IMG/VR virus record: IMGVR_UViG_3300042807_000094
Source: a virus
Length of the DNA stretch: 38,738 nt
Reading direction: 5' to 3' (one strand)
Part shown: one piece after another, positions 1 through 38,738 of the stretch
Layout: every line of letters begins with the position of its first letter
Position numbering within the stretch: the stretch's first letter is position 1
The notes under the pieces: model-generated
Told to the model about the DNA's origin: nothing
Database searches by the model: none
The model's input: the letters and a program-made list of their open reading frames with translations, nothing else
Position numbers and translations under genes: made by a program

Positions 1-522
1 GGCTTTTGGTAATGCATATCTTGCATTTTTTCCAACCGTCATAGACGATACAACTCTACATGGATCTTGTGAAGCGTTGTCGCACTCGCAAGCAAGCCTT
101 ACATTTATACATCCCTTGGCTATATAATCGAGCATCTTGGCTACGATTGAGTTAACAGCGGTCTCATTCATTCCATTCTGTATCAGAGTACCGTCTAACG
201 CACTAACAAATAGCTCAGTCAATCGCTGTTGAGCTACTTCTGGCCCTAGGATAGCAATAAGCTTTACTATTTCCGGTGGATATTTGTTATTTTCTTGCGT
301 TGCAGACTCCAAAAATGGAGTAGCTTTTAGCCCAAAACATCCATTTGGATTGATTATCAAACGAAGTTTTAGCTCTTGTAGACTTGGAGTACAGCTAAAG
401 TTGTACTGTTTTGCCGTGTTTGCCAGAGCTAAATCATACGCAAAGTTATATGCCAACCCAGACCTTAAGGAAGAGGCATAAAACGAAGCCATAGTTGTGA
501 TAAAATCTGTACTAGAAGCCAT
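1..522 (-). CDS. Hypothetical, probable virion protein; partial, runs off the left edge (174 codons seen)
   Basis: Not in the ORF track. Hand translation from ATG at 522 gives MASSTDFITTMASFYASSLRSGLAYNF...RLACECDNASQDPCRVVSS...YALPKA with no stop to position 1. AAGG lies upstream and the start is 5 nt after the previous stop. Confidence 0.8.
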   Translation of the reverse strand, partial: MASSTDFITTMASFYASSLRSGLAYNFAYDLALANTAKQYNFSCTPSLQELKLRLIINPNGCFGLKATPFLESATQENNKYPPEIVKLIAILGPEVAQQRLTELFVSALDGTLIQNGMNETAVNSIVAKMLDYIAKGCINVRLACECDNASQDPCRVVSSMTVGKNARYALPKA

Positions 523-527
523 TTTGT

Positions 528-2678
528 TTACCTTGTCCTCTCGATTCTTGTTATGGTTGGTGCGTTTTCTGGTGGTTGTGTCCTGCCAGAACCCACTACT
601 CTGCTTGGGTTAATAGTGCCTGTCGGTGCTGGGCGTGACGACTCTACAAGTGGTACGCTTGGTAGTTCGAAGGTTTCTTCTACTCCAAAGTCCATATACT
701 TTTCTTCGCACGGAAGCTTAGTGTTACCGACATTTGTGTAGAAGTATTCATTCTCTAACACAACTAAATATGCATATACAATGTAAGTATAGAATCGATC
801 ACTCATAATCTGCGTATCGACATAGTTTACCACTTCTTCTTTAGTCGTGTTGAAGAACCACATTTCTTGTACAGGCGTTGCATTGCCTTGGTTGATAATA
901 CCATTATCGCCAAATAAAGTAGTGTATAAAGTTGTTTCTAATATTTCGTTAGTATTAGCTATAGCTGGAGCATTAACACCGGAGTATTTCACTACTTTGT
1001 AAGCAATGACTTCTTTGTGTGGCTTATCTCCTTTCAACATTTCTGGGTAGCTTCTACCATAGAACTTGACAAGATCTGCGATCTTTATATGCAATGCTGA
1101 TGTAGCCAAAGCATAAGCTGTATCTGGAGTATTGTCTCCACTGGTAGCGTAAGCAGATTTCGTCTTGTTGTTCAGGATGATGCTGTCTAATGGTAACGAG
1201 TCTACTGGTGAGATATATGTTCCAGTATAAACTGGTGATCTGATATTATTGAGCCTTTCACCAAGCTTCAAAACCCATTCGTAATATTCCCAGGATTTAA
1301 GCAGATCTCTACTCTCTTGCAATAAAAGAGATAGATATTTCTTTCCTCGCTTTCTAGTAGCGGTAGTTACCTTGAATGTACGGAAGTTGTTGATCTCCGC
1401 TATAGCTGGATTCTCTTGCAAGTGTCTCATTACAAGACCATCGTTTCTAGTTTCTTCTGTGGCACCACCGACAGGACCGGTTGGTTGAAGCTTGAAGTTT
1501 ATTCTAGCATAATATGGTAGCAAGGTTTGGAATGGATAAAACTTGTTTATTAAGGGTAATGTTTCGGATAAAACATAGATAACTTTTGAATCGAACTTAG
1601 AGTTTCTAAAGAAAACTGCAAGATTCTGTGCAAAACAGTCGAGTTCATTCTTGAGTTTTATTATTACTGGTTCGAGCTTATTGTTTAGAACATGTTCATA
1701 CATGTTTGCCAGTTTAGTTTCACCACCAAACTGGTTCAATCCTAGCTGAAGGGTGTCCTCTCTGATGATCTTCTCGTATTCCCTAGCTGTATAGTTGTGT
1801 ACAAACTCCACTGTCGCGTTGAGACTGAAATCTAAGTTAGACTCTATATTCTGTTCTACTTCTGTTAAAGTGGCGATTTCATTATCAAAGTTGCTATCTC
1901 TAAACACTTTTGCATTGTAGGTTAAAACATACGCCTGATTGGAATCAGTTGTTGGGGGAGCAGCACCACCGACAGGCTGTGACAAAGAAGCCCGTGTTTG
2001 TATCGGTCCAGTTAGCTGTTGGATCGCAGTTTCTAAAGCTTTTCCAAATGAAAGATAACTTAGATCGACGCCTATTGTAGAAAGTCTCTGAGTGGTCGGA
2101 AGCCCCGCATCTGTCAAAAGCAACATGGATAGTGGGGTTAAAGCTCCGACTTTCTGCGTTATTTGAGTATTAGCTGCGATTGTCGGGTCAACAATAGTAA
2201 ACGAAGATTCTATATCCTGTATTTTTAGAACATCGAAACCATATACCTTATTAACAGTCTGAGTAGGATCACCGTATTCATGGCCATACAGATACCTGTA
2301 CCAACATGCAGAACAATCTGGGTATGGTCCAAATCTCTGATCTGCTACCAGTGTAATGGGTGTAACGCTAATCGATGTTGGAATCGTCTTATAAGTCGAA
2401 AAGTTATAAGTACTTCCAAGCTTTATATCAAAAGGAAAAAGCTTCTTCTCGTTCCAATCTAAAGTAGATTTCTCGTTAACTACAAGATCCGAGTTATTAA
2501 CACCGGGATCTGCCTTGCCGTTTGGAAGTCTTGGATACCAATAGTTTCCGATTATTTGTCTAAATCTATCTTTGATATTTCTTTGGACGATATTCGGTGT
2601 GGTGGTGTCAACGGTAGGAAGAGTTCTCTGCTTATAGTTATTTTCGCAAACGAATACAAATCTTTGGGTTGCTTTCAT
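528..2678 (-). CDS. Hypothetical virion structural protein (716 aa) with a possible Fn3-like segment near the C-terminus
   Basis: Long ORF in the structural operon with SD-like AGGA upstream. YVDTQIMSDRFYTYIVYAY resembles the Fn3 'xxDT...YxYxVxA' strand pattern. Pro/Thr-rich tail. Confidence 0.55.
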   Translation of the reverse strand: MKATQRFVFVCENNYKQRTLPTVDTTTPNIVQRNIKDRFRQIIGNYWYPRLPNGKADPGVNNSDLVVNEKSTLDWNEKKLFPFDIKLGSTYNFSTYKTIPTSISVTPITLVADQRFGPYPDCSACWYRYLYGHEYGDPTQTVNKVYGFDVLKIQDIESSFTIVDPTIAANTQITQKVGALTPLSMLLLTDAGLPTTQRLSTIGVDLSYLSFGKALETAIQQLTGPIQTRASLSQPVGGAAPPTTDSNQAYVLTYNAKVFRDSNFDNEIATLTEVEQNIESNLDFSLNATVEFVHNYTAREYEKIIREDTLQLGLNQFGGETKLANMYEHVLNNKLEPVIIKLKNELDCFAQNLAVFFRNSKFDSKVIYVLSETLPLINKFYPFQTLLPYYARINFKLQPTGPVGGATEETRNDGLVMRHLQENPAIAEINNFRTFKVTTATRKRGKKYLSLLLQESRDLLKSWEYYEWVLKLGERLNNIRSPVYTGTYISPVDSLPLDSIILNNKTKSAYATSGDNTPDTAYALATSALHIKIADLVKFYGRSYPEMLKGDKPHKEVIAYKVVKYSGVNAPAIANTNEILETTLYTTLFGDNGIINQGNATPVQEMWFFNTTKEEVVNYVDTQIMSDRFYTYIVYAYLVVLENEYFYTNVGNTKLPCEEKYMDFGVEETFELPSVPLVESSRPAPTGTINPSRVVGSGRTQPPENAPTITRIERTR

Positions 2679-2698
2679 ATTTTAGATCCTACCATTGA

Positions 2699-5600
2699 TC
2701 AATAGATTATTTTAGTATATGCGACTGGTACACCAGTATTATAAGTAGTCTTTTGATTCATAATGGCTTGAATCCTGTCAGAGATAGAAGCTTCTGTACG
2801 AGCAGAGTTCTGTGTGGCTTGTATTCTGGCTGGACGTATGTTGTTTGTATTAGTGTTAGCTTTGGTTGGACCGATATTTGATTGAACCACGAAAAACTCA
2901 TTGTAGATTTGGATATTACTATCGACTCCAACCCGCAACAGTTTGTCTTCCATAGGCACGATACGACAAAACAAAGATTTATTAGAAGATAAAGCTTGCT
3001 TGTCCATATCAATCCACTCTAAAGAGTTCAGGTTGGATGGTTTCATGTTAGCATATTGTAACTTACCTACAACACCAAAATAGTTCTTTAGATAAATCTG
3101 GTTCGATGGGTCCGATAAAAGACCATAGTTATCGACAAATGTAGTGAACTTTGATGCGCTAGAACCCCTAAGCTTGTATGCTTGTAGAGATGGTGGCAAA
3201 GAAGCGATTTGAACTGCGTCTACAGCTTGCTCTAATGTTGTATTTGCATTCAAATCATCAGTAATGGTACCTTGTCCTAGTCTAGTAAATCCTTCTGCAA
3301 ATGTACTTTCAACCGATACTAGGATCTTATCAGATAAACTATCGTATCTCGTCAGTTCTTGTTTCTTAGACTTTGCGGTATCGATGTTATCAGTTGCGAA
3401 GTTTGTTTGATTAGGAAGTAGCTTATCAACCAAGCTTTGGTTGGAAATGATTACTTCTTCTGCTGTGGCAAAATCGAAATCACTTGGTACGACTTGGAAC
3501 GAAGCAGGTAGATTGTCAACCGAATCTAGGATAGTATAAGAAGTACTAGTTTTACTTGGTTTGTTATCATTGGCCAACTTGATTTTTTTGACCTTTTGTT
3601 CGAAAGCAAAATCATAACTTTGTTGCTTATCAAAGTTTATTACCTCGTCTACCCCATAGACTTTAGACGGAGTTAACATAAAAGCTGCTTGATTCTTGAG
3701 AATCGCTTCATTAGCTCCAACAGAGCCAGTTTCAGCATTCCAGAACTTTTGGAACTCAACTTCTGCTCTCAGGTCTAGGTATTTTGGATCGTAAATAGAA
3801 CGGTTTACAGTTGCATCTTGGGTGTCGCCAAGAGCCAAGAAGTCTATTCCCGCACTATCTTTATAGGTGAACTGTTGTGATTGTATTTCAACTGTCACTA
3901 CACCATTGCGCTTTCTGGAGGATCCAAGGCTTTCTACGATTGGACCCACATCGTCTACTCCATCAATCTTCGTACCGGAAGATCTCAACAGACTAATCAA
4001 TGTTTGCTCTAGTGTTCGAAGAACTCTCATTAGATCGTTGTGATCATCACTTGTAGACTTTGGATTAGCCAAACTGGCCAAGTAGTTTATAAAATAAGTT
4101 GGATTGAACTCATTGTTCGGCAGGATATTTAATATCGCAACCGCTTTTGCTATAGATGACTTAGAAACGTCTAGAACTTCTCTGTAGACAGATTTCGCAT
4201 CATAGGTACCTTTCTTAATGTCTTCCCTGATTGTTGAGATTCTATCGTGTGCAGCTTGTAACTTATCGAGTTTATCCATATATTCTTTTGTTGCTTTCTT
4301 TAAAAACTCAATAGTTGGATCATTAAATGTGTAAACAGCACGGTAGGCCACTTTACCGGAAGTTGGGGTAGAGTCAATAACTTGCAGAAACTTGATATCT
4401 CTAGTTTGACTTGGTAGTTCTATCAAAGTAGCCAATGGTACTCTACCACCGGTCGTGCTAATCGTTTCTTGGTCTGGTAGCTTTTTGGTTTTAAATGCTG
4501 TATTGCTACGGATTCTAGAACCAAGACTACTTCTTATGCCAACTGTAGAGTTGATAAGTTCATTATTGTCTTCATCATATAGATCTACCTTTTCGAACTC
4601 AAGAGAAAGTAACTCTTGATCTGAGTATACATCCTTAGATTTGAGGTTTCTGATGAAGGAGTTAAGCATTATAAGTTCTGTTTGATTGTACATCATATAC
4701 AACGTATTTGATTTATCTGGATTCCTAGATAACCAGAACTTGTTTTGAGGTGCTGAACTAGCATTCATTCCATTAGATTGGATTGCATCTGTGATCGAAG
4801 TCGAACATACCTTGATCATCCTAGCTAGAACTTGATCGCTTCTAATATTACCGACCGGTAGTTTGATCTTTGCCAATCTTTTTGGAGTCATAACTTTAGT
4901 CGGTGTATATGTGTAATACGAACCATTATTCAACTTCTGAACTGGCGTATTCACAATCTCTAAAGTTGCGGGATTCATGAAGGCTGTAGCAGCAGTCTGT
5001 AGATTTGAGTTCATTATAACTGCTACTTCTTTTATAGGACCAGTATAGACACCCTGTGGTAGTGATAAACCAGATGTCTTGTAATATTCGTTAAAAGAAA
5101 TCTCATCCATTTTGATAAATGTGAATAGCACAAGATGCTGACAGTTTTTTGGAATCTTAAAGTTGTACTTTCTCTGAAACTGATAAGAGGAAATATCTTT
5201 TTTAATGACAGGTAAAGTTGCCATAGCATTCAAGCGTGGATCAACTCTTACCATTGTGGTTGGGTTTACAAACAAGTTGCTATTGACTAAAGATGCTACT
5301 TGTTGACTTGTGAAGTCGAGGAAGCTTGTTTCCTGTAGAAATGCGCCGGGATCGCCTTTCTCAAACTTTCCTTGTAAAGCTGGAATAGAACTGTAGACTT
5401 CATCTATCATTCCTTGCTCTACCATCTTAGTGACGTTTGGATCCGTACTAACTAAAAGACATAACGTAAAGAACTGTGCTGGGCTATCTGTAGGAGAGTG
5501 GCAGCAAGTATCGCATTCCGGTTCATAAAAGTACCTTCCCTTTGGAGGAGTTGGAATAGAACCGGGTGCTTCAGTCTTTGGTGGTACTTCAAGAGTTGGC

Positions 5601-6031
5601 TGGTCCGGTGGTTGAGATGGATCGGTTGGATCCTGCGGAGCCAAACACGAAGTTTCCTCTAAAGTTGGAGGTACAAATGGGGGCGCAACACCAGCATCTT
5701 GTTTTGGAATAAACGGTTTATTAGGCAAGAAGGAATCAGAGGTAACGATACCGTCATCATCGGTAGAGGTCGCGCTATTGTACAATGCGGTGTCTTCGAA
5801 CGAAACTAAAGGATCTGAGCCTCCTTGGTAGGCTTGATCTCTTCTATTCATGTCAATAGCAGTAGGATTAGATTTAGAAGCGCCGGGACCGCTTGGAACG
5901 GGATCTGATAGAAGCATCTCGACGGTTAGAGACTCGTCCTTCAGTTCTACTTTACCGATATCAGAAGCTTCATAAATGCCGCCAGTTGGCTTCTGTATCT
6001 CTGATCCAAGTTGAAAAGCTAGTTGCGGCAT
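2699..6031 (-). CDS. Hypothetical virion structural protein (1110 aa)
   Basis: Long ORF with GGAGG SD before the ATG and a 13-nt overlap with the upstream gene. Pro-rich linker and ECDTCCH cluster near the N-terminus. No family recognised. Confidence 0.55.
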   Translation of the reverse strand: MPQLAFQLGSEIQKPTGGIYEASDIGKVELKDESLTVEMLLSDPVPSGPGASKSNPTAIDMNRRDQAYQGGSDPLVSFEDTALYNSATSTDDDGIVTSDSFLPNKPFIPKQDAGVAPPFVPPTLEETSCLAPQDPTDPSQPPDQPTLEVPPKTEAPGSIPTPPKGRYFYEPECDTCCHSPTDSPAQFFTLCLLVSTDPNVTKMVEQGMIDEVYSSIPALQGKFEKGDPGAFLQETSFLDFTSQQVASLVNSNLFVNPTTMVRVDPRLNAMATLPVIKKDISSYQFQRKYNFKIPKNCQHLVLFTFIKMDEISFNEYYKTSGLSLPQGVYTGPIKEVAVIMNSNLQTAATAFMNPATLEIVNTPVQKLNNGSYYTYTPTKVMTPKRLAKIKLPVGNIRSDQVLARMIKVCSTSITDAIQSNGMNASSAPQNKFWLSRNPDKSNTLYMMYNQTELIMLNSFIRNLKSKDVYSDQELLSLEFEKVDLYDEDNNELINSTVGIRSSLGSRIRSNTAFKTKKLPDQETISTTGGRVPLATLIELPSQTRDIKFLQVIDSTPTSGKVAYRAVYTFNDPTIEFLKKATKEYMDKLDKLQAAHDRISTIREDIKKGTYDAKSVYREVLDVSKSSIAKAVAILNILPNNEFNPTYFINYLASLANPKSTSDDHNDLMRVLRTLEQTLISLLRSSGTKIDGVDDVGPIVESLGSSRKRNGVVTVEIQSQQFTYKDSAGIDFLALGDTQDATVNRSIYDPKYLDLRAEVEFQKFWNAETGSVGANEAILKNQAAFMLTPSKVYGVDEVINFDKQQSYDFAFEQKVKKIKLANDNKPSKTSTSYTILDSVDNLPASFQVVPSDFDFATAEEVIISNQSLVDKLLPNQTNFATDNIDTAKSKKQELTRYDSLSDKILVSVESTFAEGFTRLGQGTITDDLNANTTLEQAVDAVQIASLPPSLQAYKLRGSSASKFTTFVDNYGLLSDPSNQIYLKNYFGVVGKLQYANMKPSNLNSLEWIDMDKQALSSNKSLFCRIVPMEDKLLRVGVDSNIQIYNEFFVVQSNIGPTKANTNTNNIRPARIQATQNSARTEASISDRIQAIMNQKTTYNTGVPVAYTKIIY
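2741..2748 (-). promoter_or_regulatory. Putative late promoter motif CTACTTAT
   Basis: Same octamer as the intergenic copies; lies in the 3' end of the 1110-aa gene, about 60 nt before the 716-aa ATG. Confidence 0.45.
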
Positions 6032-7212
6032 CCTGAACCTCCTTGTTCTTCATCGCAGCTAGCCTGTGATATTTCTACCCCCGGTGCTGCTATATTCCTA
6101 TTTAGTTGATCTTGAGTATAAGTTAACTTAGTATTCGAACATTCGATATCATAATCCAGGCGTAGATTGCCGCCTTTGATCGTGACTTCTTTGGAAAGAG
6201 CGCAAATGACTTCATCTGGTATTTGCCTGTCAAGTTGCAGAGAGAAATATGTTTCAAGCAAATCTCCATCTTGCGTATCTGGCGTAAGCAGTTGAGAAGT
6301 ATCGGTAGAAACTTCTGGTGCTGGATATAATGATTCAACTGGATCTCTAGCTTTCAAGAACCCTTGTTCATCAACTCTGTCATTAACCACAGGCATCTTT
6401 AGTTTCTTCATTTCATAACTGCCAGATTCCTGAACATACTCAAAGATCTCAATATTAAAGTTCTTGTTCTTGTATTCGGCTCCGTCCTGAAATAGATCAA
6501 GTGCAATAAAGTTATTCTCAAGATATATCGTACTTCCATCGGGAAATACTGTACTTTGATTTTGTGTTTCAGTTCCAGCGCCCAAATCTTTACTATTGAC
6601 TTTTTCGTCCATCCTACTGACGAATACGGAGCCTGACGGTACAACTGTTAATACACTCTGTAGATTTACGTCAATCTGTGGTATCTTCAAGTACCCATAA
6701 TCAGTGGCCATGCTATTGCTAGCTGTGGCAATCGAAGAACGAATCATCGTTAAATCAAACGCAGGATAATCCTGAGTTGTTGTACGAACTGTTCCCAACT
6801 TGTTTCTAACGAGGTATTGTAGTTCTCTAGTAGATTGCGAATATCTTGAGTTCTTAAGCAATATAAGATCGACCTTGTTTTCTATTTCAGTGTCTACAGT
6901 TGTGATCGAATCTAGTGGATCTGCAAAGACATTTGCATTGACTTCATTGGCAGAGTCATATTCCTGATAATATGGCTTTGCTTCTTTAAGCCTAACATGC
7001 GGCTTAAGATAAGGTGTATTACTCATGATTCTATCTTCGATGTCTTTTTGTTCTTCCGAAGTTAGACCACCGTAAGCACCATCGTACAATACTTCATCAT
7101 CAGAAAAAGCATAGTACATTGGTTTGAACTTACCAATAGAGAATAGATACTTGCCCCACTCGGTAAGCTCGATATCTATTACCTCTTCTTTGTCATCAAA
7201 AAAAGCAGCCAT
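6019..7212 (-). CDS. Probable baseplate/tail-associated structural protein (397 aa)
   Basis: Follows the wedge genes. N-terminal IDIELTEWGKYLFSIGKFKPMYYAFSDDEV loosely resembles tail-collar/fibre-attachment N-termini (LTxxG...xxxxGD). Preceded by the promoter motif and AGGT. Confidence 0.5.
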   Translation of the reverse strand: MAAFFDDKEEVIDIELTEWGKYLFSIGKFKPMYYAFSDDEVLYDGAYGGLTSEEQKDIEDRIMSNTPYLKPHVRLKEAKPYYQEYDSANEVNANVFADPLDSITTVDTEIENKVDLILLKNSRYSQSTRELQYLVRNKLGTVRTTTQDYPAFDLTMIRSSIATASNSMATDYGYLKIPQIDVNLQSVLTVVPSGSVFVSRMDEKVNSKDLGAGTETQNQSTVFPDGSTIYLENNFIALDLFQDGAEYKNKNFNIEIFEYVQESGSYEMKKLKMPVVNDRVDEQGFLKARDPVESLYPAPEVSTDTSQLLTPDTQDGDLLETYFSLQLDRQIPDEVICALSKEVTIKGGNLRLDYDIECSNTKLTYTQDQLNRNIAAPGVEISQASCDEEQGGSGCRN

Positions 7213-7226
7213 TTTATTTACCTATT

Positions 7227-7234
7227 ATAAGTAG
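7227..7234 (-). promoter_or_regulatory. Putative late promoter motif CTACTTAT
   Basis: Intergenic, 15 nt upstream of ATG 7212; recurs in the other intergenic gaps. Confidence 0.65.
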
Positions 7235-7246
7235 AAACAAGCTGAT

Positions 7247-10200
7247 TTATCTTACCCTAGTTTTAGGGGCTGGAGTAATGCCTGTTTCTACTGATTGGCC
7301 GGGAGTAGTAGGAGTAGCGGTTTGTTGTGGGACAGAAACTATAGTTGAAGGCTGTGAAATCCCGGTTGTGTTTATCTGCGCTCCAGTTACTCCGACAGAA
7401 GAACCAGCATTTATAACAGGACTTCCTACTATCTCAAAGTTCATATTTCCGAACTCTACGATTGAGAAGTTATCATATGGCCAGTTGTATGAATATCTCT
7501 CTTCTACGGCATTAGAACGTTTTCCGATCTGTGTCCTGAATCCTCTGAACCTTGGATCTGGATTTGATCTCTTACCTAGCTGCTTATCCTCAAAGTTTGT
7601 CTTGGCGCGTTGCTTCACTTTGAATACGAGCCACTTCATCTTTGAGTTTGCATTATCACCAGTTGTTCTGATCGCATCTAGGATTTCGTACCCACTCAAC
7701 GCATGACTTATAAAGCTTTCAGAAATCTCTGCCTTCGAAGCAGCTTCGGGTGGTAGATTCTGCCACATTCTTACGAGATCATTCTGAGTAAACGTGTGCG
7801 AGAACTCAAATATGTACATTGAAACGGGCGAGTAGTTTGAATCATCCTCGTCGTAGTTGTAGAAATCAAAAGTTGGTGGGAAGACGTATTTTTGCATCTT
7901 CTTGTACATATCAACCATTGATTGACCGGGGATAGCTGGGGCAGTTGGTTCATAGCTTGGATTCAAAGCTACTCTGCGCGCTTCAATAGCAAGCTTTCTA
8001 TCAAGCTCAAAGAACTTTCTCTTACCTTCACTTTCTACGAAAGGAACAGCTACAACAGCTTCGAAGACGGTCTTTTCTTTGCCAACGTTGCCAACTCTCG
8101 TAGACTTCTTGCGGAACTTAACAATATCCAACAATGAAGCCATCTCTGAGCTAGCGCCGTAAGCGTTCTTTATTGCTGTTGGCATGCTGTCTTTCAAGCG
8201 GTTATTGATCCAGACATCTTCGATTGGTGAAACTTCTAGGAAGATACCCTTATCTGGGGAGTCTGGTACTATACCGAACTGATGCCACATACCTACTGCT
8301 ACCGACTCAGAAGCGACAGTCGGAAGCGAGAGTGAAGAAGAACTAATAGAATCTCTGAAGTTCAAAACTGGAGTTTCAAACTTAGGCTGGATTACCCAGA
8401 TATGATCATTAGAAGTCTTATCTTCCTTGATGACAGTTGGGTTCCCATTGGCGTCAAACTCTACAGATTTTACCGGAATCTTTGCGAATAGATCAACTGA
8501 TGAAGTTAGTTGCATTGCAAATCTATTTGCATACTCACCATATGGGTGGCTATTGTATAGATTGCCTCTAGCCCAATCGGATCCAGAGTCCACTCTCCAG
8601 CAGAAAACATTGCTATTTCCAAAGATATCATCTAGTGTATGCGTAGTACTAGAGGCGCTAAAGATTACGTCTGCCCAAGCTTCTCCGTCATAGTATGGGG
8701 GAGTGAAAGCTAGATCGTATGCAAACAAACTATCTGGCCTTGCTGAGTTTGCGTAGGAACTGGTATCAATCCACTTTCTAGCAGCTACTGGAGGGCCGAA
8801 AGCTGATGGTCTAGAATACATTGTTAGACTTTCCCTCAAATCTGTTTGAGTGAAAGAGTTCTGGGGTGTAGGGTAGTTGTTGCTAAATGTTCTTGGAACA
8901 TTCGTGCTTCTACGCAGTCTAACACGCATTGAATAGTAAGTACCGGGTTTAAAACCATCAAAGGTAGATTGTGGCTCAGATACAAGGCTACTCATTTCGC
9001 CCTTATCCAAGAAGAAATCTACTACCTCTGCTAAGAAGTTATTAGCCATTAGCTCGTATAGATCATCTCCATTACCGTCCCAACTGGCGCTCAGATTCAA
9101 AGCAGAACTTGGGTGAGGCTCCATATCGAGGAATCTGACATCTTTTAGATAAGATTTGGGATTGTAGATAGCTTCAAATGGTACTCTAAAGTCAAATCCA
9201 TTTGTGCCCCCAGAACCCGTTCCTAACAGATAGTATCCTGTTAAACTTCCAGTTGTGGTAACAGTTTGTGTAGGGATTGGATCACCACTCAAAACGGCAT
9301 TCTGCATCTGTACGCGCTCAAATGAGGCTGTATAGATTGGGTAATCTACAGCTATACCAGACTTGATGCTGTTAAATAGAATACCGGGAGTAAACAGAGG
9401 AGCGTAGATTGGTCTTAGTTTAACGTTATCAGCACCTGCTGTTAGACTTGCGGTATCTGCGCCTCTTGTCTGAATGTAACTACCGTATGACTTAGAGAAC
9501 TGGAATGCTAGATCTACGGTTCTTTCAGATGGGTAGAAGCTGTCGTATGGAACAAACTTCTTGATTGCCTTAAAGCGTAGCTTAACTGCGTCTAGTTTTG
9601 TCACATCTTGTAGTTCGTTGATAGTTTCTTCTAGATTCTCAAACAGATCAGACGTTGCATATACCTTGTAGAAGTCTGTATCGGCACTACTTGAAGGTAC
9701 AGTTGTACTAGCTGTTAGCGCACAAACACCAAAGATATCAAAAGAAGCGGTATTTTCAGATAAGAAGTTACCTTGCTTAGACTTAACATAGTATTCGATA
9801 AAGTTAGAAATCCTGAACTCTGGAATAACTGTGAATGATTGGTTATGAGGGCGCAAATCTTCTGCAAACAACTTGTAGTTATCATAGAATGGTGTCAAAG
9901 CTTGACTTACAAAAGTTCCATTTGAGTTAAAGTAACCTGCTTTTTCGCCAGCTTGCCACTTAGTATTACCACCAAGAATCTGTGCGTTACCTAAAGAATA
10001 GGAAACTGGGAAGGTTCCAAGTGCGCCAAGAGAAGCAGTTGTCTCATTAATGATAGAGGTTTTAGGTGTGAAAGAATACGCAGACCCAAGAAGGTGTTTT
10101 CTGGCGTACAAAGGTGCCAATCTTAGAGAAGCTTTGGAATCTGTAGTTCCAGTATGAATCATTACATAGTTATTTTGTAGGATTCCTTCTCTGTAATTTG

Positions 10201-13200
10201 CGCCTTGTGAGTTGGTGACACCGAAAGTTAGAGTCGATACGGTTTCAAAGTTAGTAGAGGCATCTAGTGCCCACGAACTTTGACTAATCGCGGTCAAGGT
10301 ACCATTCGTAACCATAGATTTCTTAGCTACAAAACCCTTAGCATTTCTATCTGTTCTTGAATCGCGCCAGAAGTTATTATCAAAGTTAACTCTCTCACGC
10401 ATGATTCCGAGACTTTGGTATACTGCTTGTGGATATACTGTATCAGCTAGCAAGATATTCTTTAGTCGTAGCTTCTTGTTATTAGAAATAAAGCTCTTTA
10501 TTTGATTAACCTTACTCTTGCTTTGATTTGCCATTTCCAGTACTAGATTTAGCTCTTCGTTAGTGAAATGTGAAATCTCATTATTGAGTGAAAGATTAAC
10601 TAGAATATTGGAAGTTGAGTTAGGAGCTTGGAATAGTAATCCCATTGGGCGATTGTCAAGCTCAACTGCTGGTTCAACAAAAGAGTATGTTCTCTGGTTT
10701 GTTAAAGCCTTTGAAATAACAACGTTGCCATCGACTATGGTGACTTGATCGCCATATTTTGGAGTATGTGAGATGGTATTGGTATTCTTCAGCTTCTGAA
10801 TGTACTTCTTATCGGTATGACGTACTTGATACCAAGTAGACTTTGCAAACTTACCGCCTCGATTTGCTATTATGGAGTTAAGAATATAAGCATTGTTAGA
10901 GTTAATCGAGGATGAAATCAAGGTTGGATTCAAGTACCCACTAACACTCGCAGTTAAGCTTAAACCTAGTGTCATTGTGTCAATGTCAAATGGATCAACA
11001 ATATTTGTTACAACACCGTTAAATCCTGTTCTTATCTGAGAGTTGGCAACAACCGAGTATCCGGTAGTGATGCCGTCTACAAATCCGAAAATATTCTTAC
11101 CATTTGAGCTAGTTGCATAGCTGACAATAGAAGAAGCTGTGACGAAAGTTATTGCTGAATCGACACCAGTAGACGAAGAGAAGGTACCGTCAGAAGATAC
11201 GAAACCAGTTGGAACATCGCCACCGGTGGTAACAGGGAACTTATTGTAGGTAACTGCTGCGCCAGTAATCCAAGAGTAGTTTAGATCACTTCTTGGAATC
11301 TGGTATTGGACGAAATAGTTATCGGAGATCGAAGAGCTATAGAAAGCAGTATCAGTTTGCTTTAGAACTCCTAGTTTATTTCTATAAACACCGTGGAACG
11401 ATGCTGTACCGCTATAATCAGCAGCTACTGGTACCGAACCGCTAGTTAATCCATTGATCTCAGAACGGGTTGTTAAGAACGTCCTGAGTGGTAGTCTGAC
11501 GGATAGATTCCTGAATGGTAGAGCATTGTAAACGCTGTATTCGCCATGAGCGGCATCTAGACCGGGACCACCTAGGTTGTCACCCATTGTAGAAGGATCG
11601 CCGGGGGCTGAGAAGCGTTGTACGATCACGTTCTTATTCGTGGTGCGTGCTAGTTTCGTGTAGTCAGAAGTACCACTAACGGCCCACGACCCGGTTGCAG
11701 AAGCACTAAATGGAGTGTCGTTAAACGATAGATCGTTTTCACTTCTACCGGTTGTAGCAACAATATCTAGAGCAAGATTGTAGTTACCAGCAACTGTGGA
11801 AGTGGAACCAGTAGAATGTGCTATATTTGCAAGGTTTACTGGCCTCTTTGCCATACCATCTCTAGAGACTGTAGATCTTGGTTTTGTAATACTACGATTT
11901 GTTATAGTGATGACACCAGAAGATAGATTCATATCATAAGCTTCTGGTCTAGTGTTAGAGTCGTATTGGTTTAACTCAACGTGCCTATGGGCATGACCAC
12001 CGACATATCTTTCGGTAAATGGACCTTGCATTGGGATCTCAAAGTCCATGTCATAGACATCTGAGTGGTGACCAACGATATCGAATCGCTTACCAGAACC
12101 GAATCCGGCAACTAGCTGTGCTTGGTAGCCGGTATTTGGCACACCAGCAGAAGCACTCATAAATGTGAAAGGAAGTACAGAGTATGCTCCAATCTGTGTT
12201 GTGCCAAAAGTGGCACGGAACTTCATTCTTACTTTCTGTAGTTCTAGAGGGGTTTTGACGGGTTCTAGAAGTTTAATGGTGCTTGTATCTTTACAATCTT
12301 CTTTTTCCTCAAAGTTATCAAGTACCAAGGTTTCATTTGCGAGCTTAGCGACAATGGACTTCCATACTTTGGTAACGAATCCCTTTGGGGCGTTCAAGCC
12401 AACAAAAAGAACTTGTTCTATAATCTGATAGAACTTCGAATCCAGAGACATATCGAAGTTATAAAGCTGTGTAAACTTACGATTAGCGTAATCGCTTCCG
12501 TAATATGCAGTACCATCTGGTTGTGATAGAAGTGGGCCAGAAGCAGAAGTGTGCGTAGTTATGGTTCTACGGATAGTTTCTCTCTGTTCATCAACAACAG
12601 CCTTACCGGATGTAATAACGGAACCATTTCTTTCTGCTCTACGATTCCACCAATAGCAGTTTTCATTTTCAACATTTGCTACCGGATGATAGCCTCTATT
12701 CCAAGGATACAGAAGTTCCGAAATACCAAAGACACTTCCTTCGTAGTTTCGGTTTTTGTACTTTAGAATCGGGTAGTTGTACTTGTAGTGATTTCTTTCG
12801 AGAATATGACTTTCAATAACACTGTTAACTCTGTCTGAGGCATCAGCGGTTAGTGGAACTAACTGCCTCAACATTTCAGATAATGAAGCATCGATCCAAC
12901 GGTAATATTCGAAGAACTTATCAACATCTACTGTATTCGAAATGTCTTTAAAGTAGAGTTCTCTAAGCTGACGTAGCTCTTTGTGTTCGTCCCTGTAACG
13001 TTGTACTGGTTGATGATATAGATTATTGAACTCTTTCAAAGAAGAGAACATATTCAACATATCTTTAGAAATATTCCTGAATGGACTCTTTTCAAATGAG
13101 AAGTAGTAGTTCACAGGAAGTATTTCTTTGGTGAATACTTCGTCATCGGTATCTGGTGTCTTTACCAGATCATAACTGTTGATTTCATCAGGTAGAGTTG

Positions 13201-16162
13201 TTTCTGCGAAACTGATGAACTCTTTGGTGACTACATCAGAATCAGAAGCTGGGAAGTTGTGTGCAGTAGCGTTGTAAATAACATTTGTTACCTTAGATAC
13301 GGCACCAAACAAGTTTTTATCATAAGAACCAGATGTAATATCAAATACTTGGAACTCACCGCTTGTGTTGGATGAAGTTACAGAACTGAAATCCCAATGT
13401 AGGGCAAGAGTCTCAATCTCTGGAATATATGTACCGGTTACTGCGTTCTGATTCAAGAACGCATTTCTAGATGGATTCTGGGTGCCAAAACTAAATGGAT
13501 TTTGTGCGTGGAAATCGATGGAGCTTGTTTGAAGTGGCAAAACCCAATGACGTAGTGAACCGAGTCTGATATCACTTCTGTCGATCACGCTTCCGCTAAA
13601 GTTTGTATTCCTAGCGCCTGCGTAGTATCTCTTTGGAGATGAAGCAAGTATTTTGCCTGCTGTATTGGACAAAGAAGCTGTTAGGTAGAAAGAATCCAGC
13701 ACTATGTCTAGTTCTTTATTCACGCCATAAAATGCAAGAGTATAGGTTGTGTTTGCGCTTCCAGTGATTGCTTCATAGTGTAAAGCTTTGTCTGGTGCTA
13801 ATGTTACGCCAAAGTTCCACTTCTTGTTGTCGTATACTGAATAGAATACACTACTCGTTACTTTAACATCGGTCGTACCGTTAACTGCACCCGTAAGAAG
13901 GAAGTAAACATCTTTTGATTCAACGCCAGTTCGAACAGCGTATATACGCAATGTCGTGTCGGCGCTTTGGAAGGTTAGATCAGATGTGCTAGAAGTGTTG
14001 GGTAGATGGAATCCTGCAACCGAGGAAGTAACGAAATCGGTGTAGAAGTATCCAGCCTCACTAAACAGTGGCTTCTTAGCGAATATTACTTCCGCTTCGG
14101 TAGTAAAGCCTAGCTCTTTAAGAGTGTAATCTACTAAGTTGCCTGAAACAAACGAGTTAGCTCCAGCATTATGGTAGATTGTAGCAGCAAAGTTTTCTGG
14201 CTTATTGAAGTTAATAAACTTCTTACCTGCTGCCGTAAAGTCATACCTATTGTCATAAATATATCTTGTATTGTTTGGATAAACAGATACATTTACTACG
14301 TTATCATCAATACCATATGTTCTAATAAGGTTTCTAAATGATTTATCAGTTCCTTTAGACTTATAAATGTATACTAGATTGTTGTACACATTTTGATATA
14401 TAGAGTTCCTGATATCCTCTAGTTCTTCTTCAAAACGATTTGTATTATCTACATTTAGAATCTTTTCGTATAGAGATGAGTTTTCGAAGATTAAAGGAGT
14501 AACAAAACCTTGATTTGCTACTTGATATTCTGCAAATGGTAATGGTTTTTCAAAACTAGAGCTTAAGTATTCTTTGTTTTTGAGTTTACTCAAGCTTGAG
14601 ATACCAGCGTATAGTTCATCTAGCTGGTATGACATGATCTGGGTTAGGTTAAAAAGATCGCCGCCATTTGAACCATCTTCTGGCCTATCTTCCTCGATAA
14701 TCCACGATGGCATCGAGTAATATAGCGATGCATTATTCTTAATATCGTATTCACTACCGGAAGCGATTAGTTCGCCATATAGGCTTGTAATACTTGGATG
14801 GTCTGCTCTAATAATCGGATCTTGGTATTCTGTTGCGGTAGCTCCTGCCAATACCATAGCAGAACCGGTATTTCTGGCTGCTGAGCCGGGATATCCATAC
14901 CATGTACCATTTGTGATACGGCCAGAGTAATCGAGTACAGTCGAGTCTACAGCGGATACGCCTGTGATACCTTCGTTGAACTTGAAGTAGACGCCGAGTT
15001 CTGTATTTGAAACATCAGTGTTTGTACCACCAGCAACTTGGTATTTATAATAGAAGTTGATTTCTTTTTCGTTTCTGACAGACTTCCAGTACCTAAACTC
15101 GTCAAGTGAACCAGATAGCTTGCCGTAACCAAGCATGTTGATTCCGTTGAAAGTAGAACCAGAAGGTGATGTACGGAGAGCGCCGATATTAGCAGACAAA
15201 GCACCGTCAACAATACCCATAGCTTTACTGGCAAAAACGTTAGAGTATTCCCTGTTACCGTTAATATATGCTTTAGCCTCTAGATTGCTGCCAGTGTTCT
15301 GGAAGGTAAAGGCATAATGACGCCATGTTCCATCTGCCAATGAAGATGTTGTAAAGCCACTAATCGAAAGGGCTTGGGATACGGTTGTCGAACCCGAAGA
15401 GATTTCGAAGAAGAAAGTAGATAGTCCGTCAGCAGATCCAGTAATACCAATGAGAAGACGACCATAATCAGTACTAGACGAGACTGCTGAGTTCCAAAGA
15501 TCGAATACGATTTCTTTTTCTGTCGAGGAAGTTGCGAACCCGTCTTTCTTTAACCAGAACTCTACCGCCATGCCATAGGACGGATTCATCAATAGATTTG
15601 TAGTTCTTGTACCGGTTCTTCCGTCTGCCGCTTGTGAAGCGGTAGTATAGACATCTAGTTCAAACTTATTTGCGTCATCAAAGGTATTAGCAAGCGGACT
15701 TCCGATCATACCCTGCGAGGCTGTATGAGGTCCACCAAAGAAATAGATGTACTCTTTGCTAGTTGGGTTACCGTATCCCCCAACTTTAGCACCAGAGAAT
15801 GTGTAGTTGTTGGAAGAAAAGTTGATGTATCCATTTGTTCTTGGATACTTGTGGTTCAACAGATATAGATCTAGATATGTGCAGTTCGATAGATAAAGAT
15901 TTAGCTCTTTCCTTGAACCGTCATAAGGAAACTCATTTACAATATTCGTTACAGAAGCAGAATAGTAGTTTTCTGCTGATCCGAACTTAACGAAGTTCTT
16001 TGGATCGGAGAAGTCCACCAGTGGTATGAACTTCTCAATAGCTTCGAACTTAGCTGCGATATTATCTTTAGACTCTGCATAAAGATAAACGTCGCTGTTT
16101 GTGTTGTCAGCTACCGGAAACGTACCTTGTTTTTGTAGTCCAAATAGATCTTTTATGCTCAT
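7247..16162 (-). CDS. Giant baseplate wedge protein (T4 gp7/P2 gpI-like motif) with LamG/concanavalin-A-like domains (2971 aa)
   Basis: LamG signature AVEFWLK...WRHYAFTF...AYING...IGA...LSGSLDEFRYW...LGVYFKFNEG...VLDYSG and a second LamG-like unit (KKWNFGVT...YAGA...LRHW...LALHWDF). NLVYIYKSKGTDKSFRNLIRTYG matches the KGT motif of gp7/gpI wedge proteins. Lies downstream of gp25 and gp6. Confidence 0.7.
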   Translation of the reverse strand: MSIKDLFGLQKQGTFPVADNTNSDVYLYAESKDNIAAKFEAIEKFIPLVDFSDPKNFVKFGSAENYYSASVTNIVNEFPYDGSRKELNLYLSNCTYLDLYLLNHKYPRTNGYINFSSNNYTFSGAKVGGYGNPTSKEYIYFFGGPHTASQGMIGSPLANTFDDANKFELDVYTTASQAADGRTGTRTTNLLMNPSYGMAVEFWLKKDGFATSSTEKEIVFDLWNSAVSSSTDYGRLLIGITGSADGLSTFFFEISSGSTTVSQALSISGFTTSSLADGTWRHYAFTFQNTGSNLEAKAYINGNREYSNVFASKAMGIVDGALSANIGALRTSPSGSTFNGINMLGYGKLSGSLDEFRYWKSVRNEKEINFYYKYQVAGGTNTDVSNTELGVYFKFNEGITGVSAVDSTVLDYSGRITNGTWYGYPGSAARNTGSAMVLAGATATEYQDPIIRADHPSITSLYGELIASGSEYDIKNNASLYYSMPSWIIEEDRPEDGSNGGDLFNLTQIMSYQLDELYAGISSLSKLKNKEYLSSSFEKPLPFAEYQVANQGFVTPLIFENSSLYEKILNVDNTNRFEEELEDIRNSIYQNVYNNLVYIYKSKGTDKSFRNLIRTYGIDDNVVNVSVYPNNTRYIYDNRYDFTAAGKKFINFNKPENFAATIYHNAGANSFVSGNLVDYTLKELGFTTEAEVIFAKKPLFSEAGYFYTDFVTSSVAGFHLPNTSSTSDLTFQSADTTLRIYAVRTGVESKDVYFLLTGAVNGTTDVKVTSSVFYSVYDNKKWNFGVTLAPDKALHYEAITGSANTTYTLAFYGVNKELDIVLDSFYLTASLSNTAGKILASSPKRYYAGARNTNFSGSVIDRSDIRLGSLRHWVLPLQTSSIDFHAQNPFSFGTQNPSRNAFLNQNAVTGTYIPEIETLALHWDFSSVTSSNTSGEFQVFDITSGSYDKNLFGAVSKVTNVIYNATAHNFPASDSDVVTKEFISFAETTLPDEINSYDLVKTPDTDDEVFTKEILPVNYYFSFEKSPFRNISKDMLNMFSSLKEFNNLYHQPVQRYRDEHKELRQLRELYFKDISNTVDVDKFFEYYRWIDASLSEMLRQLVPLTADASDRVNSVIESHILERNHYKYNYPILKYKNRNYEGSVFGISELLYPWNRGYHPVANVENENCYWWNRRAERNGSVITSGKAVVDEQRETIRRTITTHTSASGPLLSQPDGTAYYGSDYANRKFTQLYNFDMSLDSKFYQIIEQVLFVGLNAPKGFVTKVWKSIVAKLANETLVLDNFEEKEDCKDTSTIKLLEPVKTPLELQKVRMKFRATFGTTQIGAYSVLPFTFMSASAGVPNTGYQAQLVAGFGSGKRFDIVGHHSDVYDMDFEIPMQGPFTERYVGGHAHRHVELNQYDSNTRPEAYDMNLSSGVITITNRSITKPRSTVSRDGMAKRPVNLANIAHSTGSTSTVAGNYNLALDIVATTGRSENDLSFNDTPFSASATGSWAVSGTSDYTKLARTTNKNVIVQRFSAPGDPSTMGDNLGGPGLDAAHGEYSVYNALPFRNLSVRLPLRTFLTTRSEINGLTSGSVPVAADYSGTASFHGVYRNKLGVLKQTDTAFYSSSISDNYFVQYQIPRSDLNYSWITGAAVTYNKFPVTTGGDVPTGFVSSDGTFSSSTGVDSAITFVTASSIVSYATSSNGKNIFGFVDGITTGYSVVANSQIRTGFNGVVTNIVDPFDIDTMTLGLSLTASVSGYLNPTLISSSINSNNAYILNSIIANRGGKFAKSTWYQVRHTDKKYIQKLKNTNTISHTPKYGDQVTIVDGNVVISKALTNQRTYSFVEPAVELDNRPMGLLFQAPNSTSNILVNLSLNNEISHFTNEELNLVLEMANQSKSKVNQIKSFISNNKKLRLKNILLADTVYPQAVYQSLGIMRERVNFDNNFWRDSRTDRNAKGFVAKKSMVTNGTLTAISQSSWALDASTNFETVSTLTFGVTNSQGANYREGILQNNYVMIHTGTTDSKASLRLAPLYARKHLLGSAYSFTPKTSIINETTASLGALGTFPVSYSLGNAQILGGNTKWQAGEKAGYFNSNGTFVSQALTPFYDNYKLFAEDLRPHNQSFTVIPEFRISNFIEYYVKSKQGNFLSENTASFDIFGVCALTASTTVPSSSADTDFYKVYATSDLFENLEETINELQDVTKLDAVKLRFKAIKKFVPYDSFYPSERTVDLAFQFSKSYGSYIQTRGADTASLTAGADNVKLRPIYAPLFTPGILFNSIKSGIAVDYPIYTASFERVQMQNAVLSGDPIPTQTVTTTGSLTGYYLLGTGSGGTNGFDFRVPFEAIYNPKSYLKDVRFLDMEPHPSSALNLSASWDGNGDDLYELMANNFLAEVVDFFLDKGEMSSLVSEPQSTFDGFKPGTYYSMRVRLRRSTNVPRTFSNNYPTPQNSFTQTDLRESLTMYSRPSAFGPPVAARKWIDTSSYANSARPDSLFAYDLAFTPPYYDGEAWADVIFSASSTTHTLDDIFGNSNVFCWRVDSGSDWARGNLYNSHPYGEYANRFAMQLTSSVDLFAKIPVKSVEFDANGNPTVIKEDKTSNDHIWVIQPKFETPVLNFRDSISSSSLSLPTVASESVAVGMWHQFGIVPDSPDKGIFLEVSPIEDVWINNRLKDSMPTAIKNAYGASSEMASLLDIVKFRKKSTRVGNVGKEKTVFEAVVAVPFVESEGKRKFFELDRKLAIEARRVALNPSYEPTAPAIPGQSMVDMYKKMQKYVFPPTFDFYNYDEDDSNYSPVSMYIFEFSHTFTQNDLVRMWQNLPPEAASKAEISESFISHALSGYEILDAIRTTGDNANSKMKWLVFKVKQRAKTNFEDKQLGKRSNPDPRFRGFRTQIGKRSNAVEERYSYNWPYDNFSIVEFGNMNFEIVGSPVINAGSSVGVTGAQINTTGISQPSTIVSVPQQTATPTTPGQSVETGITPAPKTRVR

Positions 16163-16164
16163 TA

Positions 16165-17625
16165 CTACTCTACTCTAAACTTGAAAGTCTCGGGTTGTTC
16201 TACATAAGATCCGATAGATCCATTGTAATAAGAGAACTTTATAGCATAACTATATCCGGCCTCAAAAAGATTCATATCTAAATCGAAATAGTTTCCTTCT
16301 GAGTCGTAGGAAAGAGCCGTATGTTGTGTACTACCAGTTCCGTAAGCTATTACTTCAAGATCGTCAATAACGCGATAAACCTTGTAAGATCCGCTGTCTA
16401 TTGTGGCTGCAACAGGGGTAGCCGTTGCAATCGTATATACGGTAGGAGTCCAGTTTCTAGGTCTTGCGTAAACTCTAAATCTTTCTGTTTGCCCCCTTGT
16501 ATAAGTAGGTTTGAGATTTGTTATTTGAGTAGTAAACTGTTCTGCGTTGACTGAAGATTCTCCAACGAGAACTTGTGGTTCGATAGAACCTGTGAAATAT
16601 TGAGTAGTTAGATTTCCGTTGTGCCATACGTCGAAAATCGTTTCTAATGGGGTTGTGGCAGCGGTTAGCGCAAAGCTAGCCGAGTAGATACCCGTAGACA
16701 CCCAACCGCCTGTAACGACCGTTGGAGAGCCTGCTGTAACGTTTACACCATCGGTCACAAGGGTCAATGCCGAGCCGGTCGGAACGGTCGAGCCAGAGAA
16801 AACCGATACATAGATGTTACCCGTTCCAACGGCTGGAATATTCCTAAGAATACCACGATGATAGTTGTAGAAGTAGATTGTATTTAGGTTTTCGGCTGCG
16901 GTGGAGAGGGAACTGCTGTAATAAAAGTTAGTCCTCTTGTCTTTTCTTGCGTTATTAAAGCGCGCTTCGATTACTGGTCTCTTGAAGAAAAACTCAGAAG
17001 ATCTTGCAAAAAACTTCTTGGTGTAAAGTGAAGTTGTTGGTGCGCTTTCAGCAGAACCAGATATCTTAATCAAAAGACCGTTATTTGGTTTTGTGCCAGC
17101 TAACCATTGTTCTACTATGTCTGATACGTCTACTTGTAAATCTTGTGTACCATCAAATCCAAAAGACTGTGTGTAAAAAGGAGTAGCATAGTAATCTCCC
17201 CCTTGAGATACCCATCCAGCAGTTGAACTAGCACTTATCCAGTTAGATGTATCAGAGTCTGAATATTCATCGAGATCTAAGCCGCGACCTTCATCCCATG
17301 ATCCACTAATCGCTCTTATTTCAAGAGAGTAGTTCCTTGGAAGTGAATAAGCGTGTGGGGCGTTAAATAATCTTAGATAGTGGCTAACATTTCCAGATGC
17401 GGGTAGTGTGCCTGCGGCTCTGTCTAGAGTCATCTGGTCTGTATCAAACTGCACCAAGATTCTGCTCTTCTCTATCGAAGAGGTGGAAGCCTGTCCGTAG
17501 ATTACATAGGTTTCCAACACATCTGCTAGTCCGGTATTTGAACCGGTAGCCCTGTTGACTAAATCACCCTTGAATGCATTAGTGATTGTGTTGTCCTTGG
17601 TAGCATTGTAACGCTTGATACTCAT
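16165..17625 (-). CDS. DNRLRE/CBM96-like beta-sandwich virion protein (486 aa)
   Basis: SRILVQFD...YLRLF...SWDEG...W...GW...GGD...VDVSDIVEQWL...NNGLLIK...F...RPVIE is the typical pattern. TAATG coupling to the gp6-like gene. Confidence 0.65.
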   Translation of the reverse strand: MSIKRYNATKDNTITNAFKGDLVNRATGSNTGLADVLETYVIYGQASTSSIEKSRILVQFDTDQMTLDRAAGTLPASGNVSHYLRLFNAPHAYSLPRNYSLEIRAISGSWDEGRGLDLDEYSDSDTSNWISASSTAGWVSQGGDYYATPFYTQSFGFDGTQDLQVDVSDIVEQWLAGTKPNNGLLIKISGSAESAPTTSLYTKKFFARSSEFFFKRPVIEARFNNARKDKRTNFYYSSSLSTAAENLNTIYFYNYHRGILRNIPAVGTGNIYVSVFSGSTVPTGSALTLVTDGVNVTAGSPTVVTGGWVSTGIYSASFALTAATTPLETIFDVWHNGNLTTQYFTGSIEPQVLVGESSVNAEQFTTQITNLKPTYTRGQTERFRVYARPRNWTPTVYTIATATPVAATIDSGSYKVYRVIDDLEVIAYGTGSTQHTALSYDSEGNYFDLDMNLFEAGYSYAIKFSYYNGSIGSYVEQPETFKFRVE

Positions 17626-19433
17626 TATTCAGCCACTCCTGCTATGTCTAGATCTGTAAACTTCATTTCCATACAGACGTTCTTTGGAACGATTAGGTAT
17701 GTACCATCAACAGATAAAGCCTCGGTAAAATCAAAAGTATTAGAAGAATAAACTCCATCGATTCTTGGCATTAATCTTACCCTTTTTGCGTCGATAACAC
17801 CACGAACTTGTTTGTTGAGGACCGAATAGATCTCCGAGATGGATACCATTTGACCGAAATAGCCGGGTTTGGAGAAATGTTCTGCCAACTTAGCGCGGGC
17901 ATCAGATAGTACCATTTCTTTATCGTAAGCTTTATCAACTAGAATACTGAAATCAACCCCGAAGTTTACGACAAGACCATCCAAGATATCAACAGTATCA
18001 TGAATCATCTTGTAACGGTTAATCCAGTTCTTAAGATTATCCTTCAAAAGCCCGGAAGGTCGTGCTAGCTTACCGTTGAAGTCTTCGGTAAGTACATAAA
18101 GATTGATGTTTCTCTTAAAAGAGTTACTGTCCTTATAGGCTGAGGCTCTAGCTATGGCACCAAACTTAGAAGGCATCGCATAGCAAATAGATTCCATATC
18201 TTGCTGTGTTACTGCCCTGTTCTGCGATGCAAAAAACGAAGCGGATCTGACCTTGATCTCGTCGGCGCTTGGTAAGGAAGCTTGCCCAACGATTGGTTCA
18301 TCATTGTTTATTTCAAGACTAGCGCGGATTGTTCTGACTGTATCGGTGTTTAAAAGATACTCATCTTTGAACTCTAGTATGGGCGTTATGGCTCTTGTAA
18401 GCTTACCAGTTGGTACGTTGACTGTCGTGCTGTCATTATAACGATAAGTCACAGTCAAAGTTGTGTTTGATGGTGAAACGCCTAGCTTATCAGATTGCAG
18501 TAGCTTATTTGGGTCGAAGCTCTGCTCTGTTTCATAGCTACGGCCATAGCGATTTAAAAGGATTGTATTTGGTTCTGCGTAACCAGTGTTTATTAGTTCC
18601 GATTCGCCACCGAATCCAAACTGCAAATAAGAAGTTCCATCTTGCATTACTTCAAAAGTAAATCTTCTTGGAACAGCAAAAGGACGCAAAATAGATGGAA
18701 CAACAACGTTATCCCCGCCCTTATTCTCTATTTCCTTGTAGATAACATTCTGTGTTAGATAATCCACCTCATAGTATTCGTGCCCTTCGGCATCCATGAC
18801 TTGACTGATCTCGTTAATGTTTCTACCGGTTAGCATTACACGTTTGAAACGCTCATAATCTGCTACTGAGATTACCTCGCTTCTAAACCTGCCAGAAATA
18901 ACCACACCATTCTTTCTAAGAGCATAGAATGTGGGTTGTCCTGTAGCTGGATTGATCCTTGCTGGAACGATGTCGGTATCAACTGAGTCGAACCTGACAT
19001 CATCAAGCAAAGTAAATACCGCATTACTTTGTGCGCCGAAGACCGAGTTCTTCTTTAGAACAGGGATAAGCGATGGATCCGGTCCTGAAGTTGGAGAAAC
19101 GGATGATGCTGGCACTAGAACGAAGAACTGTGCAATACCGCTAGAAGTCGATGGACCCTTAAACTTAAATCCGTTTTGTTCGGCTAACTTCCTTACGTTT
19201 CCGTATTCTACGGCTGTTGGTAGAAATGATTCGTTTGCTTGATAATCGATATAAAACGATAGAATGTCACCAATATAAGAAACGCTGTCAATCATAAGCG
19301 AGCCAAAGCTAGCTTCGTTGAAATCTTTATAAGAATCTGGGTAGTACCTCTTTGCAAACTCGATAAGATCAGCTTTAATCTTTTCAAAGTCACGCGAGGT
19401 ATATCTAATAAGTGGCTTCTTCATATTTGACAT
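17625..19433 (-). CDS. Baseplate wedge subunit, T4 gp6/P2 gpJ-like (602 aa)
   Basis: YTSRDFEKIKADLIEFAKRYYPDSYKDFNEASFGSLMIDSVSYIGDILSFYIDYQANESFL and ASQNRAVTQQD are hallmark gp6/gpJ motifs. Adjacent to gp25. Confidence 0.92.
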   Translation of the reverse strand: MSNMKKPLIRYTSRDFEKIKADLIEFAKRYYPDSYKDFNEASFGSLMIDSVSYIGDILSFYIDYQANESFLPTAVEYGNVRKLAEQNGFKFKGPSTSSGIAQFFVLVPASSVSPTSGPDPSLIPVLKKNSVFGAQSNAVFTLLDDVRFDSVDTDIVPARINPATGQPTFYALRKNGVVISGRFRSEVISVADYERFKRVMLTGRNINEISQVMDAEGHEYYEVDYLTQNVIYKEIENKGGDNVVVPSILRPFAVPRRFTFEVMQDGTSYLQFGFGGESELINTGYAEPNTILLNRYGRSYETEQSFDPNKLLQSDKLGVSPSNTTLTVTYRYNDSTTVNVPTGKLTRAITPILEFKDEYLLNTDTVRTIRASLEINNDEPIVGQASLPSADEIKVRSASFFASQNRAVTQQDMESICYAMPSKFGAIARASAYKDSNSFKRNINLYVLTEDFNGKLARPSGLLKDNLKNWINRYKMIHDTVDILDGLVVNFGVDFSILVDKAYDKEMVLSDARAKLAEHFSKPGYFGQMVSISEIYSVLNKQVRGVIDAKRVRLMPRIDGVYSSNTFDFTEALSVDGTYLIVPKNVCMEMKFTDLDIAGVAE

Positions 19434-19454
19434 TTATGGTTCACCGTTCCTCAA

Positions 19455-19462
19455 ATAAATAG
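19455..19462 (-). promoter_or_regulatory. Putative late promoter motif CTATTTAT
   Basis: Intergenic, 22 nt upstream of ATG 19433. Confidence 0.65.
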
Positions 19463-19473
19463 TTAAAGGGTAA

Positions 19474-19848
19474 CTATCTAATCACAAGATCTAATATTTG
19501 TGCATTGCTTGATGGAAAAGTATATTCCATCTTAATCTGTATGGTGTTCGGTTCTTCGTCATTGGAATATACACCAAGGCTTTTGATAGTTACGAATGGC
19601 AAATACGTATTTAACTGTTTAATGATTCTATCTCTAATATTGATCTTGGTTATCTCTGTAAGTGGCTCAAAGAGATAGTTTCGTATCCCTACGCCGAAGT
19701 TAGAATCCATGATTCTTTCGCCGGGAGATGTAAAGATAATCATTTTGACATTTTGCTTTACAACAGATGCTAGATTCTTGTTTAAAGCATATGGTCCGTC
19801 TGATGGGCTTAATTGAAGCGGAAGCTTTACAGAATATCCAGTAGCCAT
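19474..19848 (-). CDS. Baseplate wedge/sheath initiator, T4 gp25/gpW-like (124 aa)
   Basis: VKQNVKMIIFTSPGERIMDSNFGVGIRNYLFEP...IIKQLNTYLPFV is the GPW_gp25 signature. Confidence 0.93.
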   Translation of the reverse strand: MATGYSVKLPLQLSPSDGPYALNKNLASVVKQNVKMIIFTSPGERIMDSNFGVGIRNYLFEPLTEITKINIRDRIIKQLNTYLPFVTIKSLGVYSNDEEPNTIQIKMEYTFPSSNAQILDLVIR

Positions 19849-19867
19849 TTTATACCCTCATATATCG

Positions 19868-19875
19868 ATAAGTAG
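19868..19875 (-). promoter_or_regulatory. Putative late promoter motif CTACTTAT
   Basis: Intergenic, 20 nt upstream of ATG 19848. Confidence 0.65.
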
Positions 19876-19879
19876 ATTA

Positions 19880-22800
19880 TCAACAGATATCCTCATCATT
19901 AGCCGAACCACACGCATTTGTTGGATCTGGGATGATAGAGCGTTCGTACCCTGTGCCTATAATCGAGCGAAGATCACCCAACCCCTCTCTGAAAAGCGGA
20001 TCGACTTTATTGGCATGTAGGATATCGTTTTGGATTTCGGAAATCTTTACAATAGATTCTCCCCTATCTGCATCAAGTAGTGGTCTTGAGGTTCTAATGA
20101 GTTTTTCTTCTTCAGTTTGTTGACTAGTGTTGTCATCATTCTCGCCATTGTATGATGGATCAAATGAGTTGTAAGAATGATAGAATACCTTTCTTACTGA
20201 TTCATAGAACGGAGCTAAAACATTGGTTTCGTCTTTCTTGAAAACTTTATCGTCTACCCTCTTGATTCCTCCCCAATCTACGGCTGAGCCTATTGAGTTG
20301 GTAAAAGCTTTGGTCGTGTAGATAGCTGTTAGCGATGCCATGTATCGCAATGGTACACAGAAATCAAACATCTTCTTATATTCTTCGCTACAAGAGATAG
20401 CTCTAGACAATCTAATGTTCATCATTCTTGTCAAAGGACTATGATCAATCCATTTCGTTGGTGTAACATTAATATCGCCAAATCCATCTCCATTGTTTGA
20501 AGAGATATACGCATCGTAAATGGCTTTCAAGTCTCTGAGGGTCCATTCGACTGACTCTTCTGCTTTGAAGATAGGAATAGAATATCCTGTCTCTTTACTA
20601 AATGATTTAGTATTTTTGATTCTATCTCTTATATTGGTAATAGGATCTAGATCTCCTTCTTTGACGGGAATCAAATCATCTTCAAAATACGAATGCAATC
20701 CTTTATCGATGGTTAGATTAGAATCTGGTTGTAGCAACATTAATCTTAATCCAGCGTTAAATGTACCGGGTCTAAAGAAATCTTTCAGTTTAAAATCTAG
20801 GTAGTCAAAATAATCGCTCTGCTGCTGACCGGCGAAAGCTACGGATGCATTCAAGAATCCACTAGCTCCTAGCCAGTAAATCAAGTTAGTCAAACTTGAT
20901 GGACCCCTAAAAATACCTTCTGCTGTTGGGCTAAGTGAGTCTCCCAAGAATCCACCCGTGAATCTGCCAGAGGTGTTGTACAACGCACTTTCCAAAGCAG
21001 AATGCAAGTTTAGGAAAACATCTTGACCCGTATCTCTATCGATATAAGCTCCAGCCATAGGAGAAACAAGTATTTCATCTCTTGGCATAAAATCTAGATT
21101 TATATATTGTTCAACTACGATGGGAGCGCCAACTTGACTCAAAACTATTGGCATGTTTGAAGCCGACATACCACCTATTATGTAGGTATCGGTACCAAGC
21201 TTCTTAAGTGTTGTACCATCTGTTTTGAATACTTTGAATCGCTTAATCCTATGGTAAGGATTTTCAGTTGTTCTTAGAACACGATCAAAGTTAATATTTT
21301 GTTGATTGTACGGATCAATACTCTCAAGATAATCATTGATTCTCTGATTACCGATATTATTAGTGATATCATTGATTTCTTGCATTCTTGTTGCTTCATC
21401 TTGGAAAAGGAAGAAACTATTCCAATCTGAATCGTATCCTGCTTTTGAGTATTCATTTTTGAGTAAGAACTCATTAGTTACAATGTCTCGTTTATTCAAC
21501 TCAATGTAGTTCAAGACGCTTGGTGTCAAAAAGTCGGGACTGTATCTAAACATATCCATCGTTTGTGAACCACCGAATGGATTCGTACTTCTAAACTCCC
21601 TACCTATGTCATCAGCTAAATCAGCATCATAGTTAGCAGAGAAGCTATACACAGGCTCTTTTGGTTCACTCTTAAGCACGACAGATCCTGAAGGATGTGG
21701 CTGCATAGTGTAAAACTTATTGAACAAGAATCCATTAAAGTTACGGTCGTTATTATCTTCAAGAGTTCCATAGAACGCTCTATAGGCATAATCAGAAATC
21801 AACACGTTTCCAGCGGAGTATAGCATCGCTGGGTGATGACTGTAAATATTCCTCATATAAGCTGTACCGTCTGGATCTGGGATCTTCTCGCCATTCTGTA
21901 CAATAGGGCCGCCGTTTATGGGCATATTTAGAATGCTATTTTCTTTGATCAAATCTGGGTTTAGGATTGCTAGCTGATTCGAAATAGTATTTAGCTCAGA
22001 ACGTAATCTTATACTAAGAAGTTCTTCGAATAGTGGCTCGCAATCTTCCATTATCAGATTCCAATAGTTATTGCGAATCCTAATCTGTTCTTGTCTTTGC
22101 TTCTTGGCTTCAGCAAAGATCTTGTTCATTGGTCCTAGAGAGTTCTGGGAAGATGCCACAGCATTACTGATTGTTCCTAGCGGATAACTGGGTTGTTCGT
22201 ACTGTGAGATTATAGAGGAAGCCTCTAGATATTGACTTTCTTTATCTGTTAGACCGGTCTTTGGTATACCAAAACGCCAGATATTCGTCTTTCTACCGAT
22301 CAATCTCAAGAGTTCATCTTCTCTTGGGGTAACAGACAAAATCCTAGCTTCTCTCTTCTTGAACATCAAGGAAACATACATCTCCATAAGCATATGGTAG
22401 AACTTTGATGTTTTTCTTCTGTCTCTGCCAACTGTAGGACCAGCTTGAACGGCATAGTCCTTAAACCTATTCGCCAAGAAGGTAAAGAATACATTATCAA
22501 AAACGTTATCAGTTATTTCGACTGTGTTTAGGAAAGCAAAACCTTTATAATAATGCTCAAATGAAAACACTTTAATCATCATATCGACTAAACTGTCCAT
22601 CGTTACAAGGGAGGCTTTACTAACAATCAAGTCAAACGGAGCTTGATTGCTATAATCATTGGCTTCTCTAGTTTCTTCACTGAGCCTAAGATATAGATCT
22701 GCCGCTTGCTCTGAAAACCCAGCAAAATCTGGAATGGGAGTTCTAGCTGGTCTTGCTTCTTCGTTCCTATCACGGACATATAGATTATAAAGATTCTTCC

Positions 22801-25800
22801 AATCATCCGAAAGTTTGTTGTAGATATAATAAGCAGGATCGGTTTCAGTACCACCGAAATCTTCTGGATTTACCGGATCTGGATATCCAGTAATAGTATT
22901 CGTGTGGAAACTGTTTAGTGGATTAATCCTTTGATCCGTGACACCAAAGTTAAGGTTTTTTCCGTTCAAGGCTGGAATCTTGTTCATACCATCCATAAAG
23001 CTATTGTACACATAGTTGTAAAGTTCTTTTTGGATATATTCGGCGTACTTCTTACCGTCTGGCATTTCCTCGAAGTTAATACCAACGTTATCTTGTATAG
23101 CTTTCAAAACCAAATCAGCAAATACCAGTGATTGTTTGGAAGCACCTTCTAACTGATTCGGAGGAAGAATATCCATTATTGACGGATTAGCAATACTTGG
23201 ATCCTTCACATTGATAAAGTAATCACTTGATTTCTTAACGATATCTTTTAGCTCAATCCGTTTGTTTAACTGATCAAATACAAACTTATTGTTATTGATT
23301 ATCTGTAGGTTTTCTACTGTTTGGAAGGATCCGATGACAGGATTTTCATTAAAACTGTTCGGTCCTAGATTATCCAAGCCACGGATTGAAGAAGGATAAT
23401 AGTCAATAATCTTAGTCCTTATTAAACCGTCCTCTGCTCCTGCTGGTGTGAGTGGCATGATAAAGAAGTTGTAACTCTTGACTCTGTACAATGGCTGCTT
23501 TGAAGAGATCTTCTTGTTCACACCGGGAAGAGCAGGAGGATTTTTATTAGAAAGTTGCTCTTGAGTTGCAGGAATATACATTGTTCTTGGATTAAAAATA
23601 GCAGTAATAGCATTCTTTAGTCCATAAACAGGATGTACCATACTCAATAATATCGTGTTTATTAGATTCTTGTTTGGAACCAAAACTTCCACGAAAGCTC
23701 CAGCCTCAAGGTTGGCTTGTCTTATACCATCGACGCTTAGGTTTTCAATACTGCTCTGGCTTAGGTCATATATACCAGTAAAACTTAGACCTCTGACGGA
23801 AAAGAAAATGTTTCCAAGTCTCTTGAACAAGTCTTCATATGTTAGAAGTTGTTCAAAAGTCATCGATTGCATCTGTAGATCTTCGTTAGTTAGGGAGGCA
23901 AAGTATCTTAGTCTTTCCTTATCTTCATCAGTAAACCCGATACGAGCATTGAATGGATCGACTAGATTATCAAATAGCTGGGGGTTGGTTGTGAAGGGTG
24001 TGATAGCTAGTCGATTAGCCCTGTCAAGGCTACAGAACTCTTCTTGGTTAAGTCTCATCCAGCTAGCTACTAGAGAAGGCTCAAAAGTGTTTAAGGTAGG
24101 ACTTTGCACGATTGAGGTATCGCTAGTGGGATCAAATGTATTAGTGACTTTAGCAACGTATGATTCTGCTGTTAGAGCATTTGTTAAACCTTGCGCGATC
24201 TGCAAGAAAAGAGGATATGGTAGACCATTTTTGCCACTAAGTACTTTGGTTATGAATCCTCTGTCACCGACCATCGATAAATCAAGAGATTCCTTCAAAG
24301 GCTCAAAAATGTTTGTGTACGAACGTACCAACTCAGTTTTGACTAGTTCGTTAATAGGCTCAATCGAAGATTCAATACCGCAGTTCGGATTACCAGTTTG
24401 AATCAACGGAATCATGCTATCAAGTGGATCGTCGTTATTCAAAAGATCCAAAAACTGTTGTGCTTGTAAAGAGTTGAGATCACAAATCTTATTGATTTGT
24501 AACTCTACTTCCGAATCTGCAAGGCCCTTCTCTTTTAATAAAGCGATTCTCAAATCGTTATAGACCCTGTAGTATTCCGGTGTTGCACATAGTAGTGTAT
24601 TTACCGGCATATCTACAGTTCTACTTATTTGATCACACCCTGCGTTAGACAGACTTGATAATGACTTAAAAAATGCTGTTATATCTTGGGGATCTTTGCT
24701 GATACCTGCCTGTGGATATCTGAAATCGATTATGTTCTGGATTATTAGGATCGTATCTTGCGTTGGATTACCGCCGAGGAGTTCACAGTATTCCCTCTCT
24801 GTTAATACACTTGTAGCCAAAGACAAAAACTCGTTTAATGAGTTGATATCCATGCCGTTGAACATACCAATAGAAGAGGCTATCTCTGCTAACAACGCAG
24901 AGATATCGGCTATGTTTATGTTTGAAGTATTATTTGGATTATTAGCTTTTATACTAGCAGCTATCTTTCTGGCCATTGCATCGGAGCTTACTGCTCTATT
25001 CTGAGTTGCTGGGCCTAGTTCTTCTTCGGGGACAATCATAGCTGCGATTTCGGCACATGATAGATCCGGTACAAGTTTCTGGAGGTATGACAATACAAGC
25101 TTAAACAGAGTTGTAGTCGCAACGTAGAAACTGGAAATCAATACGCTAGCTAATGCCGATTCAATAAGTTCGTGCCTGTCAGCTATCTTGATCTTACCTA
25201 GCTTTGTCTTCTTAAGACGGATTGGCTTGAAACCTTGAAAGAACTGTTTTATTGCCAAACCTAGATTACGATATTTGTTAAACATATTCGCATCTGGCAG
25301 ATCGCATCTATTCTCAAGACCATCGAAGATTTTTTGTAGGTCGTCTTGTGCGCCAGTAATCAAACCGGTCATATCTTCCGAGAGATCGTTAAGTGATATC
25401 TCCCCCAATACTGACCCGTTCAGATCTCTAGATACAATCTTAAGATCAATACCGAGTTTTCCATTTTGCAAGAAATCGATAGAGGCAGTTGATACAGCCT
25501 TAAAAGCCTCTTCGTCAGATTGTTCATCGATATTGTCTGGATTTACGATTGCTATTATTTCATCAAACTTGGCGATGTTTTGCAAGGATGCAGGAACATC
25601 CTCTCTAGTCGAGAGATAATCCAGATAAGCTTGTTGTAGCTTTGGCTCAAACTGACTAGAAGTTAGAACACCATTAACGAATCTTCCGACTAACTTAAAA
25701 TCGTTTATAGCCTCAGAGATGCTTTTATCTTTTATGCCAGCAATAAGCTTATTTAACAAGAATACAGGATCTAAATACTTCAAATATTCTTGTACGTTAA

Positions 25801-26332
25801 ACTGTGTTATGGTTTCGATTGGTATAGATCTAGCTAACGAAGTGAGTGATATAAACCCTAATAACTTAAGGGAGTTCACGCCCATAGCATCTAAAAGTTG
25901 TTTTCTAGCTAGTGCGCCAGTATCGCCCTTGGCAAAAACTCCACTTGTATCGAATGTGACGTTATCTGTGAAACTATCGATTACATCATTTAGTACTAAT
26001 GCGTATGGATCACCAGCATGTAGTTGTTGCTGATCTACCAAAGCCGCTTTAGCAGCCTTATTAATGGGGTTTTTTAATAACTCGTCTTCTTTTACCTTTT
26101 GAGCATAGTTCTTAAATGGCTGTTCGTTGTATTGATTTGCATAATATTCAAGCCCGTCTTCCTTGATATCACGGAGTATATCATTCAGGACATTGGTTGC
26201 AAAATCTTTTAGAAACTGCGCTCTTGGAGTTTGTAGCGGATCTGTAGTGGTTCCGTCTTCAAACCTTAATGGGGGATAACGCAGAGTAGCTGCAAACTCT
26301 TTGAAGTTTGTACCTTTTCTAGAAGTAGCCAT
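19880..26332 (-). CDS. Giant hypothetical protein, probably virion/baseplate-associated (2150 aa)
   Basis: Long ORF between the spike and gp25 genes, with its own promoter motif and AAGGA SD. Looks largely helical; no family recognised. Confidence 0.55.
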   Translation of the reverse strand: MATSRKGTNFKEFAATLRYPPLRFEDGTTTDPLQTPRAQFLKDFATNVLNDILRDIKEDGLEYYANQYNEQPFKNYAQKVKEDELLKNPINKAAKAALVDQQQLHAGDPYALVLNDVIDSFTDNVTFDTSGVFAKGDTGALARKQLLDAMGVNSLKLLGFISLTSLARSIPIETITQFNVQEYLKYLDPVFLLNKLIAGIKDKSISEAINDFKLVGRFVNGVLTSSQFEPKLQQAYLDYLSTREDVPASLQNIAKFDEIIAIVNPDNIDEQSDEEAFKAVSTASIDFLQNGKLGIDLKIVSRDLNGSVLGEISLNDLSEDMTGLITGAQDDLQKIFDGLENRCDLPDANMFNKYRNLGLAIKQFFQGFKPIRLKKTKLGKIKIADRHELIESALASVLISSFYVATTTLFKLVLSYLQKLVPDLSCAEIAAMIVPEEELGPATQNRAVSSDAMARKIAASIKANNPNNTSNINIADISALLAEIASSIGMFNGMDINSLNEFLSLATSVLTEREYCELLGGNPTQDTILIIQNIIDFRYPQAGISKDPQDITAFFKSLSSLSNAGCDQISRTVDMPVNTLLCATPEYYRVYNDLRIALLKEKGLADSEVELQINKICDLNSLQAQQFLDLLNNDDPLDSMIPLIQTGNPNCGIESSIEPINELVKTELVRSYTNIFEPLKESLDLSMVGDRGFITKVLSGKNGLPYPLFLQIAQGLTNALTAESYVAKVTNTFDPTSDTSIVQSPTLNTFEPSLVASWMRLNQEEFCSLDRANRLAITPFTTNPQLFDNLVDPFNARIGFTDEDKERLRYFASLTNEDLQMQSMTFEQLLTYEDLFKRLGNIFFSVRGLSFTGIYDLSQSSIENLSVDGIRQANLEAGAFVEVLVPNKNLINTILLSMVHPVYGLKNAITAIFNPRTMYIPATQEQLSNKNPPALPGVNKKISSKQPLYRVKSYNFFIMPLTPAGAEDGLIRTKIIDYYPSSIRGLDNLGPNSFNENPVIGSFQTVENLQIINNNKFVFDQLNKRIELKDIVKKSSDYFINVKDPSIANPSIMDILPPNQLEGASKQSLVFADLVLKAIQDNVGINFEEMPDGKKYAEYIQKELYNYVYNSFMDGMNKIPALNGKNLNFGVTDQRINPLNSFHTNTITGYPDPVNPEDFGGTETDPAYYIYNKLSDDWKNLYNLYVRDRNEEARPARTPIPDFAGFSEQAADLYLRLSEETREANDYSNQAPFDLIVSKASLVTMDSLVDMMIKVFSFEHYYKGFAFLNTVEITDNVFDNVFFTFLANRFKDYAVQAGPTVGRDRRKTSKFYHMLMEMYVSLMFKKREARILSVTPREDELLRLIGRKTNIWRFGIPKTGLTDKESQYLEASSIISQYEQPSYPLGTISNAVASSQNSLGPMNKIFAEAKKQRQEQIRIRNNYWNLIMEDCEPLFEELLSIRLRSELNTISNQLAILNPDLIKENSILNMPINGGPIVQNGEKIPDPDGTAYMRNIYSHHPAMLYSAGNVLISDYAYRAFYGTLEDNNDRNFNGFLFNKFYTMQPHPSGSVVLKSEPKEPVYSFSANYDADLADDIGREFRSTNPFGGSQTMDMFRYSPDFLTPSVLNYIELNKRDIVTNEFLLKNEYSKAGYDSDWNSFFLFQDEATRMQEINDITNNIGNQRINDYLESIDPYNQQNINFDRVLRTTENPYHRIKRFKVFKTDGTTLKKLGTDTYIIGGMSASNMPIVLSQVGAPIVVEQYINLDFMPRDEILVSPMAGAYIDRDTGQDVFLNLHSALESALYNTSGRFTGGFLGDSLSPTAEGIFRGPSSLTNLIYWLGASGFLNASVAFAGQQQSDYFDYLDFKLKDFFRPGTFNAGLRLMLLQPDSNLTIDKGLHSYFEDDLIPVKEGDLDPITNIRDRIKNTKSFSKETGYSIPIFKAEESVEWTLRDLKAIYDAYISSNNGDGFGDINVTPTKWIDHSPLTRMMNIRLSRAISCSEEYKKMFDFCVPLRYMASLTAIYTTKAFTNSIGSAVDWGGIKRVDDKVFKKDETNVLAPFYESVRKVFYHSYNSFDPSYNGENDDNTSQQTEEEKLIRTSRPLLDADRGESIVKISEIQNDILHANKVDPLFREGLGDLRSIIGTGYERSIIPDPTNACGSANDEDIC

Positions 26333-26348
26333 TTTATTTCCTTATACT

Positions 26349-26356
26349 ATAGATAG
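26349..26356 (-). promoter_or_regulatory. Putative late promoter motif CTATCTAT
   Basis: Intergenic, 17 nt upstream of ATG 26332. Confidence 0.6.
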
Positions 26357-26359
26357 CTG

Positions 26360-28786
26360 TTACCTATCATTTTTGTTTGGTCTTAGAAGTGCTAGTAGAA
26401 CATCCAAGTTCATCAAGTAGTTCATGACCACTTCTTGCATAAATACATCTTGGGAGTTTAAACCTTCTAGATTTGAGCCAGAACCATCTAGATTTTTCCA
26501 GATTAAATCTAATGGAGGTCTAGAGCCGTTCATTACTTGGACTCTGTACATTTTAATCTTTGTACCGGCTGTCAACCCATCTGCCAAACCTGATCCAGAG
26601 TTATTTGTGGGCGGTTTGGTCTGTGTATTGATTTGTTTTGGATCGACTTGTTTGCTGCCTTGTGGTGCGACAACGGAAGTCCCCTCTACTGTCGTAGGAG
26701 CCTGAACATCTGATGGATTCTCAAATGCAAATACAAGCATTATCCTATCATCCAGCATATATTGTCCGCTTTTGCTAAGTCTAATATCATCTGCTAACGA
26801 GATTCCATTCTTGGAAAGTAGCTTTGTGAATATGGGCCTAAACTTCTGGAAGTTTCTAGAGTCTTGCTTCAGAATATCAAACTTGAGTTTATTGAAGATC
26901 TTACTTGATGATATTGCCAGATTTGTTACTGAAGGATTTTCATTGCCAAAAGTGACTTTCCAAAGTGCATGGTCAAACACATATTTCTTTAATATGTTTT
27001 CGAACGCTTCTAGAGAACTGAAAAAGTCTCTGATTGTCATGCTATAAGAGCGAATATACTCTGAACTTGGTGGTTGCTCAGTAAAACGTGGTATAACTTC
27101 AATGCTCTTAGGCTCTAAACTTAAATCATTTTCGCTGACGCTGAAAAGTATCTTCGAAGGTTTGAATGATCTTGGCTCAAAATAGAGTCCATTCTCCTCT
27201 AACCTTACGATTTGCATAGCTTTCTCTTCTTTTGCTTGTTGAGTAGTATTAGAGTTAAAAATATTGAACTTAAAAGTTGAATCCAGTATATTAAAAGCTT
27301 GTAACTTATAGGTATCTATCTTTTTTTGGAAATCAGTAAAGTTATTTGTTACCACATCATAAACAATAAAATATTTCTTTAGTTCAGGTGCATAGTAAGG
27401 ACTTGTTCTGTCTCTGACCGTCCAATCTTGTAAGAATGTTTTTGTTGGATTAGGTACATCACGGCACTTGTCTCCAACAGCAGCGTCTGCTTCTCTACAA
27501 ACAAGCAATCTTTCCGCCATAGCTTCGGCTTTTGCTAGCCTTTTAGCTTCTGCTTCAGCTAAGTTTCTTTCATACTCTTCTTGTAGATCTTGTTGTATCT
27601 GATTTACATAATCATTGTATTCTGCAACAGTTGTGGCTGTTGAAACACCAGTTATAGATTCAAGTAATACAACAATAATATTTCTTATTGCCGCTACGGA
27701 GATAGCAGTTCTATATAGCACTTCTTGATTTAACTTCCCGTTGTCTCCAACTACTGGCTGATTATAGTAGTTACGATCAGTCACATATGAATAACAAAGA
27801 TTTATTCTCTCTAGTGCTTGATTCAGAGTTGCTTTTGTAGTTACTGCATCGAACTCCTGAACTCCCTGCAAGCTAGCTAGTTGATCGTCTGTTAAAGCAG
27901 CCACATCGGCTTCGTAGGAATCTGGGTAGCTTTGACGATATTCTTTAATACACTCTTTTGCTTGTAAGCACATATTGTAAAAGGTAGCTTCTTCTATCAA
28001 GCTAGTTGGTACATCTTGCCCCTGATATCTGACGTAATCGCCACGATATTCGTTTCTTCGAATAGCATCTGGTCCGTATTCAGCAACAGCAAGTACCCAT
28101 CCAATACTAGAAGCGAATCCATTGCTTAGCTGTAGTGTAAAAGGAAGACCGTTGATTTCGCGACATCCACCTTCATATATCTGGCCTGTTATATCAAAGA
28201 TTCTATATGGATTTATCGCTTGTGCAATGATATCTAAAGTTTCTTTGTAAGTATTTTGAATCAAAGAATCAATAGAACTAGGAGCATCACCAGAATAAGT
28301 CCATCCGGTCCTATCGACTGATGGGTCAAAAAATGCATCTTCAGTCGGACCTATCGTGTTACCTTCTAAATCAATCCAATATGGATTAGGCGAAACATGC
28401 CCCATGATCGAGTCTATAAACTTATTTCCAACCGGTTTCAGACTAGCTGCTTCATTGAATATTGAGCGATTAACACCTTCTACAAACGGCAACGAAATGT
28501 TTTGACCAGTTAGATTTCCAACAATAAGATTATAGTAAGCAACGATTCTTTCATCCTTTTGGAGAATCGATAAAAAGTTTGCACATTCGTTAAATGGTTC
28601 GGCATAAAGTCCATAACAGTTACTATTTGGAGTACCAACGACTAGCTCAACGCCAAATGGGCTTTCGCCTTGCTGTGCCACTTTGGGATCGTAGTTGTCA
28701 TTGTAAGTTCCGTCATTAGGGACATAAGTAACAGATTCGGGAGTGTTACGTTGGATTAGCGAAATGTCTGGAGGTATGTATGCCAT
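26360..28786 (-). CDS. Hypothetical virion-associated protein (808 aa) with a central coiled coil
   Basis: TAATG-coupled to the spike gene. EYNDYVNQIQQDLQEEYERNLAEAEAKRLAKAEAMAERL looks like a coiled coil. Confidence 0.55.
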   Translation of the reverse strand: MAYIPPDISLIQRNTPESVTYVPNDGTYNDNYDPKVAQQGESPFGVELVVGTPNSNCYGLYAEPFNECANFLSILQKDERIVAYYNLIVGNLTGQNISLPFVEGVNRSIFNEAASLKPVGNKFIDSIMGHVSPNPYWIDLEGNTIGPTEDAFFDPSVDRTGWTYSGDAPSSIDSLIQNTYKETLDIIAQAINPYRIFDITGQIYEGGCREINGLPFTLQLSNGFASSIGWVLAVAEYGPDAIRRNEYRGDYVRYQGQDVPTSLIEEATFYNMCLQAKECIKEYRQSYPDSYEADVAALTDDQLASLQGVQEFDAVTTKATLNQALERINLCYSYVTDRNYYNQPVVGDNGKLNQEVLYRTAISVAAIRNIIVVLLESITGVSTATTVAEYNDYVNQIQQDLQEEYERNLAEAEAKRLAKAEAMAERLLVCREADAAVGDKCRDVPNPTKTFLQDWTVRDRTSPYYAPELKKYFIVYDVVTNNFTDFQKKIDTYKLQAFNILDSTFKFNIFNSNTTQQAKEEKAMQIVRLEENGLYFEPRSFKPSKILFSVSENDLSLEPKSIEVIPRFTEQPPSSEYIRSYSMTIRDFFSSLEAFENILKKYVFDHALWKVTFGNENPSVTNLAISSSKIFNKLKFDILKQDSRNFQKFRPIFTKLLSKNGISLADDIRLSKSGQYMLDDRIMLVFAFENPSDVQAPTTVEGTSVVAPQGSKQVDPKQINTQTKPPTNNSGSGLADGLTAGTKIKMYRVQVMNGSRPPLDLIWKNLDGSGSNLEGLNSQDVFMQEVVMNYLMNLDVLLALLRPNKNDR

Positions 28787-29811
28787 TAGTTTACCCTGTT
28801 GTGGCGACTTCTTATGGATTTTTCGCCCTTATCAAATAGATATCTACTTCTAAAATCAGCGATATCAGATCTCCATTCTAAGAGTTTCGTATTGACTTTT
28901 TCTGTCATTCTAGCAGCTTTTGTGGCTTTTGCTGTTTTTACGACTGGATCTTGTTGTATCTTTAATGGTACTCCATCGGCGGTGACTGATAGTGGATGTT
29001 CGTGACTAGATAGAGACTTTTCAAATGCATCTTGAGCGATTATCATCTGATCAATCATGGCAGATAGATTTGTTATAATCGTAACCAACTCTCCAATACA
29101 ATCTGCGACATTATCCCCCAATGCCATAGGTTGCAGTTCTGAATCATCATTACCCGCAATAATATCAATACCGTAATAAGAGATATTCTTACCTCCCAAA
29201 GTGTTTTGTTCTTTAACAAATGGGCCAGTTACAAGCTTTATGTTTTCACGACCAATGATTCTGATTCCGTCAGCTTTCAGACCAATACCAGATCTAGCAC
29301 GGAGACTCATTGAACCTCTGGCTAGTTCATAGTTATTATCGATATCTGTTAGTTGAGAGATATAGATACCTGCTGCATCTGTCTTAAGGTTGTTATCAGC
29401 ATATATCTGCTCTTTACCGCGACTCTTTGGAGGGAATGCCATACCGGCCTTGAGGTAAATCGAACCGGCTCCGGTTGCGCCAATATTACCATATCCGCTT
29501 GATTTGCTGCTAGGTCTATCACGACCAATAATGATAGCAGAGTTGTTCTTACTAGCTAATACTTTCTCGTAATCAGCAGCATTATGTTCTGGCACATTCT
29601 CTGGAAGTGAGTCACCATTAAGACCACCTTTAAATATTCTATCAGATTGCAACTGATTGCCAATGAACAACTGACTCTGTTCTGGTCTATAGTTGGGATC
29701 TGACAGTTTTCTGGATGCGTCGAGTAATCGAATACCGCCTTTAGATTTTGGTATGTAATCTAAAGGATTGTCGTCGGCGCGGGCAGACTTAAATGAATCA
29801 TTTTCGAACAT
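28786..29811 (-). CDS. Probable central spike protein, gp5/gpV C-terminal part (341 aa)
   Basis: Short Gly/Ile beta-strand runs (AIIIGRDR, SIYLKAG, GIYISQ, GIGLKADGIRIIGRENIKLVTG), then PMALGDNVADCIGELV and an HxH motif (SHEHP) typical of metal-binding spike tips. Upstream of gp25. Confidence 0.62.
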   Translation of the reverse strand: MFENDSFKSARADDNPLDYIPKSKGGIRLLDASRKLSDPNYRPEQSQLFIGNQLQSDRIFKGGLNGDSLPENVPEHNAADYEKVLASKNNSAIIIGRDRPSSKSSGYGNIGATGAGSIYLKAGMAFPPKSRGKEQIYADNNLKTDAAGIYISQLTDIDNNYELARGSMSLRARSGIGLKADGIRIIGRENIKLVTGPFVKEQNTLGGKNISYYGIDIIAGNDDSELQPMALGDNVADCIGELVTIITNLSAMIDQMIIAQDAFEKSLSSHEHPLSVTADGVPLKIQQDPVVKTAKATKAARMTEKVNTKLLEWRSDIADFRSRYLFDKGEKSIRSRHNRVN

Positions 29812-29828
29812 GTATGTTCCTTCTCATT

Positions 29829-29836
29829 ATAAATAG
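29829..29836 (-). promoter_or_regulatory. Putative late promoter motif CTATTTAT
   Basis: Intergenic, 18 nt upstream of ATG 29811. Confidence 0.65.
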
Positions 29837-29838
29837 AA

Positions 29839-29856
29839 ATAACAAAAGTTTGTTAT
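29839..29856. repeat. Inverted repeat ATAACAAA-AG-TTTGTTAT
   Basis: Perfect 8-bp arms with a 2-nt spacer, read directly from the sequence, next to the promoter motif. Confidence 0.7.
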
Positions 29857-31034
29857 GGTATTGAGTAGTCTTCTGGGGCTAGTGTCGTTCCATCCAGTAT
29901 CTTTTTACACACAGCCAAAAGCTGATCAGATCCCGGCCAAGACCATGTGTTAGCGTGACCAGCGTGTGCATTAGGACCGGTGCCTTCTGGTGGTATTATG
30001 ACCGGCGAGAGAATATAAAAAGGCGGGCTAAATCCAGAAAACTGTCCACTATTGGTGTAATATCCGTTCGGTACCTCTTGATTTGTTCTATACTTTAGGT
30101 TTCCCAAGTGTAAAGGAGATCTCATAACATAAAACTGTGGGGCCGCTGGGAATGCTCTTCTAAGGTTCTCATGTAGTAGTTTTATTCCATCGTGGTTAAC
30201 TGCAAATCCATCGTTACCACCGACGTTTATTATGACCTTGCTAATCGTTTCAGATGGTGTAGCCCGAGGAAGTACTTCGTTTAATCTTGCTAATCCGCTG
30301 CCATCCTTATACAACTGATGTCTATACGCTGTTGTCGGCGCGCCAATCTTAGAAGCTACCAAAGGACTCATAGAACCACCAACAAAGATAATATCACCTG
30401 TCGTATTTAATGGACCGGTAGGAACTACCCCTCCATTTGCGAAAGTCCCAGTAGCTCTATTTCCTCCGTAACTTCTTCTAACATAAGTGCTTACATCTTT
30501 CTTGATATATACTTCTTTTATTATTCCACTTTGAAAGTTGGTTTTGTCTTGAAACTCTACTACAAGCCAGTCTCCAACTTCTATATTCCCAACTGATTTA
30601 CCGTCTAAGTCTTCCTTTGGAGCATAAAACTTACCAATATGTCCTCTAAGTCTAGTGATATCTCTAAAGCCTAAAGAAGTAGCACCGCTTGTATCGTCTA
30701 TCAGAAGTTCTGGATCTGGGACACCGGCATCGGCGTCGTTGATTCTAGCTATAACACAAACAAAAGTTCTATTTCCATATTCTGTTAAGATATTTGCGCT
30801 TGAGAAATAGCTTAACTGCGCGGGAAGCTTTACGTCATTATCCACCGATAAGACTTCCACGAATCTTTCTTTTATTTCCGTACCCTTCGAACCAAATAAT
30901 CTATGTCTTACCGCTTCGTTCATAGTACTGAACGGGTCGATAACTTGGGCTTCATAGTTCGGTAACGATATATTCTCTTTCTGACTTACCGGAACAAACG
31001 TATCATTTGGTAACTTATTATTCGGAGATGCCAC
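29853..31034 (-). CDS. gp5/gpV-like OB-fold N-terminus fused to an SGNH/GDSL-like domain (about 393 aa, GTG start)
   Basis: NIEVGDWLVVEFQD...GII is OB-fold-like. IIFVGGSM and VIINVGGND resemble SGNH blocks I and III, with His residues at AHAGH. Start moved to GTG 31034 (GGAGATTTAAA-GTG), 1 nt after the upstream stop. Confidence 0.55.
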   Translation of the reverse strand: MASPNNKLPNDTFVPVSQKENISLPNYEAQVIDPFSTMNEAVRHRLFGSKGTEIKERFVEVLSVDNDVKLPAQLSYFSSANILTEYGNRTFVCVIARINDADAGVPDPELLIDDTSGATSLGFRDITRLRGHIGKFYAPKEDLDGKSVGNIEVGDWLVVEFQDKTNFQSGIIKEVYIKKDVSTYVRRSYGGNRATGTFANGGVVPTGPLNTTGDIIFVGGSMSPLVASKIGAPTTAYRHQLYKDGSGLARLNEVLPRATPSETISKVIINVGGNDGFAVNHDGIKLLHENLRRAFPAAPQFYVMRSPLHLGNLKYRTNQEVPNGYYTNSGQFSGFSPPFYILSPVIIPPEGTGPNAHAGHANTWSWPGSDQLLAVCKKILDGTTLAPEDYSIP

Positions 31035-31035
31035 T

Positions 31036-32373
31036 TTAAATCTCCGATGTACCAAAATCTGTTGGTGCTTCTGAAGTTGCTACCGGACTTTGCAGAGGAG
31101 ATACTGGTGAGGTTGGAAGTTCTGTGGGTGCCGTTTCCAGCGGCTGGCTCGTAGGTAGTTCGTTCCCTTCGATAAAAGGACGTATATGTTCTGGAATCGA
31201 CGCTGCTGGCCGTAGCGAACCATTCAGAAGAAGTTTTCCCATAGCTTGGTTGTCTTTTCGAATATGGAAGTTATTATGATCCTTATATAATGGTGATGCC
31301 CTCTCCACTTGATATACACCACCAACATCCTGATCGGGTTTGCCAGCCAAAAAGTCTGGTCTAATCTGAACATGCAGAGCCGCGTTTTCTTGTAAAACAG
31401 GATCCCTAATAGCAGCTAAAGCTCGTTTTAGTCCATTCTGTATCTGCTGTTGCGAATAAGACGGTTTATATCCTCTGAATGCTCTTATAGCGGAAGCTTC
31501 ATCTGTTATTCTTTGCCAATCAGCTTGGTTTTTATAAGTTGGCTCGTAGTTTTTGCCGCCTGCGACATTCTTAGTAATACTCTTAGAATAATAACCATTA
31601 TAGGTATTTGCTATATAATATCGATTGTATATTGATTGTGCTACATCTGCCATTCCTTGGTCGCTAGCGCCACCTTCAGCAAAACAAATGGTTAATAGAG
31701 TCCAAAACTCTTGATTTAATGGAGGATTATCAAGATTTGCTGATTCCGCCGGAAGATTAGGATAAGCACCGTCAAATGAGCTACCAGCAGAAAAACCTCC
31801 GCCAGATGAACCCCAAGTTGACTTATCTTTCTTGAAATAAACGTCTTTTATAATGCCATTTGACATTGTTGTTTTATCTTGAAACTCAACTATAAGCCAA
31901 TCTCCAACTTCAATATTAGTAGCTCCCTTTGCTCGGATATCATCTGCTGGGGCGTAGAACTTGCCTATGCTAGATCTCAGCTTTGTGATATCACCAAAAG
32001 TTTGAGTAGTTGTTCCATCGATTACTATTTGTTCTGGATCTGGTATGCCACTATGAAGATCCATTACTCTACAAACAACAGAAATCCAATCTCTGTTACC
32101 GTATTCAGTTGCGATAGAGGAGTTGCCGAAATAGTTCAAATCACTCGGCACCTTCACTGTCATATCTACGGCCATTACTTCTGCCAATCTCTCGTTTACT
32201 TCTGTTTTTGTGCTTGAAAATAAAGAATCACGATATGCTTGCTTAATCGATGACATTGGATTGATCGATTGAGCAGCATAATCGTGAATAACGTTATTTT
32301 CTTTCTGATTAGCGACTACGAATACATCGTTTGGGAGCTTAGCAGATCCAGACGGTTGTACTGGTTGGGCCAA
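31036..32373 (-). CDS. gp5/gpV-like OB-fold N-terminus fused to an SleB/Hydrolase_2-like cell wall hydrolase (445 aa, TTG start)
   Basis: LLTICFAEGGASDQGMADVAQSIYNR matches the Hydrolase_2 pattern (AE...G...VAxxIxNR; candidate catalytic E233). N-terminal about 180 aa paralogous to the next gene. GGAGG SD before TTG. Confidence 0.7.
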   Translation of the reverse strand: MAQPVQPSGSAKLPNDVFVVANQKENNVIHDYAAQSINPMSSIKQAYRDSLFSSTKTEVNERLAEVMAVDMTVKVPSDLNYFGNSSIATEYGNRDWISVVCRVMDLHSGIPDPEQIVIDGTTTQTFGDITKLRSSIGKFYAPADDIRAKGATNIEVGDWLIVEFQDKTTMSNGIIKDVYFKKDKSTWGSSGGGFSAGSSFDGAYPNLPAESANLDNPPLNQEFWTLLTICFAEGGASDQGMADVAQSIYNRYYIANTYNGYYSKSITKNVAGGKNYEPTYKNQADWQRITDEASAIRAFRGYKPSYSQQQIQNGLKRALAAIRDPVLQENAALHVQIRPDFLAGKPDQDVGGVYQVERASPLYKDHNNFHIRKDNQAMGKLLLNGSLRPAASIPEHIRPFIEGNELPTSQPLETAPTELPTSPVSPLQSPVATSEAPTDFGTSEI

Positions 32374-32375
32374 TA

Positions 32376-32669
32376 TCAGTTTCCTCCGTCATTCTGCAAG
32401 AGGTCGAAAATCTTGTCCTTGTCTAACTCAGTAATATCAGCAGCGGCTGTTTCGCGTTTCTGGAGTATCATAGCGATCTTCACAAGCTGCTCGTTCGAAC
32501 GTTGTAGTGTTTCAACATACTTTGCTGCAACGGAACCGGCAAACTTGTGGTTCTCTTCATCTTTCGCCAAAAGACGCATTACATCGTCTAGAAGCTCTCT
32601 CGTAACTTCTCTATCATCTTCGATGTTCTTAATGGCACTAGCTATGTGTTTGTCTACTTCATTACTCAT
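32376..32669 (-). CDS. Small helical hypothetical phage protein (97 aa)
   Basis: Start at ATG 32669 (MSNEVDK) overlaps the sigma-factor stop as ATGA. Coiled-coil character. Confidence 0.7.
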   Translation of the reverse strand: MSNEVDKHIASAIKNIEDDREVTRELLDDVMRLLAKDEENHKFAGSVAAKYVETLQRSNEQLVKIAMILQKRETAAADITELDKDKIFDLLQNDGGN

Positions 32670-33364
32670 AGTTCTTGGTCCCAATCCTTTCGAAACTCTT
32701 GATAGTTTACTTTCAATCTCTTAAGACAAGATACGATCTGTTTTGTATTAAGACCGGTAATCTCTCTTAGATATAAGTAAATAGCTTTCTTATTAAAAAT
32801 CTCGATTTCATGGGCTGATTCGAAAAGTACTTGAATAGCCTTTATTACCTTTTCATCGTTCGGCTTATCAGACTCTTCCATCCAATCAATCATGTTGGCA
32901 CGAAGATTATCAATAAGCTCGTTATGCTCTCTAATATTTTCGTATGGGTTATCCTCTGATAGATACCGAAGCTCTAAATCTTTTGGCATTTCTTGAATGT
33001 CAAGTTCAGTCTGATTCTTCTTAGACTTTCTCTTGACCTTGTGGATAAACCAGTTCTTAGTGATGACTGAAAAATACGAGAAGGCTTTTGAACCTTGGCT
33101 TACATCATATTTATCAAGGATGGTAATGAGCCAGATCTTGCATTCATCACGCAAATAATCAATATTTGGAAGTGTAGTGAACTTGTAAGTGAAAACAATC
33201 TTATCGACCATTTCATCGAACGCGGGGCCGATCAACTTACTGTATAGTTCCGTTCTTATTCTTTTGTCGTTTGTCGCGACATACTTAAGAATCGCGTCTT
33301 CGTGATCCTGCGTAAAATACTTCTTGGTTGGCTTTGAACTGCGGCTCATTCTCTGTTTCTTCAT
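32666..33364 (-). CDS. Phage RNA polymerase sigma factor, probable late sigma (functionally gp55-like; 232 aa)
   Basis: Region-2-like LDKYDVSQGSKAFSYFSVITKNWF and a C-terminal HTH-like LREITGLNTKQIVSCLKRLK. GAGGA SD; upstream of the structural genes. Confidence 0.72.
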   Translation of the reverse strand: MKKQRMSRSSKPTKKYFTQDHEDAILKYVATNDKRIRTELYSKLIGPAFDEMVDKIVFTYKFTTLPNIDYLRDECKIWLITILDKYDVSQGSKAFSYFSVITKNWFIHKVKRKSKKNQTELDIQEMPKDLELRYLSEDNPYENIREHNELIDNLRANMIDWMEESDKPNDEKVIKAIQVLFESAHEIEIFNKKAIYLYLREITGLNTKQIVSCLKRLKVNYQEFRKDWDQEL

Positions 33365-33686
33365 CGTCTTCCTCTTGTTCGTCGGGAAGATCTTGCAACG
33401 GCTCGTTTGTCAAATCCATGATTTCTGAGAACTGCTCGATCTTCGATGTAAAATACATACCATGCTCTAACAAACCACCAAGTGTTTCGTCGCCATAAAA
33501 ACTCTCTAGTTCATAAAGACTCTTTAAGTGCGAAGTGAAACTTACTGCTTCATTGTTTAGTTCAGTAATGTTTTTTGATACAAAGTTGATGTTCTTTAGT
33601 AAGAAACGGATGTAAGCGACAAGCCCAACCATAATGGCTAGTGATAGCAGAAAAGCTATTGTCCAACCATTAATCTCGACTATCAT
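33285..33686 (-). CDS. Membrane-anchored hypothetical protein (133 aa)
   Basis: N-terminal hydrophobic helix WTIAFLLSLAIMVGLVAYIRFLL, helical middle and acidic tail. Confidence 0.7.
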   Translation of the reverse strand: MIVEINGWTIAFLLSLAIMVGLVAYIRFLLKNINFVSKNITELNNEAVSFTSHLKSLYELESFYGDETLGGLLEHGMYFTSKIEQFSEIMDLTNEPLQDLPDEQEEDDEETENEPQFKANQEVFYAGSRRRDS

Positions 33687-33933
33687 CTTTGTACTCCTTG
33701 GCCAAAGACCTCTTTTCTTCTATGAGGTCTCTCTTGGTTTGTTCTATATACTCTATAACAAGCTGGCCTGGTTTTGACAAGGAAGATTTAGAACTTTTGC
33801 AAAATAAATCTGATAGTTGCCTTTCTAGCTTACCGTTCTGGCCACAATCGCAACAGTCAACTGACTCTGATATACCATGTACCAGAGTCAGCGACTTATC
33901 GCATTTTTGGCAGAGATAATCATACCTCGGCAT
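33670..33933 (-). CDS. FmdB-family zinc ribbon protein (87 aa)
   Basis: MPRYDYLCQKC...CCDCG...LERQLS matches the MPxYxYxCxxC...CxxCG...LxRxxS signature. Confidence 0.85.
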   Translation of the reverse strand: MPRYDYLCQKCDKSLTLVHGISESVDCCDCGQNGKLERQLSDLFCKSSKSSLSKPGQLVIEYIEQTKRDLIEEKRSLAKEYKDDSRD

Positions 33934-33935
33934 GA

Positions 33936-34133
33936 TCAGTCTTCTAGTTCTTCGCCAAAAGAGTCTTCATCAAACTTTACGATTGGCGGATTCATAACTA
34001 TCAATCCGTCTTCGGACATCTTGAATCGAAACCCTTTAAGAACTGGAACGATGTCGCTTTGTTCAAGTAATGATTTTTGCAATGCCATCATTAATGCACC
34101 GATTGCTTGATCGGTTAGACTCATCTCACTCAT
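33936..34133 (-). CDS. Small hypothetical protein (65 aa)
   Basis: AAGGAG SD before ATG 34133 (MSEMSLTDQAIGALMMALQKSLLEQSDIVPVLK); fills the operon gap. Confidence 0.75.
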   Translation of the reverse strand: MSEMSLTDQAIGALMMALQKSLLEQSDIVPVLKGFRFKMSEDGLIVMNPPIVKFDEDSFGEELED

Positions 34134-34137
34134 TTTA

Positions 34138-34995
34138 TTACTCCTTTGTATTTTGAACACTAAGTGTTTGTGACACAGCCGAAGGATTGGAAGCCCAATC
34201 CCACATTTCTCTTATTTCTTTATTGTATTCCCACGATTGTTCTAAAATAGAACAGTTAACATTGTGACTGTTTAAAGTAGATATCAAAGAGTTGATATCT
34301 TTAGGGAAGCAAGTTCCTCCATAGCCCAGAAAACCATCTGGACCGGGGACACTTGTATGGGATGAACCGATCCTTGGATCGGAGATTATCCCAGAGACTA
34401 CAGTACGATAATCAAATCCCATCTTATCAGCTAGCTGGAATAAAACGTTGAAGTAACTGACTTTGAGAGCTAAAAAGCTATTTGAGAAATACTTTATCGC
34501 TTCAGATTCGTCAGAAGAAGTCAACAAGATAGGGATCTGGACCCCGTACTTTTGCTGGTATAGCTCTTTCACCGTCGTGGCAAGCTCGATGGGACCACCC
34601 ACTACATTCCTGCTAGGATTTGCAAAATCATTAACAGCATTTTTTGCAGTTAAAAACTCTGGACTGTGGACGATCTTCAGATCTGGCCTGTTGGCGGATA
34701 TCGATTTCGTTGTTCCGATTGGAACAGTAGACTTTATAATAAATAAGCACTTTAGATTATTTGGAAGATTATTAAAGAAATCCATTAGTATTGTTAGATC
34801 ACAGCCACCACCTTGTGGACTTACCATTGGAGTTGGCAAGCAAACAAAAACGAAATCGCTTTGTAATACTTGTCCAAGAGAGTTGTATGTTCTTGCGGGC
34901 GATGCATCGTAGACACTTGTTTCGAAAGAATCTTTGAAGTTCTGATACACCGCATTTCCCACAAACCCGTTACCGACTATTCCTACTCTATGCAT
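34138..34995 (-). CDS. ugd: UDP-glucose/GDP-mannose dehydrogenase family, short form without the C-terminal domain (285 aa)
   Basis: GIVGNGFVG Rossmann motif, FVCLPTP, IIKSTVPIGTT, SPEFL, EAIKYFSNSFLALKVSYFN, DPRIG and catalytic GYGGTCFPKD. Confidence 0.88.
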   Translation of the reverse strand: MHRVGIVGNGFVGNAVYQNFKDSFETSVYDASPARTYNSLGQVLQSDFVFVCLPTPMVSPQGGGCDLTILMDFFNNLPNNLKCLFIIKSTVPIGTTKSISANRPDLKIVHSPEFLTAKNAVNDFANPSRNVVGGPIELATTVKELYQQKYGVQIPILLTSSDESEAIKYFSNSFLALKVSYFNVLFQLADKMGFDYRTVVSGIISDPRIGSSHTSVPGPDGFLGYGGTCFPKDINSLISTLNSHNVNCSILEQSWEYNKEIREMWDWASNPSAVSQTLSVQNTKE

Positions 34996-35893
34996 TCTTG
35001 TTTGCCTCGATCCATGTATCTAGAGTCACTGTTGGATTCCATCCAAGTAAATCTTTTGCTTTTGTATTGTCGCATAGACTATTTCTAGCCTCCCCGAGTC
35101 TAGGAGGGATATATTCAACTTCGCCACCAATCATTTTAGCTATTTCAACGATTGAATAGTTCTTACCAGTACCGATATTAAACAGGTTGCCTAGTATTGC
35201 CTTATTCTGTAAGAACGCTGCCTTAATATTAGCTTCTACTACATCGTCTACATGTGTAAAATCTCTTCTTTGAAGTCCATCTCCAACTATTGTCATGCTC
35301 TTTCCTTCTGCAACTTGTTTCAAGAATAATCCGATTACTGGAGCGTATTGTCCTTTCGTCGGTTGCCTATTCCCATAAACGTTGAAGTATCTGAAGGATA
35401 CAGTCTCTAGTCCGAATAGCGTATAATACATTTTACACAACTCTTCGCCCGCTGTTTTAGATACGGAATAAGGATTCAAACAATCTTTTGGCATATCTTC
35501 ACGATAAGGAATATTGTTACTAAGCCCGTAAGCAGCAGATGTGGAAGAATAGACAACTCTCTTTACCCTCTGCTCTCGGGCGGCTTGTAAGACGTTACAA
35601 GTTCCAAGAGTATTCACCCTTACGGCGAATAGCGGATTATTTATTGCTGGCTGTATCCTCGATTCCGCAGCTAAATGGAAAACAACATTTACACCTTCAA
35701 ATAATGGTAGAATATTGTCATAATCACAAATATCCAGTTTATGATTCTCTGCTAGCTCGTTCCAGTAAAACGTTTCATGAGCCTCAGATGACTCGTTATC
35801 CACAGCTACTACGCTATGCCCGTCTTTTATTAGTCTATCTACTAAGTTTGAACCAATAAATCCTGCCGCGCCTGTTACCAATACTCTACTCAT
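34988..35893 (-). CDS. NAD-dependent nucleotide-sugar epimerase/dehydratase, extended SDR (GalE/WbpP-like; 301 aa)
   Basis: [32 protein letters not shown] (YxxxK), [21 protein letters not shown]. Confidence 0.92.
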
Positions 35894-36861
35894 TGCTTTA
35901 GTCCTCTAAGATCCTCATCATACATCATTCTAGCGAGTTCTTTAAACTTTACTTTAGGTTCCCATCCAAGTTCTTTTCTAGCTTTTGAATAATCCCCGAG
36001 CAAATATGGCACTTCGTGCGGACGATATAATCTGGCATCTACTTCGACATATTTATCGACATCCAGTTCAGCATGTTCAAATACTTCATGCAAAAACTCG
36101 CGAACTGTATGAGTCTCACCAGTAGCTATGACATAATCATCCGGCTTGTCTTGTTGTAGCATTAGCCACATTGCTTCGACATAATCACCAGCAAATCCCC
36201 AATCACGTTTGGCGTCTAAGTTTCCTAGGAAAAGTTTATCTTGTAATCCAGCTTTGATTCTCGCTGCTGCTAGCGTGATCTTTCTGGTTACAAAAGTTTC
36301 GCCGCGTCTAGGAGATTCGTGATTAAAAAGAATCCCAGATGTACAAAACATACCGTAGGACTTGCGATAGTTCCTCATAAGACTATGGGCAAATACTTTT
36401 GCGTTAGCATAAGGTGAGGCAGGCATTAAGACGCTATCTTCGTTGAATGGATAGTTTGGGTTATCACCGTACATTTCTGAGGATGATGCTTGATAAAGCT
36501 TTACTTCTTTTACATCCCTAAAGTTTCTTATAGCTTCAACAATCCCTAAAGTGCCGTTTACTATAGTGTTGATTGTAGAGGCTGGGACATCGAAAGAAAC
36601 TCTAACGTGCGATTGAGCAGCTAGATTGTACACTTCATCTGGTTTGTACTTTTGAAGCAGCCTGTAGAATGACATGGGATCATCCAACTCAAAGTATTCT
36701 AGCTTGAAGTTTCTATTTTCAAACACAGAATCGATTCTCTCAGTTGCTATCAAAGAAGTCCTTCTCTTTAGGCCAACGACTCGATAACCCTTAGATAATA
36801 GCAACTCTGTTAAATAAGAGCCGTCTTGTCCAGTTACACCGGTTATAAATGCTGTTTTCAT
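35890..36861 (-). CDS. gmd: GDP-mannose 4,6-dehydratase (323 aa)
   Basis: [72 protein letters not shown]. Confidence 0.97.
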
Positions 36862-36862
36862 A

Positions 36863-37786
36863 TTATTCGATATTCCTATTATTCAAAAACCATTTTATAG
36901 TTTGTTCCAATCCAGCTCTCAAATCCGTTTTTGCTTCAAATCCGAGAAGTTCGCGAGATTTTGTAAGATCTAGACTTCTTCTTGGCTGCCCATCTGGTTT
37001 CGTAGTGTCATAGACAATCTCTCCAGAATATTTCATTATATCGCAAATGCAAGACATAAGCTCAGAGATGGTTATTTCTTTACCAGTTCCAATATTTATA
37101 GGATCTGGAGGGATCTGCTTTTCCAAAGCTAGTTCTACAGCTTCGGCACAATCTGGTGCATACAGGAACTCGCGAGAAGCTTTTCCTGTTCCCCATAATA
37201 TAACCTCTTTTTGTTTAGATTCAAGAGCTTTTTGTATTTTTAATATAAGTGCTGGTATCACATGGCTTGTTGTGAGATTAAAATGATCATATGGCCCATA
37301 CATATTAACAGGTATTAGGTTTACTCCGTTGAATCCGTATTGATAATGGTAGTTTTCTAGCAAACTCATAAGAGTCTTTTTAGCTATTCCATATGGAGCA
37401 TTGGTTTCTTCTGGGTAGCCGAGCCACAAATCCTCTTCTCTAAACGGCACCTGTGTGTGCTTAGGATACGAACATACAGTACCAAGAAGCACAAACTTTT
37501 CAACGTTATGTATCATAGAACTGTGTATCATGTTGATACCCATAGCTAAGTTCTCGTACATAAACTTACCGGGATTCAGCTTATTGGCACCTATACCGCC
37601 GACTGCTCCTGCGGCATGAATAACCAAATCCGGTCTTATATGCCTCAACATATCTTCGCATTCATGTTGTTGTATAAGGTTGTGTTGTTTCGAACCAATA
37701 GATGTTACTTCATACTTGTCCGATAATCTTTCAACTATATTTTTGCCAACAAATCCTGTGGCACCTGTCAGAAGAACTTTTTTCAT
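36863..37786 (-). CDS. fcl: GDP-L-fucose synthase family epimerase/reductase (307 aa)
   Basis: [62 protein letters not shown]. Start moved to ATG 37786 (MKKVLLTG), which overlaps the methyltransferase stop as ATGA. Confidence 0.95.
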
Positions 37787-38361
37787 TTCTTTATCGCTTT
37801 CCACGAAGAAGGTGGGCATTCTGTAACAGTTGTGTTTTTATCAACGAAAAACTCATCTACTGCCTTCTTAACCCCCGGCCAGTCATCACCAAGGTAATCA
37901 TGACCAGCTATTATTCCATTTCTCTTTACTTTTGGATACCAAGCCTCTAAATCTTTCTTTACAGCTTCGTATGAATGATCAGCATCTATAAAGATTATAT
38001 CGATTGTTTCGTTTTGAAACATTTCCGACGCTTCAACCGAATCTTTCTTTATTATATTTACATAATCATCAATCTCAAGATGTTTCAAATTTTCTTTGAA
38101 ATGGTCCAGCAAGCTGACCTGAAGGGAGTCTATCATACCTCTATGCCCTGGGTCGCCAGCGGTACCCTTAAAGGTATCGATTGCAAATAAAGTTGGTTTT
38201 TTATTGCTTTGTTTTAAGTCGGTTGCTAAAAAGGATATTGATTTACCTTTCCATACACCAACTTCAACAAAAGTTTTGCTATCGGTTAATAAGCTAGAAA
38301 ACTCAGAATATAGATCTTTATAATCAAACCATCCGTGTATATCTTCATAGCTTGTTATCAT
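37783..38361 (-). CDS. Class I SAM-dependent methyltransferase, Methyltransf_24-like (192 aa)
   Basis: FVEVGVWKGKS, AIDTF, IDIIFIDADHSYEAVKKDLEAWYPKVKRNGIIAGHDY. Confidence 0.9.
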   Translation of the reverse strand: MITSYEDIHGWFDYKDLYSEFSSLLTDSKTFVEVGVWKGKSISFLATDLKQSNKKPTLFAIDTFKGTAGDPGHRGMIDSLQVSLLDHFKENLKHLEIDDYVNIIKKDSVEASEMFQNETIDIIFIDADHSYEAVKKDLEAWYPKVKRNGIIAGHDYLGDDWPGVKKAVDEFFVDKNTTVTECPPSSWKAIKK

Positions 38362-38738
38362 TCATCTATCCTCTTCTTTATTGTAGTTTGATAACTTCCC
38401 ATCTATACCAGAATATTCAGAATATTTTGGCCTATAGTCTTCTCCAAGCCAGCCAACAGTTTCTGCCAAGGTTCTACTGTTACTTGGCGACCCGTCATAG
38501 AGTGAGAAGTCTTTTAGCTTATCGCCATGACCGAGTTCAACCAACTCTTCCCATAACTCAGTACCGGGAAAGGGAACGCAATCACTTATTTGCCAATGAA
38601 CTCTATTATTGTTCTTCCTGCCCAAAGCTTCTAGTTCTTTTAAGATCTCCTGATCTCTTTCCCAACTTCCCGCCTTTTCACCGGGAAGGTTCTTCATTGT
38701 TGTAAAATGAAACTCCATATTAGAGAAGTTAGTCACAA
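38362..38738 (-). CDS. C-terminal end of a probable radical SAM protein (partial; starts beyond the right edge)
   Basis: HFTTMKNLPGE and VPFPGTELWE resemble the GxPGE and PxPGTxL motifs that end radical SAM barrels, including B12-dependent ones. The CxxxCxxC motif is not in the window. Confidence 0.55.
   Translation of the reverse strand, partial: VTNFSNMEFHFTTMKNLPGEKAGSWERDQEILKELEALGRKNNNRVHWQISDCVPFPGTELWEELVELGHGDKLKDFSLYDGSPSNSRTLAETVGWLGEDYRPKYSEYSGIDGKLSNYNKEEDR

Follow-up and report, generated by a model that had tools for sequence, protein, structure and literature searches.

Why should a phage genome made up mostly of A and T contain almost no AATT? The question is raised by the stretch of DNA analysed here, a window of 38,738 nucleotides (A 27.6%, T 32.5%, GC 39.9%) from the ~179-kb genome of a T4-like freshwater myovirus. 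A sequence-only reading had found AATT at 10195, 19811 and 38088, expected a few hundred copies, a loss of roughly 100-fold, and named three possible agents: a host restriction system, a nuclease of the phage itself, and ligands of the DNA minor groove. These three sites are exactly the ones present, with no others in the window. The loss of AATT is real, strong and selected. We believe avoidance of host Type II restriction is the best reading of it, and probably the right one, with a host enzyme that we infer.

The phage and the window

The virus record containing the window, G000, is 81% complete. We filled its gap with contigs of the same species (ENA and JGI), which rejoin G000 position 1 at 100% identity and give a composite genome of 179,360 bp. 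The structural and replication genes of the phage are of T4 type (gp23, portal, terminase, sheath, baseplate, bS21, DnaE), and it also has a class II RNR, ThyX and 12 tRNAs. An integrase is absent among its Pfam hits. There are glycosyltransferases and many unannotated genes, so wholesale modification of the bases is possible. Shine-Dalgarno sites are used by the phage genes (AGGAG, 15 vs 0.7). The metagenomes bearing the phage are aquatic, wastewater, wetland, soil and subsurface samples from 13 studies, with no RNA datasets among the listed holders. It had been hoped that the missing word would help name the host, but the host was not identified from it; bS21 homologs, cluster names and the Atlas were uninformative as well. 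The features of the window are these:

1-38738, the whole window, purged of AATT (G000:C1:58671-97408, minus strand)
1-32373, minus strand, baseplate/tail structural module with very long ORFs
7247-16162, minus strand, 2971-aa structural gene with a Laminin_G_3 domain
10195-10198, first residual AATT, within the 2971-aa gene
17625-19433, minus strand, gp6-like wedge, in the baseplate/tail module
19474-19848, minus strand, gp25-like baseplate wedge gene, in the baseplate/tail module
19811-19814, second residual AATT, within the gp25-like gene
34138-38736, minus strand, nucleotide-sugar module
37783-38361, minus strand, 192-aa Methyltransf_24/TylF-like O-methyltransferase gene
38088-38091, third residual AATT, within the O-methyltransferase gene

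The sugar module encodes UDP-glucose/GDP-mannose dehydrogenase, epimerases, GDP-mannose 4,6-dehydratase and the O-methyltransferase. The last is of a family other than those of the DNA methyltransferases and belongs to the sugar cluster. Together with G000:C1:49169-59047 the module forms a big nucleotide-sugar/glycosyltransferase cluster that includes a B12 radical-SAM gene. The cluster is much exchanged among strains; G001 has other genes there and is still AATT-poor. Elsewhere in the genome the 12 tRNA genes lie in the early region (L001:2592-10427), where tRNA-Gly contains one residual AATT (7133). About ten related genes of 60-73 aa with MKYQKGDL-like starts stand in tandem at L002:4674-6760, and G000 begins with a further set of small repeated genes. 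A 336-aa gene at L191:19440-20450 has fused Pfam matches to PMM and Acb5 (PF26761).

The loss is carried by codon choice

Base composition predicts 317 copies of AATT in the window. A maximal-order Markov model predicts 205 (O/E 0.015), and shuffling synonymous codons within the window's genes predicts 262 (O/E 0.011), with a minimum of 235 over 100 shuffles. The three copies seen against 205-262 bear out the size of the loss first proposed. Since O/E is far below 1 and the shuffles do not reproduce the loss, neither outcome that the sequence-only reading gave as counting against it is what we find. All reading frames are affected, with 2, 1 and 0 copies observed against 90, 91 and 80 in the codon shuffles. 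The structural genes (2 in 32 kb) and the sugar genes (1 in 4.6 kb) are both depleted, and the composite genome has 49 copies against 914 expected. No other tetramer comes close: CATG, the second lowest in the window, has an O/E of 0.60, AATA, AATC and AATG are common (1.30-1.36), and the other palindromes singled out earlier (GATC, CTAG, TTAA, ATAT, AGCT, TCGA, GGCC, CCGG) run from 0.72 to 1.20.

The loss is achieved by synonymous codon choice in all three frames. In the core genes Asn before a codon starting with T is encoded by AAC in 360 cases and by AAT in two, whereas elsewhere AAT is favoured, 1144 to 699. Lys, Glu and Gln before TT follow the same pattern (361 vs 2), and Ile after A is ATT in only 2 of 547 cases. 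It is the exact word that is lost. Adjacent words are normal or raised, the flanks of the residual sites are mixed, and neither the degenerate target RATY nor gapped AA-N2..7-TT is depleted.

A comparison with the non-avoider G003 makes the same point through 18 orthologous genes. None of the 109 AATT sites in G003 is present in G000, and none of the 72 at identical amino acids was kept. Control words in the same comparison were kept at rates of 26-51% (among them AGCT 27/53, GATC 19/42, TATA 20/55). The replacements took synonymous routes, and the bases that changed differ from frame to frame. What is under selection is the word and not the protein, and a single mutational hotspot does not explain it. 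The idea of an AATT-specific agent that has selected over a long time is supported; the signal survives codon shuffling in every frame.

Other purged words

AATT is not the only word removed. The window is also nearly without CCWGG (4 vs 32 expected; 11/158 in the composite) and about two dozen GC-rich 6-bp restriction sites, among them CAGCTG (0 vs 13; 0/22 in the composite). Twenty-four listed restriction sites, some of them nested, have zero copies in 179 kb; absent words include CTGCAG (0/23), CGATCG (0/21), GWGCWC (0/54) and GACNNNGTC (0/18). Counting hexamers of the composite only where at least 7 copies were expected, O/E falls below 0.3 for 23 of 59 palindromes and 14 of 1993 others, so that palindromes make up 23 of the 37 depleted hexamers. 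GGATCC, AAGCTT, TCTAGA and GATATC occur at normal frequency. Avoidance of orthodox Type II sites is established in lytic dsDNA phages (PMC6286503), and by that standard the combined loss of AATT and hexamers bears the mark of orthodox Type II restriction. Dozens of other restriction sites have gone the same way as AATT, and of the three agents first proposed host restriction is the best fit.

Some words are lost regionally. AGCT is nearly gone from the small early genes (G000:C1:1-26500; L001, L002; codon-shuffle O/E 0.086) and is at 1.08 elsewhere. ATAT and TTAA are at ~0.3 in early and replication genes and near normal in structural genes, and in L378 ATAT is at 0/58. Entry order, module history and timed protection are candidate reasons.

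Relatives

The loss of AATT is common to four loci with 98% identical terminase. A sister group, with terminase 92-93% identical, has AATT at 0.66-0.78, and in five of its six loci TTAA is at 0.00-0.05. The terminase tree makes the AATT and TTAA groups sisters with strong support; because it is rooted at the midpoint only, we claim no order of events. Other clade members are without AGCT, GGCC, CGCG, ACGT, TCGA, GGWCC or GATC, and most are without any 4-mer loss. Eight loci (L020, L079, L048, L056, L018, L065, L177, L258) are each fully without a different 4-bp palindrome, the absent words being AGCT, GGCC, CGCG, ACGT, TCGA and GATC. Most of the lost GC-rich hexamers are common to AATT avoiders and non-avoiders. 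A shared hexamer set with a differing 4-mer suggests related hosts that are one 4-cutter apart.

The AATT-rich island

The remaining sites are unevenly placed. A 3-kb accessory island (C1:26989-29975) with genes of 503, 328 and 92 aa holds 28 of the 49 in the composite, and its codon-shuffle O/E is 0.83. The 503-aa gene is 71% identical to one that a relative of normal AATT content (111/131) has in the slot between clpP and cpn60, and in the studied phage that slot is occupied by a resident gene, a distant paralog without AATT. Contigs of other studies have the complete island, its first gene alone, or nothing. We considered an assembly chimera and reject it, since the island is 99.9% identical in an ENA assembly and is bridged by other studies' contigs. 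The 328-aa gene (L002:9650-10636), accessory among strains, has protein-kinase-like motifs by eye (Gly loop, VxK), and its sole match is a PHROG of unknown function.

The island is imported from non-avoiding phages. Being present in some strains and absent in others, it shows that AATT is tolerated today. In strains from three other studies it persists with 15-28 sites at about 99% identity, so present selection must be weak or offset. G001 has a comparable 298-aa insert with 18 AATT sites, and in G002 AATT is nearly confined to imported or low-identity patches. AATT density follows the residence time of genes, from 0.04-0.08 per kb in core genes to 0.44 in small early genes and 9.4 in the island. 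From the island and the insert it follows that AATT marks recent imports and that dozens of sites are survivable now.

A Dam-family methyltransferase

Contigs of the same species carry a D12/Dam-class gene of 284 aa (L277:14022-14876) in the part missing from G000; it is optional among strains. The incomplete G000 itself has no PF01555 or PF00145 methyltransferase. The protein has the PF02086 domain, motif I and DPPY (E 7.5e-26 to DpnM). In EcoDam R124 fixes base 4 of GATC and K9 helps read base 1 (PMC4417163). Aligned to EcoDam and DpnM, the phage protein has M in place of K9 and Q in place of R124 and keeps the position-3 readers; it thus lacks the conserved K9 and R124 of a GATC-specific Dam, and its specificity is probably something other than GATC.

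Since the family tracks AATT depletion in other phages, it may methylate AATT, a target we favour slightly. Cyanophage S-RIM2 (NC_020859) carries the same subfamily at 53% identity, and in the gp6-gp7 region its AATT is 0.19; five related cyanophages that lack the subfamily, several of them on the same host strain, have 0.78-0.87. L243, chosen for another reason, has the gene and AATT at 0.22. Among 22 words AATT is the lowest across de-duplicated carrier loci, a modest association (median 0.71 vs 0.91 and 0.86, with p 4.5e-6 and 1.7e-3, ignoring kinship and genome region), most carriers being mildly depleted (0.29-0.98). In S-RIM2 (NC_020859, L282 and L372) AATT lies at 0.19-0.27, and this cyanophage has a second Dam-like gene without GATC-reading residues. 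Searching genome collections with the methyltransferase returned orphan copies, from Actinomycetaceae and from a Klebsiella scaffold, and at the one locus inspected there was no adjacent nuclease. Our literature search, partial in its coverage, turned up no publication on phages avoiding AATT, nor any on the methyltransferase of S-RIM2.

Alternative explanations

We think it unlikely that a phage-encoded nuclease, possibly packaged in the virion, cuts AATT in host DNA and that the phage purged its own sites accordingly. A family with a restriction-endonuclease-like N-terminal core is indeed present:

L191:10708-12282, 524-aa resident gene between clpP and cpn60, candidate nuclease
L002:8061-9572, 503-aa island paralog of the same family

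The family is clade-wide, with >167 homologs and no Pfam, and its clpP-cpn60 allele is either swapped or fast-evolving. The core E...D...SxK is conserved, with E120, D158, S167 and K169 invariant. A model of the island paralog has as its top Foldseek match the restriction endonuclease 3NDH (probability 0.93, weak E of 0.077), with HincII further down the list, and its nearest named Atlas family is RE_Eco47II (0.85, a lead only). In a wide structure search with this 503-aa protein the matches were filled by its C-terminal helix; the single-sequence fold of the resident copy has a pLDDT of 40. Between the resident gene and its counterpart in a non-avoider identity is 31%, against 87-88% for the adjoining clpP and cpn60, which fits swapped specificity, and the island copy starts with a leader found on other probable capsid-internal proteins. 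That the phage has a restriction-like system of its own, a capsid-loaded PD-(D/E)XK nuclease that shreds host DNA, with its allele swapped by lineage (AATT here, TTAA in the sister group) and an optional AATT methyltransferase for self-protection, strikes us as improbable. If it were true, genome-wide word loss would follow the weapon of the phage and not the defence of the host. Most phages with the family are without any 4-mer loss, and L276, the nearest relative of the resident copy, has AATT at 1.06. A phage that makes such an enzyme in every infection should hardly bear 49-57 sites, of which several lie in core genes, or islands of 18-28 sites, and strains lacking the methyltransferase should bear them least. 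Nor would it account for any of the other purged words. The proposal of a phage nuclease is disfavoured by the tolerated islands. A conserved HNH gene occurs in non-avoiders too.

The phage's own methyltransferase could drive the loss if m6A at AATT attracted a methylation-dependent host defence or were otherwise costly. The contrast between S-RIM2 and its relatives, the rank of AATT in carrier loci and the state of L243 all agree with this, but they are also expected if gene and depletion are parallel answers to one host enzyme. L380, a 93% identical strain without the gene at the locus, is equally depleted (AATT 1 vs 29 expected), and most carriers are mild. These two facts make the methyltransferase an optional second answer, not the cause; we give the contrary view little credence. 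A mutational or repair bias specific to the site is less credible still, and so is an RNA-level cutter of AAUU. A transition at the inner A/T pair solves two of the three frames, but the third, just as empty (2 vs 254), has its solution at the outer bases, which largely refutes a bias, and the heavy preponderance of palindromes among the purged words indicates dimeric DNA enzymes and not RNases. Minor-groove binders of the netropsin/distamycin type favour AATT. They also bind A-tracts and words such as AAAT and ATTT, which are normal in the phage (AAAA 0.90, AAAT 1.06, ATTA 1.09, TAAA 1.09), and in the sister lineage the absent word is TTAA, not AATT. We reject them as next to impossible.

Probable host restriction and its implications

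Any AATT within a gene can be removed with no change of protein, by AAT|T to AAC|T or xAA|TT to xAG|TT, and in the third frame, xxA|ATT, by ATC or ATA or by a change in the codon before. Selection has fixed such changes in nearly all long-resident genes. Recent imports keep their AATT, probably because the cutter is confined to some of the hosts or is met only at times, and in strains with the Dam-family m6A methyltransferase the remaining and imported sites may be shielded, supposing that it reads AATT. AATT systems are known: M.Tsp509I makes A-m6A-TT (PMC3287169), and AATT methylation is reported in aquatic MAGs (PMC8919816).

Restriction avoidance is already a known phenomenon, but this case is unusually well resolved. 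Its ~30-word purge fingerprint would predict the methylome of the phage's host, the change between AATT and TTAA in sister lineages would be a record of host-defence turnover, the island serves as a natural experiment, and AATT density dates gene imports. It also draws attention to a large uncharacterised subfamily of phage proteins, annotated Dam and without GATC-reading residues, that may be AATT-specific.

Comparison with known systems

MluCI, Tsp509I, TasI, Sse9I and TspEI recognize AATT whatever its flanks, just as the phage has lost it; MluCI/Tsp509I-type systems are tied to the phage by this specificity only. The phage methyltransferase shares its fold and motifs (DPPY) with T4 Dam, EcoDam and DpnM (PF02086) and differs from them in having M and Q at the equivalents of K9 and R124; the usual role of orphan Dam/D12-class methyltransferases in phages is protection from host restriction. 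As in the bS21-encoding freshwater myoviruses (Chen et al. 2022, PMC9723584), bS21 lies beside the terminase, portal, prohead protease and capsid genes, but here it shares a strand with its neighbours and Shine-Dalgarno sites are in use. Flavobacterium phage immuto and Microcystis phage Mel-JY01 have a baseplate wedge about 30% identical to that of the studied phage and, unlike it, normal AATT (0.97 and 0.99).

The closest parallel is with the phages of Rusinov et al. 2018 (PMC6286503), who found site elimination complete or almost so in about a tenth of viral genomes. Both show near-complete synonymous loss of short palindromic Type II sites. Unlike those cases, the word here is the all-A/T site of a 4-cutter in a 58% AT genome from which ~900 sites were removed, and the word avoided has changed between AATT and TTAA in sister lineages whose terminases are 93% identical.

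Follow-up and report, generated by a model that had tools for sequence, protein, structure and literature searches.

Why would a phage carry, side by side in its genome, two genes whose products begin alike and end in different predicted enzymes? We address this question for a gene pair in a window of 38,738 nucleotides (the whole stretch of DNA that was analysed), which comes from IMG/VR virus record IMGVR_UViG_3300042807_000094. An earlier note on this DNA had proposed that the pair encodes duplicated spike-base proteins, one ending in a SleB-like lytic enzyme and the other in an SGNH-like esterase, and that the two would first de-O-acetylate and then cut the host cell wall. We find that the duplication is real, that both catalytic heads can be assigned with differing strength, and that the idea of de-acetylating and then cutting is plausible. 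The features discussed below are collected in Table 1.

Table 1. Positions of the gene pair, its domains and its neighbours within the window
Feature	Position	Strand	Description
Gene 1	31036..32373	(-)	445 aa; TTG start with GGAGG Shine-Dalgarno; OB-fold adaptor + linker + SleB/Hydrolase_2-like domain + Pro/Ser/Thr-rich tail
Gene 1 N-terminal domain	31819..32373	(-)	residues 1-185; AF2 model
Gene 1 SleB/Hydrolase_2-like domain	31174..31728	(-)	residues ~216-400; invariant E233, QGMADVAQSIYNR helix
Gene 2	29853..31055	(-)	longest ORF 400 aa; OB-fold adaptor paralog + linker + SGNH-like esterase domain
Gene 2 SGNH-fold domain	29856..30419	(-)	residues 213-400; AF2 pLDDT ~80
Gene 2 SGNH blocks			I GGS228; II G252; III GGN281D; candidate V H365
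341-aa neighbour (P0003)	28786..29811	(-)	candidate needle/spike; invariant HxH at 270/272
Baseplate wedge genes downstream of the pair	17625..19848	(-)	gp25-like 19474-19848; gp6-like 17625-19433
Conserved ORF of 97-102 aa	32376..32684	(-)	lies immediately ahead of the adaptor-enzyme gene(s) in every case

A tandem duplication upstream of baseplate genes

Tandem duplication of the two genes is confirmed. BLASTP aligns residues 12-203 of the 445-aa protein with residues 14-209 of the 400-aa protein (100/196 identities, 51%; 69% positives; E 9e-65). Beyond these shared ~190 residues, the two C-termini have no significant BLASTP similarity. This agrees with what had been read by eye, namely a common N-terminus of about 180 residues at roughly 50% identity and complete divergence past a Gly/Ser linker. 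All of the motifs that had been listed by hand (KLPND, QKEN, TEYGNR, PDPE, IGKFYAP, NIEVGDWL.VEFQDKT and GIIK.VY.KKD) lie within the alignment, and the ORF numbering of S228 (in GGS) and E233 (in FAEGG) is correct. These are the only two copies of the adaptor-enzyme gene in the 147-kb virus record.

We considered whether the pair could be an assembly or frameshift artefact of a single gene, and rejected this, since each ORF has its own Shine-Dalgarno sequence and start codon and, in many contigs, their orthologs are found apart from each other. The start of gene 2 is most likely the GTG at 31034 (393 aa) rather than the TTG at 31055, because the former has a GGAG Shine-Dalgarno sequence and its 393-aa product corresponds to database cluster P0005. 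This GTG lies 1 nt past the TAA of gene 1.

The source is an uncultured, divergent T4-like myovirus, whose genome encodes a T4 Gp23 capsid gene. The gene pair sits in a tightly coupled late operon, upstream of gp25-like and gp6-like genes. The former matches Pfam GPW_gp25 at 47.9 bits, and the wedge genes also match PHROG baseplate wedge families; they thus place the pair in a structural context. The 341-aa neighbour is syntenic in every related locus, with a mean column identity of 70%. It has weak Atlas leads only, to Gp5_C/DUF2345; BLASTP to cyanophage gp5 and family-profile hhalign to T4 gp5 were both negative, and its family profile found nothing useful among PDB sequences. Neither Pfam nor PHROGs gave a match for the shared N-terminal domain, P0003 or P0004, and no canonical Gp5_OB, Phage_base_V, Gp5_C, gp27 or GPD gene was found elsewhere in the 147-kb record.

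The shared adaptor and its two predicted enzymes

The shared N-terminal domain is predicted, from a moderately confident model, to be a five-stranded OB-fold. In the AF2 model of the gene 1 copy (pLDDT 67), about 55 helical residues precede a barrel with strands at residues 62-73, 96-104, 134-142, 159-166 and 171-180. Modelling the whole of P0002, the gene 2 product, on 8 alignment rows left the adaptor at a pLDDT of ~30, and an adaptor-only alignment of 28 rows was needed. The top structural matches of the model are all OB-folds: IF1 (Z 8.2, rmsd 2.3, 66 residues), the phage Mu gp45 spike (Z 6.9, rmsd 2.9, 74 residues), the R2 pyocin spike (Z 5.6) and P2 gpV (Z 5.4) are among them, and such scores cannot tell spike OBs from ribosomal and other OB-folds. 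At E<=0.001, Foldseek found no match in the PDB for either this model or that of the SGNH domain.

The earlier note had placed the domain among gp5/gpV/VgrG-type OB-folds. This holds at the level of the fold, but homology to gp5, gpV or VgrG was not detectable. Although the Atlas gave a lead to Gp5_OB at 0.91, neither Gp5_OB (PF06714) nor the gpV-VgrG OB (PF04717) matched the adaptor in Pfam at E<=1, and neither matched in a six-frame search of the genome. An hhalign comparison with a profile of 8 gp5-OB sequences reached E 0.05 at a probability of 1% over 32 columns only, and comparison with T4 gp5 alone was not significant.

A close architectural parallel is T4 gp5, the baseplate hub subunit and tail lysozyme that is processed to gp5*. 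Both have an N-terminal OB-fold, a linker and a peptidoglycan-cleaving domain, and both are encoded among the baseplate genes of a T4-type phage. There is also a likeness in the beta4-beta5 hairpin, which reads VGDWLxVEFQDK...NGII here and GTRVYGHFLDK...NGIV in gp5. Beyond the missing sequence homology, the proteins differ in that the barrel here is preceded by the helical extension, no beta-helix follows in the same polypeptide, the heads are SleB-like and SGNH-like rather than T4 lysozyme, and there are two paralogs rather than one gene.

The head of gene 1 appears to be a distant relative of SleB/Hydrolase_2, although this assignment is transitive and more weakly supported. The gene 1 product (P0001) scores 13.6 bits against Pfam Hydrolase_2 (PF07486), under the gathering threshold of 27 and over about half of the model, and the best member of its family reaches E 0.033. 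The link that had been proposed to SleB therefore stands via an intermediate only: P0127 aligns with the P0001 domain (E 2e-13), and its own score of 27.5 bits attains the Hydrolase_2 threshold. A tblastn search of 50,697 phage records never matched the adaptor; it found the SleB-like part only, in three cyanophage records, and one cyanophage protein annotated 'SleB' matches the head at 3e-5. Like SleB and CwlJ, the head has a Glu-helix motif (AEGG...QGMADVAQSIYNR) in its N-terminal half. E233 and the QxxADVAQSxYNR segment are invariant in 8 sequences, including P0028, P0127 and the cyanophage protein; we take Glu233 to be the catalytic Glu from prior knowledge of SleB. Profile searches with the SleB-type domain found no SleB structure among PDB sequences. 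In contrast to SleB and CwlJ, which act in spore germination, the setting here is a phage tail.

The C-terminal domain of gene 2 is a predicted esterase with an SGNH-hydrolase fold, as the earlier note had supposed. In a VIA-wide structural search, the 50 best matches of the model were all SGNH/GDSL enzymes (50/50; Z 8.5-11.6, over residues 216-393), and weaker Foldseek matches fell in the same enzyme families. Pfam Lipase_GDSL does not match P0002 itself, but two orthologs, P0011 and L004:8474-9757, pass its threshold of 23.6 with 32.6 and 33 bits. A profile of the SGNH type found nothing useful among PDB sequences. Across 8 orthologs, S228 and N281 are invariant and G252 is conserved; the aligned positions of 84-91 distant relatives read GDS, G and GTN. 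The caveat attached to the original assignment stands, as block I reads GGS/GAS in the orthologs against GDS in 84/84 distant relatives, and there is no DxxH. Nevertheless, His365 is present in all orthologs past the last strand, where block V is expected, and is probably the block V His. Its loop has a pLDDT of ~55, and the acid ahead of it is missing or variable (NAH, DH, TH, EAH, SH). Distant relatives read (D)PH at the corresponding position, in a region that the HMM alignment stops short of.

Similarity of fold does not single out one type of substrate. The model matches OatA (Z 10.3), PatB (Z 9.6) and Neisseria Ape1 (PDB 4k3u; Z 9.0, rmsd 4.0, 167 residues), and is about as close to CE2, CE3, sialate O-acetylesterases and lipases as it is to Ape1. 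The role of Ape1, removal of 6-O-acetyl groups that enables lytic transglycosylases, is the role proposed for gene 2. However, there is no specific sequence relationship between them, and Ape1 is a bacterial housekeeping enzyme with a Ser-His-Asp triad and an extra N-terminal domain.

Exchange of catalytic heads

The adaptor lineage is narrow, and a collection of 1.84 billion proteins contains only ~18 clusters of it at 50% identity. A search for related loci found none with a single adaptor sequence and three with a 12-sequence alignment. We also observed a 17.5-kb ENA contig with a middle gene of 452 aa.

The OB domain is an exchange platform for catalytic heads, which is a new observation here. 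Surveying homologues for swapped C-terminal domains, we found the adaptor joined to M23, M15_4, SleB-like and SGNH-like heads and to three of unassigned type. Fusion to so many alternative heads is the pattern expected of a lysin-docking module. Tail-associated lysins such as lactococcal Tal (with M23) likewise combine a conserved anchor with interchangeable M23, M15 or glycosidase heads, and fragment shuffling is known in phage lysins (PMC10684548). The anchor here differs in being a small OB domain of narrow lineage that was duplicated into two stable paralog lineages.

On the basis of its relatives, the esterase domain belongs to an uncharacterised family, newly found here, that is repeatedly fused to peptidoglycan enzymes. 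The recognised co-domains among 86 distant relatives are mostly peptidoglycan enzymes or binders: PG_binding_1, Phage_lysozyme and Amidase_2 (4 each), Phage_lysozyme2 (2), and NlpC/P60, M23, SLT, CHAP and PG_binding_3 (once each). In a few relatives, GDPD or phosphatase domains take the place of these. At the adaptor loci, the partner next to the esterase paralog is SleB-like in 4 lineages and a 489-aa protein of unassigned type in 1. In 5 lineages of peptidase type the esterase paralog is missing, and it never stands beside peptidases. Two loci, L006 and L024, have flanks that are ~92-94% identical and differ by a single clean swap, of an M15 head (582 bp) for a SleB head + OB2 + SGNH (1943 bp). 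Because SleB and SGNH are physically adjacent, they may be gained or lost together as linked genes and not for functional reasons, and one lineage, L029, has a SleB-like head but no esterase; both points speak against the two-enzyme idea. The idea gains indirect support from the fusions of the esterase family to peptidoglycan enzymes, together with co-occurrence of the paralog with SleB-like heads and not with peptidases.

A possible two-enzyme tail tip

The account that we favour, with a confidence that falls a little short of even, is that the paralogs are tail-tip carriers of cell-wall enzymes, an esterase followed by a glycan cutter. The OB adaptor would dock each protein in the central baseplate/spike complex, as does the processed N-terminal part of T4 gp5, and the flexible Gly/Ser linker would join it to an exchangeable catalytic head. 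Contraction of the sheath would deliver both heads to the periplasm. There, the gene 2 head, an SGNH esterase from a family that may be specialised for peptidoglycan contexts, would strip ester substituents, most likely 6-O-acetyl on MurNAc. Ester removal would then let the SleB/Hydrolase_2-like head of gene 1, which is predicted to cleave glycan strands, open the wall locally. A tail-tip SGNH-type hydrolase has a precedent in Tal (gp59) of Staphylococcus phages 80alpha/phi11, which has a gp27-like N-terminal domain and a C-terminal SGNH/GDSL domain, and is presumed to aid wall penetration, although that study likewise did not establish its activity (PMC7048315). Tal differs in belonging to siphoviruses of a Gram-positive host, in its gp27-like rather than OB-fold anchor, and in having no paired glycan-cleaving paralog.

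The esterase could instead be borne by the virion and act on something other than peptidoglycan, so that its help in penetration or receptor processing would not depend on the SleB-like head. Its substrate might be O-acetylated LPS, capsule or S-layer glycan (compare phage tailspike deacetylases), outer-membrane lipids or lipoprotein esters. The breadth of the structural matches and the few GDPD or phosphatase fusions fit this reading, and structural SGNH deacetylases are known on the fibres and spikes of Acinetobacter phages (PMC8471582, PMC11058221). We consider it unlikely, though a serious contender, since the family's co-domains are mostly peptidoglycan hydrolases and binders, the OB adaptor otherwise carries peptidoglycan enzymes only, and a head anchored at the hub or spike would be exposed to the periplasm and not to glycans of the cell surface. 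It is quite unlikely that the paralogs are alternatives, forming homotrimers in different particles or for different hosts and so widening host range, with enzymes that never act together. A three-fold hub does have only three equivalent OB sites, and single-copy relatives function with one adaptor-enzyme. Yet the adaptor lineages are old and distinct, and the position-2 clade (98/99 support) was never seen without a position-1 gene. Furthermore, L029 retains a position-1 adaptor that bears no enzyme beside its position-2 enzyme; this suggests that one assembly needs both adaptors. An esterase by itself also cannot open the wall.

The altered block I, the lack of DxxH and the failure of Pfam to recognise P0002 might suggest that the SGNH-like domain is catalytically dead and has a structural or peptidoglycan-binding role instead. 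This is very unlikely, as Ser228, Gly252, Asn281 and the His at the block V position are kept in orthologs down to 39% identity; moreover, the block-I Asp of SGNH enzymes is not catalytic, and CE2 enzymes act as Ser-His dyads. Endolysins, too, typically swap among M23, M15, SleB and esterase heads, and the two proteins might then be late-expressed lysis enzymes rather than virion parts, with the OB as a wall-binding or regulatory domain. We regard this as highly improbable, given the fixed place of the adaptor-enzyme genes inside the baseplate operon of every relative, a separate Amidase_2 ORF elsewhere in the genome that can serve as endolysin, and an architecture that parallels those of gp5 and Tal.

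An extended form of the tail-tip account is more tentative, and we think it somewhat unlikely as a whole. Here, a tail-tip de-O-acetylase would be the obligate partner of a glycan-cleaving tail lysin, and two non-equivalent OB adaptors would form one heteromeric spike base. SleB+OB+SGNH would be inherited and exchanged as one cassette, interchangeable with a single peptidase head that needs no de-acetylation.

Bacteria commonly protect themselves from lysozymes and lytic transglycosylases by O-acetylating their peptidoglycan, and we know of no phage virion enzyme shown to remove it. If the account of an esterase and a glycan cutter at the tail tip is true, the pair would be a way for the virus to counter wall O-acetylation, by which glycan-cleaving tail lysins stay usable on protected walls. 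The esterase would also define a new, widespread family of peptidoglycan esterases, of ~90 clusters, unrecognised by Pfam and often fused to lysins. As an accessory activity, the predicted esterase could make lysin-based antibacterials effective against walls that are O-acetylated. Whatever its function, the OB adaptor offers a clean natural setting in which to study how domains are exchanged at a defined linker, and this setting includes the near-isogenic pair of loci that differ by one cassette.

A tandem gene pair with divergent heads

The window encodes two tandem genes whose products share an N-terminal adaptor domain and differ in their C-terminal heads. Residues 12-203 of P0001 (SleB-like head) and 14-209 of P0002 (SGNH head) are 51% identical (100/196; BLASTP, E 9e-65), and BLASTP found no further significant match between the two proteins beyond this region. 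The earlier note had described about 50% N-terminal identity followed by divergence. This is borne out: every motif that it listed is present in the alignment, and its residue numbers S228 and E233 are correct.

The P0001 start codon is TTG 32373, with a GGAGG Shine-Dalgarno sequence ahead. For P0002 the most probable start is GTG 31034, 1 nt past the P0001 stop and preceded by GGAG, which yields the 393-aa product found as P0005 in the protein database. P0001 ends in a tail of ~45 residues rich in Pro, Ser, Thr, and Glu; several homologues with different heads have similar tails (P0007, P0014, P0023-P0027).

Coordinates of the gene pair, its surroundings, and the related loci discussed
Feature	Location	Coordinates	Strand	Remark
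P0001 ORF, 445 aa	window	31036-32373	-	adjoins P0002 ORF
P0001 C-terminal tail	window	31039-31173	-	
P0002 ORF, 400 aa	window	29853-31055	-	adjoins P0001 ORF
P0003 gene, 341 aa	window	28786-29811	-	starts 41 nt beyond P0002 gene
Giant ORF, 2150 aa	window	19880-26332	-	flanks gp25/gp6 genes
Giant ORF, 2971 aa	window	7247-16162	-	flanks gp25/gp6 genes
Amidase_2 ORF, 290 aa	virus record, outside window	G000:C1:136764-137144		~40 kb from pair
SleB-like head + second OB adaptor + SGNH head	L006	613-2555		1943 bp
M15_4 head	L024	1791-2372		582 bp
Headless adaptor, 183 aa	L029	716-1264		precedes SleB-like gene
SleB-like gene	L029	1282-2553		
954-aa hypothetical protein	Synechococcus phage ACG-2014g	L012:1-2765		record 8229-11093

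The SGNH-like and SleB-like heads

The P0002 head is SGNH-like, as had been proposed. Residues 213-400 have a predicted fold at pLDDT ~80, and the 50 best matches of the model in an all-against-all structural search are all SGNH/GDSL enzymes (Z 8.5-11.6, over residues 216-393). These include a GDSL esterase (7e16, Z 11.6), CE2 (10.8), a sialate esterase (10.7), OatA (10.3), PatB (9.6), and Ape1 (9.0). Foldseek gave the same outcome, weakly. Furthermore, two orthologs, P0011 (32.6 bits) and L004:8474-9757 (33 bits), pass the Pfam Lipase_GDSL cut-off of 23.6. G226, S228, N277, G279, N281, D282, and a His at 365 are kept in eight P0002 orthologs.

A profile search recovered about 90 distant relatives of this head, with a canonical GDS (Asp 84/84, Ser 83/84), the block II Gly (85/90), the GTN Asn (90/91), and a (D)PH motif close to the C-terminus. 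Comparison with these relatives indicates that the phage proteins keep the Ser, Gly, Asn, and probably the His, whereas they lack the block-I Asp and an acid ahead of the candidate His. Judged by position alone, His365 is probably the SGNH His; the HMM alignment ends short of it and its loop is modelled at pLDDT ~55.

The relatives (P0035-P0126) apparently constitute an undescribed SGNH-like family. They are secreted proteins of ~170-200 aa and C-terminal domains, often fused to peptidoglycan hydrolases, with the motifs IIIGDSQTP ... LWKGG ... IGTNGGF ... FPNAK ... GSWGWGGN ... DPHGN. Pfam recognised none of 86 relatives through the SGNH-like domain. Their co-domains are mostly peptidoglycan-directed: PG_binding_1, Phage_lysozyme, and Amidase_2 (4 each), Phage_lysozyme2 (2), and NlpC/P60, M23, SLT, CHAP, and PG_binding_3 (1 each). 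Less frequent companions are DSPc (3), GDPD, ankyrin, and, as a second copy, a canonical GDSL domain. From these co-domains, the best evidence here, we infer that the esterase substrate would lie in the cell wall.

The SleB-like assignment of the P0001 head is supported more weakly, through an intermediate protein; the head itself misses the Pfam cut-off (Hydrolase_2, 13.6 bits against 27). It matches P0127 (E 2e-13), which reaches that cut-off at 27.5 bits, and cyanophage proteins (2e-8, 3e-5), one annotated SleB; E233 and the helix after it are invariant. Profile searches of PDB sequences found no SleB structure for this type of head, which we call a putative distant SleB/Hydrolase_2 relative. 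The fold assignments of the earlier note were largely right. The nearest cultured-phage match lies within the 954-aa protein of Synechococcus phage ACG-2014g, whose gene is four genes upstream of the 843-aa gp5 of the same phage.

The adaptor, its neighbour, and their genomic setting

The shared adaptor is predicted to be an OB-fold. AlphaFold2 gave no fold with an 8-row alignment (pLDDT ~30) and reached pLDDT 67 with an adaptor-only 28-row alignment (A5). The model has ~55 helical residues followed by five strands (62-73, 96-104, 134-142, 159-166, 171-180). Since its best structural matches are all OB-folds, e.g., IF1 (Z 8.2, rmsd 2.3, 66 aligned), eIF1A, S17, S12, and RsgA, the modelled fold is OB. 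OB domains of central spikes also match, namely those of phage Mu gp45 (9ki1_V; Z 6.9, rmsd 2.9, 74 aligned), the R2 pyocin spike (5.6), chain 8kea_D of the cyanophage A-1(L) baseplate (5.5), and P2 gpV (5.4), but Z scores do not separate spike OBs from other OBs.

The proposal of a gp5/gpV-type domain is supported as far as the OB-fold goes, but not as to gp5 family membership. Pfam gave zero matches, and hhalign aligned only the last hairpin with T4 gp5 (E 0.31, probability about 1%) and with an 8-phage gp5-OB profile (E 0.05, about 1%). By sequence, the adaptor is no detectable gp5 relative; an ESM Atlas match to a Gp5_OB cluster (0.91) is a lead only. The adaptor family is small: clustered at 50% identity, it makes up about 18 clusters in a set of 1.84 billion proteins.

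P0003, a candidate needle, is better conserved than any other gene of the module (mean column identity 70%). An HxH at residues 270/272 is invariant in its family; since gpV-type spikes bind iron at their tips through HxH motifs, this is a lead towards a needle role. ESM Atlas leads were weak (DUF2345, Gp5_C; 0.84-0.85), and sequence and profile comparisons with T4 gp5, cyanophage gp5, and PDB sequences detected no known family. RDRP, KTDAAGIY, KADG.RI..RENIK, and IIAGNDD are also invariant in the family.

The window belongs to a 147-kb IMG/VR virus record (estimated completeness 81%), in which a major capsid protein of T4 type is encoded (Pfam Gp23, 195 bits). The pair is followed downstream, on its own strand, by P0003, an 808-aa ORF, the 2150-aa ORF, a gp25-like gene (GPW_gp25, 47.9 bits), a wedge gene resembling gp6 (PHROG 219, 8e-18), and further giant ORFs. 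Gp5_OB, Phage_base_V, Gp5_C, gp27 (Phage-tail_1), and Phage_GPD have zero matches across the whole record, and therefore no canonical central-spike gene competes for that role. The Amidase_2 ORF (64 bits) is likely the endolysin of the phage. In every related locus the ~2100-aa ORF keeps its place, and two loci (L021, L022) have it fused into a form of ~2450 aa.

Head exchange and the history of the pair

The adaptor serves as a platform for head exchange: its homologues bear C-termini of seven kinds, and some bear none. The heads are SleB-like (P0013, P0015-P0017), Peptidase_M23 (P0014, P0019, P0024, P0029, P0032, the L003 gene), Peptidase_M15_4 (P0012, with P0059 grouped here as VanY-like by eye only), SGNH-like (P0005 to P0011), and three types without Pfam assignment: 489-aa (P0020-P0022), 541-aa (P0023-P0027), and 525-aa (P0033). 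P0034 (181 aa) and an L029 gene are headless. All loci read share one gene order: a 97-102-aa ORF, 1-3 adaptor genes, a ~330-345-aa P0003 homologue, a ~800-aa ORF, and a ~2100-aa ORF.

Five lineages have the esterase paralog. It lies behind a SleB-like gene in four of them (the window, L006/L007, L028, and a 17,547-bp ENA contig, sample ERZ27292242), and in the fifth (L004/L005) behind the 489-aa type, the one non-SleB partner seen. The ENA contig has 425-aa SleB-like, 452-aa, and 415-aa SGNH-type genes, which may be a triplicated array, then a 343-aa P0003 homologue. The paralog is absent where a single adaptor carries M23 (L003, L009, L019), M15 (L022, L024), the 525-aa type (L021), or the 541-aa type (L008). 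Where the partner can be assigned, the paralog accompanies 4/5 SleB-like against 0/5 peptidase lineages (one-sided Fisher about 0.02 by hand calculation, not corrected for relatedness).

On the adaptor tree, esterase-carrying adaptors form one clade (98/99), which includes the L029 gene with the SleB head. We conclude that the duplication is old and that it left two distinct adaptor lineages. In L029, the headless position-1 adaptor (45% identical to that of P0001) is retained before a SleB-like gene whose own adaptor is of the esterase (position-2) type. The arrangement is a hint that a single assembly requires both adaptors.

Two loci that are sisters on the P0003 tree (branches about 0.004) differ cleanly in their heads: L006 has SleB and SGNH, L024 only M15. 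Their flanks are ~92-94% identical; blastn gave 91% up to the end of the first adaptor, and 94% for the sequence that begins at the stop of the final enzyme gene. Thus, the two-enzyme unit and a single peptidase head were exchanged for each other at the linker, the former as one cassette. Such an exchange is compatible with functional coupling, although physical linkage alone predicts the same.

T4 gp5 combines OB, lysin, and needle, and is cleaved into gp5* and gp5C. It is the closest working model for the adaptor-enzyme pair, although the adaptor gave no significant match to the gp5 OB family. Staphylococcal phage 80alpha Tal bears a C-terminal SGNH domain, of activity not established, on a gp27-like anchor (PMC7048315). 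In a 2018 review of virion-associated lysins, ‘O-acetyl’ never occurs and esterase mentions concern mycobacteriophage LysB (PMC6116005). The literature searched described no tail-tip peptidoglycan esterase, but did describe SGNH deacetylases on fibres and spikes that act on capsules. The best-supported reading, which we hold tentatively and for which we infer virion location, substrate, and synergy alike, is that the pair would de-esterify and then cut. We place the pair among tail lysins of the gp5 or Tal type that bear exchangeable heads.
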